Notes under the pieces: generated by a model
What the model was told of the DNA's origin: nothing
The model's input: only the letters and a program-made list of their open reading frames with translations
The model's database searches: none
Translations under genes and position numbers: made by a program
From: Chiloscyllium plagiosum
Taxonomy: Eukaryota
DNA length: 64,000 nt
Direction: 5' to 3'
NCBI RefSeq assembly: GCF_004010195.1
Contig: NC_057718.1
Coordinates: forward strand, 62,030,981 to 62,094,980
Shown: one piece after another, positions 1 through 64,000 of the stretch
Layout of the letters: every line of letters starts with the position of its first letter
Position numbering within the stretch: position 1 is the stretch's first letter

Positions 1-594
1 CAGTCCGTCAACTGCTCATTCAAATCCAAATAACTTAGCTTTAAAACAAGACCTGTATCTGTAATGTAATTTTTATACAATTTGTAGTTTTTTTTCATGG
101 GAGCATTCCAGATAGTTCAAAAATATACCCTTTAAAGCATAACTGCCAACTGCTTTGATGAATACTTTGAAGAATCATTGTAAACTTTATCCTCTCAAGG
201 ACCATATCAAATTATTTTGCAATGGTGAAATCAAAACTAAGCAGCAATCAAAAAGATTCTGTATCCTTTAAGGACCCAGTGTGAGCAGCTCCCATTTCAT
301 ACACTACTTGTAAATATCAATATTTGCCAAAATGAAGAAAAGTATAAGGATTGAAAGAATAATAATGATAAGCAGAACAACTTGACAGTAATTTACCAAC
401 AACTCTGTCTCAGTAGCAAAATTTGTTTGAAATCATTTTATTTAAAGTTTCCAGTTCAATTTGTTGTGTTTAGAGTGTATGCTGCATCAACACAACTACT
501 CAACATCCTCTTGCACCTTTTGTTGTTACCTAGATTTGACAACATAGCAATCCATGTTTATATTGGCACATACAAATGGTGGAGAACATTGATT

Positions 595-639
595 TTAGGA
601 TCTTTCATGGTAAATTGTGATGCAATTGTTTCCCAGCAC
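595..639 (-). CDS. Putative terminal coding exon of an unidentified host gene (VLGNNCITIYHERS*)
   Basis: Minus-strand acceptor ttttacctgttcacttccag, phase 0 matching the previous exon, TAA at 595-597, and a minus-strand AATAAA about 155 nt downstream (near 437-442). Confidence 0.6.
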   Translation of the reverse strand: MLGNNCITIYHERS

Positions 640-1109
640 CTGGAAGTGAACAGGTAAAAAACATATGTGTTTTACAATGAATTGAGCAATATGTGAGGAG
701 ATAGACAAGGTGGAAGTTAATTGAAAAAATGATTACTTGTCCCTGTCTGTGTCTGTCTATCTGCATGTAGATATCAGTTTTATGCATATATCTGTTAGTC
801 TGGGTCTGTATGTGTCTCTGTACTTGTCATATATATTGCATATCTATTGTTTATACCAATTCATGTTTGTAACAATCTATGTGTTTATCTGTGCCTGGAT
901 ATGACTGTGTGTATATGTATTATATCTCTGTTCATGTGTGTAAAATACTTTTCATTAGCACAATTGCACCTCCTGTAGGTTTTACATCTATTTCCTGTAA
1001 TGTCACATTTTACCGACATACTTTACAGATTAGTCTTATATTAAACAGCAGAAAGTTGGAATGGTGGGGAACATATAGAGGCCGAGTTTCCATTTTGGCT
1101 ATTTTCATA

Positions 1110-1500
1110 ATAGCTTGAGAAATAGTAACAGGGTAGGCTATACAACCTCTCAAGCCAGGTTTGCCATTTAATAAGATCATTTGATCTCAGTCAGACTTTC
1201 CCTCCCTTTCTCTAAATCCTTTGATTCTCTTACAGTCTTAAATATACTCAATGACTGAATATTCACAACTCTTTGGATATACAATTTCATGGATACTCTG
1301 TCCTCTGAGGGAAGATATTTCTCCTTATTTCTATTCTAAAAGCTGATCAGCTTTCCTGAGATCACAGCCCCAGGTTCTAAACCATGCACCTCTCAACATT
1401 TACAGTGTCACTCCTCACAGATGCATGTATTCGTGAAATTGGCTTCCATTTATCTAATCTCCAAAAGTGTACGTTATTTCTACTCAAACAGGAAACTTCA
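1110..1500 (-). mobile_element. Old CR1-type LINE 3' fragment
   Basis: Degenerate match to the CR1 3' end seen in better-preserved copies in this window. Confidence 0.5.
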
Positions 1501-1699
1501 TGGGTGGGACCTTATTGGGGTGTGAGCAATAAAGGCTCTGAAGAGAGTTGTGATGTAATCACGTGAAAAGTCCAGTGAGGCCTATCTTGTTGTCAGAAAC
1601 AACGAGCCACATATTTTATGTGCCTGCTTGGTGCAGAGAAAGTGTATCACCAGGCAGCAGTGACCTGCAATGAAGGGGGCTTGTGGCTTGTTAAACATC

Positions 1700-2366
1700 T
1701 TATTAACTGCACACCTCAACTCATGAATAATACCTTATCGGCTTAGAGGAACCTCCTATATGAAGAGACAAAATTCTTCAAGGAAACTTGTTGGCAAGAG
1801 GAAGTAGGAGAAAGGAATGCCAGTGATCTCAAAACCAAGGTCCAATTCCACCTCCTGGAAATATCTGGCAACTTTGTGATCAGAGATGGAGCTCTCAAAA
1901 TAGACTCATCAACAATGGAAAAACTCAGAGAATCAAGAGTGGTGAGATAGAATTTCCTAGGTGAACAACCATTTTTATTAGTGATTGTCAATGACCTTAC
2001 CATCTGCTGCAAACAAAGTAATGTTGAGAATTCATGACATGGACGTCAATTGAGGGAGCTCAGTTCGCCACTGGCTGCAAGGAGCCTCCATGTTGGTTAG
2101 CACCGATGAGCATCTTAGGGTATCATCCATGGTCAGCCTTGGACATTGATAGTTGCATCCAAGATTTGCCAACCCTGTATTGTTCAGAAAGAACGTGTCA
2201 CATTTTTCTAGCATCCTGTGCTCAGCACAATTGGAGCAGACAACAAGGTGATACAGAAGAGCAGGAGGAGGAAGTTGAGGATATTGAGGAGGCGGAAGCT
2301 ATCCTTATGCAGAGGCGCTCCACCACATCAGGCACCAGAAGGCAGATTGATACATGGTTCCAGTAG
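1700..2366 (+). mobile_element. Degenerate PIF/Harbinger transposase relic
   Basis: ORF 2034-2366 ends LYCSERTCHIFLASCAQHNW, then an acidic stretch, then RRQIDTWFQ*. This resembles the Harbinger/HARBI1-family C-terminus (LxYxPExVCxIIxACCVLHN, acidic linker, RxxLIxxxF). Confidence 0.55.
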
Positions 2367-2414
2367 ACAATTGCAGTACAGCAGACAACTGGGGAATGTT
2401 TAACAGTCAATGTT

Positions 2415-3285
2415 CAGTTCTTGCTGCTTCTCCTCCTGAGGCTCCTGCGACTGCGGTTGCTCCACTTCCTGCCATTCCTGCTCCTATTGCTCCTGCTGCA
2501 TTTGCTCCAGCTCCTACAGCTCCTGTTGCAAGTGTTCCTGCTCCAGCTCCTACTGCTCCTGCTCCTCCTGCTGCACATGCTCCAGCTCCTACTGCTCCTG
2601 CTCCTCCTGCTGCATGTGCTCCAGCTCCTGCTGCTCCTGTTCCTCCTGGTGCACGTGCTCCAGCTCCTGCTGCTCCTGTTCCTGCTCCTCCTGCTGCTCC
2701 TGTTCCAATTGTTTTTGCTGATGTGCTGTTCCTGTTTCTACTGCTGCTTCTCTTCCTGCAGCTCCTGCTCATATTGCTGCTGCTCCTGCTGGTGCTGTTC
2801 CTCCTGCTCATATTGCTGCTGCTCCTGCTGGTGCTGTTCCTCCTGCTCATATTGCTGCTGCTCCTGCTGGTGCTGTTCCTCCTTTTCCAGCTATTGCTGC
2901 TCCTGCTGGTGCTGGTCCTTCTGTTCCAGCTATTGCTGCTCCTGCTGGTGCTGTTCCTTCTGCTCCAGCTATTGCTTCTCCTGCTGGTGCTGTTCCTCCT
3001 GCTCCAGCTATTGCTTCTCCTGCCGGTGCTGTTCCTCCTGCTCATATTGCTTCTGCTCCTGCTGGTGCTGTTCCTCCTGCTCCAGCTATTGCTTCTCCTG
3101 CTGGTGCTGTTCCTTCTGCTCATATTGCTGCTGCTCCTGCTGGTGCTGTTCCTTCTGCTCATATTGCTGTTCCTCCTGCTCCAGCTATTGCTGCTCCTGC
3201 TCTTCCTGCTGTTACTGCTGCTACCGCTCCTCCAACTGCTGCTGTTGCTCCTGCTACAATTACACCTGCTCCTGCTGCCCTATGC
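2415..3285. repeat. CTG/CCT-rich low-complexity tract with a 39-bp minisatellite (about 11 units, approx. 2768-3190)
   Basis: Unit ATATTGCTGCTGCTCCTGCTGGTGCTGTTCCTCCTGCTC and a CAGCTATTGC variant. It explains the overlapping poly-L, CCS and SRR ORFs. Confidence 0.95.
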
Positions 3286-3713
3286 TACTTGTGAATTTTG
3301 TTCCCTTCAGCACTTTTGCACTCATCTTACCCTTCCACAGACATTATCATTTCCAAATCCAACCACAGAGTAGCTGTCAGCTCTACAGCTATTAGATGCA
3401 GACATAAATTGTTTGAGGTGATGACACAAGGCATCTCAGTGCAAGCAACCAGGAAAAGAATAGAATTGAGATAGTTAAACATTTATTGATAAGTTAACCT
3501 TAATCAAAGCCCATTTGGTCTGAATTTTATTCATGAGAATAACTCTAAAATATACCACAGAAATTTGTGTAATTCTTTTCAAGTTAATTACTTTATTCCA
3601 ATATCATTACATCAGAAAAATATCCAGTGACATTCTTCAAAACTGCAGAAAAGATTTTGGGGACACAAGGTATTTCCAATTTTCATCTTCAATTGGATTG
3701 ATTGTATCCTTAC

Positions 3714-3797
3714 CAAATTCAGTAGCTCGCACCAAAACTCTGTCGTCAGTACCACACAATAATGAGAAACCCCATCCAGATTTTCCAGTGTCTCTGG
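3714..3797 (-). CDS. Putative internal exon, 84 nt, phase 0/0 (PETLENLDGVSHYCVVLTTEFWCELLNL)
   Basis: Acceptor actaaccttccag and donor TTG|gtaagg. Open in the frame required by both flanking exons. Confidence 0.6.
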
Positions 3798-4000
3798 CTG
3801 GAAGGTTAGTATTCAAAGCCACCGTTACAAAATAATATCCATTCAACGGAGTTTCTAAAGCTTGAAATAAAGAAGTCCTACAAATATCTCGTTAACCTTA
3901 TGCAACTGAACATCGATAGATTTTGAATCTGGAATATTGTGAGCCATTTAAATAAGCAGTTATAAAAGCCATTATAAATTAATGCCACAATGCCATTATT

Positions 4001-4115
4001 ACCCTGAAGGAGGGTTATACCTGAAATATTGACTTCACCTCCTGATGCTGCCTGGCTTGCAGTGTTCTCCTGTTTGCCTGCTTTGGATTCCAGCTTCTGC
4101 AGATTTTTTGTCTCT
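4001..4115 (+). mobile_element. Short non-coding PLE terminal-repeat derivative with a decayed hammerhead motif
   Basis: CTGAAGGAGGGTTATACCTGAAATATT followed by the tail GATGCTGCC...CCAGCTTCTGCAG. Flanked by an imperfect direct repeat cattataa(a/g)ttaa(t/g)gc at 3970-3985 and 4116-4131. Confidence 0.65.
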
Positions 4116-4795
4116 CATTATAAGTTAAGGCAGCCTTCACTACTTCATCTAAACCTGATACTTTGCTGCTTCAAGTTTTAAAACACTTTGGAATGCTAGA
4201 AAAAATGTTAAGTTTTTTTTGGTCTTACCTGACTTCCAAAAGAACAAAAAATAAACTGTGATGATAACAACCATTACTTTGGTCGATAAACTGCCTCACA
4301 TAAATATGGCTTTAATCTGCTGATTTTCAAGTAACCATTAAGTCCATTCATGGAATTACATGCAGGGCTGAGCACTAAAACTCTGACTTGAACTCAGAGT
4401 GGGAATTGCACTGGGGAGAGCTGGGGTCTTGTCTGGGTGTCCCAGTCAGTTTTCCACTGGGTGGTAATCACTCGCCAGTGGATGGAAGAGCATTTTAAGG
4501 TCATAAGGAACAGACCCAGGCAGTAAAGGAATTCTCATGCAAGAGCTGGAGGCAGGGAAACGAAAACATTCTTTGCCAGACCCAAAACACAAGAGTAACT
4601 CCCTTTGTCCATATAAGTAATGAAGAAAAAAAAAATGGACTTATTTCTTTGGATTTCTTCACATTCCCCTGCCGTCTTCACCTGCCTGGGAAACTACAAG
4701 TGGTTTCCTTGTTCAGGACAACACAAAATAGAAATCAGTTGTCAATGAGATCATGGCATCAGATCTAAACATTTAAAGAGGGATTCCTTATCCAG

Positions 4796-4912
4796 TTCTG
4801 AAGAATGGTCCCCGGACCCAAAACATCTCCACAAATGTTGCTAGACCCTAGTTCTTCCAGCAATTTCTGTTTTATCAGATTTGCAGCATCCACAGTTCTT
4901 TGATTTTTATTC
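4796..4912 (+). mobile_element. Short PLE terminal-repeat derivative with a decayed hammerhead motif
   Basis: CTGAAGAATGGTCCCCGGACCCAAAAC plus a PLE-type tail. Direct repeat ccttatccag at 4786-4795 and 4913-4922. Confidence 0.65.
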
Positions 4913-5004
4913 CCTTATCCAGCTGGAGCTGATTTGGCCTCTTCACATGGGCAGGTTAAAATCCAAAGATAAGGGAAGGGCATTTCAGGGTAAGTTCACT
5001 GGCT

Positions 5005-6250
5005 TTTTGTTTAATTTCTTGAGGAGTGTTGGTATCACTGGCAATTCTGGAATCTGTTGCCATCCCTAATGACCCTTCAGGGTGTGATCCATCATCTTGA
5101 AGCACTGCAAGCCATATGGTGTAGGAACACCCACAATGCTGATAGGGAGGGAGTTCGAGGATTTTGATCCAGTGACAAGCAACAGAGATATATTTCCAAG
5201 TCAGGATGGCATGTGAGGAACCTGAGGTTGTGATGTTTCCATGCGTCAGCTCTCTTTATTCTTCTTGATAGTAAACATTGTGGGTTTGACATGTTATTGT
5301 AGTGTCTTATGCCATGGTACCATGTTGGTAAAGTGAATTGAATGTTTCAGGTGGTGAATGGGGTACTGTAAAGCAAACTGATTTGTCATGGATGGAGTTC
5401 AAGCTTCTTGAGTGTTATTGAAGCTTGCTTATCCATCACCCTGATGATTTGTACCTTGTAGCCACAGTATTTATTTGGCTGTTCAAAGAAAGTTTCTGGT
5501 CATTGGTGACCTGGAGGATGTTGATGTTCAGTAATTCAGTAATTTGGTTGAATGTCAAAGAGAAATGGTAAGACTCTCTGATGGGCTAGTCATTGTCCAG
5601 TACTTGCATGGAACAAATACAAATGCCACTTAGCAGACCAAGGTCTGGCTGCTTGGAAACACGGATTGCTTTATTATCTGAGAAATGTGAGTGCAGCTAT
5701 ATATAATGTAATCATCACTTAACATCCCCATTTCTGACTTTCTTATGAGTGGAATGTCATTTACGAAGTAACAGAAGATGATTGGACCTAGGACATTGCC
5801 CTGATAAACTCCAGCAGCAATATCCTGGGATTAAAATGGTTGCCCTTCAACAATCTCAAGCATCTTTCATCATGCTCAGGATAACTTCAGCCAGTTCTTA
5901 CTGATTGCAATTTTACAAGGGCTCCTTGAAGTCACACTCAGTGAAATTGATGTCAAGGCAGTCATGCTTACCTCACCTCTAAAATTTAGCTCTTTGTCCA
6001 AATTTAGACCAATGAGAGCTTTGTGGACCTGATGGAAACCAACTGATTATCAGTGATCAGGATATTAGTCAGCAAGTGCCATTTTATAGTACTGTTGACA
6101 ACACCTTCCAGCTTTATGCCATAATCGAGACCAGATTGAGAGGACAATAATAGGCCAGGCTGGATTTGTCCTGTGTTTTGTGGACAGAAAATAACCACCA
6201 TTTGCCACTTTGTCAGATGAATGCCAGTGTTTTATCTACACTGGAAAGCT
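5005..6250 (-). mobile_element. Degenerate L2/CR1-clade LINE (RT and 3' end)
   Basis: Homologous to 7040-7570. Minus-strand RT remnants (the ALDIK-like tgatgtcaaggcagtca near 5950). Confidence 0.65.
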
Positions 6251-6309
6251 AGACTCTTCTCCTTTTACCAGTTGTTTTAACTGTCATAAGAACATATGAT
6301 TTGATAAGC

Positions 6310-6890
6310 ACATGGATGATTTTGGGATAGTGTAGGGAGACGAGCTGAGAATAGTTCACAGGTTGGCGCAACATCGAGGGCTGAAGGGCCTGTTCTGTGT
6401 TGCATTGTTCTATGTTCTAACATAAGATACAGGAGCAGGAGTAGGTCATTAATCCATTTGATCCTGCTCTACCATCCAGTAAGATCTGATTGCAGTCTTA
6501 ACTCCACTTTTATGTCTACAATCGTAATCAAATATCTATTGATCTCAGCCTTAAACAAATTCAATGACCCTGCATCAACTCTTTCTGGGGAAGAGAATTC
6601 CACAGTTTACCAACACTCTGACAACAACGTTATTCCTCATCTCTTTCTTAAAAAGGAGACCTCTTATTCTTAAACGTCGTTCTAGTCTCTCCTGTAAGAG
6701 GAAACATTTTTCAGGCATCCACCTTGTCATGTTCCCTCAACAACTTACATGTTTCAATAAAATCATCTTTCAGTTTTCTAAACTCCAATGAGTACAGGCA
6801 CGACCTATTTAACCTTTCTTCAAAGGATAAGCCCTTCAGCACAGGAATGAGTCAAATGAATCTTCTCTGAACTATTCCTAATGCATTTAT
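6310..6890. mobile_element. Two tail-to-tail CR1 3' fragments (+ 6310-6420, - 6420-6890)
   Basis: TTCTATG-type tail on the plus strand. The minus-strand piece resembles the CR1 RT C-terminus and 3' UTR. Confidence 0.6.
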
Positions 6891-7039
6891 ATATTTGTCA
6901 AATATGTATGTTGTTATCTGCTGTGGGTTCTCCAAATTTAATTTTTTTTAAGCCAGATGCTGGTGCAGCTATGTTCCTCTGTGAACCAGTATTGACCCCC
7001 ACCCCCACCCCTGGATTTACAGTTATGGCATTTTTTAAA

Positions 7040-7570
7040 TTTTCTTTTGCATGACACAGGTGTTGATGACTAGGCCAGCATTTATTGTCCATCTCAAATT
7101 GTCCTTGAGAAACTTGAGTCATTTTCTTGAACTGTTGTAATCCTTGTGATGTAGGTACATCTGCAGTGCTATTAGTGTGGGAGTTCCGGGATTTTGACCC
7201 AGTAACAGTAAAGGAATGGCAATCTGGTTTCAATTCAGGATGATGTGTGGCTTGGAGGAGAACTTGCAAATGTTGGTATTCCCATGCACTGACTGCCACT
7301 GTTCTAGATGATAGAGGCTTCAAGTTTTGAAGGTGTTGTTGAAGGAATGTGGACAAATCTTGGAATAGGTTCACACCTGCGACAATGTATGAGTGGTGTA
7401 TGGAGTGAATATTGAAAATGATTGATGGGCTGCAAGTCAATTGGATTTGTCCTGTGTGGTGATAATCTTCTCGAGTTTGGTTCGAGCTGCACTTAACCAG
7501 GCAAGTACGCAGAATTCCATCAATATTCTGACTTGTGCCTTGTTCATGGTGGACAGATTTTGGGGATTTA
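7040..7570 (-). mobile_element. L2/CR1-clade LINE 3' fragment
   Basis: ORF 6898-7635 contains SIHSIHH, FTVTGSKSRNS and GLQQFKK, typical of LINE ORF2 C-termini. Same tail as at 5030-5070 and 39310-39345. Confidence 0.7.
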
Positions 7571-7859
7571 CTCATCCTATCCAACCCACAGCAACAACCC
7601 AAATTCTTATTAGCACCCCACTGACCCAACACCAATTACCCAACTTTGGACCCAACTTATCACTGACCGGACCTGCCCGGACAGACCCCCGAATCCCCAT
7701 TCCAGACCATCCTCTGGATCTACAGTACACATTTATCTATTTATCTCCCAAGCTAACCCTTCACTCATGTGGCATCTATACTCCTCAGCCATCTAACACC
7801 CTACTCCTTTAATTGCCTGGAATCTGTACCATTCATAGACATTTGGCACCTGTATCTTA

Positions 7860-8300
7860 TTAGATTATTAGGTTATTTATTTATTGTCACATGCATTGCA
7901 AATACAATGAAAAATGGTTTTTATTTGTTGTCACACTTAGGTGCCATCGCAAAGCACAGAAAATATAGCAAAAGACAGAGCATAAAGGCGGAAAATACAG
8001 CAATAGAGTTCATCTTTACATTTCCTTTTTGTTTTGGGCTCTGGGGTCTTTGAATAGGTTCCGGGTCTCAAATACGATTATCGCCTTCACTGTCTCTGCC
8101 AGTGCTCCTGCAACCGCTGTGTCCCAGCTGAGCCAGCTCCAGGCTCCTCCACCCCAATGCCAAGCCAGAATCAGCCCTGGGCCCAGTGCTAACCTCTGCA
8201 CCCATGTCGAGGTCACCAGCACAAAGCAGTTGACTATCCCCAAGTCCCTGCCGCTCATCCGCCAACACCACCACTGCTGCCACCATGGGTTGTATGCCAG
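7860..8300 (-). mobile_element. Element carrying a Rex1/Babar-type 3' tail
   Basis: tttattgtcacatgcattgcaaatacaatgaaaa is the reverse complement of the tail of the Rex1 copy at 54390-54425. Confidence 0.5.
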
Positions 8301-8994
8301 GCCCACCAATGCACCACCGCTGTATCTCCCATCTAAATATCCCTCTGTCCTGTCACACACCTGACACCCTATCCTCTAAGTTGCCCCTCTGGCCCTCATC
8401 CATCAGCCCTTTATACCCTCACCCACCTGGTGCTGTACTTCCTTTCCTCTCTTGCACCTGCCAACTAACTCCCATCTCCCTAACCTCCTCATCCACCTGC
8501 CACCCTAGACCTCACCCAACTGCCACCCTTTCCCACTATCTCTGCCCACCAACAATCCCACAACCCTCATTAACCTGGCACCCAACCTGCTCACCCAATA
8601 GCACTTATAATCTCACTCACCTCCCTCCTTACCTCCATATCAACTAGTCCCTTACCCATCCCCACTCACATGCCACCCTATCACCACACGTAACATAGAC
8701 TCCTCCTTTTCTTGGTTGTGTCACTGTCAAACTGGCTACTTCTGAAAAAGGGTAATCATTTCCACACCAATCCTCTCTGTTCCTGTCTTTGGGATTCCTG
8801 AACCTGACTGCACTGCTGAGGCTGGGAAGTCTCCTGGCCTAGAATGTCATCCAAAAGTAAATGCACTAAAGGGTTATTTTAAACCTGATCTGGATCATAA
8901 ATAGGGATTCTTCTCCACACTGGAAGATTCAAGCCATTATCTACTTACTGCCACATTTATTCAAAACAGGACTCCATAACTGGTGATTATTTAC

Positions 8995-9092
8995 CTTAGT
9001 GATGACTTGGAGCTGGGAATACTGTGGTGGGAATGGGGCAGAGATTTGTGAACAAGAAACTAGCAAGGATTTCCCACAGGTCAACAGCAAAA
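8995..9092 (-). CDS. Putative internal exon, 98 nt, phase 1/0 (VLLLTCGKSLLVSCSQISAPFPPQYSQLQVITK)
   Basis: Acceptor tttcaatag and donor AAG|gtaaat. The phase fits the upstream exon, which ends in a single G. Confidence 0.65.
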
Positions 9093-10254
9093 CTATTGAA
9101 ACTATTTAAACAGGAGTTGCTTAAAATGTTTAAACTGCTTATAAGACATAGGTAAACGTCCCAGGCCCACAAGCAGAGCAAACAAAAACATTTAACTCTC
9201 AATTCCTTAGATCTGCTAGTTTACTTAACTCCTGAGAAAAATATTAAAAGATTAGTTAAAATGAATACACACAAACTCTTTACAACATTTTAGAGGCCAA
9301 CTCAACGCCTGAGAAAGGATTAGTTATCCACGCCTCAATCCCCCAAACCAGCCACTATTAAAGCAGATTTTGAAGATAGGTTAAAATGGGTTTCCCTTTT
9401 ATTATTATTAAACCCCAATTGTGTCTTCCCACATCTGTCCTTGGAATTATAATAGTCCAATATCTTACAACTATTTCACGTAAAACAACATCATACTTGT
9501 CAAGTTGATGAGTTAATACATTTTAAATTTGGCTTTGTGGAAGAAAATGGCAGATAATTCGGGCATTCTGCCACTTAACAATGTTAGCAGCATACATTGT
9601 TAGCTACAGTTTAAACTTAAAAAGAAATCATTATCCCAAAGTAAATGGGAAGTATGCAGATTAAGTTCTGCATACATATGGTATTCTGGAGGTACTCAGG
9701 GGAATTGTCTATGATTTTAGAATTATTTCACTGTTGTTTTTATGTGCGGAAAGCTCGCTGTTGTAGAATGTTTGATTCACCCTGATCAAAGTCACTGAAA
9801 AAGCACAGAATATAAAGTGAGAACTACAACAGTAAAAAGATTATGCTTATGAAGTTAAATCAAACACACTTTGACAATGAGAGAGTAAATCGCTACAGGC
9901 AAATTAACATATATCAATACAGAAAACTCTCAGAAATATAGATAAGTGTGAAGTATATAAATAACCAGAAATGCATTTTGAATTTTACAACAGAGAATGA
10001 AGATTGCACAAGATGGATCTAAATATCCAACAAGTTTCAAAGAACTAAGGACAACAGAAATAATAAAGCCTGCTGGAATTGTGGGGCTGGGGCTTCTGAT
10101 CCCAACCTCTTTAGAAATGCAGGGTGTACCTGAAATTGAAATCCTTCTTCACAGAGATGGATAATTGGGGGGAAGACAAAACAATTCCCCCTTTTACAGC
10201 ACTAGCTGTCATATTTGGGTAAATCAGTACACAAACACACTGTGAAATTCTGGG

Positions 10255-10470
10255 ACTTGGATATCCTTCTACACCAGTTACTAAAAGCAAGCATACAGAT
10301 TCTGTAAGCGGTTAGCAAGGCAAATTGTATGTTGGCCTTCATTGTGAGAGGGTTTGAGCATAGAAGCAAAGAAGTTGTGCTGCTGCTCTACAGGGCCTTG
10401 ATGAGATCATGCCTGGAGTATGGTGGGCAGTTTTGGTCTCCTTACCAAAGAAAAGATATACTTGGCATAG
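10255..10470 (+). mobile_element. CR1 RT fragment
   Basis: LYRALMRSCLEYGGQFWSPY motif. Confidence 0.8.
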
Positions 10471-10474
10471 GAAT

Positions 10475-11449
10475 GGTTCTTTCTGTTGACCAGCTTGCAT
10501 TACAAGAGCTCAGAACCTGGTCAATGTCCTTGCTGATGCAATGCCTTTCTGCATTTTCAAAGACATACAATTAGAAATAGGAAGTGTGACATCCAATTTG
10601 TAAATGTGAAGCTTGCAGCATACAACAGTTCAGCAATAAATTTTCCAGGTTCCCTAATTCTGGAATACAGGTAAAAAAGAGGCAATCTTGTCTTCTCATA
10701 CATTCTCTCCAGCAGATGAGACATGACTGGCAGTAGCAGATCTGCCACTGTGTAAAGAACTGAACATGATCATCCATGAGCTGGTCCAGTTGACAGACCA
10801 TAAAAATCCAAACAAATGTACAGCAACACAACCAACCCAGATACCTCTTCCTGGACCAAAGAGGCAGAAGAAGCATGTGACTGGGAATTTCTTCCGGGGT
10901 TCCAGTTTATAGCAGCCAGTATACAGAAGCCAGATGGATAGCCAGCAATGAGTGGGGTTGTTCTTGACAAATAGAGAAGATAACTTGCTCAAGAGTCAGG
11001 GTTCTGGTTCAGCGTCAGCAAGAACATTGACCAGTTGCTGAGATCTTGTGAAACATTTCAACAATAGCAAGCTCATAAACAGAAACAACCTCTGCAACTG
11101 TTTGACATACCATCAAAATAACTACAGATTGATTCATGGTGGATCAGAAAAGAATATATGCTTGAGACTGACTATCACTCAAAGTTATTTATTGCTCTTT
11201 AACTGTCTCTGAGTACATTTGAGAAATGTTGAGTGCAGCAATGATGTTCATGCCATCATTTTGGTGCCCCAGTAGAATTGCTATTCGACAATGCACTGAA
11301 AAACTGTTCTGGGATATCTTTTAACTATGATCCATCATCCGCATTAAGTCATTGCTAAAAAGGGATCACCAAACACATGGCTTGTACAGTTAAATCCTTG
11401 ATAAAATTGTATTCAGAAAACAGATGATATCCAAGTTTCATTATTGCGC
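10475..11449 (+). mobile_element. Highly degenerate Ty3/Gypsy pol (integrase) relic
   Basis: Frameshifted motifs NVLADAM (about 10520), ITTD*FMVDQK / EYMLETDYHSKLF (11118-11190) and FGAPVELLFDNAL (about 11260), in integrase order. Confidence 0.55.
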
Positions 11450-11800
11450 TGTCACGACCCTGGTCGCAATAGTGTGCTGGAAAACATGCCACAAGTCATC
11501 TCAAATGTGAAATACAATGAACTTAATCAGTTGTATGGTTAACGCCTGGTTGTGGCCATTATCTAAGATAAAAGAGACTTATGCCAGGTTTCATCGATTA
11601 GCAAGAAAAAAGTTTATTTAGTATAAAAAAACTTATCCTCTAACATGTGGCAAACCTAAGTTATTAATTACTAATACGCAAACTCAAAATAGACTTTATT
11701 TAAATCCAAACACATATATTAACTAACACATAGGACAGACAATACATAGGACAGATAACACAAATGGTTTTCTCAGGAAAATTATAGGAGAACAACAGAT
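11450..11800. mobile_element. Possible LTR fragment
   Basis: Abrupt start TGTCACGACC and a minus-strand AATAAA (tttatt, about 11613). The other end is not defined. Confidence 0.3.
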
Positions 11801-13994
11801 GCAAAAAGGCACAAAGTCTATGATCAAACCAAAATGGTTGAAACAAAATGATTTACTGTTATTTATTTTCTGTTTTTGGTAATGAAAATCTGATGGGGAG
11901 TTAAAGATCTTGCATGGAGTGTTTGAGAGGAAAGAAACCAAGGTAACAGCTGCTCGCTCCAAAATTTCTGAGCACCATTGCATACATCTGTACTCACTTC
12001 AATGTTATAAAGGCATAGAGCCAGAATGAAACCATTCGGTCCATCAAGTCAAAGTCAACTCTCTACAATCCTTTCCCCTTATTTAACCCTGTAGCTTTCT
12101 AGGTCTATTTTCTTCAAATACCATCCAGTTTCCTTTTGAAATCAATCATCACCACCACTCGCACTGCCCCAGTGAGTTCTGGGTCATTACCACTTGCTGT
12201 GTAATAAAGTTCTTCCTCACATCCCTCATGCAACTCTTTGCTCAAAAATTGAAACTAATGTCACCCAGTCCTTGTATCTTGTACCATCAGATATTGAAAA
12301 CCGCTTTCTTTGTCTATCTCTACTTATGAAGCTCCAGGGCTCATATGCACAATATATTCCATCACATTCAAAGGTCTATGTATATGAACAGCCAGATGTC
12401 AGTACACTCTTTATAACTGTATCATTTACTCAATGGGCTCATGGAGATTATCATTGGTTAGAAACGGAACTGGATGAGTCATATTGACCAGATCAGAGCC
12501 TGGGAATAAGTTAGCAAGTAATTTGTCTCCAAACTCCCCAAAGTCTGTCCATCATCTGCAAGGCCCAAGTCAGGTGAATATTGGAATAGTGTTCACTTGC
12601 CGATCGTTTAAACAGTGTAGGTGCAAAACTCAAATTACTGTACTTGCAAATAGACACTTATTAGCATAATAGGAATTAATCAAATATCATCTAAGACAAA
12701 GCCTATATCAAATGCACTGTTTAACATTTTTATTTTCCAAGGTTTCAGTTCTGGTTACAAAATATTCACATATTATATTTCAATTTTCCTGAAGCATTGC
12801 ATCTTCAAACTGTGCTGGATATTGAAGATAACTTCCAACGCATTCGGTTTGCAGTTAGAGTGAAATACAACAAAGATTAATTATTTGGAATAGAGAGAAT
12901 TATGATTGTCAACAACAAAAGAGGTTTAACACAAGTGCACGAGATATGAATAAAATTGGAAGCGTTTATTAGCACAAATAACTATCCTACTCTTTCTGTT
13001 CTATTTTTATCTTTCATTTCAAGTAATTGCTGCTCTCAGTTTAAAGGTTTTTTTTAGATGGTGGTGGTGGGTCTGCAAGCAACAGTAATATTTTCAATTC
13101 ATAGAATTCCAAATGCAAGATATAAAATAAAATGTGGTTTATTGTTAGGATAGAATAAACTATCTTTTTCATTCACAATGGTATTGCCATGAATGCCAAG
13201 GACAGGTATCCACAGTCTCCTTTGCCAGAAAGTCACTGTCTGGCACACATATGGCACAAATGTTACTTGCTACTTAGCAACCCAAGCCTGGATATTGTCC
13301 AGGTCTTGCTGTATTTGAGCAGAGGTGCTTCATTAAATTAATGTTATGAATGGTACTGAACAGTGTACAATCATCAGCAAACATCCACATTTTAGAGATA
13401 GAAACTTTAGAATTTTCAATTAAACACCTGAAGAATGTTGGGTTAGGGCATACCTTAAGGAATATCTACTATGATAGACTAAGACTAAGACAACTTACAA
13501 GCAATTAGTGAAGTTATCTCACCACATGCAAAGGTGTCATGGGGTTCAAAGCATGGGCATTCACTGCCAACTACGTCCTGTCACAGAGTGGAACCACATC
13601 TTTTGAGGTTCATCGGTCCCCCAATCCCAAAAGCTTGCCTTCTCTGCATCATTATGTCTCCATAGGAAGACATCAGGTCACACTCTGCTTATTTCTGCTC
13701 ATTTTTGGCCTTTACAGCAATCCTTTCATACAAACTTCCAGCTTTGTGAAGCACAGAACTGAATAACTAAGGCTCAGGGCAAGGGCTTATCCTAGACATT
13801 ACCACCATTACCCCTTTAAACCACTCTCTAAAGCAATCATTGTAACCACTATTCCCTGCACTCCATTGTAACAATCCCCTATTAAATAGGAACAACAGAG
13901 AGTGCTAAGGCCTAAATCTCATCCAGACATTGGTTCTCTGCAACTAAATCTGGCTCTTTCAGGCTAAATATACACAGCCAGCTTGACGCCCTAC

Positions 13995-14065
13995 CTTTAA
14001 AAGAATCAACATTTTGAATACCAGCAGGGTCATCTTGTAAAATCACAAGGTAGATTTCAAACCAC
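13995..14065 (-). CDS. Putative internal exon, 71 nt, phase 2/1 (WFEIYLVILQDDPAGIQNVDSFK)
   Basis: Acceptor ttttctcaatcttttaag, donor AAG|gtaggg, open frame. Confidence 0.65.
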
Positions 14066-14224
14066 CTTAAAAGATTGAGAAAACTTAAGAGCAAGTGTCA
14101 AGCATCCAATCATTAAATTTGGTTTGGTTTTGGAAGCTGGGCGCAACCACAAAACCAGTTGCCCCCAAATTGAATGAATGAGCTGAGTGATTTTAACAAT
14201 TTGGCCTGTTCACAATTCTTTGCA

Positions 14225-14460
14225 TTTGACTTATTGTTGTCACATGTACTGAAATGCAGTGAAAAGTTTCATTTTGTGTGCTATGGCTGATCACGCCATA
14301 TAAAGTGCATCAGAGTCACAGAACAGAGTGCAGAATACAGTGTTACTTTGCAGAGAAAGTGCAGAGTGAGAGAGAGATCAGAAGTAATATTTGAGAGGTC
14401 CGTTTCAAAGTCTGATAACAGCAGGAAAGAAACTGTTCTGGAATATGTTCGTAATGCTTT
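14225..14460 (-). mobile_element. Rex1/Babar-type 3' tail fragment
   Basis: ttattgttgtcacatgtactgaaatgcagtgaaaag. Homologous to 25255-25500. Confidence 0.6.
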
Positions 14461-14532
14461 GAGGATCTCTTCTAATTAAGTTCTTTTAGTTGCACACAGA
14501 AATTGATAGACATCTTTTAAAAGTTTTAGTAT

Positions 14533-15770
14533 GTGCATGGGAAATCATGTCTCATAAGCTTGATTGAGTTTTTTGAAAAATTAACAAAGAGGACTGATGA
14601 GAGCGGAGCAGTGGAAGTGATCTATATGGACTTCAGTAAGGCGTTCGACAAGGTTCCCCATGGGAGACTGGTTAGATCTAATGAAATACAGGGAGAACTA
14701 GCCATTTGGATAAAGAACTGGCTCAAAGGTAAAAGACAAAAAGTATTGGTGGAGGGTTGTTTTTCAGACTGGAGGCCTGTGACCAGTGGAGTGCCACAAG
14801 GATCAGTGCTGTGTCCACTACTTTTCATCATTTATATAAATGATTTGGATCTGAGCATAAGAGGTATAGTTAGTAAGTTTGCAGATGACACCAAAATTGG
14901 AGGTGCGGTGGATAGCGAAGAAGGTTAACTCAGATTACAATGGGATCTTGATCAGATGGGCTGATAAGTGGCAGATGGAATTTAATTCAGATAAATGCGA
15001 GGTGCTACATTTTGGGAAAGCAAATCTTAGCAGGGCTTATACACTTAATGGTGAGGTCCTAGGAAGTGTTGCTGAACAAAGAGACCTTGGAGTGCAGGTT
15101 CATAGCTCCTTGAAAGTGGAGTCACAGGTGGATAGGATAATGAAGGCGGCGTTTGGTATGCTATTCTTTATTGGTCAGAGTATTGAGTACAGGAGTTGGG
15201 AGGTCATGTTGCGGCTGTACAGGACATTGGTTAGGCCACTGTTGGAATATTGCGTGCAATTCTGGTCTCCTTCCTATCCGAAAGATGTTGTGAAACTTGA
15301 AAGGGTTCAGAAAAGATTTACAAGGATGTTGTCACAGTTGGGGGATTTGAGCTTTAGGGAGAGGCTGAACAGGCTGGGGCTGTTTTCCCTGGAGCGTCGG
15401 AGGCTGAGAAGTGACCTTATAGAGGTTTACAGATTATGAGGGGCATGGATGGGGTAAATAGACAAATGGGGAGTCCAGAACTCAAGGGCATAGGTTTAGG
15501 GTGAGAGGAGAAAGATATAAAAGAGTCCTAAGGGGCAACTTTTTCATGCTGAGGATGGCACGTGTATGGAATGAGCTGCCAGAGAAAGTGGTGGAGCTTT
15601 GCACAATTGCAACATTTGAAACCATCTGAATGTGTTTATGAATAGGAAGGATTTGGAGGGATATGGGCCAGTTGCTGGCAGATGCAACTAGATTGGGTTG
15701 GGATATCTGGTTGGTATGGACAAGTTGGACTGAAGAGTCTGTTTCTGTGCCGTACATCTCTATGACTCTA
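14533..15770 (+). mobile_element. 5'-truncated CR1 (HER1-like) LINE
   Basis: RT motifs [28 protein letters not shown] and RPLLEYCVQFWSP. Tail CTCTATGACTCTAT. Confidence 0.95.
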
Positions 15771-16191
15771 TATTAAAAAAATATTAAATTTCCTAAGAAA
15801 CCATTGACCAATATATACTAATAAAATGAGTAAATAGGGGAGTAAAGTTTTCACAAATAATTTTCAGTGATTCTTTCAGGTGGTGAACCACCCTTAATTG
15901 TTTGGTTTTGTTGATAAACACATTTTAGGTGCATTGATACAACTACACAATGTACCCATTCTAAAAACATCAAACAGTATTTTATAACAGGCTGAATGGT
16001 CTTACTTCCAGTCCTATGCTTTATGGTCTTAACATAAGAAAAAAGAGCAACGAATTCTGTCATACTGCATGAACTGATTGTGCTGGCTCATGGAAGGTTT
16101 TACATTTGTGTTCGTAGAACTGGGTTTCAGCAGGAACTTCAACCTTGGAGTTTTGGAAAACCAACACAATTTGCCAGAAACTCCAAATCGT

Positions 16192-16912
16192 TATAGAGTC
16201 ATAGAGTCATAGAGATGTACAGCACGGAAACAGACCCTACGGTCCAAGCCGTCCATTGCCGACCAGATATTCCAATCCAATCTAGTCCCACCTGCTAGCA
16301 CCCAGCCCATATCCCTCCAAACCCCTCCTATTCATATACCCATCCAAATGCCTCTTAAATGTTGCAATTGTACCAGCCTCTACCATTTCCTCTGGCAGCT
16401 CATTCCATACACGTACCACCCTCTGCGTGAAGAAGTTGCCCCTTAGGTCTCTTTTATATCTTTCCCCTCTCACACTAAACCTATGCCCTATAGTTCTGGA
16501 CTCCCCAAACCCAGGGAAAAGACTTTGCCTATTTACCCTATCCCTGCCTCTCATAATTTTGTAAACCTCTATAAGGTCACCCCTCAGCCTCCGATGCTCC
16601 AGGGAAAACAGCCCCAGCCTGTTCAGCCTCTCCCTGTAGCTTAAATCCTCCAACCCTGGCAACATCCTTGTAAGTCTTTTCTGAACCCTTTCAAGTTTCA
16701 CAACATCTTTTCGATAGGAAGGAGACCAGAATTGCACACAATATTCCAACAGTGGCCTAACCAATGTCCTGTACAGCCACAACATGATCTCCCAACTCCT
16801 GTACTCAATACTCTGACCAATAAAGAAAAGCTACCAAACGCCTTCTTCACTATCCTAACTACCTGTGACTCTACTTTCGAGGAGCTATGTACCTGCACTC
16901 CAAGGTCTCTTT
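16192..16912 (-). mobile_element. CR1 LINE 3' fragment
   Basis: ORF 16282-16785 is the RT C-terminus. (ATAGAGTC)n tail. Confidence 0.95.
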
Positions 16913-16959
16913 GTCACACCATAACTGATATGTAAGAGGATCATATGAAATTGATGTAC

Positions 16960-17550
16960 CAGTCTTGAAAAGACTGGGTGACCACTTCACTGAACACCTA
17001 CGCTCTGTCTGCAAAAAAGACCCTGAGTTTCCAGTTGTCTGCCACTTCAACACACCATGTTGTTCCCTGGCCAACATCTCCATCTCAGGCTTGCAGCACA
17101 GTGCAAGCTGGAAGAACAGCAGGTCATTTTCTATTTGGGGATTCTACAGCCTTCTGGACACAATATCAAGTTCAACAGTTTTAAAGCTTGAGGCACCTTC
17201 TCCAATGTCCTCACCCCAGCCCCCACACACCAGGCCGTGTTATCACATGGTCTGCTTTTACACACTACCCATTGTAAACACTAATAATCTCCAATAGCAG
17301 CCTTTTATCCTCCTAGTCTGACTGTTATTATCCACTCCTTTGCCTTCTCTCTGTTGGAGTTGTATCTCCACCTATTGTTTACTCCTTCACCCTTCCCCCC
17401 CACCCTGCATTCTGCATTAAAAAAGATTTTTACTAGTTACCGACAGTTCTGAAGAAGGGTCATTGGACCCAAAATGTTAACACTGATTTCTCTCCACAGA
17501 TGCTGCCAGACCTGCTGAGATTTTCCAGCAATTTCTGCTTTGGTTTCTGA
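16960..17550 (+). mobile_element. PLE 3' fragment (end of GIY-YIG domain plus terminal repeat with a decayed hammerhead at 17446-17482)
   Basis: KRLGDHFTEHLRSV...VCHFN. The motif reads CTGAAGAAGGGTCATTGGACCCAAAATGTTAAC. Confidence 0.85.
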
Positions 17551-18039
17551 AAAGGACAACAGTCACCCAAGATGCATTAATTGTTACTGGATTCACAGTA
17601 ATTCTCGCATAGTGTGAGAGAATCGAAAATGGCAGCCTACACTTTCAATATAGCATTTCTGCTCTGCAAGGCTCCATATTCAAGAAAGTAATTATTTTTT
17701 CTACTTAGCTTTTGGATAGTCCCTTTAACCCATTATTGGTTTGGGATTAAATCATTCAGCACTCCCTGAAATCCAGGATAAGATTAATATTTTAGTTTGT
17801 GAAACACAGACCCTGAAATTCTGTTAGTTTCTTGTATAATTTGTGTTGAGCCATTACTGTGCAGATTCTGCAATCTTCCGTCAAAGTGCAGCAGGGGTCA
17901 TTAAAAAATCACAGAAATTCAACTGCTTTTGTCAAGTTCTAAGTCTAGAAGCTGTTGCTGGAGACAATAACAAACAACTGTTGAGCAAATTCATACTATA
18001 TTCCTCTGTTCCCTACAATTCAGGTGTTAATTAAAACCT

Positions 18040-18365
18040 TTTGCTGTAAAAGGATAAGGAATGAGAGAGCACAGATTTAAAATTTGCAAAATAAGCAAAT
18101 GCGAGATGAGTAAAATTTCTATACATTGGTTGGTTCCAGTGTGGAATGCACAGCCTGATGTATGGTAGAGGCAGGTACAATTGATGCATTCAAGAAGGCA
18201 CTGGATAATTATTTAAATAGAAAAAATGTGCAAAGGTATGGAAAGGAGTGTGGGGAAAAGGCAAGAGAATGGCTCTAAAATCATGATGCTCTTTTGGAAA
18301 GCTGGTGCAAACACAATAAACTGAATGGGCTTCTTCTGCAACATAACACTTCTGTGATTCTATGA
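18040..18365 (+). mobile_element. Old CR1 3' fragment
   Basis: Degenerate VWN.LP..VVEAGTI..FK..LD segment and a TTCTATGA-type tail. Confidence 0.7.
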
Positions 18366-18611
18366 TTTTAAATGATTTAGTATCCTTCAATACATTACCA
18401 AATATAACGTGAAACTATATGAAATCTAATATTGCAAAAATCTGAGTCTCACCAGGCTCTATACAAAACTATTTCATTTGTTTAAAAGTATGTACACCAC
18501 CAGAACTGAGTGATTAGTCTGTGAATTACTTTAGAATTAATCATAAAAAATAAATGTTGGCTGTTCCCATATTTGACATCGCTTTTACGCTGGAGACATG
18601 CCCAAACCAAC

Positions 18612-18634
18612 CTATCCTGGTGCTGTCTCATTTC
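18612..18634 (-). CDS. Putative 23-nt microexon, phase 0/2 (EMRQHQD-R)
   Basis: Strong acceptor ttcatctctcttataatttcag and donor AG|gttggt. It supplies exactly the phase needed to join its neighbours. Confidence 0.5.
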
Positions 18635-20938
18635 CTGAAATTATAAGAGAGATGAATTAAAAAATTCAAACCTCCTGTGCATTGTACATTAACTGCCCAG
18701 GAACAGGCTTAACATAGGACCAATTTATTATTTTGAAATGCAAAGTATGTCACTGCCAATTAATGATTCAATCCTTTAGCATTTTCATAACACTTCTGGA
18801 ATTAAATTGAACTAGCAGTATTTTCTGCGCAGGAGTCCTGCACTTTGATAACTATTTCTAAACTTAAACTAGTGAAACAATACAATAATGTGAGTATTCC
18901 ATAACGGCATTGATATCACTTCTTAAAATGGGCTGGATAAATGAATGTAGCAATTATAACACTGTTACTGATGTATAGCTCTGTTTAGATTAAGAATATC
19001 TAGAATTATGGAAACATAGTTTCTGAAGAATAAAATCATTATTTCGGTAACTCTCTTCTGTATTATCTTCAGTCACTTGTTAGCCATGCCCTTGATTTCT
19101 TGAGGTGGCCCATCTGCAGTTGTTTTTAAAATCGCAGGAAGGTATCATGATTTAGTAACCCTAGAGAATGCCCCAGATATAAATATTATTGTACTTGTGC
19201 TACTAAATATTCAACATTTATTTAATGATTAGTCAATGGCCATAATGAAGTGACCATGCATTTTTAAAATTTGGCCCTACATTTTAAATCAAAGTATCAT
19301 GGAAACATCTACTACCCCCTCCACCCCACCTTTGCCTTTCTTAAAACATTTACAGTAGTTGAAACATAAAACTATTTTTGAAAACCACAATCAAAATCAT
19401 AGCCAATGCAGTAGTACTTATATACATGCTGAAGATTAATATTTGGAAGTGTATAATCCATTCATGCCTTACAAACAGCATTGTATCTCAAACAATTATC
19501 AAATTAAGTAACAGCTTCCTAATTCTGACAATTTATCACATTTATCAAGTGCTTTTCAATGGATATCAGTTTTGGATTAAAGAGTCCAGTCATGAATCCT
19601 GTACTTTGAGTTAATGTCAGTGGTAGAAACCCCATGACATAGCTTATGATCTAATTTTATTAAACTGTGCTTTAGGCAACAATATCTCTTTGGTTAGGGA
19701 ATAGCGCTTTAATGACTTTCCGAGTATTATAACTATCTCTTTTAATGATTTAATGAACTGTTTCAGTATTTAGTGCAATAGCCTTTAATTGAATACTACT
19801 TAAGAAGTATTAGCTAATTTTATCTATTTGCTTAGAAATGTTTGACCTGTTTCTCTGTTAATAACCTCAGCGATGAATATGCCCTTAATCTACTGGCCTC
19901 TATAGCTGAGAAAATTATGCCACTGCCTGTTAGGAATGAAAAAACACACTTATGGTCAGCAGGTTTAATTTGTTTAATCAGTTTGTCATACATTGAATAC
20001 TAACAGGAAGAGGTTAAGGAGTTTTTGTCTATATGTCAAGTTCAATTCCTGAAAGAAATATCTTGAATCCAATATCAGAGGTAGAACAGAAAACAGACCA
20101 AAGTAAAATTTTCTATAATGATCACTTCTACTAAAACTATAAACCTGGCCTTTTACAACTTGTGTACAAGTTTGCTAAAAATAATGCGCAGAACAAATGT
20201 TCACCAATACACTTAAACATTTCTTCACATAACAACATAAAATAATTTTTCTTCCTAGATGAACAGAAAAATTTCAGTGGTGTAATTAGCAATAAATTGC
20301 TGATATTTTTCTTTGTTTAAGGTTAAAAAGGATTTTAAATTTGAAATGCTTTCTTTATGTGGACACTTTCTGATAATCTCCAAATGCACATTGATCATCT
20401 CACTTGCTATGACAATGATTTTACACAAGTTACTGTAGGATATCTCTCACAATTTATTAACTTTGATAGCACAGTAGAGTGTATTTAATATGAATGCAAT
20501 AAATTCATATTCATCATAATGCACAAATACACTATACATTTCACTGCTATGTGACTGGAGCTGCCAAGATACAGGATTTTTTCATGAGAAGATTAATGAG
20601 GAAACAGAGCTATTAGTTTCTCTCTTAAATTGTTCAAAGAAAATGCTATAGACTTGGCAGGCCTACATGCTAAGGCTGACTTCCACTTTGCAACAATGAC
20701 CCCAACTGGTGCTTTCCAAGGAACTGCAATGGGAATTACTTCAAATAATAGTGGAGGAGTTTTGATCGTCTATTTTCTTACAAATATCCTCATTAATACT
20801 CATAACGAAGGCTAACACTTAGTGTCTGCTGCGTGCACTATGCAACATGCAGAAATGTACGTTGGTAATAAAACACTACAGAACAATGTTAAAAACCACA
20901 CAACATCAGGTTATAGTCCAACAGGTTTAATTGGAAGC

Positions 20939-20975
20939 TCACTAGCTTTCGGAGCGACGCTCCTTCATCAGGTGG
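20939..20975 (-). ncRNA. Minimal type I hammerhead ribozyme motif (intact core)
   Basis: cac-CUGAUGA-a-GGAGC-guc-GCUCC-GAAA-GC-UA-gug. Stem I is cac/gug and stem II is 5 bp. Confidence 0.8.
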
Positions 20976-21338
20976 TTGTGGAGGACACAATTGTAAGGTA
21001 CAGAATTTATAGCAAAAGTTTACAGTGTGATGTAACTGAAATTATACATTGAAAAATACCTTGATTGTCTGTTGAGTCTTTCACCTGTTCAAATACCATG
21101 ATAGTTTCACTTCTTTCATGTGTAAATCACAAAACCTTTTTTTAAAAGTTCTTTTTTTAAAACCTCTTTTTAAAAAAGGTTTTGTGATTTACACATGAAA
21201 GAAGTGAAACTATCATGGTATTTGAACAGATGAAAGACTCAACAGACAATCAAGGTATTTTTCAATGTATAATTTCAGTTACATCACACTGTAAACTTTT
21301 GCTATTAATTCTGTGCCTTACAATTGAGCCCTCAACAA

Positions 21339-21375
21339 CCACCTGATGAAGGAGCGGTGCTCCGAAAGCAAGTGT
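21339..21375 (+). ncRNA. Hammerhead motif with a cleavage-site mutation
   Basis: cac-CUGAUGA-a-GGAGC-ggu-GCUCC-GAAA-GC-AA-gug. The conserved U of NUH is replaced by A. Confidence 0.7.
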
Positions 21376-21839
21376 GCTTCCAATTAAACTTGTTGGACCA
21401 TAACCTGGTGTTGTATGATTTTTAACTTTGCACATCCCAGTCCAACACCGGCATCTCCAAATCATGACTACAGAACAAGATTCAGGTGAAAGCATTTGAA
21501 GGTTAAATTTTAGCATTCCTCATTAATCTGGTTCACTACACTAGCATAGACTCAAATTAAGTGCAATGTTGAATTGTATCACATCAGGAACTGATGATAC
21601 GTGACTTTTACTCTGTAATGGCTGTCCTTTGGATCTTTGTAAAATTATCCTATTCCAGATAGTTCATATATTTTTAACCATATTCTACAATGATGGGAAG
21701 AGTTCCAAAGCATGATCAAACAAAATCTTTTGAAAGCGAATTGAGAGGGAGGAGAAATAAAACATATGTACATGCTAATAAAGTGACTATTGAAAGAAGC
21801 ATTGAAATCATTGGATGTATGACACACGATGGGGCCAAC

Positions 21840-21900
21840 CTTTAGACAGACTGGTGTGCAGAGTGATTGTACTCCTTGCTTAACGTCAGCAGCGAGATAC
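21840..21900 (-). CDS. Putative internal exon, 61 nt, phase 2/0 (YLAADVKQGVQSLCTPVCLK)
   Basis: Donor AAG|gttggc. The acceptor ttggtttag is weak, so the 5' boundary is uncertain. Only one frame is open. Confidence 0.45.
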
Positions 21901-23225
21901 CTAAACCAACTTCTCACATGAAACAAAGATGCTTAATTTCCATAAGGTTCCATTGCTCAGGCAGAATTGATAGGCCATTTGCCAATTTAGGATGAGACAG
22001 AGATACTTCTGGCATTGCACCATCCACCCATTCCAAATGCTAACTTCATCCCCCTCCTTTCAACTTATGAACCAGGCAACCAGCCAGGTGGGATGATTTT
22101 CATTTGGTTAAGAATTGCTTTCAAGCGCCTAGCAATCCCATAACCTTCAGCAGCATATTTTGTTCTTACTATTTTCAGGCAGCAAGCAACCTTTTAAGGA
22201 CCCCAATATTTAGTGGAGCTCCCATTCTGTTTCACTGTGCTGCCAGTGAGACCACTGTTTTTGCAGTTTTAATGAGGCAAACAAATATCCGCTCAATATG
22301 TGTAGATCATTTCTTCATGTTAGTTTTATTTTAAAGACTAACCAGTTAGGTGAGTGTCATGTTAATAATAATGATCTAATAATCAAGGATTAGTTTATTC
22401 AAAAAGTATATCACAGTTACAAGAAACCAACTGATTTCTGCACGTGCAGCTTGCAAACTGACTGGCAGGCAGTGTCACAATATTGCATATATACAGCACT
22501 TGGAATCCTTAAAGGTGGATCTCATAAAGGCAAAGTTCACATGCAGCATTTTTTCCTTTCTAAAACAAACTATTTACAATAACAGTGAACCTATGTGTCT
22601 CTCCACCATGTAGGTTATTTCCTGTTATATCAAAACCTTGTGATGATGAGTTTGTCTGGAGGTGTTGCTGATTTGCCCACAATCAGCAATGATATTATCT
22701 GTTATTCCTATTTGTGTTGCCAAGTGTTTTTCTTGCATAAATTTTACTTATCCTGTTAATTACAGTAAAGGGCTAAATCTTCTTTTTAAAACTGTTTGCA
22801 GTGGTTCAAATCATTTTGGCATTTACCTGTTTTGCTTCTAAAGTAGTTTCAGCTCATTTTGACATTTCTGATTTAACAGCCTACATTTGTCGAAGTCTTA
22901 TCAAAGTTTTAGCCTTCTGTTTGTCAAATATGTTTACTGCATCATATCTTGGTCAAATAACTACCCAGTCTCTGCAACTTTTTGTTTTGCTTTGAAACCT
23001 GGATTTTTTTCCACATGCTGTTTCAGTGGTTGCCTGGTTTCCTCTATGCCCCACTTGAGGTCTTTCACTAGGGCATCACAGTTGGCATTTATTTCTAAAA
23101 GTATTGTCTCATGAGAGATTTGTTACTCCTTATGGTGTGCTGTTCCTCCTGTTTTGCAGGTATGTAATTTTCTCCAGCATTGCCTTGTGTTCAAGCCAAC
23201 TTTTCTATTGCTTGTAGCTGTAGCT

Positions 23226-23511
23226 GGGCAGCACGGTGGCACAGTGGTTAGCACTGCTGCCTCACAGCACCAGAGACCTGGTCCCGACTCAGGTGACTGA
23301 CTGTGTGGAGTTTGCACATTCTCCCCGTGTCTGCGTGGGTGTGCTCCGGTTTCCTCCCACACTCCAAAGATGTGCAGGTTGGGTGAATTGGCCATGCTAA
23401 ATTGCCCGTAGTGTTAGGTAAATGTAGGGTAATGGGTGGGTTGCGCTTCGGCGGGTTGGTGTGGACTTTTGGGCCGAAGGGCCTGTTTCCACACTGTAAG
23501 TAATCTAATCT
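23226..23511 (+). mobile_element. tRNA-derived V-SINE (HE1-like)
   Basis: A-box GTGGCACAGTGG, V-domain GTGTGGAGTTTGCACATTCTCCCCGTGTCTGCGTGGG...TCCGGTTTCCTCCCACA, and a CR1-derived tail. Confidence 0.9.
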
Positions 23512-24469
23512 GCTTCGGTTGAGACTGATCTGTTTTACGTGGAAGTTACTCCGCTGCTTTTTGTAACCTAGCAACCCTTTCATTAGATTGATTACACCAA
23601 GTTTGTAATTCACCCTGCTTCCATTTTTTCTCTTCTAGCTCTTCATTAAACTTTGTGAAGTGAGCAAAGTTTCTCTTCATTATCTTAAGGATGTGGATTT
23701 CAAGTTTAGATTTATCCTTGGCTCATGAACCAGCAATTTCCCCTTGATCTTTCATTTTTATCTCCACATCCAACTGACATTTAAGCCTCCCTTATTCAGA
23801 AAAAAGTGATGTGTTGTGTCTTTCTTTCATATTCAGTTCTGCAGGTATTCCTTGAGTAGTCTGCTTTAGATTCTATTGTGTCTGTGATATCTGATTTGTT
23901 CCAGAGATTGTGACAAGTGTGAGGTCTCAACATGCTGAAAAGTCTGAAAAGTCCAGACAGATTAATTGTACCTGTGCTTCAACACTATTGACCCAACATA
24001 TGTACTTGGTGAACCATTTTTGTATGCTGAAAGTTTTATATTTGTAGGTTTCATCATGGCTTCTCATATTAGTGAGTACAGTTTGTAGAATTGCAGGGAT
24101 TGTATTTTGCATCTGTGTCAACCTTGGCCAAGAATAACTATCACATTTTGTCCAAGGACAGGTAACTTGAAAATTTTGAAAACAGATGTGTGATGATATT
24201 AATGTTTTCCATGTGATTGACAGTGAGATAAATATGTTCCCCAGTTTACCTCATTGTACATATCATCAGATTCTGATTTGTTGATCTGATGGGATATCAG
24301 ATGGCTTTTAAGATAGTTTGAAGGTGTTTCTTGTTTTGGTAGTGTGTAGCTCTTCAGAGATGTGTCTGACAAATCTGTTAGAATTCTGTTAAACTTCATC
24401 CAGTTCCAGGCCTCTCTAGTCCAAAGCTCCTTCTGGGTAGGATGCCACTTCTGATTCCAGGTCAATACC

Positions 24470-24692
24470 CACCTACCGGACACCTAAGTACTCACCTGCA
24501 ATCTCTGTCTCCAGATGTCTCCTCCAACGCTGCCTCCTCTCCCCACCGAAAACCCTCTCCCACCATCCCCTTTATCTGCAGCTCTCCTTACACCCATCTC
24601 CAGTCCCAAAGAAGGGTTACACCAGAAATGTTGATTTCTCCATCTCCTGCTTGCCTACCTTGGATTCCAGCATCTGCAGATTTTTTTTCTCT
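24470..24692 (+). mobile_element. PLE terminal-repeat fragment with a decayed hammerhead
   Basis: CCCAAAGAAGGGTTACACCAGAAATGTTGA...TGGATTCCAGCATCTGCAG. Same family as 4001-4115. Confidence 0.65.
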
Positions 24693-24694
24693 TC

Positions 24695-25850
24695 CGGCAG
24701 CAATGAGCAAGTTAGACAAAGGAGAGCCAGTGGATGAGACCTATTTGGATTTCCAGAAGGCCTTTGGCAAAGTGTCACACAGCATGCTGCTAAGTAAGAT
24801 ATGAGCCCATGGTATTAGGGACAAGGTGCTAGCATGGATAGAGAACTGGGTGACTGGCAGAATGCAGAAAATGGGGATAAAGGAGTCTTTATTAGAACGT
24901 CAGCTGATAACTTGAGGAGTTTCGCAAAGGGTCAGTTGTGGGACCATAGCTATTCACATTATACATTAATGATCTGGATAAAGGAACTGACTACATTGTT
25001 ACTAGGTTTACAGATAAAACAAAGATAGGTAGAGGGACAGGTAGTGTTGAGGAAGCAGGATGCTGTAGAAGGACTTGGCCAGTTGCAGACTGTCTGGGAG
25101 AGTTGGTAAAGAAGTGGTAGATGTGTCCAGAGGTTTACAAGAATGATTCTAGGAATGAAGAGTTGTCATATGAGGACCAGCTGAGGATTCTAGATTTGTA
25201 CTTGATGGAGTTTAAAAGTATGAAGGGGATCTCATTAAACTTATATAGAATTAATTGATTTATTGTTGTCACATGTACCAAGATACAGTGAAAGTGTTGT
25301 TTTGTGTGTTATTAGGTAGATTGTACCATATACAGTGCATCATGGAAGGAGAATAGAGTGCAAAATACAGTGTTACAGCCTCAGAGAAGATGCAGAGAGA
25401 GCCGTCAGATGAACATTTGAGAGGTTCATACGAAAGTCTGATAACAACAGTTCTTGAATCTATTTGCAACATGTATTCAAATGTTTATATCTTCTGTCTG
25501 ATAGAAGAGGGTGGAAGAGAGAATGGATGTGGAGAAGATGTTCCTCCTGGTAGTAGAGACTATGACCTGAGGGCACAGCCTCAGCATGAAGAGACAACTC
25601 TTTACAACTGAGCTGAGGAGGAATTTCTTCTGCCAGAGGATGGTGACTCTGTGGAATCCATTACCACAGAAGGCTGTAGAGGCCAAGTCATTGAGTGTAG
25701 TTAACACAGAGATAGATAAGTTCTTGATCAGTAAGGAAATTAAGGATTATGGGACATGGCAGGAGAGGTTGTTGAGAAAGATATTAGACATGGCAGACCA
25801 AACTCAATGGACTGAATGGCCACTTCTACTCCTGTGTCTTATTGTCTAAT
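24695..25850 (+). mobile_element. Degenerate CR1 LINE interrupted by a Rex1-type tail fragment (25255-25505, minus)
   Basis: YLDFQKAFGKV and FFCQRMVTLWNPLP motifs. Confidence 0.85.
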
Positions 25851-28055
25851 GGAATATGTAACTGCCAGTGACCTTTTATCCACATGCCTCACAAAATTGA
25901 TTGAAAATAGACATTTCCTTGGTAATTGCAGAAGGCCATACCTTGCATATGGGTTGTTTGGTTGTTCTAAAACTCATGTCTACCAATGAATCTATGCTCA
26001 AGAACTGTAAGCTTCATTGACCTGTGAGGATTACTTCATACCCCAGTCGTCCATTCCTCAGTAGCTCAAGAAAGCTATAAGCCTCCAGTTTATCTTGCAA
26101 ATCCTTCTGGAGAGCTTCCATTATAGGTGATGTGATCACCATCCCAACAATTTGGTTTTCTAATTCCTAATCTGAAAAATCATGGAAAAGCCACTTTTCT
26201 CTGCATCTGCTCATAAAGTGAACCATGGATCCTGTAGGCTTCTATCTAAATGATATGAATTCTAGTCAATGAAAATGCAAGTTTTATCTGACTCTGAGTT
26301 GAGTCTTCTCATACAATCCATATCTTCTGGGGATATTTTAGCTCTGATGTGCTAATGTGGTGCTAATCTGCTGTAGTCCTTTGTTCCCAATTGCTAAGGA
26401 AATGTTAGTGGATTATATTTATTGCAGCAGACATACCCAATTCCAGAAAACAAAGCTCTGAAAACATCTTAAACACTTAAATTCTGTTGGAAGTCTTCTG
26501 ATACACAATTTAAAACAGGAAATTTTGTGGACTTTCTGACAAATTACTTTTGACCTTTCCTTGCTTACTACTGATCCGGCACACAGTCCAATCATGTCTT
26601 TCTCAAGTGAGTTAAACTAGCCTATCAAGCTGTGTTTACAACATTCCTCGATGCTGTAACCAAACAAGACATCTTGAGTTGTCTCATGTTCTTCAGCATA
26701 ATTGAAGTCTGTCAACCGTGTGTTTCCCTTATAGATTAATTGCTTTGTTAACTGTTCAAGCATCATAAAGCTCCCTCTGTGCTATAGACATAAAGTCATG
26801 GAGTCATAGAGTTATACAGATGGAAACAAACCCTTTGTTCCAACTAGTCCATGCCAACCAAGTTTCCCAAACTAAACTAGTCCCACTTGCCTACATTTGG
26901 CCGATATCCCTGTAAACCTTTCCTATTTATGTACCTGTCAAAATATCTTTTAAATGTTGTAACTGTACCTGCACTTACCACTTCCTCTGGCAATTCATTC
27001 CACATACAAACCACCTTCAGGTCCCTTTTAAATTTTTCTCCTCGCTCCTTAAGAATTTGCTCCCGAGTTTGGAACTTCGCCGCTCCAGGGAAAAGACCTT
27101 TGCTATTCATCTTTTCTATGCCCCTCAAAATTTTATAAACCTCTGCAAGGTCACCCCTCAGCATCCTATGCTGTGGTGAAAAAAGTCTCAGATTATCCAG
27201 CCTATCCTAATAACTCAAACATTCCAGTCCTTGCAACAATCTGGTAAATTTTGAACCTTCTCCAATTTAATAATATGCTTCCTATAGCAGAGCAGCCAGA
27301 ACTCTACACTCCAAAAGTGGCCTCACCAATGACCTATACAACCTTAACATGATATCCCAATTCCTGTACTCAATAATCTGAGCAATAAAGGCAAGCATGC
27401 TTAAACACCTTCTTAACCAACCTGTCTATCTACCTGTGACGCAACTTTCAAAGAACAATGTACCGAACCCCTAAGTCTTTCTGTTCAACAACACCCTATC
27501 ATTAACTGATTAGGAATAGTCAACATGGCTTTGTTTGTGGGAAATAACCAAAAATATTCATGAGGGCAGAGTGGTAGACATTGTTTACATAGACTTTAGT
27601 AGAGCCTTTGACAAGATTCCACATGGTACACTAATTAGTAAAATCAGATCACATGCAATTCACTGAGAGATTGCCAACTCGATACAAAATTGGCTTGATG
27701 GTAGTAGACCGAGACTGGTGGTAGGGATGTAATTTGGACTGAAGGTCTGTGACCAGACTGTTCCACAGGGATCATTACAGGGTCCACTTTTGATTGTCAT
27801 TTATGTAAATGATTTGGATGAGAATTTAGGAGGTTAAATAACTGCACAGAGGCTGATATACCGTATATAAGTCCTGCCCTTGTTTGTTTTACCAAAGTGC
27901 AATGCCTTGCAATTATCAAAATTAAACTGCACCTGCCATTCCTCAGACCATTGGCCCAATTGATCAAGATGTCTTTGTAATCTTAGATAACTTCCTTCAC
28001 TGTCCACTATACCACTAATTTTGGTGTCATCCACAAATTTACTTATCAGGTCTCC

Positions 28056-28385
28056 TGTAGTGATTGGATTAAGGATCAGGTGGATCTCATTGAGCATGAG
28101 ACCCTGATTGGGGTTGTTAACCTGGGCTAATTAGGGAGTCCTGGCTGACTGTTACAAACCAGAGATTCAGAGAGAGTCTCCTCATTCTAGGGACTGGCTC
28201 TGAGCTGGCTGGTCAGTCAGAGATCATGTACTGTGCAGACATAAATAAAGGATGACTTAGTGATGGGATACCAGCCTCTGTGCAATTCTTAAAAAAAACA
28301 GGAGATTAAGAGAGTTTCCTCATTCTAGGGACTGACTTTGAGCTGGCTGGTTCAAACTCATACATTGTGCACATGTAAGTAAAGT
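28056..28385 (+). mobile_element. Solo-LTR-like element inserted in CR1, with a partial internal duplication
   Basis: Starts TGTAGTGA and has AATAAA at about 28244. 28155-28250 is repeated at 28296-28385, and the element interrupts the CR1 RT. Confidence 0.5.
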
Positions 28386-29219
28386 AAATATAAATGATGA
28401 AGAGCGGTGGACCCAGCACCGATCCTTATGGCACACCACTGGACACAGGCCACCTGTCCAAAAAGCAACCCTCCACCACTATTCCCTGTCTTCTTCCTTC
28501 CAGTCAGTCCTGTATCCAAATGGCTAGTTCTCTCTGTATTCCATGTGATCTAACCTTGTTAACCAGTCTACCATGAGGAACCTTGTCAAACGGGTTATTG
28601 AAGTCCATATAGATCACATCCACCGTTCTGCCATCATCAATCCTCTTTGTTACTTCTTCAAAACCTTCAATTTAGTGAGACATATTCTCCCACGCACAAA
28701 GCCATGTTGACTATCTCTAATCAGGTCAGGCAGCATCCAAGGAGCAGGAGAATCGACGTTTCGGGCATAAACCCGAAATGAGGAAGGTGTGCCAAGCAGG
28801 CTAAGATAAAAGGTAGGGAGGAGGGATTTGGGGGACGGGCGTTGGGAATGTGATAGGTGGAAGGAGGTTAAGGTGAGGGTGATAGGCCGGAGAGGGGGTG
28901 GTGGCAGAGAGGTCGGGAAGAAGATTGCAAGTCAAGAAGGCTGTGCTGAGACCGAGGGTTGGGACTGAGATAAGGTGGGGGTAGGGGAAATGAGGAAGCT
29001 GGAGAAATCTGCATTCATCCCTTGTGGTTGGAGGGTTCCTAGGTGGAAGATGAGGCGCACTTCCTCCAGGCGTCGTGTTGCCATGGTCTGGCGATGGAGG
29101 AGGCCAAGGACTGCATGTCCTTGGCGGAGTGGGAAGGAGAGTTAAAGTGTTCAGCCACGGAGTGGTTGGGTTGGTTGGTGCAGGTGTCCCAGAGATGTTC
29201 TCTGAAACATTCCACAAGT

Positions 29220-29838
29220 NNNNNNNNNNNNNNNNNNNNNNNNNNNNNNNNNNNNNNNNNNNNNNNNNNNNNNNNNNNNNNNNNNNNNNNNNNNNNNNNN
29301 NNNNNNNNNNNNNNNNNNNNNNNNNNNNNNNNNNNNNNNNNNNNNNNNNNNNNNNNNNNNNNNNNNNNNNNNNNNNNNNNNNNNNNNNNNNNNNNNNNNN
29401 NNNNNNNNNNNNNNNNNNNNNNNNNNNNNNNNNNNNNNNNNNNNNNNNNNNNNNNNNNNNNNNNNNNNNNNNNNNNNNNNNNNNNNNNNNNNNNNNNNNN
29501 NNNNNNNNNNNNNNNNNNNNNNNNNNNNNNNNNNNNNNNNNNNNNNNNNNNNNNNNNNNNNNNNNNNNNNNNNNNNNNNNNNNNNNNNNNNNNNNNNNNN
29601 NNNNNNNNNNNNNNNNNNNNNNNNNNNNNNNNNNNNNNNNNNNNNNNNNNNNNNNNNNNNNNNNNNNNNNNNNNNNNNNNNNNNNNNNNNNNNNNNNNNN
29701 NNNNNNNNNNNNNNNNNNNNNNNNNNNNNNNNNNNNNNNNNNNNNNNNNNNNNNNNNNNNNNNNNNNNNNNNNNNNNNNNNNNNNNNNNNNNNNNNNNNN
29801 NNNNNNNNNNNNNNNNNNNNNNNNNNNNNNNNNNNNNN
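29220..29838. other. Assembly gap
   Basis: Run of N. Confidence 1.
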
Positions 29839-29954
29839 CCTCTCCAGCCTATCACCCTCACCTTAACCTCCTTCCACCTATCACATTCCCAATGCCCCTC
29901 CCCCAAGTCCCTCCTCCCTACCTTTTATCTTAGCCTGCTTGGCACACCCTCCTC

Positions 29955-29990
29955 ATTCCTGAAGAAGGGCTTATGCCCGAAACGTCAATT
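29955..29990 (+). ncRNA. Minimal hammerhead ribozyme motif
   Basis: CUGAAGA-a-GGGC-uuau-GCCC-GAAA-CG-UC. The first stem I pair is mismatched. Confidence 0.7.
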
Positions 29991-31195
29991 CTCCTGCTCT
30001 TGGATGCTGCCTGACCTGCAGCGCTTTTCCAGCAACATATTTTTCAGCTCTGATCTCCAGCATCTGCAGTCATCACTTTCTCCTATCCCTAATCAGTCCT
30101 TGTTTTTCCAAATACATGTAAATCCTTTCTCTCAGACTCCTCCAACAACTTGTCCACCATCGTTGTCAGGCTCATTGGTCTATAGTTTCCTGGTTTTTCC
30201 TTACCATCTTTCTTAAACAGTGGCACCACATTAGCCAACCTCCATTTTCTGGCACTTCTCCTGTGACTATCGATGATACAAATATCTCAGGAAGGGGTCC
30301 AGCAATCACTTCCCAACTTCCAAGTTCTAAGCTACACCTGATCAGGTCCACCTTTAAGCATTTTAAGACATCCAGCACCTCCTCCTCTGTAATATGGATA
30401 TTTTTCAAGATATTACCACCTATTTCCCCACATTCTATATCTTCCATGTCCTTCTCCACAGTAAACACTGATGCAATATATTCATTTAGTATCGTCCCCA
30501 TCTTCTGTGGTTCTACACATAGACTGTCTTGCTGATCTTTGAGGGTCCCTATTCTCTCTCTAGTTAACTTGCTGACTAAATGAATTAAGCAATCCCTTTA
30601 GATTCTCATTAATCCTCTTTGGCAAAGCTATCTCATGTCCCCTTTTCACCTTCCTGATTTCCCTCTTAAGTATACTCCTATTACCTTTATACTCTGCTAA
30701 GGATCTACTCAATCTCTGCTGTCTATAGTTGACATATGCTTCTTTCTTTTTCATAACCAAAACCTCAATTTCTCTCAACATCCAGCATTTTCTCCATCTA
30801 CCAGCCTTGCCTTTCACTCGAGCAGGAATATACTGTATCTGGACTCTTGCTATCTCATTTTTGGAGGCTTCCCATTTTCTAGCCGTCCCTTTAGCTGCAA
30901 ACATCCGCACTCAATCAACCTTTGAAAGTTCTTGCCTAATACCATCAAAATTAGCCTTCCTCTAATTCAGAACTTCATCTCTTAGATTTGATCTATCCTT
31001 TTCCATTATTATTTTAAAACTGATAGAATTATGGTCACTGGCCCGAAAGTGCTCCCCCACTGACACCTGTCCTGCTTATTCCCCAAGAGTAGGTCAAGTT
31101 TTGCACCTTCTCTAGTAGGTACATCCATATACTGAACCAGAAAATTTTCTTGTACGCACTTAACAAATTCCTCTCCATCTAAACCCCTAACACTA

Positions 31196-32034
31196 TGTCT
31201 ATATCCCAGTCTATATCCTTAATCTTGTCTGCCAAGGTTGTCTTATATACCCTTTTTGCACTCCCGATTTCCCTCTTAAGAATGCAGCTACATCCCTTAT
31301 GTTCTTCAAAAGATTCACTTAATCTCAGTTGTCTATACCTAATATATGACTCATATTCATTCTTGACCAGAACCTCATTATCTTCATTCATTCATTGTTC
31401 CATACTGATCAGCCTTATTCTTCATGCTAGCAGGAACAGCAGGAATATAATGCCTCTGAACTTTCATTATCTCAGTTTTGCAAACCTCCCACTTATCTGC
31501 ATACAGTCTGCTTCAATCAACTTTTGAAAGTTTCTGTCTCATACTATCAAAATTTGCCTTCATCCAAATAAGAATTTTAACATCTATACAAGGTCTATCC
31601 TTTTTCATAATTCCATTAGTTTTAAAATAGTTATGAAGACTGGTTTCAAAGTGCTCCTCCACTAACACTTCAGTCTCTTGCCCTACCTTATTTCCCAAGA
31701 GACAGTAAAGTTGTGCTTTTTCTCAGGTAAGTACACCTAGACATTGATAAAGACAAGTTTTTTGAACATATTTAACAAATTCCTCATTATCCACTTTCAC
31801 ACTTTCACAGTCCCAGTCAATATTTGCAAAGTTATAATCCCCTCCTATTACAAACCCATCATTCTTCCATATATCTGATATCTCTCTACATATTTACTCC
31901 TCAATTTCCCTCTGACTATTGGAGGGCCTATAATACAATTCCATCAAGGTGATCATCCCTATCCTATTTCTGAATTGTACCCGCATAGTTTCACTGGACG
32001 ATCCCTCAGAAATATCCTCTTCAAGACAGCAGTA
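31196..32034 (-). mobile_element. Older CR1 endonuclease-region fragment (continues at about 35700-36690 and 37440-37690)
   Basis: Similar to the endonuclease and ORF1 regions of neighbouring CR1 copies. Confidence 0.7.
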
Positions 32035-35000
32035 ATAGAACACAGAACATTACAGCCAGTGCAGGCTCTTCAGCCCTCGATGTTGCACCAACCTGTGAAA
32101 CCAATCTGAAACCCATCTAACTTAAACTATGACATTTTTGTCCATATGTCTATCCAGATACCATTTAAATGCCCTTAAAGTTGGCAAGTCTACTACTATT
32201 GCAGGCAGAACATTCCATGCCCCTGCTACTCTGAATAAAGAAATTATCTCTGACATCTGTCCTCTATCTATCACCCCTCAATGTAAAGCTACGTCCCCTC
32301 AGGCTCACCATCGCCATCCGAGGAAAAAGGCTCTCACTGTCCACCTATCTTATATAAGTCACCTCTCAAACTTCTACTCTCCAAAAAAAACAGCCTCAAG
32401 CCCCTCAGCCTTTCCTTGTAAGACTTTCCCTCCATAACAGGCAACATCAGAGTAATTCTCCTTTGAACCCTTTCCAAAACTTCCACATCCTTCCTATAAT
32501 GTGGTGCAATATACAACTGTATGCAATACTCCAAAGCGGCCACACCAGAGTTTTATACAGCTGCAGCATGATGTCATGGTTCTGAAACTTAATCCCTCTA
32601 TCAACAAAAGCAAACACACCGTATGCCTTCTTAACAGCTCTATCAACATGGGTGGCAACTTTCAGGGATCTATGTACCTGGATACCGAGATCCCTCTGCT
32701 CATCTACCCTACTAAGAAGCTTACCATTAGCCCAGTACTCCACATTCCTGTTGCTCCTTCCAAAGTGAACCACTTCACACTTTTCCACATTAAACTCCAT
32801 TTGCCATCTCTCAGCCCAGTTCTGCAGCTTATCTATGTCCCCCTGTAACCCACAACATCCTTCTGCACTATCCACAACTCTACCAACCTTAGTGTCATCC
32901 GCAAATTTACTAACCCATCCATCTTCGCCCTCATCCAGGTCATTTATAAAAATGACAAATAGCAGTGGACTTAGAACATATCCTTGTGGTACACCACTTG
33001 TAACTAAACTCCAGGATGAACATTTCCATCAACCACTACCCTCTATCTTCTTTCGGCTAGTCAATTTCTGATCCAAACTGTTAAATCACCCTCAATCCCA
33101 TGCCTCCGTATTTTGTGCAAGAGCTTACTATGGGGAACGTTATCAAACACCTTAGTGAAATCCATGTACACCACATCAATCATTTTACCCTCATCTGCCT
33201 GTTTGGTCACTTTCTCAAAGAACTCACTAAGGTTTGTGAGGCACAATCTACCCTTCACAAAACCGTGTTGATTATACCTAATCAACTTATTCCTTTCCAG
33301 ATGACTATAAATCCTATCTCTTATAACCTTTTCCAACACTTTACCCACAACCGAAGTAAGGCTCACTAGTCTATAATTACCAGGGTTGTCTCTACTCCCC
33401 TTCTTGAACAAGGGGACAACATTTGCTATCCTCCAGTCTTCTGGCACTATTCCTGTAGACAATTATGACATAAAGATCAAAGCCAAAGACTTGACAATCT
33501 CCTCCCTGACTTCCCAGAGAATCCTTGGATAAATCCCATCCGGCCCAGGGGACTTATCTATTTTCACACTTTCCAGAATTGCTAACACTGCCTCTTGGTG
33601 AACCACAACCCTGTCTAGTCTAGTAGCCTGTATTTCCTCAACAACATTATCATTTTTTAGAGCGACACTAATGAAAAATATTCATTTAGCATTTTCCCAT
33701 CTTCTCTGACTCCACACGCAACTTCCCATTACTATCCTCGATTGGCCCTAATCTTACTCTAGTCATTCCTTTATTCCTGATATACCAAAAGAAAGCCTTA
33801 GGGTTTTCCTTGATCCTATCCACCAAAACTTCTCATGTCCCCTCCTGACTCTTGTTGGCCTGTCTACATACTGTGTCAGGAAACTCTCCTGCAAACATTG
33901 GACATAAACTGACTTGAACCAGTCGATATTTGGGAAGTTAAAGTCCCCCATAACAACTACCCTGAAGCTATCACTCCTATCCAGAATCATTTTAGCTATC
34001 CTTTCCTCTATATCTCTGGAACTATTCTGAGGTCTATAGAAAACTCCCAACAGGGTGACCTCTCCTTTCCAGTTTCTAACCTCAGTCCATACTACCTCAG
34101 TAGACTAGTCCTCAAACGTCCTTTCTGCAGCCATAATACTGTCTTCAGCTAACAATGCCACATGCCTCTGCCTTTGGCCATCTTCTCTGTTCTTACTGAA
34201 ACATCTAAATACAGGAACCTGCAACAACCACTCCTGACCCTGCTCTACCCATGTCTCCAAAATAGCCACATCGAAATCCTAGGTATCAACACATGCTGCA
34301 AATTTAAGCATTTTATTCCGGATGCTCCTGGCGTTGAAGCAGACACACTTCAAACCAACTTTTTGCTTGCCAGTGCCCTCATGCGACCTTGAAATCTTAC
34401 TTTGGATCTCACAACTCTCAACCTCCTGTATACTTGAACTACAATTTGGGTTCCCATCCCCTTGCTGAATTAGTTTTAACCCACCTAAGAGCATTAGCAA
34501 ATTTCCCCCACAGGATATTGGTACCCCTCTAGTTCAGGTAAAGACCATCCTGTTTGTAGAGGTCCCACCTACCCCAGAATGAGCTCCAATTATCCAGGAA
34601 TCCAAAACTCTCCCTCCTGCACCATCCCTGTAGATACGTGTTTAACTCCTCTCTCTCGCTCTGTCCCTCTCTCTGTATTCCTCGCCTCATTAGCACATGG
34701 CACGAGCAACAAATCACATGTAACAACTCTGTTTGTCCTCGCTCTAAACTTCCACTCTAACTCCCTGAATTTCTGCCTTAAATCCTATCTCTCTTCCTAC
34801 CTATGTAGTTGGTACCTATGTGGACCATGACTTGGGACTGCTCCCCATCAAACATCCCGAAAACACGATCAGAGACATCACGAACCCTGGCACCTGGGGA
34901 GCAACACACCAACCATGAGTCTCTCTCATTCCCACAGACCCTCCTATCTGTCCCCCTAACTATGGAGCCCCCAATGACTAATGCTCTGCTCCTCTTCCCC

Positions 35001-35640
35001 CTTCCATTCTGAGCAACAGGGTTAGACTCTGTGCCAGAAACCTGTGCCCCATTGCTTACCCCTGGTAAGTACCCCACCCCCACAACAGTATCCAAAACTG
35101 TATACTTGTTGTTGAGGGGAACAACCACAGGGAATTCCTGCACTGCCTGCCGGTTCCCTTTCTAATCCCCTGACTGTAACCCATCTACTTTCATTTTGTA
35201 TTTGAGGTGTCACTACCTCTCTGTAACTCTTCTCAATAACCCCCTCCGCCTCCCGAATAATCTGAAGTTCATCCAACTCCAGCTCCAGCTCCTAATGCGG
35301 ATTTCAAGGAGCTGGAGTTGTGTGCACTTCCCACAGATGCAGTCAGCAGGGACCCTTACCTCCCACATTCTGCAGGAGGAACATTCAACTGCCCTAACCT
35401 CCATTCCCATTATTCTAAATTCCCAATGAGATTCCAGAAAAACTCAAAAAAAGAAAAACTTGTCCACTTACCACTCCGGTGCACAGAACCTTTTTTTTGG
35501 TTAGAGGAGGTAGATGGGTAGGAGAGAATACCCATGTAGTGTTTTGGGTATAACAACTACTCAAATATAAAGCCTCACTTACCCAACAGTCCCATAACCA
35601 TTCCTGCTCAGTGTGCACTCCGCCTATACATGAGGTGAGT
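32035..35640 (-). mobile_element. Near full-length but internally deleted CR1 LINE (ORF1 zinc finger and SGNH esterase; ORF2 endonuclease and RT)
   Basis: ORF1 CSSCRMW...CGKC and VIGGSIVR...CSPGARV...VHIGTN; endonuclease GVFYRP...MGDFNFP; RT NYRLVSLTS and YMDFTKVFDNVPH; (TTCTA)-type tail near 32035. Confidence 0.9.
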
Positions 35641-35955
35641 TTATGTACTTTAAATTTACCTTCCCGTTGGGCCTCTGGTCCTTGCTGTCACTCCTCCCAC
35701 TTCAACTGCAGCCAGAAAAAAAGTTGTTTTCCTTAAGCAAAAATGCCACTTTCCCTAGTCTCTAGTTTTTCTTTCTATCCTTCCATTAGCATCTAAACCC
35801 TAGAACATTGAGCTGCCAGTCCTGTCCCTCCCTTAGCCATGTTTCTGTAAAAGCTATGATGTTCCAGTCCCATGTTACTATATATGCTCTGAGCTCAACT
35901 GCTTTAACTGTAAGACCCCTTGCGTTGAAATAAAGTAATTTAATCCTTCAGAATT

Positions 35956-36013
35956 GAAACTTTATTGCTGGAACAGCACAGCAGGTCAGGCAGCATCCAG
36001 GGAACAGGAGCAC
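35956..36013 (-). mobile_element. 58-bp PLE-tail insertion with a 16-bp TSD
   Basis: TTGCTGGAACAGCACAGCAGGTCAGGCAGCATCC, flanked by ttaatccttcagaatt at 35940-35955 and 36014-36029. Confidence 0.8.
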
Positions 36014-36694
36014 TTAATCCTTCAGAATTACCTCGTTCTCTGACTTGCTCTTGCCCGCCTTTTCTAATTAATTTGCTTTTTTTAAATTCAGAACCGTCCT
36101 CATCTGTCCTTCTATTCTCACTACTTTATAGGATGCCCTCAACCCCCCCTCCCTACAAGTTTAAAGGGTCCCAAATAGCACTAGTAAATATCCCTGCCAG
36201 GACATTGATCCTCCTCCAGTTCAGGTGAAACCCACCTTTTTTGAATGGGTTTTTCCTGCTTGAGAAGAGATCTCAAATGATCCAATAATCTGAGTACTTG
36301 CCCATTGCACCATCTCCTCAGCTAGTGATTTATTCACCCTATTGTCTTATTCCTACTCTCACGAGCATGAGGTACCAGGAGTAATCCAGACTTTACTACC
36401 TTTGAGGTTCTGATTTTAATCACCTAACCTCCTGTATTCACTCTTCAAAGCCTCAACCCTTTCCCTAAATATATCGTTGTTACCAACATGTACAACTATT
36501 TCCAGCATTTTACTCTCCCTTTTGACAATATGCTGCAACCATTTTCAGATGTCCTTGACCTTGGCACTAGGGAGGCAACATACCATCCTGAATTTATGCT
36601 CATGGCTGCAGAATCTCTGATGTGTGCCCCTGACAGCAGAGTCCCTAAAACAATTATTTTTTCAATCTTGACAAAGTCCACTTAGCGTAAGATT

Positions 36695-37440
36695 CGTGCT
36701 GGGCCCTGTACTTTTTGTCATTTATATAAATGATTTGGATGCGAGCATAAGAGGTACAGTTAGTAAGTTTGCAGATGACACCAAGATTGGAGGTGTAGTG
36801 GACAGTGAAGAGGGTTACCTCAGATTACAACAGGATCTAGACCAGATGGGCCAATGGGCTGAGAAGTGACAGATGGAGTTTAATTTAGATAAATGGGAAT
36901 ATTGCATGCAATTCTGGTCTCCTTCCTATCGGAAAGATGTTGTGAAACTTGAAAGGGTTCAGAAAAGATTTACAAGGATGTTGCCAGGGTTGGAGGATCT
37001 GAGCTACAGGGAGAGGCTGAACAGGCTGTGGGCTGTTTTCCCTGGAGCGTCGGAGGCTGAGGGGTGACCTTATAGAGGTTTGCAAAATTATGAGGGACAT
37101 GGATAGATTAAATAGACAAAGTCTTTTCCCTGGGGTGGGGAATCCAGAACTAGAGAGCATAGGTTTAGGGTGAGAGGGGAATGATATAAAAGAGACCTAA
37201 GGGATAACTTTTTCACACAGAGGGTAGTACGTATATGGAATGAGCTGCCAGAGGATGTGATGGAGGCTGGTACAATTGCATCATTTAAGAGGCATTTGGA
37301 TGGGTAAATGAATAGAAAGGGTTTGGAGGGATATGGGCCAGGTGCAGGTAGGTGGGACTAGATTGGGTTGGGATATCTAGTCGGCATGGACAGGTTGACC
37401 GTAGGGTCTGTTTCCATGCTGTACATCTCTGTGACTCTAT
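36695..37440 (+). mobile_element. CR1 3' fragment with an internal deletion
   Basis: KFADDTK, then MEFNLDK joined directly to EYCMQFWSP, then the tail. Confidence 0.9.
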
Positions 37441-39074
37441 CTGGCTGCCATTTCTACTTTCCTGATACTATCCCCTCAATAGTGCCCAAAATGGTATATC
37501 TGTTTAAGAGGAATTGCCACAGGAGACTCCTGAACTATGTTCTCACATCTCCTGACAGTCACCCATCTATCTGACTGAACTTGTGAGGTGACCACCTCTC
37601 TAAAGTGACTAAACATCACACTCTGTACCTCCTATGTGCACCTTAGTGACTCAAACTGCCTTTCCAGCTGATCTAAATGATCTGACATGAGATGATGAGG
37701 TGAGAGTGACTGTCCTTCAAATCAAAGCTGTATTTGACTGAGTGCGGCATCAATGAGCATCAGCGTGCTGTTGTTGGTTGGTCAGCTGGGTGATGTTCCT
37801 TCTCCAGAGTGTGTCTTTCTGGATTTACTTATTATTGCTGTGGTACCTATTGCTTTGCATTTCGATTGTTGGAATGCTGTGATCTCTAGGACTGATGATC
37901 ATCTGCTTTCTGTCCAGATGATAAATTTACATCTTCCTGATGAGCTGCCTACTGTGAAGGAACAGAATATTTAAAACTGCAAATTATGACAGTATATTCA
38001 CTTTCACCACTTATAATCAAGGTGATAACTTGTTTATCCTTGTTAAGAGCATTGTAGGTTTTACAATGCTCAATTCTGGCAATGAGTTGACAGAGTTATC
38101 AAAATGAAATTTGCCTTTTGGAAGAGTGGTGTGGCTGTAGCATATCATTAGACTTTGTACTGAATGTAAGTCACTGAAGGATGTTCTACTAGACACATAT
38201 ACTGGATTTATTTGATTTTTTTTTATTATTCCTTTGGCAACTTTCATTGCTACCTCATCTTTTCATTTGATTAGGCCTAGTGGAGACGGTGTATGGTGTT
38301 GAATTTCCCAATCCTTTATCAAGCAGTTAACTGTGAACTGTGCCATTTTTCACTCACCACATTATCTGGAAAGTCACATCATGGACAAAGGGGAAATGGG
38401 AGTAAATTTAAGTTATGATTGCTTTTCCCATCTAAAGTCCGAGACACCCCAATATATTGCATGATTTACTCCTTTGTTTTCCACTCCTGTCCCTTACTAA
38501 GATAGGCCAAAGGATGTTCCCAAACTCTAGTTTTTAAATTCCAATTTTAAAACCTTTGAAATAAAATTAAAGATCCTGTTTATTACCAAAATTTCAAAAT
38601 GTGGGGAACTGTTTTGCTACTTCATTCTTAAACAAATATAAATGCTTAGGAAATTAAGGAGGACAGGGGAGGAAATAAGTTACAAGTTGCAAGTTTTGGA
38701 AAATCCAGACATGTTAAAATATCAGTTCATGTGATTTATAGCTTCCAAGGGTCAGTGTCCATTCATAGTTTCCTTGGGCAGCTGGTCAAAGTTGTTTTTT
38801 CTTCTTGCGAGCAGAACATGGGCTTCTTTCCAGCTAACAACTGGGGAACAAAAATAGATAGTCAGAGGCAGGCTGCCGACTCAGCCTGGACCCCTGTTCG
38901 ACCCCTGGAGGTCAAACAGCAAATAATGTAAATTGCAGATTTGTGTACTTAGCAATTCAACAAGTTCAGTCATCAGTCATTTGACAGAAAGGCATTTCAG
39001 GTGCTAATGACCCACCTTGGGAGTCTAATTGGAAGCTCATTAAGTTTTACAATCCTCATTAGTGTTTCCACTGT

Positions 39075-39350
39075 GAGGTGACATGGGAATTAGTTTGAAT
39101 CTTACCATGGCAGATGTTGAAATTTGAAGTCAATAAAATTCTGGGACAAACAAAAGCTGGACTAATGGTGACCATGTAAACTCTGCTGATTGTTCTAATA
39201 ATCCACCTGCTTCTCTAAGGTCCTTTAAGGAAGGAAATCTGACATCCTTACCAGGTCTGGCCCACATGTAACTTCACACCCACAACAACTAAACTGACCC
39301 TTAACTACCTTCTGGGCAATTAGGAATACGCAATAAATGCTGGTCTACAG
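39075..39350 (+). mobile_element. SINE-like element ending in an L2/CR1-clade tail
   Basis: The tail GGGCAATTAGGAATACGCAATAAATGCTGG matches the 3' end of the LINEs near 5040 and 7075. Confidence 0.55.
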
Positions 39351-39474
39351 TAGTTGGGGGGTAAGCAAAAAAAAAGAAAAATAATCAACAAGAAATGTAG
39401 AGAGTCGAGGGAAAATAAATGCTGGTCTAGCTAGTGAAACTTACATGCAGTGAACAAATACAAAAAAAATGTTC

Positions 39475-40318
39475 TTCAAATTTCCCTGAGACGTGGTTGA
39501 CGATGCTCTCCACCGCATCTCCTCCACTTCTCGCGCCTCCGCCCTTGAACCCCGCCCCTCCAATCGCCACCAGGACAAAACCCCACTGGTCCTCACCTAC
39601 CATGCCACCAACCTCCAGATACATCGTATCATCCTTCGTATTTTCCACCACCTCCAAACAGACCCCACCACCAAGGATATATTTCCCTCTGTGAGAAACA
39701 AAAGCTCACTCACTTTAATAATTTCAGTCCGAGACGAATATCTGAATAACAGCTTCTTTTTTATTTATACACACCTCTGGGACACCCGCACCAACCAACC
39801 CAACCGCCCTGTGGCTGAACACTTTAACTCCCCCTCCCACTCTGCCAAGGACATGCAGGTCCTTGGCCTCCTCCATCGCCAGACCATGGCAACACGCCTC
39901 CTGGATGAAGAGTGCCTCATCTTCTGCCTAGGAACCCTCCAACCACAAGGGATGAATGTAGATTTCTCCAGCTTCCTAATTTCCCCTCCCCCCCCACCTT
40001 ATCTCAGTCCCAACCCTCGGACTCAGCATTGCCTTCTTGACCTACAGTCTTCTTCCTGACCTCTCCGCCACCACCCCCTCTCTGGCCTATCACCCTCACC
40101 TTAACCTCCTTCCACCTATCACATTCCCAAAGCCCCTCCCCCAGGTCCCTCCTCCCTACCTTTTATCTTAGCCTCCTTGGCACACCTTCCTCATTCCTGA
40201 AGAAGGGCTTATGCCCGAAACGTCGATTCTCCTGCTAGTTGGATGCTGCCTGACCTGCTGCGCTTTTCCAGCAACACATTTTTCAGCTCTGATCTCCAGC
40301 ATCTGCAGTCCTCACTTT
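39475..40318 (+). mobile_element. PLE 3' fragment with an internal deletion and filler
   Basis: PLVLTYHATN...LQTDPTTKDIFPS and PVAEHFNSPSH...LIFCLGTLQPQGMN, followed by the terminal repeat. Confidence 0.9.
40193..40230 (+). ncRNA. Minimal hammerhead ribozyme motif (intact core)
   Basis: uc-CUGAAGA-a-GGGC-uuau-GCCC-GAAA-CG-UC-ga. Confidence 0.8.
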
Positions 40319-40399
40319 GTCCTAGTTGGGCCGAAGGGCCTGCTTCCATACTGCAGGGAATCAAATTTACCTGAATCGCTGCTAATTGTGTGGAGGACC

Positions 40400-41080
40400 T
40401 GGTGTCCAGGCACAGCAAGCGGTAAAAAAGGCAAATGGTATGTTGGCCTTCATTGCGAGAGGTTTTCAGTACAGGAGCAGGCAAGTGTTATTGCAGTTAT
40501 ACAGGGCCTTGTGAGACCACAACTAGAATATTGTGTGCAACTCTTGTCTCCTTTCCAGGGAAAGGATGCTCTCGCTTTCAAGGGAATACAGCAAAGGTTT
40601 ACCAAGCTGATTCTGGGCATGGCAGGACTGACATGTGAGGAGAGATTGACTAGGTTGGAATTGTTTTCACTGGAGTTCAGATGAGTGAGGGGGGTTCTCA
40701 TAGAAACTTGTAAAATTTTAACAGGACTAGATAGGATAGATGCAAGGAGGATGTTCCTGATGGTAGGTGCATCCAGAACCAGGGTCACAGTCTGAGGATT
40801 CCGGGTGGACCATTTAGGACAGAGATAAGGAGAAATTTCTTCACTCAAAGAGTGGTGAGCCTGTGGAATTCATTACCCAGGAAGTAGTTGATGCTAAAAC
40901 ATTGAATGTATTCAACAAGCTGCTAGCTATAACACTTGGGGTGAATGGGATCAAAGGTTATGGGGAGAAAGCGGGATTTGGCTCCTGAGTTGGATGATCA
41001 CCCGTGATCGTGATGAATAGTTGAGCAGGCTCAAAGAGTCGAATGGCCTCTTCCTGCTCCTACCTTCTATGTTTCTGTTT
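40400..41080 (+). mobile_element. CR1 3' fragment
   Basis: LVRPQLEYCVQLLSP and FFTQRVVSLWNSL motifs, then the tail. Confidence 0.9.
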
Positions 41081-41697
41081 CTAAATTCTGTGGGGTCACA
41101 CTATCTGCTCTGAGTCATGATTAATGATGGGAGTAAGCAAGTGTCAATGTCTCCAGAATGACAGCCCCACTGATGAACCTGCTTGCGGAGACAGAAGGCC
41201 TGTCTGGGTGTCCTTTAAACACGGTGCCCGGACCTTCAATCTTGTGAGGTCAACTGCATCGCCATCCCTGCTGGAAGATTCACTGCAATCCTTGCGCACT
41301 CTTATTTAATTAGCTGACCATTACATAATCATGTGCGAAAAGCCATTCTACAAATGAGCGAAAGTGATATTAACGTACAGTTCCACTGTGAAACCTCTAT
41401 TTCAGAACAGAGATTCTCCAAACAAAGTCAGTTTACTATGTTATTATTCCTGTGCTTCACTTTCTAAAATCAACAATGTTTCCTTATGTAGCTCCATGCT
41501 GTAACAGCATAATTCAGTGTGTACCAGGTTTAATTTCCACAGAAGCATTGCATCAACATGAACATAAACAATCATTGGAAAAAACAACTTCAACCAAAAG
41601 TGCTTCAATTTTCTGGACTAATATGTTGAAGACTTAGAGTTTTGAGTAAGATGCAGCAATTTCATTTAGCCAGGAGGTTGCAGCATTTCCTCTTTTA

Positions 41698-42519
41698 TTT
41701 GTTTTGATTGTCAGATATCACGTGAGATGCAGTGACTTGAAATACAATATTTACATTGACCGAAGCAGCACAGAATCTGTGGAGTGATATCAGTTATCAA
41801 GTTCCGAGAGCCTGGATTCAATGCTACAAGAAATCCAATAACTTCATTTGAGTGGTCACAGAATTGTTATGGGGCCATCTGTCGGTTCACTCCACCATTG
41901 TGCCGAAGTCCTTTCAAAATTCCACATTATCCTCCTCGCAGTTTACAATGCTCCCAAATTTTAGAGTTCCACAAACTCTGAAATTGTCCCTTGCACACCA
42001 AGATCTAGATCATTTATATAGATCAGGAAAAGCAAGGGTACTGGTACAGACTGTTGGGAAGCCTTCATCCAGTCTGAAAAATACTTATTAACCATTCCTC
42101 AGCCAATTTTTGTTTTGATTGTCAGATATCACGTGAGATGCAGTGACTTGAAATACAATATTTACATTGACCGAAGCAGCACAGAGTCTGTGGAGTGATA
42201 TCAGTTATCAAGTTCCGAGAGCCTGGATTCAATGCTACAAGAAATTCAATAACTTCATTTGAGTGGTCACAGAATTGTTATGGGGCCATCTGTCGGTTCA
42301 CTCCACCATTGTGCCAAAGTCCTTTCGAAATTCCACATTATCCTCCTCGCAGTTTACAATGCTCCCAAATTTTAGAGTTCCACAATCTCTGAAATTGTCC
42401 CTTGCACACCAAGATCTAGATCATTTATATAGATCAGGAAAAGTAAGGGTACTGGTACAGACTGTTGGGAAGCTTTCATCCAGTCTGAAAAATACTTATT
42501 AACCATTCCTCAGCCAATT
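41698..42519. repeat. Tandem duplication, 2 x 411 bp, about 7 substitutions
   Basis: Duplicate ORFs at 41784/42195 and 41852/42263, confirmed by direct comparison. Confidence 0.95.
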
Positions 42520-42819
42520 TCATTTTCACGTTGCTATTGTCCCCCTTATTCTATGACCTTTAACTTTTCTCAGATGTCCATAGTGTGGTACTGTATTAAA
42601 TGCCTTTTGGAAGTCATATACCACATCAATAGCCTTGCCATCATCAATCCTCTCTGTTACCTCTTCAAACAACCTTCTGCAAGTTAGTTAGGCATGACGC
42701 ATTTCTTGTTGTGAGTGAAGCTATTCCACCACCTTTCCATTCTGCCTCTTCAACCCACATTATTCCGTGTGACTTAATTCTATCCTAAGTAACTGTTTCA
42801 AGGAGTTTCCCCACTACTA

Positions 42820-43455
42820 GTGAAGACGGTGTTTGGTATGTTTTCCTTTATTGGACAGAGCATGGAGTGTAAGTTGGGAGGACATGTTGCGGATGTACAG
42901 GCCATTGGTTAGGTCACTTTTGGAATATTGCATGCAATTCTGGTCTCCTTCTTACCGGAAGAATGCTGTGAAACTTGAAAAGGGTTCAGAAAAGATTTAC
43001 AAAAATGTTGCCTGGGTTGGAGGATTTGAGCTGGAGGTAGATGCTGAATTGGCTAGGGCTGTTTTCCTGGAGCATTGGAGGCTGAAGGGTGACGTTACAG
43101 AGGTTTATAAATTCATAAGGAGCATGCTTAGGTTAAAAAGACAAGGTCTTTTCCCAGGGGTGGGGAGTCCGGAACTAGAGGGCACTGGGTTAGGATGAGA
43201 GAACAAAAATTTAAAAGGGGCAACATTTCACACAGAGGGTGGTGTGTGAATGGAATGATCTGCCACAGGAAGTGGTGGAGACTGGTACAATTACAACATT
43301 TAAAAGGCTTCTGAATGGGTATATGAAGAAGAAGGGTTTTGAGGAATATGGGCCAAGTGCTGGCAAATGGGACTAGATTAGTTTAGGATATCTGGTTGGC
43401 ATGGACGAGTTGGACTGAAGGGTCTGTTTCCGTGCTGTACATCTCTATGACTCTA
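42820..43455 (+). mobile_element. CR1 3' fragment nested in an older minus-strand CR1 (about 41810-46460, fragmented)
   Basis: LVRSLLEYCMQFWSPSY and tail CTCTATGACTCTA. Confidence 0.9.
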
Positions 43456-43649
43456 CTGAAATTAAACTGACTGTAATTACTGGGCCTTTCTTTTGCAAAC
43501 AGGGAAGAATGTTTGATCCTCCAACATCAGCCCTGATCCAAGCAATATTGAAGAGTAATTGCCAGTCCCTCCAAAATTTCCATTCTTACTTCCTTCAACA
43601 TTTGTGGATATCTCACCCAATCCCAATGCTTGATCAATTTTAAATACTG

Positions 43650-45447
43650 GCAACAAGTTACTGCAGCTGCTGGAATCTGAACGGAAAACAACAAATGCTG
43701 GAGATCACAGAGGGTCAGGCAGCACCCCTGGAGACAGAGCAAGCTAACACTTTGAGTCTAGATGAGCTCTTAATCAGAGCCGAAGTGAAGTGTGGAGGGC
43801 CAGCAGTTAAACTATGGGGTGGAGCGGGGAGGAGGTGGTGATGGTGCAGATAGTGAGTATAGGGTGCTGGTGGAGGAAAACGTTTACATTAAGTGGTTGG
43901 AATGTGAGAATGGCAGAACAATGATGTGTCTCCTGTTGGACCTAAAAGGACAGTAAGTGAGATGGAGGAGAGGAGGACATGGTAACAAGCTAAAAGAAAG
44001 GAAAGAAATGGTTCACAATTTAAAGGTGTTGAACTTAATATTAAGTCCAGAAGGCTATAAAGTACCTAGTTGGAAGATGAGATGTTGTTCCTCCAGTTTG
44101 CACTTTGTTTCACTAGGACACTGCAGTATGCTGAGGACAGACATGTGGATGTGCGAGCAGGACACTGTGTTAACAGCTACAGAAAGGTAAGGGTCTTGTG
44201 CATAGACTGGAAGTGTTCTGCAAGGCGGTCACCCAGTCTGTGTTTGGTTTTTCCAGCGTAGAGTAGGCCACATTGGGTACAACGAATACAAGATTGGAGG
44301 AGATACACATGAAATGTTGCTTCACCTGGAGAGACTTTGTAGGCCCTTGGATGGTGAGTTGGGAGGAGGTGAAGGGGCAGGTGCCACACCTTCTGTGGTT
44401 ACATGGAAAGATGCGGTGGTTTCCCACCTACTACGGTTGACAGGGCTCTCAACTGCATCCAACCTAACACCCGTGCTTCTGCCCTTGTCCCTTCCCATCA
44501 CTCACAACAGCATGATCAGTTTCCCCTTGTCCTCACTTTTTATCCCACCAGCCTCTGCATTCAAAGGATCATTCTCCACCATTTCAAACAATACCAACAG
44601 AAAACCACCACCAAACACATCTTACCCTCACTCACTGTCTGCATTTTGCAGGGATCATTCCCTCCAGGAAACCATAGTCCATTCCATAACCACCAACACC
44701 GCCCCCTCTCATGGCACCTTCCCATGTAACCATAGAAGGTTCAACAACTGCCCCATCACCTCCTCCCAACTCACCATCCAACAGCCTAAACAGCCTTTCC
44801 AGGTGAAGCAGCATTTCACCTGTATCTCCTCCAATCTTGTGTATTATATTCGCTGCATCCAATGTGGCCTACTCTACATTGGAGAAATTAACCGCAGACT
44901 GGATGACAGCTTTGCGGAACACCTCTGGTCTGTGCACAAGACCCTGACCTTCCTGTAGGCACTCATTTTAACACAGCATCCTGCTTGCACGCCCACGTGT
45001 CTGTCCTCAGCATACTGCAATGTTCCAGTGAAACACAGTGCAAACTGGAGGAACAACATCTCATCTTCAGACTAGGCACTTTATAGCTTTCTGGACTTAA
45101 TACTGAGTTCAACATTTTTAAACTGTGAACCATTTCTTTCCCTTTTTTTTAGTTTGGTATCATGTCCTCCCCTCTCCCATCCCACTTACTGTCCTTTCAA
45201 GTCTGTCAGGAGACATACCATTGTTCTGCCATTCTCACATTCTGATCACTTAATGTAAACTACTAACATCTTTTATCCACCAGCACATCCACTAACACCA
45301 CACCCCCCACCAAACTGTAGCATAAATGTTGTGCCTTCACACTTCACTACTTCTCTAATGAAGTCATCTAGATTTGAAACATTAGCTTGCTGTCTTGCCA
45401 AGGATGCTGCCTGACCTACTGTGATCTCCAGCATTTGTTGTTTTCTG
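43650..45447. mobile_element. PLE with long inverted arms, both encoding a GIY-YIG endonuclease remnant
   Basis: The plus arm reads FTCISSNLVYYIRCIQCGLLYIGEINRRLDDSFAEHL and the minus arm IRCTQCGLLYAGKTKHRLGDRLAEH. Flanked by tttaaatac at 43639-43647 and 45448-45456. Confidence 0.9.
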
Positions 45448-45639
45448 TTTAAATACCCAACGTCTCCTCCTTATCAATTTTAAACCCTCTAATGACTGAG
45501 ATTCCTCTCTTGACATCATGACCAGGACAGCATCTGCTTCACAGGTAAAGACATATGAAAAATATTCATTTAATACCTCTTACCTCTATGTGTAAATCTC
45601 CTTTAGGTCCCTAATTGGCCTTACTTTTCCTTTTACCAC

Positions 45640-45832
45640 ATAGTCACCATAGTCCAGAGAACTGCCATCTCATTAGATACTGGTGGTGAGTTTAACCTGA
45701 GGGTCACCACACCTCAGGGATGAGGTTTAGGACTTCTGGTATCCTCAGCCAATACAGGAATTAAACCCTCTCTGTTCATGTCACTCTACATCACAAACCA
45801 GCCACCTAGCCAACTGAGCTAACCAATCCTCC
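45640..45832 (-). mobile_element. tRNA-derived SINE (second family)
   Basis: Minus-strand GGTTAGCTCAGTTGG A-box and GGTTTAATTCC B-box. Homologous to 62590-62770. Confidence 0.75.
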
Positions 45833-45835
45833 TAT

Positions 45836-46232
45836 TGCGTCGGAGGCTGAGGCGTGACCTTATAGAGGTTTACAAAATTATGAGGGGCATGGATAGGATA
45901 AGGAGACAAAGTCTTTTCGCTGGGGTCGGGGAGTCCAGAACTAGAGGGCATAGGTTTAAGGTGAGAGGGGAAAGATATAAAAGAGACCTAAGGGGCAATT
46001 TTTTCACGCAGAGGGTGGTACGTGTATGGAATGAGCTGCCAGAGGATGTGGTGGAGGCTGGTACAATTGCAACATTTAAGAGGCATTTGGATGGGTATAT
46101 GAATAGGAAGGGTTTGGAGGGATATGGGCCGGGTGCTGGTAGGTGGGACTAGATTGGGTTGGGATATCTGGTCGGCATGGATGGGTTGGACCGAAGGGTC
46201 TGTTTCCATGCTGTACATCTCTATGACTCTAT
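45836..46232 (+). mobile_element. Young CR1 3' fragment
   Basis: Intact RT C-terminus (RRLRRDLIEVYKIMRG...) and tail. Confidence 0.95.
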
Positions 46233-46461
46233 GTGCTGAAAGAAGACTGGGATTTCCCTTGGTTAGCTGGCAGTTTTTTTTAATGTAATCCCCCTGAGCT
46301 TCTCATATTTGATTTTTTTTTCCTTCCCTTTTGAACTTTCCAGTTTGGTTATCAATAGTATTTGCTAGCTGACACCTGTCATAAGCACAACTCTTTTCAA
46401 ACTAAATTTCTAGCTCCTTTGTCATCTTGGGTCATCTGGAATTGTTTATCTACTTTTCGTT

Positions 46462-49400
46462 GAGTCATAGAGATGTACAGCATGAAAACAGAGCCTGCAG
46501 TTCAACTTGTCCATGTTGATATCCTAACCTAATATGGTCCCATTTGCCAGCAGCTAGCCCATATCCCTCTAAACCCTTCCTATTCATATACCTATTCAGA
46601 TGCTTTTTAAATGCTGTAATTGCACCAGCCTCCATCACTTCCTCTGACAGCTCATTCCATACATGCACTGCCCTCTGCATGAAATTGTTGCCCCTTAGGT
46701 CCCTTTTATATCTTTGCCCTCTCACCCTCAAGCTATGTCCACTAGGTCTGGAGTCCCCCACCCAGGGAAAAGACTATCTATGTCCTCCATGATTTTATAA
46801 ACCTCTATAAGGTCACCCCTCAGCCTCCGACACTCTCAGGAAAACAGCCCCCAGCCTATTCAGCATCTCCCTATAGCTCAAGTCCTCCAACCCTGGCAAC
46901 ATCCTTGTAAATCTTTTCTGAACCCTTTCAAGTTTCACAACATCCTTCTGATAGGAAAGAGACCAGGATTGCACGCAGTATTCCAATAGTGGCCTAACCA
47001 ATGTCCTGTGCAGCCGCAACATGACCTCCCAACTCCTGTACTCCATGCTCTGTCCAATGAAGGAAAGCATACCAAAAACCTTCTTCACTATCCTATCCAC
47101 CTGCGACTCTACTTTCAAAGAACTATGAACCTGCACTCCAAGGCCTCTTTGCTCAGCAACACTCTCCTGGACCTTACCATTAAGTGTATAAGTCCTACTC
47201 TGATTTGCTTTTCCAAAATGCAGCACATCGCATTTATCTAAATTAAACTCCATCTGCCACTCCTCAGCCCATTGGCCTATCTGACCAAGATCCTGCTGTA
47301 CTCTGAGGGAACCTTCTTCACTGTCCACTACACCTTCAATTTTTTTGTCATCTGCAACCTTACCAATTATACCTCCTATGTTCACATCCAAATCATTACA
47401 TTAATGATGAAAGGTAGTGGACCTAGTACTGAACCTTGTGGTACACCACTGGTAACAGGCCTCCCCCTTTGATCCAGTTCTGTATCGAAATAGCTAGTTC
47501 TCACTGTATTCCATGAGATCTAATTTTGCTAACCAGTCTACCAAGAGGAACCTTGTTGAATGCCTTACTGAAGTCCAGAAAGATCACATCCACCTCTCTT
47601 CCCTCATCAATCCTCTTCGTTACTTCTTCAAAAAACTCAGTCAAGTTCGTGAAACATGATTTCCCACACACAAAATCACGTTGACTATCCATAATCAATT
47701 CTTGTCTTTCCAAACACATGTAAATCTTGTCCCTCAGGATTCCCTCCAACAACTTGCCCACCACCAATGTCAGGTTCACTGGTCTATAGTTTCCTGGCTT
47801 GTCCGTACCACCTTTCTTAAATAGTGGCACCATGTTAGCCAATCTCCAGTCTTCCAGCACCTCACCTATGATACAAGCATATCAGCAGGGGCCCAGCAAT
47901 CACTTTCCTAGCTTCCTACAGAGTTCTCGGGTACACTTGATCAGGTCATAGAGTCATAGTCATAGAGATGTGCAGCATGGAAACAGACCCTACGGTCCAA
48001 CCCATCCATACCGACCAGATATCCCAACCCAATCTAGTCCCACCTGCCAGCGCACGTCCCATATCTCTCCAAACCCTTCCTATTCATATACCCATCCAAA
48101 TGCCTCTTAAATATTGCAATTGTACCAGCCTCCACCACATCCTCTGGCAGCTCATTCCATACACATAAAACCCTCTGCGTGAAAAAGTTGCCTCCTTAGG
48201 TCTCTTTTATATCTTTCCCCTCTCACCCTAAACCTATGCCCTCTAGTTCTGGACTCCTCCACCCCAGGGAAATTTATCCTATCCATGCCCCTCATAATTT
48301 TGCCTATTTATCCTATCCATGCCCCTCATAATTTTGTAAACCTCTATAAGGTCACCCCTCAGCCTCCAATGATTCCGGGTAAACAGCCCCAGTCTGTTCA
48401 GCCTCTTCCTGTAGCTCAGATCCTCCAACCCTGGCAACATGCTTGTAAATCTTTTCTGAACCATTTCAAGTTTCACAATATCTTTCCGANNNNNNNNNNN
48501 NNNNNNNNNNNNNNNNNNNNNNNNNNNNNNNNNNNNNNNNNNNNNNNNNNNNNNNNNNNNNNNNNNNNNNNNNNNNNNNNNNNNNNNNNNNNNNNNNNNN
48601 NNNNNNNNNNNNNNNNNNNNNNNNNNNNNNNNNNNNNNNNNNAGAGGGCCCAGTACCGATCCTTGTAGCACTCCACTGGTCACAGGCCTCCAGTCTGAAA
48701 AACAACCCTCCACCACCACCCTCTGTCTTCTACCTTTGAGCCAGTTCTGTATCCAAATGGTTAGTTCTCCCTGTATTCCATGAGATCTAACCTTGCTAAT
48801 CAGTCTCCCATGGCCCTGGGGATTTATCCACCTTTATGCGTTTAAAGACATCCAGCACCTCCTCCTCTGTAATATGGACATTTTTCAAGATGGTCACCAT
48901 CTATTTCCCCACATTCTATATCTTCCATGTCCTTCTCCAAGTAAACACTGATGCAAAATACTAATTTAGTATCTCCCTCATCTCCTGCCGCTCCACACAT
49001 AGGCTACCTTGCTGATTTTTGAGCAGCCCTATTCTCCCCCTTGTTAAGCTTTTGTCCTTAATGTATTTATAAAATCCCTTTGGATTCTCCTTAACCCTAT
49101 TTGCCAAACCTATCTCATGTCCTCTTTTTGCCTTCTGATTTTCCTCTCAAGTATACTCCTACTACCTTTATACTCTGAGGATTCTCTCGATCTCTGCTGT
49201 CCATACCTGACATACGTTTCCTTCTTTTTCTTAACCAAAAACTCAATTTCTCTGGTCATCCAGCATTCCCTACACCTACCAGCCTTGCCTTTCAAAGGAG
49301 CAGGAATATAATGTGTCTGGACTCTTACTATCTAATTTTTGAAGGCTTCCCATTTTCCAGCTGTCCCTTTAGCTGCAAACATCTGCACCCAATCAACCTT

Positions 49401-49480
49401 TGAAAGTTCTTGCCTAATACCATCAAAATTAGCCTTCCTCCAATTTAGAACTTCAACTTTTAGATCTGGTCTATCCTTCT
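46462..49480 (-). mobile_element. CR1 LINE with a second CR1 nested at about 47946-48810
   Basis: Two sets of RT motifs and two (ATAGAGTC) tails. The outer element resumes at about 48812. Confidence 0.9.
48490..48642. other. Assembly gap
   Basis: Run of N. Confidence 1.
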
Positions 49481-49499
49481 CTATTTATTCTTTGAGAGA

Positions 49500-50165
49500 A
49501 TATATCTTAATGCCCAAACCATCTCCTCTTTGAAAATAACCCATTGTTCAGTACTGTTCCTCCCATCAAATGTTGGTTCCAGTCTATCTAGCTTAGCTTT
49601 GTACTTCCCTCGTTGTACTCCACTCTCCACCTATCGATTATTCTGAATTGGGATTGACCGATGTCTTTTTCAAATAACTTCCTAAAACTTGTGATACAAT
49701 GATCACTGTCTGCTAAGTGATCACTCACTGTCACTTGATCTACCTCTCAATCCCAGGAATCAGATTTAGCAGTGCCTTCTCTTCTGCTATAGGAAATTCT
49801 CCTCGACACATCTGGGAATATTTTTCCCATGTCACCCCTTACAAAAGCACTGTCCTAATCAAGTCCTATTATAATTCTCTATGGTGTTTATATCTCTCTG
49901 TAGTTTCCTTGCAGATTTGTTCCTCCACAGCCTGCCCACTAATTGGAGGTCTATTTATTACACTGACCAATGTAATTGCATCCTTCTTATTCTTTAGCTC
50001 TCGCTCAATCAATTCGATCCTTGAAGCCTCTGAAATGTTAAAGCTCCACACAGACAGATGCCTGAGGCCGGAATCGAACCGGAGTTCCTGGCGTTGTGAG
50101 GCAGCAGCGCTAACGACTGAGCCACCATGCCGCCCTACTTGCAACAGTCCAGCTCTCATTTATTG
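49500..50165 (-). mobile_element. Old CR1 endonuclease fragment containing an HE1-like SINE 5' piece (50040-50136)
   Basis: NRPPISGQAVEEQICKE, and SINE head GGCGGCATGGTGGCTCAGTCGTTAGCGC. Confidence 0.75.
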
Positions 50166-50350
50166 TATATTGTATAGGTATGCATGGGCTACAAACTAGA
50201 GTCACAAATCATATCATCAGCAAATAGTCTTTATCAGAAGCTACCATCGGTTGTTGTGCTAGGCGAAATGCAGAGGACTACTGTAGGATGAATGTATGAT
50301 GACTGCTGTCAGATATTGATCTGCATGATATGCTACCTGTGGTCATACTT

Positions 50351-50929
50351 GAAGAATGCTTCAGAGAACATCTCCGGGACACATGGATGAAGCAATCCCA
50401 CCGCCCCGTGGCTGAACACTTTAACTCCTCTTTCGACTCTGCCAAGGACATGCAGGTGCTAGACTTCCTCCATCGCCAAACCCTAACCACCCGACACCTG
50501 GAGGAAGAACGCCTCATCTTCCACCTTGGGACCCTCCAACTACATGGGATTAATGTGGATTTTGCCAGTTTCCTCATTTCCCCTCCCCCCACCTTATCCC
50601 AGATCCAACCTTCTAACTTGGCATCACACTCATGACCTGGCTAATCTGTCCATCATCCTTCCCACCTATCCGCTCTACACTCCTCTTCAACTTATCACCA
50701 TTACCTCCACCTTCATCTACCTATCGCACTCTGAGCTATCTTCCCCCCATTTCCACCACCCTCTCATTTATCTCTCTACACCCTTGGCTCCCTTACCTCA
50801 TTCCTGATGAAAGGCTTATGCCTGAAACGTTGATTGTCCTGCTCCTCAAATGCTGCCTGACCTGCAATGCTTTTCCAGCACCACACTCTCAACTCTGATC
50901 TCCAGCATCTGCAGTCCTGACTTTCTCCG
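50351..50929 (+). mobile_element. 5'-truncated PLE with a 16-bp TSD
   Basis: FREHLRDT...PVAEHFNS...LIFHLGTLQLHGIN. TSD acctgtggtca(t/a)actt at 50335-50350 and 50930-50945. Confidence 0.9.
50800..50835 (+). ncRNA. Hammerhead motif with a compensatory stem II change
   Basis: CUGAUGA-a-AGGC-uuau-GCCU-GAAA-CG-UU-ga. Confidence 0.7.
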
Positions 50930-51038
50930 ACCTGTGGTCAAACTTCACGGTAAGAGTGTGGAATCTCTTTCAGTACAGCTACATGGCAGTATTTTCAAAA
51001 GTTTAGATCAGAGTGGTGCTGGACTTCAGAGTTGCGAA

Positions 51039-51171
51039 TGTGTTGCTGGAAAAGCACAGCAGGTCAGGCAGCATCCAACGAGCAGGAGAATCAAGCCTCA
51101 TTCCTGATGAAAATGTCAATGTTCCTGCTCCTCGGATGCTGCCTGACCTGCTGTGCTTTTCCAGTAACATA
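51039..51171. mobile_element. Miniature fold-back PLE-tail element (about 50-bp arms)
   Basis: TGTTGCTGGAAAAGCACAGCAGGTCAGGCAGCATCC and its reverse complement enclose CCTGATGAAAATGTC. Confidence 0.8.
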
Positions 51172-52593
51172 CTTATTCCAGAGGGAGCTCAGTGTCTTAT
51201 TTGGGATGGCGACCCAATTAAACACAAAGTAGCCATGTTCCATTAGGTTCTGAATAGGCTCAACCAGGGGATATTAAAGGAACACTTACTTGATCCCACA
51301 TAAGTGCCTTCCGGCCTTCCTTACCCGCCTGAAACAAATGTTGTTGTCCATAGTGTTACTGAGGACGATAAAGGAGGGAGGCCTACGTGACCTGTTAAAG
51401 TTAGGTTGGTACCAATCCCTGAATAAGGACATGTTATACCCTGCAGACTGCCATTCCCATGCACCCTCGGTGTTGCCAAGTTCACCAGAAACGCTCCGGC
51501 ACAGTAGCCATTCAGCCACCTCATGCCAGTGGAAAGGTATGGGCCACAAAGTAATACCCTCCCCACACCCCAAGTACGTGGGCACATACCCAGCAGTGAC
51601 TATCTCTCTGACACGGGCTGTCTGGTAGTAGGCCAGGTACAAAGAAGTGTTATACATCAGAGTGGTCAGTTTGAAACCCATCCATCCCAGAGATCATTTC
51701 CACCAAATTCACAAATATGGAATACATTTTCTTCTCTAATGGATATCAGTTCCTGTACTGACTCTCTTGCAGTCGGTTCTGTGGATCCACTGGAGTTGGC
51801 CTTGCACCTTCACTGCCAGGGGGGTAGTTAGCAGCACTTGAAATGGTCCTTTCCACCTGGGTCCCAGGTTTCAGTCCCAGTTCTTTATCAGGACGAAATC
51901 CCCAGGCTCGGCAGCAGAGTAATCCCCTTCAGGCGGGTCGTTGCTCCCTTGGTAGGCTTGATGGACCAGCGAATGCAAACTTTGAAGAGTTTTGGTCAAT
52001 TTCTGCAGGTATTTCCCCACCTCCTCCCCCAGTGTGTTCATGTCTAACCCCTCAGGGAGGGGAGGTCAAATTACTCCTGGTCGCCATGAGGTCCTCACAG
52101 GCTTCCCATGCAAAACCTCAACAGGAGACAGCCCAGTTTTACCTGCGGGAGTGGCCCTCATATGGAACAGGGGCCAAGGTGGGATCCTGGCTTAGCTTGG
52201 CCAATTTATTCGTCAGGGTGCCATTTGCTTGCTCCACCACCCCAGCTGCCTTTGGATGATGGGTGCAATGGAATTGCTGCTTTATGGCCAGAGCCTTGCA
52301 GACCTCTTTATTAATGTTAGCCACAAAGTGTGGCCCGTTATCAGAACTTATTATCTCAGCGAGTGTATAGCGGCTATTATTTCCCTCAATAATATTTTCA
52401 CTACTGTTGTAGCCGCGTTGTTTATCATCGGGATTGCCCCAATCCACCTGCTGAAGACATCTGTTATCACCAAACACTATTTGTAGTATTGTAACTTAGG
52501 TAGCTCTATGAAATCTAATTGTAAACAATTTAAAGGCAAGGGGGTAGTTCCAGATCTGCAAGGCATCCCCTTTCCAGCATTAGCTTTCTTACA

Positions 52594-54439
52594 GGTTTTG
52601 AAAAAGAAACAGTGCAAGAAAGCAGACGATGACATATCCCTCCCAGATTGTCTCAATGCCTTCTATGCTCACTTTGAACAGAATTTCGGCAGAGAGGTAA
52701 CACCTATTCTGAGAAGTCATGATGAACCTATCCCAACAGTCACTGCATCAGAGGTCAGATCAGTTTTCCTTCGTGTGAATCCAAGAAAAGCGATGGGACC
52801 AGAAGAAGTACCAGGCCGTGCACTCACAGCATGGGCAGATCAACTGGCACAAGTCTTTTCAGACATCTTCAACCTCTCTCTGCAGCAGGCCACTGTCCCT
52901 GCCTGTTTCAAGAGGGCCAACATCATCCCTGTGCCTAAGAAGGCTCATGCAGCATGTCTCAATGACTACCGCCCAGTGGCCCTAACTTTGGTGGTCATGA
53001 AGTGCTTTGGAAGTAGGATTCTTGCGTAGCTGTTCTTGGTGTCAATTTGTTCTAGAGAGGAGTGAAGGGCAAGTGGTATGGCATCTGACGTGGATCTGTT
53101 GGTCCGATAGGCCAACTGGAGTGGGTCAAGAGTAGTGGGAAGGCTGGGGTTGAAAGGCTGGTCATGGCATTAATCAACTCCATCCTTCCCACTACTCTTG
53201 ACCCACTCCAGTGGGCCTATCGGACCAACAGATCCACATCGGATGCCATACCACTTGGCCTTCACTCCTCCCTAGAACAAATTGACACCAAGAACAGCTA
53301 CGCAAGAATCCTACTCATTGACGACAGTTCAGCCTTCAATACTATTACCCCCTCAAGACTGATTACTAAACTTAGTGACCTCGGACTAAGCCCCACTCTC
53401 TGCAACTGGATCCTCAGTTTCCTGACCCACAGGCCACAATCAGTGAAGATTGGGGACAGTATTTCATCCTCACTAACACTCAACACTGGGGACCCCAGGG
53501 ATGCTTACTCAGCCCCCTACTGTACTCACTGTATACCCATGACTGCGTTGCCAAATACCAGACAAATGCCATTTACAACTTCGCTGATGACACCACCATA
53601 GTCGATCAAATCTCAGATGGCGACAAAACAGACTACATACGGGAGGTGGAAAACCTGAAAAATGGTGCACCGAGAACAACCTAGCTCTCAATGCCAGCAA
53701 AACCAAAGAAATCATTATTGACTTTTGGTGAGATGTTAGTTATGCCCCCCTACATATTAACAGCACAGAGGTGGATCAAGTGGAGAGTATCAAGCTCCTT
53801 GGAATGGCTATCCACAACAAGCTTTCTTTGCCTCTTCATGTGGACGCACTGGTTACAAAGGCCCAACGTCTCTTCTTCCTCATGTGTATGAGGAAATTTG
53901 GCATGATGGAAAATACCCTTGCAAACTTTTATAGGTGTGCCATCGAGAGCATTCTGTCTGGATGTATCACTACCAGGTATGGCAACTGTACATTCAAGAT
54001 TGGAGACGGTGACAGGGAGTGGTGAACTCAGCCCAGACAATCACAAAGGCCAACCTCCCATCTGCCAGGAAAGGCTGCAACTGGATCCTCAGTTTCCTGA
54101 CCCACAGGCCACACTGTAAAGGAAAGGCTGCCAGCAATCTTAAAGATTCATCCCACCCTGGCAATGTTTTTCTACAACCTCTACCATCGGGGAGAAGGTA
54201 CAGAAGCTGAACACACACACCAGCTGGTTTTGAAACAGTTTCTACCCTTACTGTTGTTAGAATACTGAATGGATTCTCAAACTCTTAACTTTCGCCTGTA
54301 CCTGTATTTTTGCTTTTGCCGCTGTTTACCTATTATTTACTGTCTATGCTACTTAACTGTGTAATCTGTCTGTATTGCTTGCAAGATAAAGCTTTTCACT
54401 GTGTTTCGATACACATAACAATAAATTCAATTCAATTCA
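52594..54439 (+). mobile_element. 5'-truncated Rex1/Babar non-LTR retrotransposon inserted in the ERV integrase
   Basis: [53 protein letters not shown] and NFADDTT. Tail AATAAATTCAATTCAATTCA. Confidence 0.9.
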
Positions 54440-56852
54440 AACTAAGCATGATTTTGCCAATTTCTCGCTGTTTTCTGGAAATCAGGGTGCCACCAGGTCT
54501 TTTGCAAAATATTCACTACTCCCTCCTTGCCTGTGTGTACAGTTATGTACATAGTCTTCCAGGATTGGTAAAAGCAAGGAAGGAACACAGACCTGTCCCA
54601 CAAGGGTCATCCACAGATTGGCATGGTCATTAAGGGAGCACCCCATCTATGACTACAGTCTGTGCTCCTCCGCAGGAGCGTCTCCCTGTAAGTCACATAT
54701 CTCACCCAGATCTGCCATACCCATCCGCATGTTTTGTAACTAGGTGTTGCTGTGAACCTGATGTGACCAGGAAAGTGGGGTGTAAGGCTGCCTGCTTGGC
54801 GGCGGTGTCTACCTGCGCGCTGCCCTTGAAGACCCTGTCAGTTGCTCAAATGTGAGCTGAACATTTGATTACCACTAGGTTGGACTGTCGCTGCAAAGCC
54901 TGCAAGAGATTATATTCAAATACAGCATTACTGATGGGTTGTCCCGTGGAAGTTAAAAATCCCCTATGCTCCCATAAAGTGCCATAATCATGAGCGACCC
55001 TGAATGCAATACAGGAGTCTGTTTAAATATTGGCTGATTTCCCGTCTGCAAAAATGCAAACTCGAGTCAGGGCAAACAGCTCAGCCTTCTATGCTGACAG
55101 GGGTATCTCAAATTCCGCACGGCCAACTACCTCGGAATCCATGCCAAACACATATCTAGAACGCCGCTGACCTGCGGGTGAAACAAAGGAGCTGATACCA
55201 ACATAGAAGGTCAAGTTTGCGTTGTCAAGTGGCTGGTATGTTAGGTCACTGTGGGCAGAGATAAAAAGGTGGTTCTGTAACAGGCAGGCGTGGTCAGGAG
55301 GAGAGGTGCTGCAGGGGCTCAGTTAAAAATGTAGCAGGTTTCCAGGTGGTGCAATGGGAGAAGGTCAGTAGTGGTTTGTTTAGTTAGGACTGCCTCGTAT
55401 TTGTTTTAGCGTGCCTGTGTCAGATGTTGAGTCGGCTGGGAGGTAAGGAGGTCGACTATCGAATGAGGGGTTAAAACAATCACAGGCTGATGTAAGGTTA
55501 TATTTGAGGCTGCCTGCACGAGGACACGTATAGCAGGAAGTACCTGTAAGCACGGTGGGAGGCCAGTGGCCACTGGATTCAGTCTTGTTGAGTAGTGTGC
55601 CACCAGTCGCTTCCTGTCACTATGCGTTTGGGGAAGGATGGCAGTGGCACATCCACCTTTGATGGTGACATACAGCTGGAATGGTCAGCTGTATAGGGGT
55701 CAACCGAGGGCCAGTGCTAGCAGAAGGCTGTTTCTTAGCTCCGAAAACACTGTCAGCTGCTCTGCTGCAAATGTAAAGGTGGGAGGAGCATTGGTGGATG
55801 CCAGTGGGGTTTGTAGGTGAGTATACAGGGCAATGTCCAGTACCCATTGCCTGCAAACATTCAGAGGCCTGAGGAAAGCCCACATTTGGCTGCACAGTGG
55901 CTCAGCGGTTAGCACTGCAGCCTCTAACAGCGTCAGTATGCCAGACCTGAGCTCAGGATCCCAAGAAGTACTGAGATGCTCTGCAGCATGCTGATGTTTT
56001 GACCCTTCCTGTTTATCATTGAGCACTTACGCTTCCTGTTCCCGCTGCCTTTTTTGTCTCCCATCTACCCACTCACATTCTGCCTTCAACGCCTCCCAAG
56101 TCGTGGGAGTGCCCTCCTTTGTCAATACCTCTACTCCCCTGTCACAAGCATTATTTCTCCAGCTGGCTAGTAAGGTGTCGTGCCATTTACTATCAACCCG
56201 CACCGTCCATCCCTTTATAAGGGACTTCCAACTCTTCCCACAATTTTTACTCCATATCAGGTTCATCACCTGCTCGCAGGAGTCCACATCCCATGTCCCA
56301 CCCGGGGTCAGATGCTATCCCCTAATCATTTGTGTAGTGCTGCACTTAATGCTCATAAAGCATGTTCCTGATCAGGCAGTCTCTCGCACATGCTCTGAAA
56401 AGGTGGGGGGGGGGGCCTTCCCAGCCATATCCAGCAATTGTCCCATGGTATCTTCATGCTCGAACAAATTTCCACGGGCCATATTAGGTCTGCGGGGTGA
56501 GAAATTTCAGTGAGCCCAACCTTTTGCCTTTCCCTGCTTTAATTTCCACCGGCCATATTGGTAAGAGGCAACTCCCGTTTCCGACTCCATCAGGTAGCGG
56601 CAACCCTGACCGGGATTCCCAGTCCCGACCTTTTCCTCAGGAATAATAGAGTAGCCAATGTCAGCCTGCAGCAATTTAGAGCAATGGGACAAGCTATTCC
56701 AACCTTACATGCTGAGTCCGGGTGGTCCATTCAGCCTCTTCAAGGTACCAGTTCCATCAGGCGAGGGGCAGACTGTCGGGCTGAACATAAGGAGTGGATC
56801 AATGGTGCTGGAAGAGCACAGCAATTCAGGCAGCATCGAGGAGCTTCAGCAA

Positions 56853-56888
56853 AATCGACGTTTCGGGCAAAAGCCCTTCATCAGGAAT
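56853..56888 (-). ncRNA. Minimal hammerhead ribozyme motif (intact core)
   Basis: uc-CUGAUGA-a-GGGC-uuuu-GCCC-GAAA-CG-UC-ga. Confidence 0.8.
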
Positions 56889-57047
56889 AAAGGCAGAGAG
56901 CCTGAAGCGTGGAGAGATAAGCTAGGGGAGGGTGGGGCTGGGGAGAGATTATCATAGAGTACAATGGGTGAGTGGGGGAGGAGATGAAGGTGATAGGTCA
57001 GGGAGGAGAGGGTGGAGTGGATAGGTGGAAAAGGAGCTAGGCAGGTC

Positions 57048-57749
57048 NNNNNNNNNNNNNNNNNNNNNNNNNNNNNNNNNNNNNNNNNNNNNNNNNNNNN
57101 NNNNNNNNNNNNNNNNNNNNNNNNNNNNNNNNNNNNNNNNNNNNNNNNNNNNNNNNNNNNNNNNNNNNNNNNNNNNNNNNNNNNNNNNNNNNNNNNNNNN
57201 NNNNNNNNNNNNNNNNNNNNNNNNNNNNNNNNNNNNNNNNNNNNNNNNNNNNNNNNNNNNNNNNNNNNNNNNNNNNNNNNNNNNNNNNNNNNNNNNNNNN
57301 NNNNNNNNNNNNNNNNNNNNNNNNNNNNNNNNNNNNNNNNNNNNNNNNNNNNNNNNNNNNNNNNNNNNNNNNNNNNNNNNNNNNNNNNNNNNNNNNNNNN
57401 NNNNNNNNNNNNNNNNNNNNNNNNNNNNNNNNNNNNNNNNNNNNNNNNNNNNNNNNNNNNNNNNNNNNNNNNNNNNNNNNNNNNNNNNNNNNNNNNNNNN
57501 NNNNNNNNNNNNNNNNNNNNNNNNNNNNNNNNNNNNNNNNNNNNNNNNNNNNNNNNNNNNNNNNNNNNNNNNNNNNNNNNNNNNNNNNNNNNNNNNNNNN
57601 NNNNNNNNNNNNNNNNNNNNNNNNNNNNNNNNNNNNNNNNNNNNNNNNNNNNNNNNNNNNNNNNNNNNNNNNNNNNNNNNNNNNNNNNNNNNNNNNNNNN
57701 NNNNNNNNNNNNNNNNNNNNNNNNNNNNNNNNNNNNNNNNNNNNNNNNN
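57048..57749. other. Assembly gap
   Basis: Run of N. Confidence 1.
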
Positions 57750-57913
57750 TTGTCCGACCTGCCTAGCTCCTTTTCCACCTATCCACTCCACCCTCTCCTC
57801 CCTGACCTATCACCTTCATCTCCTCCCCACTCACCCATTGTACTCTATGCTACTCTCTCCCCACCCCCACCCTCCCCTAGCTTATCTCTCCACGCTTCAG
57901 GCTCTCTGCCTTT

Positions 57914-57950
57914 ATTCCTGATGAAGGGCTTTTGCCCGAAACGTCGATTT
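57914..57950 (+). ncRNA. Minimal hammerhead ribozyme motif (intact core)
   Basis: Identical to the motif at 56853-56888 on the opposite strand. Confidence 0.8.
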
Positions 57951-58162
57951 TGCTGAAGCTCCTCGATGCTGCCTGAATTGCTGTGCTCTTCCAGCACCAT
58001 TGATCCAGAATCTGGTTTCCAGCATCTGCAGTCATTGTTTTTACCTTGAACATAAGGAGTGGCCTAGGGTAAAATACCCCGGGGCGCCCTGACCACTCTG
58101 TTCTGCCCGATGCAAACTTTTGAGCTGCTTACTCAGCCCAGTGTGATGTTCCCTATATTGAG

Positions 58163-58180
58163 GGATGAGTCACAGCACCA
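58163..58180 (-). promoter_or_regulatory. Retroviral primer-binding site, tRNA-His type
   Basis: Minus strand reads LTR end ...TTTAACA, then TT, then TGGTGCTGTGACTC. This matches 13 of the first 14 nt of the His PBS TGGTGCCGTGACTCGGAT. Confidence 0.75.
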
Positions 58181-58182
58181 AA

Positions 58183-58540
58183 TGTTAAAGTAAATTTCAG
58201 ACGACATCAGTTTCAGATCCTGGACACTTTATTTCTAAAAACCGCAGGAGAGATCCAGAGTGCCACCAAAGGAATCTGGCAGCCTTCTCGTGGAGGCACT
58301 CCCCGATGAATCGCTGAACATTACAAGTAAATCGCATTTTTTAATATTTATTTGAGTATTATTGATACAAAGGATTCAGACATCACAGGGCGGAATACAA
58401 ATCTCTAACAATACGTGTTTTTCACTCTCACAATAGCTGGAGATCGCTGCATTCCTGTGATAATATTAAACCATTCACAGAAACTTGTGATTGTACTGTT
58501 CTTAACCTCATGCTAATTGATAACAAGGTAGATAATAGGT
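58183..58540 (-). mobile_element. ERV 5' LTR (distal end uncertain)
   Basis: Ends in CA next to the PBS. Minus-strand AATAAA at about 58226-58231. Confidence 0.6.
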
Positions 58541-58549
58541 TTTAGTATC

Positions 58550-59495
58550 AGTAGTGTGGTGAGGAACAGACAAAGGCAACACATGGTCTGTGCAGGAGAG
58601 AGGGAGAAAGAAAGCCCCACTGCTAACTGACACAGCAGTGAGCCTGCGCAGTTACTGCCCTTGCTATTTGAATTGATGTATTGCTGGACATTGGAATGCA
58701 TCCGGGAAAATTAATAAACAGTGAAATTCACAACTGATCTTGGAGGAACCTGTTCGGGAGAGGTCACAGCACAGAAACAGGTAAGTGAATAATTTTAGGT
58801 GTGGCCTTGCTGTAAGTCTGCAGTAGTGAACAGAGTGGGCTCTTTCTTGATTATGTATTTTATTGAGCTATGCCTCTTAATTAAATTTAAAAATTTAAGC
58901 CATAAGTATTAAGTTAGCCTGGAGCAGTTTTTTTAAAAGAATAAGGCGGTGCTATTTTCTGGTTCTAAAGATTGGAAGAAGCAAAAATGGCCCTTAGTTG
59001 CATGACATGCTCTTCTTGTCAAATGTGGGAGTTTAGGGAGAGGTTATGTGTTAGTGAAGATTATATCTGCAATAAATGCCGTTGGTTGCAAATCCTATCA
59101 GATTGAATGGATCGGTTGGAGAGACCGTTAGAGGCAATGAGGAATTTACATGAGCAAGGGGGTGTGATGATGGCAGTTATAGGAAGGGAGAAAAGTCGCA
59201 GATATAGTCACATAGATGGGTTAACTCCAGGAAAGGTAAGAGAGGTAGGCAGGAGTCTTCTGTGCCTATCCCCATTTCAAACAAGTATGCTGTTATGGAA
59301 AATTAGGGGTGATGGATTCTCAGGGGAATGTAGCATGAACAGCCAAGTTTCTGGCATTGAGACTGGCTCTAACGCAGTGAGGGTACGTTGGGTTCCATAG
59401 AACGATTATGTCAGGGGACTCTCTAGTCCGAGACACTGACAGACGTTTCTGTGGACAGCAGTGAAAAATCAGAATGGTTTGTTACCTCCATGGTG
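58550..59495 (+). mobile_element. CR1 5' UTR and ORF1 fragment
   Basis: CSSCQMWEF...YICNKC zinc finger and GDSLVRDTDRRFCG esterase remnant. Confidence 0.8.
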
Positions 59496-59509
59496 AACAC
59501 CAATATAAA

Positions 59510-60478
59510 CTACTGATTCAGGATAGTCAACATGGCTTTGTGTGTGGGAAATCATGTCTCACAAACTTGACTGAGTTTTTTGAAGAAGTAACAAAGAAGA
59601 TTGATGCAGTAGATGTGATCTATATGGATTTCAGTAAGGCGTTCAACAAGGTTCCCCATGGGAGACTGATTAGCAAGGTTAGGTCTCATGGAATACAGGG
59701 AGAACTAACCATTTGGATACAGAACTGGCTCAAAGGTAGAAGACAGAGGGTGGTGGTGGAGGGTTGTTTTTCGGACTGGAGGCCTGTGACCAGTGGAGTG
59801 CCACAAGGATCAGTGCTGGGCCCTCTACTTTTTGTCATTTACATAAATGATTTGGATGTGAGCATAAGAGGTACAGTTAGTAAGTTTGCAGATGACACCA
59901 AAATTAGAGGTGTAGTGGACAGCGNNNNNNNNNNNNNNNNNNNNNNNNNNNNNNNNNNNNNNNNNNNNNNNNNNNNNNNNNNNNNNNNNNNNNNNNNNNN
60001 NNNNNNNNNNNNNNNNNNNNNNNNNNNNNNNNNNNNNNNNNNNNNNNNNNNNNNNNNNNNNNNNNNNNNNNNNNNNNNNNNNNNNNNNNNNNNNNNNNNN
60101 NNNNNNNNNNNNNNNNNNNNNNNNNNNNNNNNNNNNNNNNNNNNNNNNNNNNNNAAAGTCTTTTCCCTGGGGTCGGGGAGTCCAGAACTGGAGGGCATAG
60201 ATTTAGGGTGAGAGGACAAAGATATAAAAGAGACCTAAGGGGCAATCTTTTCACGCAGAGGGTGGTACATGTATGGAATGAGCTACCAGAGGATGTGGTG
60301 GAGGCTGGTACAATTGCAACATTTAAGAGGCATTTGGATGGGTATATGAATAGGAAGGGTTTGGAGGAATATGGGAGGGGTGCTGGCAGGTGGGACAAGA
60401 TCGGGTTGGGATATCTGGTCGGCGTGGCCGGGTTGGACCGAAGGGTCTGTTTCCATGCTGTACATCTCTATGACTCTA
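59510..60478 (+). mobile_element. CR1 RT and 3' end spanning a gap
   Basis: SQHGF...YMDFSKAF...[10 protein letters not shown]...KFADDTK, then the tail. Confidence 0.95.
59925..60154. other. Assembly gap
   Basis: Run of N. Confidence 1.
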
Positions 60479-61048
60479 CTCATTTTGTACCTCAGCAGGG
60501 CCACTGCCTGCACCAATAGATCTTAATTCTCGTCAGGAGCTGGCTTTTCTGACATCCCTCTCATTGTTTTGATATTTTCAGAAGACATTTGGATCCCCTT
60601 TCATCTTGGACTCCAAGCTATTCTCATACTGTTCCCCCCTTATTTCTTTTTCCACTTCTCTATATATTTTATATTCAACTTGATTCTCCCATACAGTCAA
60701 GTTGACATTTATCATGCACCCCTTCATATGCTTCCACCTTTTTCTAAAAATATCACCACCCCAAGCAAATGATCAACCTAATTTTTTTTTTACCAAAACA
60801 AAGAGATCATTAAACACACAAAAATAATTAGATATACACTCACTGATCTAGATATGCATCTTCATTCCACAGGTTCAAATCTTCTGAGTTGGGCATGAGA
60901 AAATACCTTTCTTCTGTTTCAACAAATTCCTACATTGACCAAATTCCCAGCCTCCATTCTGCTGGTGATGCACGTGGGTTTGTCTCCAAGCCTTTGTGCT
61001 GTGCTTGCTGACACTTCATTTATAAAATGCCCGAGCTGGACAACTCAC

Positions 61049-61109
61049 CATGTGGGGAACTGTGGAATCAAACTATGCCCTACAATTGTTTCTAGTACCA
61101 ACATTCTGC
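61049..61109 (-). CDS. Putative internal exon, 61 nt, phase 1/2 (RMLVLETIVGHSLIPQFPT-W)
   Basis: Acceptor tttattttatgttgaag and strong donor ATG|gtgagt, in unique sequence. Phase is compatible with the 21840-21900 exon, though other exons may lie between them. Confidence 0.5.
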
Positions 61110-62249
61110 CTTCAACATAAAATAAATTAGTTTAATAACATGACATTTGGATTAAATAAATAGTCTCCATTTGAGAAGCTTCCTAATTTATTTGCAAAAC
61201 ATACAATAAAGTAAATTGCACTGAAATGTATTATTGCACCATTTTTGCAAAATACCATTATCCTTGCTTTTTTGGCTCATTTCTATCTACAAACTAAAAC
61301 CTGGAAATTGATTTGAGCAAGTCTACTGTACAAGCTCTTAACAAATTTCATTCTTTACTAATTCATTGGAAACATGAGCCCATTTAAAATAAGTGGGCTA
61401 ATGCCCTTGTCAGATAACATTATGTTACAGTTATTTCCAGACTTAAAATAGGCTTGCCAAACATTGTCCCAAAGATAATGCCCTAAATGATTATCATTAC
61501 TTATATTGTTGACAGATTTATTTTTTGGTTTTAGGGTGTAACCTCTTCTTGTTCCATCTGTACATTGTTTGCGTAAAGCAATCCCACCAAATAGAATTGG
61601 TAGGAAGATTGCTGGTTCTTTAGATATCATAATTGCTAATCTAAAATGATGCACTGTATAGCTTTACTATTACCATTTTAGTAATTAGCAAAAAACACAT
61701 TTGAAAACAATACTGCAGTTATTTAATTCAGTCTGTGAACACTGACATATTTGCAGTCATGTGCAAGTACAACTGTTATCTATACCTCATTAATTGTTTG
61801 ACAAATTCATATAATTGTACATGTAATCAGAATTAAACTTTGTAACAAACAAACTCATACTTGTACACACATTCAGAATTAAATTTTGTAACACTTTACG
61901 GCTTTCCAGAAAAGGTAACAGGTTTTTGGAATGGTGGCATATATTAAAACTCAATTTATAATATGCCCCAGCCTAAGCAATTCCGCTCCAGGAACAGAGT
62001 TTTACACAATCACACATTACGTCTGTTTAAAGTTGTGTTCAATTCATTACTTTGTTTATTTTCATGTTTGGCATTTAACATGGCAAGAATTCATAAAGTT
62101 AATTAAAATGCAGCAAATTTTCTCTTCAACTTTCTGGAAATATCTTTCTGCTAACTGAACCAATCAAAACTGTAACAAAGAAAGATGTAATTCAAGTCAT
62201 TGTTGTCGCACCAGCTAAGAAAGGAAAAGAACTGGCTGACTGTTCTAAT

Positions 62250-64000
62250 CTGAGCTTCTAGCACTTAGTCCATAGCCTTATAGATTACAGCATTTCAGGT
62301 GCAGAGTCAGGTACCTTTTAAACAAGTTGAATATTTCTAATTCAATCACTAAACTGGGTAGCAAATTTCAAACACACTGTGTTAAGATTTTACTTCATGA
62401 CATTTCCTAACCCCTTGACCATTTTAAATCTGTGTTCCTTGGTAAATGACCTCTCCACGCAGTGAAACAGATCTCTCCTGTCTCCTCTAACTAGGTCCCT
62501 CACAATTTTGTACCCCTCAATTTCCTGTTCCAAGGCATTCCAATCTTTCCTTGTAGCTGCAATTTTCACACTAGCTCCCCAGCAATTAAAGGTAAAGTCA
62601 CCAGAGGACAATAAGACAATGATGAGTTTAACATGAGGATCACCACATCCCAGCAAGGGTTAAGGTTGAGAAGGCTGGACCTTCATGGTAACCTCAGCCA
62701 GTACAAGAACTGAACATGTGCTTTTGGTGACATCTGGATCATAAACCAGCTCTTCAACCATTGTGCTCTACCTCTAACACAGTGCAGAACTGTACACAGA
62801 ACTACAGCTGTGATCTAACCAGTGATTATATAATTCCATCATTTCATCCTATTTTTGTATTCTGTACTTTGTCAAGTTGACAACCGGAAGCAGCAGATTC
62901 AAACCACTATAAATGCCGGAGAAAAGATCACAGAAGCGCTTCACAGGAGGCTCCCAAGCACTGAGGATGTCACCTAGACAAGGGACGAAACGTCTGCAAC
63001 ACAAATTCCCAGCTCGGCGAACAGAACCACGACAACGAGCACCCGAGCTACAAATCTTCGCACAAACTTTGATCATCCCATTTATTGTGTATTCATTGCT
63101 TTGTTTACCCTCTCCACGCACATTTCCTCACACTTCTCCAAATTTCACTATTAATCACTTTTTCACCCATTCAACCAAACCACTGAGTGACATCATTCTG
63201 AAGTTGATAGTTATCCTCTTCAGTATCAACTTCATGACCAGTTTTTGTCAATTTTCCAATCATGCTTCTTGCATTTAACTACAAATGATTAATATATCCA
63301 ACAATCAGCACGGGTCCCAACACTGAGCTCTGTGGAAAATCAGTGGAATAACAAAAGTAGGAACTGGAGCAATTCTGCAGGTTGGCAGCATCTGTGGAGA
63401 GAAAAACAGAGTTAACAATTCGAGTTGAATAACTTCTTCAGAACAGCACTGCAAACTGCCTTCCAGTTGCAGAAACATCTATTGACTCTTCCCTGTATTT
63501 TCTGTCTCTGAGTAAATTTTCAATTCACATTCGCCTTTATCTAATGGACTTTTAATTTTCTGACCAGTCTGCTTTTTGAACCTAGTCAAATGCCTTATTA
63601 AAATCCATGTGGACAATATCCACTACATTAACCAAATCAATCATTCTTGTATTTCCTCAGAAAATTCAATTAGGTTAGTAAGAACAACACTGACTATCCC
63701 TGATACACCATGCTAAGAGTTTATCTCATATCTCAGAATTTTCTCACCACCAAAATCAAACTTGACTGGCTTATAATTATTTGGCTTATCCTCTGCATCC
63801 TTTTTAAATAGTGGTACATGTTCATAGGCCTCCAATCCTCTGGTATTTTAACAGCGCCTAGTGCCGACTGGAAATGATATTCAGAGTATCTGGTATTTCC
63901 ATTGTGGCTTCCTTTAACAGTCTGGGATACAAACCAACTGGCCCGAGTGATTCATTCACCTCAAAGGATATGAGGTCCTCTAATACGTTTCCTCACATTG
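62250..64000 (-). mobile_element. Old CR1 LINE interrupted by a SINE (62590-62770) and PLE fragments (about 62850-63070 plus, 63350-63445 minus)
   Basis: Degenerate RT and 3' motifs on the minus strand. Confidence 0.7.
62958..62997 (+). ncRNA. Hammerhead ribozyme motif of a distinct PLE family
   Basis: gca-CUGAGGA-u-GUC(a)CCU-agaca-AGG-GAC-GAAA-CG-UC-ugc. Stem I is gca/ugc. Confidence 0.75.

Follow-up and report, generated by a model that had tools for sequence, protein, structure and literature searches.

Penelope-like elements (PLEs) are already known to carry hammerhead ribozymes. In the available parts of the founding paper (Cervera and de la Pena 2014, PMC4209133), the minimal hammerheads of metazoan PLEs are described as having a type I core, an extra base after A9, a G10.1-C11.1 pair and a palindromic 15.2-16.2; they lack stem III, occupy the pLTR and belong to many families per genome, mostly as single or opposite-strand copies. 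The motifs described below are of this known kind and share these traits. For Neptune and Penelope/Poseidon PLEs, the accessible text of Craig et al. (2021, PMC8557442) reports 5′ truncation, an inverted truncated 5′ copy and a 30-40 bp tail at one end, together with a Cys linker that is present in Neptune and absent in Poseidon; what PLE hammerheads do is described there as still unclear. As far as these papers and the available part of the work on the green anole Poseidon element PAc (Frangieh et al. 2024, PMC11167929) go, both strands of the DNA are cut by the PLE protein, which initiates reverse transcription from two internal positions; the ribozyme requires a partner or protein help, the published minimal hammerheads being inactive alone and weak as dimers. 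Non-LTR retrozymes, with type I hammerheads derived from PLEs, have been reported in one chondrichthyan genome (bioRxiv 10.64898/2026.07.22.740005).

Hammerhead motifs in the window

The window, i.e., the whole stretch of DNA analysed here, comprises 64,000 nt of Chiloscyllium plagiosum (GCF_004010195.1, NC_057718.1, 62,030,981-62,094,980 of the forward strand). An earlier note had listed 16 hammerhead motifs in it, seven intact and nine decayed, and had ascribed them to the terminal repeats of at least four PLE families. The described motif or its remnant was present at all 16 coordinates, including the nine decayed sites. The core (CUGANGA, GAAA and UH) is whole at 7 of the 16, but the strict scan, which demanded the core, stem II of at least 3 bp, a palindromic 15.2/16.2, UH and stem I of at least 2 bp, was passed by six only (C3 at 20971(−), 40197, 50804, 56884(−), 57918 and 62961); at the seventh, 29959, the core is whole and stem I has lost its closing pair. 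The same scan of dinucleotide shuffles of the window (n = 200) gave a mean of 0.005 matches and a maximum of 1.

A covariance model was built from 18 copies, all from outside the window and with family B excluded. Its top 15 window matches (E values of 1e-10 to 0.12, the background running from 0.8 upward) were all 14 listed non-B sites and one unlisted remnant at 28747-28781(−). Since family B had been left out of the model, its sites scored weakly (20971, E 4.8) or were absent from the matches (21343); the homology of this family stands on other comparisons of sequence. The Rfam hammerhead search proposed in the earlier note, run here on the window, returned no match at the gathering score or even at E up to 10, and Pfam gave no match for PLE remnants in 12 window ORFs. 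As the earlier note had held, all 16 listed motifs are minimal type I hammerheads of PLE terminal repeats, and they are homologous. Six families were assigned, A, B, D, E and F being of the Neptune type and C, a single family, of the Poseidon type.

Covariation of stems I and II between families, also proposed earlier, was confirmed with the 18 non-window copies, where 88% of cells were paired vs. 60% after shuffling and the covariation score was 0.86 vs. 0.31; none of 500 shuffles scored as high, and slid controls did not exceed 0.18. Permutation at the family level gave 1/720 for stem I and 2/720 for stem II, and two-sided (compensatory) changes were seen at all 7 pairs of the two stems. The extra base after A9, the G10.1-C11.1 pair and the palindromic 15.2-16.2 are the majority state in A1, A2, A3, B and C; in the older D, E, F and C2/3 (small samples) these positions are often G-U or CA, which likely results from CpG decay. 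The commonest subfamilies, A1 and A2, have a U-U mismatch at the third pair of stem I; in A3 this stem has 4 bp, from which faster cleavage than in A1 would be predicted. Both stems are shorter than those given for Schistosoma in the accessible part of PMC4209133 (stem II of 4-5 bp vs. 7-8, stem I of 2-4 bp vs. 4-5). The families can be aligned in their downstream 3′ sequence, where stem-loops folded no better than shuffles (z of −1.1 to +1.0).

The AGGC/GCCU stem II, previously taken for that of a separate family, was rejected as such: it occurs in 216 of 76,708 matches scattered across many loop variants, a pattern that fits two independent decay changes. In the window it is found together with a GUU triplet in an older family A1-type copy (50360..50933, +; core intact, C3 50804), where both features likely reflect decay.

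Genome-wide abundance

The genome contains at least 92,509 exact structural matches, and sampling of 80 stretches of 10 kb gives an estimate of about 200,000-300,000 motifs, with one core-spanning copy per 4.7 kb in the sampled stretches. The very large population anticipated from the window thus exists. The window itself is no hot spot, its 7 intact cores comparing with 5.6 expected from the sample (p = 0.34). The founding paper, in its available parts, gives about 4,000 motifs for the coelacanth and about 9,000 for X. tropicalis, the descriptors differing between those counts and ours; no shark was found in the accessible parts of its text and supplement file 2. A literature search for hammerheads in sharks, cartilaginous fish or elasmobranchs found nothing relevant; it lay outside subscription journals and bioRxiv supplements, and a shark count may exist in print.

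Coding remnants and families

The motifs sit 3′ of RT/GIY-YIG remnants and also at the head of the element body. Motifs of an RT and, C-terminal to it, of a GIY-YIG that has Cys residues within the core were recognised at four loci (L081, L082, L089 and L181). Neptune-type RT, Cys linker and GIY-YIG motifs lie upstream of families A, B, D and E; the linker itself (CX2-5CxxC before the endonuclease), as published for Neptune, is present at L081/L082, in the D arms of the window and at the B locus L181, and A and E are tied to the Neptune type via homology of the endonuclease end. Family F is grouped by common 3′ sequence only. Upstream of family C lies a Poseidon-type endonuclease end; no Cys linker and no RT were seen in the 173-aa fragment of L102. 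The clade names are based on motifs rather than on a tree, because the Pfam matches are below the curated cut-offs (RT best E 0.0013, GIY-YIG E 0.02) and the family C fragment has no match.

Among 10 loci no intact full-length master was recovered, the longest open frame being 509 aa, and a search of solved structures with this ORF gave no match. At several loci the sequence continues past the tail into an ORF-like body; the family A ORF seems to start about 40 nt after the tail, whereas that of PAc begins inside the ribozyme according to the available text of PMC11167929. Owing to the RT and GIY-YIG remnants, repeat annotation can recognise the repeats as PLEs, although Rfam misses the ribozyme.

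Structure of the insertions

Single copies in the window range from stubs to truncated elements. Family F is represented by a stub (4002..4112, +; hammerhead decayed with A9 lost, C3 4004, E 1.3e-4; candidate 6-bp target duplication) and a 3′ end with a decayed core (24456..24695, +; C3 24606, E 0.025). Family E has two stubs with decayed motifs, one at 4793..4905 (+; G12 lost and sequence 3′ of the core deleted, C3 4798, E 0.12) and the other at 63350..63444 (−; C3 63441, E 0.07), and a 3′ end at 16965..17558 (+), in which a GIY-YIG C-terminal remnant (16965-17185) is followed by a hammerhead that lost G12 (C3 17449, E 6.6e-8). A 12-bp target duplication with 1 mismatch was noticed at the stub 4793..4905. 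The 5′-truncated family A1 copy at 39457..40326 (+; E 1.1e-10) retains RT C-terminal and GIY-YIG remnants, an intact hammerhead (40193-40228, C3 40197, predicted cut after 40224) and a tail to about 40323. A family A3 remnant with the 3′ part only (35955..36010, −) was absent from the earlier list. The family C (Poseidon type) 3′ end at 62878..63072 (+; E 2.3e-8) bears an intact hammerhead (C3 62961, predicted cut after 62994). Downstream of the latter there is an AC-rich stem-loop, as also described for PAc in the accessible part of PMC11167929.

The remaining insertions have two arms. The family B (Neptune type) back-to-back insertion at 20884..21467 joins a tailless − arm with an intact hammerhead (C3 20971, predicted cut after 20943) to a tailed + arm (C3 21343), in which U16.1 is missing and a hexamer resembling a poly(A) signal lies near 21381-21387; a 12-bp target duplication surrounds the whole pair. 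Likewise, a 16-bp duplication encloses the family A2 insertion at 56795..58047, which spans an N gap (57048-57749) and has intact hammerheads on both arms (C3 56884(−) and 57918(+)) and a tail on the + arm only. The inverted family D insertion at 43672..45484 carries Neptune-type linker and GIY-YIG remnants on each arm and two decayed hammerheads (C3 43777(−) and 45355(+)); a target duplication was looked for around this pair and none was found. A family A1 inverted pair lies across an N gap at 28722..30085, with the core deleted on the − arm and C3 at 29959 on the + arm. Its − arm had not been listed in the earlier note. Finally, a family A1 palindromic stub at 51017..51169 has a + arm without stem II (C3 51104) and a − arm beginning at the cut-site position. 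Three listed pairs (20939/21339, 43750/45353 and 56853/57914) are thus arms of single inverted insertions, and because inverted pairs share one target-site duplication, the 16 motifs, all real, amount to 13 insertions.

Among the 200 genome matches listed there were 24 close pairs, 22 divergent, 1 convergent and 1 tandem; the 22 back-to-back pairs cannot form a dimer in cis. Copies end at one or the other of two fixed 3′ positions that lie about 35 nt from each other, in family A (n = 134) 55 at the short and 68 at the long point with 11 elsewhere, in family B (n = 36) 15, 18 and 3, respectively; two internal reverse transcription starts bound the tail of PAc similarly (PMC11167929, available part). 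Back-to-back insertions nearly always combine one tailed and one tailless arm, the abutting pairs being long plus short in 39 of 41 classifiable cases (10 more were unclassifiable), and most copies are stubs of 95-130 bp. The pLTR, the inverted truncated copy, the 5′ truncation and the 30-40 bp tail at one end are all present in these elements, as in the PLEs of PMC8557442; the counts of tails and stubs go beyond what its accessible text contains. Chance matches or assembly artefacts, for which one might cite the N gaps adjoining two inverted pairs, have a negligible probability and are ruled out by the reversed-pattern control (357 matches in the genome vs. 137,530), the covariation, the target duplications and the tail asymmetry around pairs.

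The stubs and hairpins might instead be non-autonomous elements that propagate themselves from their own masters, in the manner of retrozymes or MITEs. A hairpin centre of 9 nt recurring in 4 of 10 divergent family B pairs and a direct pair at L143, which has an internal deletion and keeps two intact cores separated by 325 nt, point that way. We regard this as improbable, as junctions and 5′ ends differ from copy to copy, the listed close pairs are overwhelmingly divergent, and no tandem arrays were found at the sites of the window. Non-LTR retrozymes, as far as described in the accessible preprint text, are tandem units each with a hammerhead, whereas the copies here are dispersed, single or inverted, L143 being the one direct pair.

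Copy ends and RNA

The 5′ ends of the copies accumulate at the front edge of the ribozyme: 82 of 134 family A and 19 of 36 family B copies begin at −14 to +11, as compared with 9 and 1, respectively, that begin in the vicinity of the cut site. No excess of starts at the cut site, such as past cleavage would have left, was found, 2 of the 9 nearby starts lying exactly at +28 (sample or window list). No pile at the ribozyme was seen in the sampled family C copies, and none is described for PAc in the available text of PMC11167929. Most copies beginning at this edge, together with an excess of G before the boundary −4, suggests that they are run-off copies of uncleaved RNA whose 5′ end would lie at the ribozyme.

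The pile might instead stem from trimming by the endonuclease, from joining through microhomology at the ATT/CUGA box, or from a block by RT or protein, a reading whose chances fall only somewhat short of even. The genome-wide peak is about 3 nt wide rather than a single base (−3, 8,890; −4, 8,447; −5, 4,025 of 39,962 copies). The G before −4 is usually the final base of the target duplication and hence templated, so that an untemplated G was mostly dismissed, and the anole PLE endonuclease prefers ATT (PMC11167929, accessible part), which stands at −4 in family A. Against this, the pile tracks the ribozyme in B, D, E and F despite differing upstream sequence, and G is in excess at −4 specifically (61 of the first 100 copies listed vs. 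about 16 and about 28 at the neighbouring boundaries, the latter two counted by eye). If transcription does begin at the ribozyme, the promoter would be internal and of initiator type inside the pLTR, as in D. virilis Penelope; there, according to the available part of Schostak et al. (2008, PMC2377424), transcription starts well upstream, 46 bp ahead of a 75-bp intron that ends at the ribozyme, whereas the start suggested here coincides with the ribozyme edge.

Element RNA was present in a poly(A) library of a relative (one 3′-tag library, 2% of reads, many loci pooled, a design that cannot show 5′ ends). In this material the reads run through the predicted cut site with flat depth in A1 and B, where read ends do not accumulate; PAc likewise shows no RNA ends at the cut site (PMC11167929, accessible part). 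To judge from their sequence and arrangement, most copies are likely inactive as ribozymes, since they are solitary or back-to-back and a second ribozyme is therefore rarely near on the same RNA strand.

The very high copy number and the element RNA in the relative could be taken to favour a working host system in which dispersed motifs cut pre-mRNA, e.g., by dimerisation in trans. We consider this very unlikely, given that the core decays within families (intact in 69 of 286 sampled ends), reads cross the cut site, and published minimal PLE hammerheads perform poorly. The picture of a large working ribozyme system is accordingly not borne out.

Discussion

The best explanation, to which we assign a probability of roughly 0.85, is that the motifs are PLE terminal-repeat ends of several families with minimal hammerheads predicted to cut only as a dimer, and that most copies are likely inactive by-products of retrotransposition. 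The architecture agrees with the available parts of PMC4209133, PMC8557442 and PMC11167929. In a master that is full-length or arranged in tandem, two ribozymes on the same RNA would pair via the 4-nt palindrome and trim the template, perhaps even circularising it, which would give long ORF-bearing copies. On uncleaved RNA, the main template in PAc as well (PMC11167929, accessible part), reverse transcription would set out roughly 90 or 125 nt into the 5′ repeat and continue to the RNA 5′ end at the ribozyme front edge, such run-off producing stubs; priming at both cut DNA ends may yield the hairpin insertions.

As the PLE-hammerhead association is already known, the window alone is ordinary. 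The count in this genome exceeds the largest figure in the available text of the founding paper about tenfold, and Rfam detects none of it. The ends of so many copies form a countable record of RNA start and reverse transcription start, so that 5′-end sequencing could test the run-off and circle models. One tentative, rather doubtful version of the cycle applies to the Neptune-type elements: transcription would start at the first base of the ribozyme and, in family B at least, poly(A) would be added about 30 nt past the cut, so that the ribozyme would be the sole repeat at the RNA ends; dimer cleavage and ligation would replace retroviral strand transfer, and uncleaved RNA would leave 95- or 130-bp “strong-stop” fossils. 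Were this true, roughly one million stubs would record a ribozyme-gated retrotransposition cycle.

Hammerhead Motifs of the Window and Covariation of Their Stems

All 16 hammerhead motifs or remnants listed in the earlier note were found where it had placed them, and six of the seven called intact passed a strict scan, the one at 29959 lacking the closing pair of stem I. The same scan gave 0.005 matches on average in shuffled window sequence (a dinucleotide-type control). When 18 copies from elsewhere in the genome were used to build a covariance model, it ranked all 14 listed non-B sites, together with one unlisted remnant, over all background. The suggested Rfam check of the window returned no hammerhead at any threshold tried.

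The proposed covariation of the stems between families was borne out. In the 18-copy alignment, 88% of the cells were paired vs. 60% after shuffling, a test inflated by sequence kinship, so that more weight falls on the slid registers (17–41%) and on the six-family permutation of the stems (1 and 2 of 720). The stem I pairs are C-G/A-U/C-G in family B, A-U/C-G/G-C in C, U-A/C-G/G-C in D and C-G/U-A/U-A in A3, with U-U at the third pair in A1 and A2. AGGC/GCCU, previously regarded as stem II of a separate family, accounts for 0.28% of family A matches; since the single changes also occur alone (the first in 1 and the second in 11 of the first 100 matches listed, counted by eye), independent decay explains this variant.

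Elements Bearing the Motifs

Families A, D and E have, on their upstream side, remnants that match ORFs encoding RT motifs together with a CX4CxxC linker and a GIY-YIG domain, and a second lineage with RT motifs, linker and GIY-YIG was seen at two family B loci elsewhere in the genome (L180, L181). Both match the combination of RT, Cys linker and GIY-YIG that PMC8557442 gives as the Neptune signature. Family C is likely Poseidon-type, because its endonuclease end is present without the linker, while family F is placed with the others solely by common 3′ sequence. The Pfam scores of the PLE ORFs are under the cut-off, and the clade names are based on motifs.

The window also contains many LINE remnants in both orientations (14500–16830, 26800–28700, 32400–33500, 36700–37450, 45800–48800 and 59400–60500), which by their motifs we take to be CR1-like; the one at 32450–33028 has a Pfam RVT_1 match. 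An RT remnant (RVT_1, E 5e-8) has at its front a near-perfect 150-nt hairpin (53089–53238), whose Rfam microRNA matches are under the gathering score, and an LTR-type integrase-core remnant occupies 52142–52495 (−) (Pfam rve, E 2.6e-4, below cut-off). A nested 39/15/9-bp tandem repeat at 2391–3277 retains open frames of about 340 codons, and two 411-bp tandem copies, 98% identical, at 41698–42520 represent either a recent duplication or an assembly artefact.

The 5′ Boundary

Among copies of at least 80% identity (20 A and 17 B matches under that were excluded), 5′ ends fell at −14 to +11, around the 5′ edge of the ribozyme, in 82 of the 134 A copies and in 19 of the 36 B copies, and near the cut site in nine A copies and one B copy. 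For intact A1 cores, the match stops at −3, −4 or −5 in 21,362 of 39,962; of 30 copies that have C at −5 and were retrieved, about 20 continue far upstream. In 61 of the first 100 copies listed, a G precedes −4, usually as the final base of the target duplication.

One reading is that this boundary at the ribozyme front marks the transcription start; the fuller version, with run-off and the ribozyme acting as a terminal repeat, is possible but less likely than not. An extra cap-templated C on the cDNA, pairing with a target G, would yield the G excess before −4, and the surrounding sequence resembles an initiator. At loci including L004, L034 and L143, elsewhere in the genome, the tail continues into an ORF-like body, so that the ribozyme also stands at the head of the transcript. 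Trimming or microhomology would account for the boundary itself about as well as a transcription start.

Paired Insertions and 3′ Ends

Among 200 B and C matches listed, the pairs less than 5 kb apart comprised 22 divergent, one convergent and one tandem. Since divergent motifs lie on opposite strands, they cannot form the cis dimer proposed for PLE minimal hammerheads in PMC4209133. In two pairs of the window, a single target-site duplication encloses both arms.

The copies have two fixed 3′ end points, short (tailless) and long (tailed). Counted from position C3 of the core, these lie at about +85–92 or +121–128 in A and B, and at +75 or +111 in family C. Among the 51 pairs of A and B copies that abut, 41 were classable: 39 long+short, two short+short and none long+long. 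This rule fits a tail at one end of PLE copies, as PMC8557442 describes, and the two RT starts with both DNA strands cut that PMC11167929 shows for an anole PLE. We infer that reverse transcription primed at both cut DNA ends would produce such back-to-back pairs. A direct pair with an internal deletion at L143 (2134–2659, −), with two intact A1 cores 325 nt apart, is a natural candidate for cis-dimer cleavage.

In family A, the long 3′ end terminates in an AG-ending, 3′ splice site-like pyrimidine tract (window 40310–40326 and homologues), about 40 nt before a likely start codon; no splice donor for this tract was found.

Element RNA in a Relative

In single-cell poly(A) data from one run of a relative, read depth was flat across the predicted cut in families A1 and B, and family B reads were polyadenylated about 30 nt beyond it. 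Because the reads are pooled over many loci and do not reveal 5′ ends, this shows that uncleaved element RNA exists but does not show that cleavage never happens. Within window 21381–21403, family B reads of run X21 gained poly(A) at 21398–21403 (260 and 216 reads), 16–20 nt past an AAUAAA-type hexamer, where the DNA has no A-run. The family B element may supply poly(A) sites.

Abundance in the Genome

Across the 3.56-Gb genome, the core-only pattern gave 137,530 matches vs. 357 with the reversed pattern, overlapping matches possibly being counted twice, and the patterns of core plus stems gave 92,509 (76,708 for A, 13,098 for B and 2,703 for one C variant). In a sample of eighty 10-kb stretches at even spacing, with 761,743 called bases in all, we counted 69 intact cores, 44 of them also with the palindrome and a stem I of at least 2 bp. 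With 5% N assumed, these correspond to about 306,000 (238,000–387,000) and 195,000 (142,000–262,000) genome-wide, respectively. The sample held 286 element 3′ ends, a few self-palindromic or old matches possibly being counted twice, and 161 of them span the core start, i.e., one per 4.7 kb. With seven intact cores vs. 5.6 expected, the window is average for its genome.

PMC4209133 puts the motif numbers at about 4,000 in coelacanth and 9,000 in Xenopus, and a shark PLE expansion has already been reported (10.1101/443036). Our literature search found no census of hammerheads in a shark. The motifs are PLE minimal hammerheads of the kind already described, and they constitute a new and very numerous set of them.
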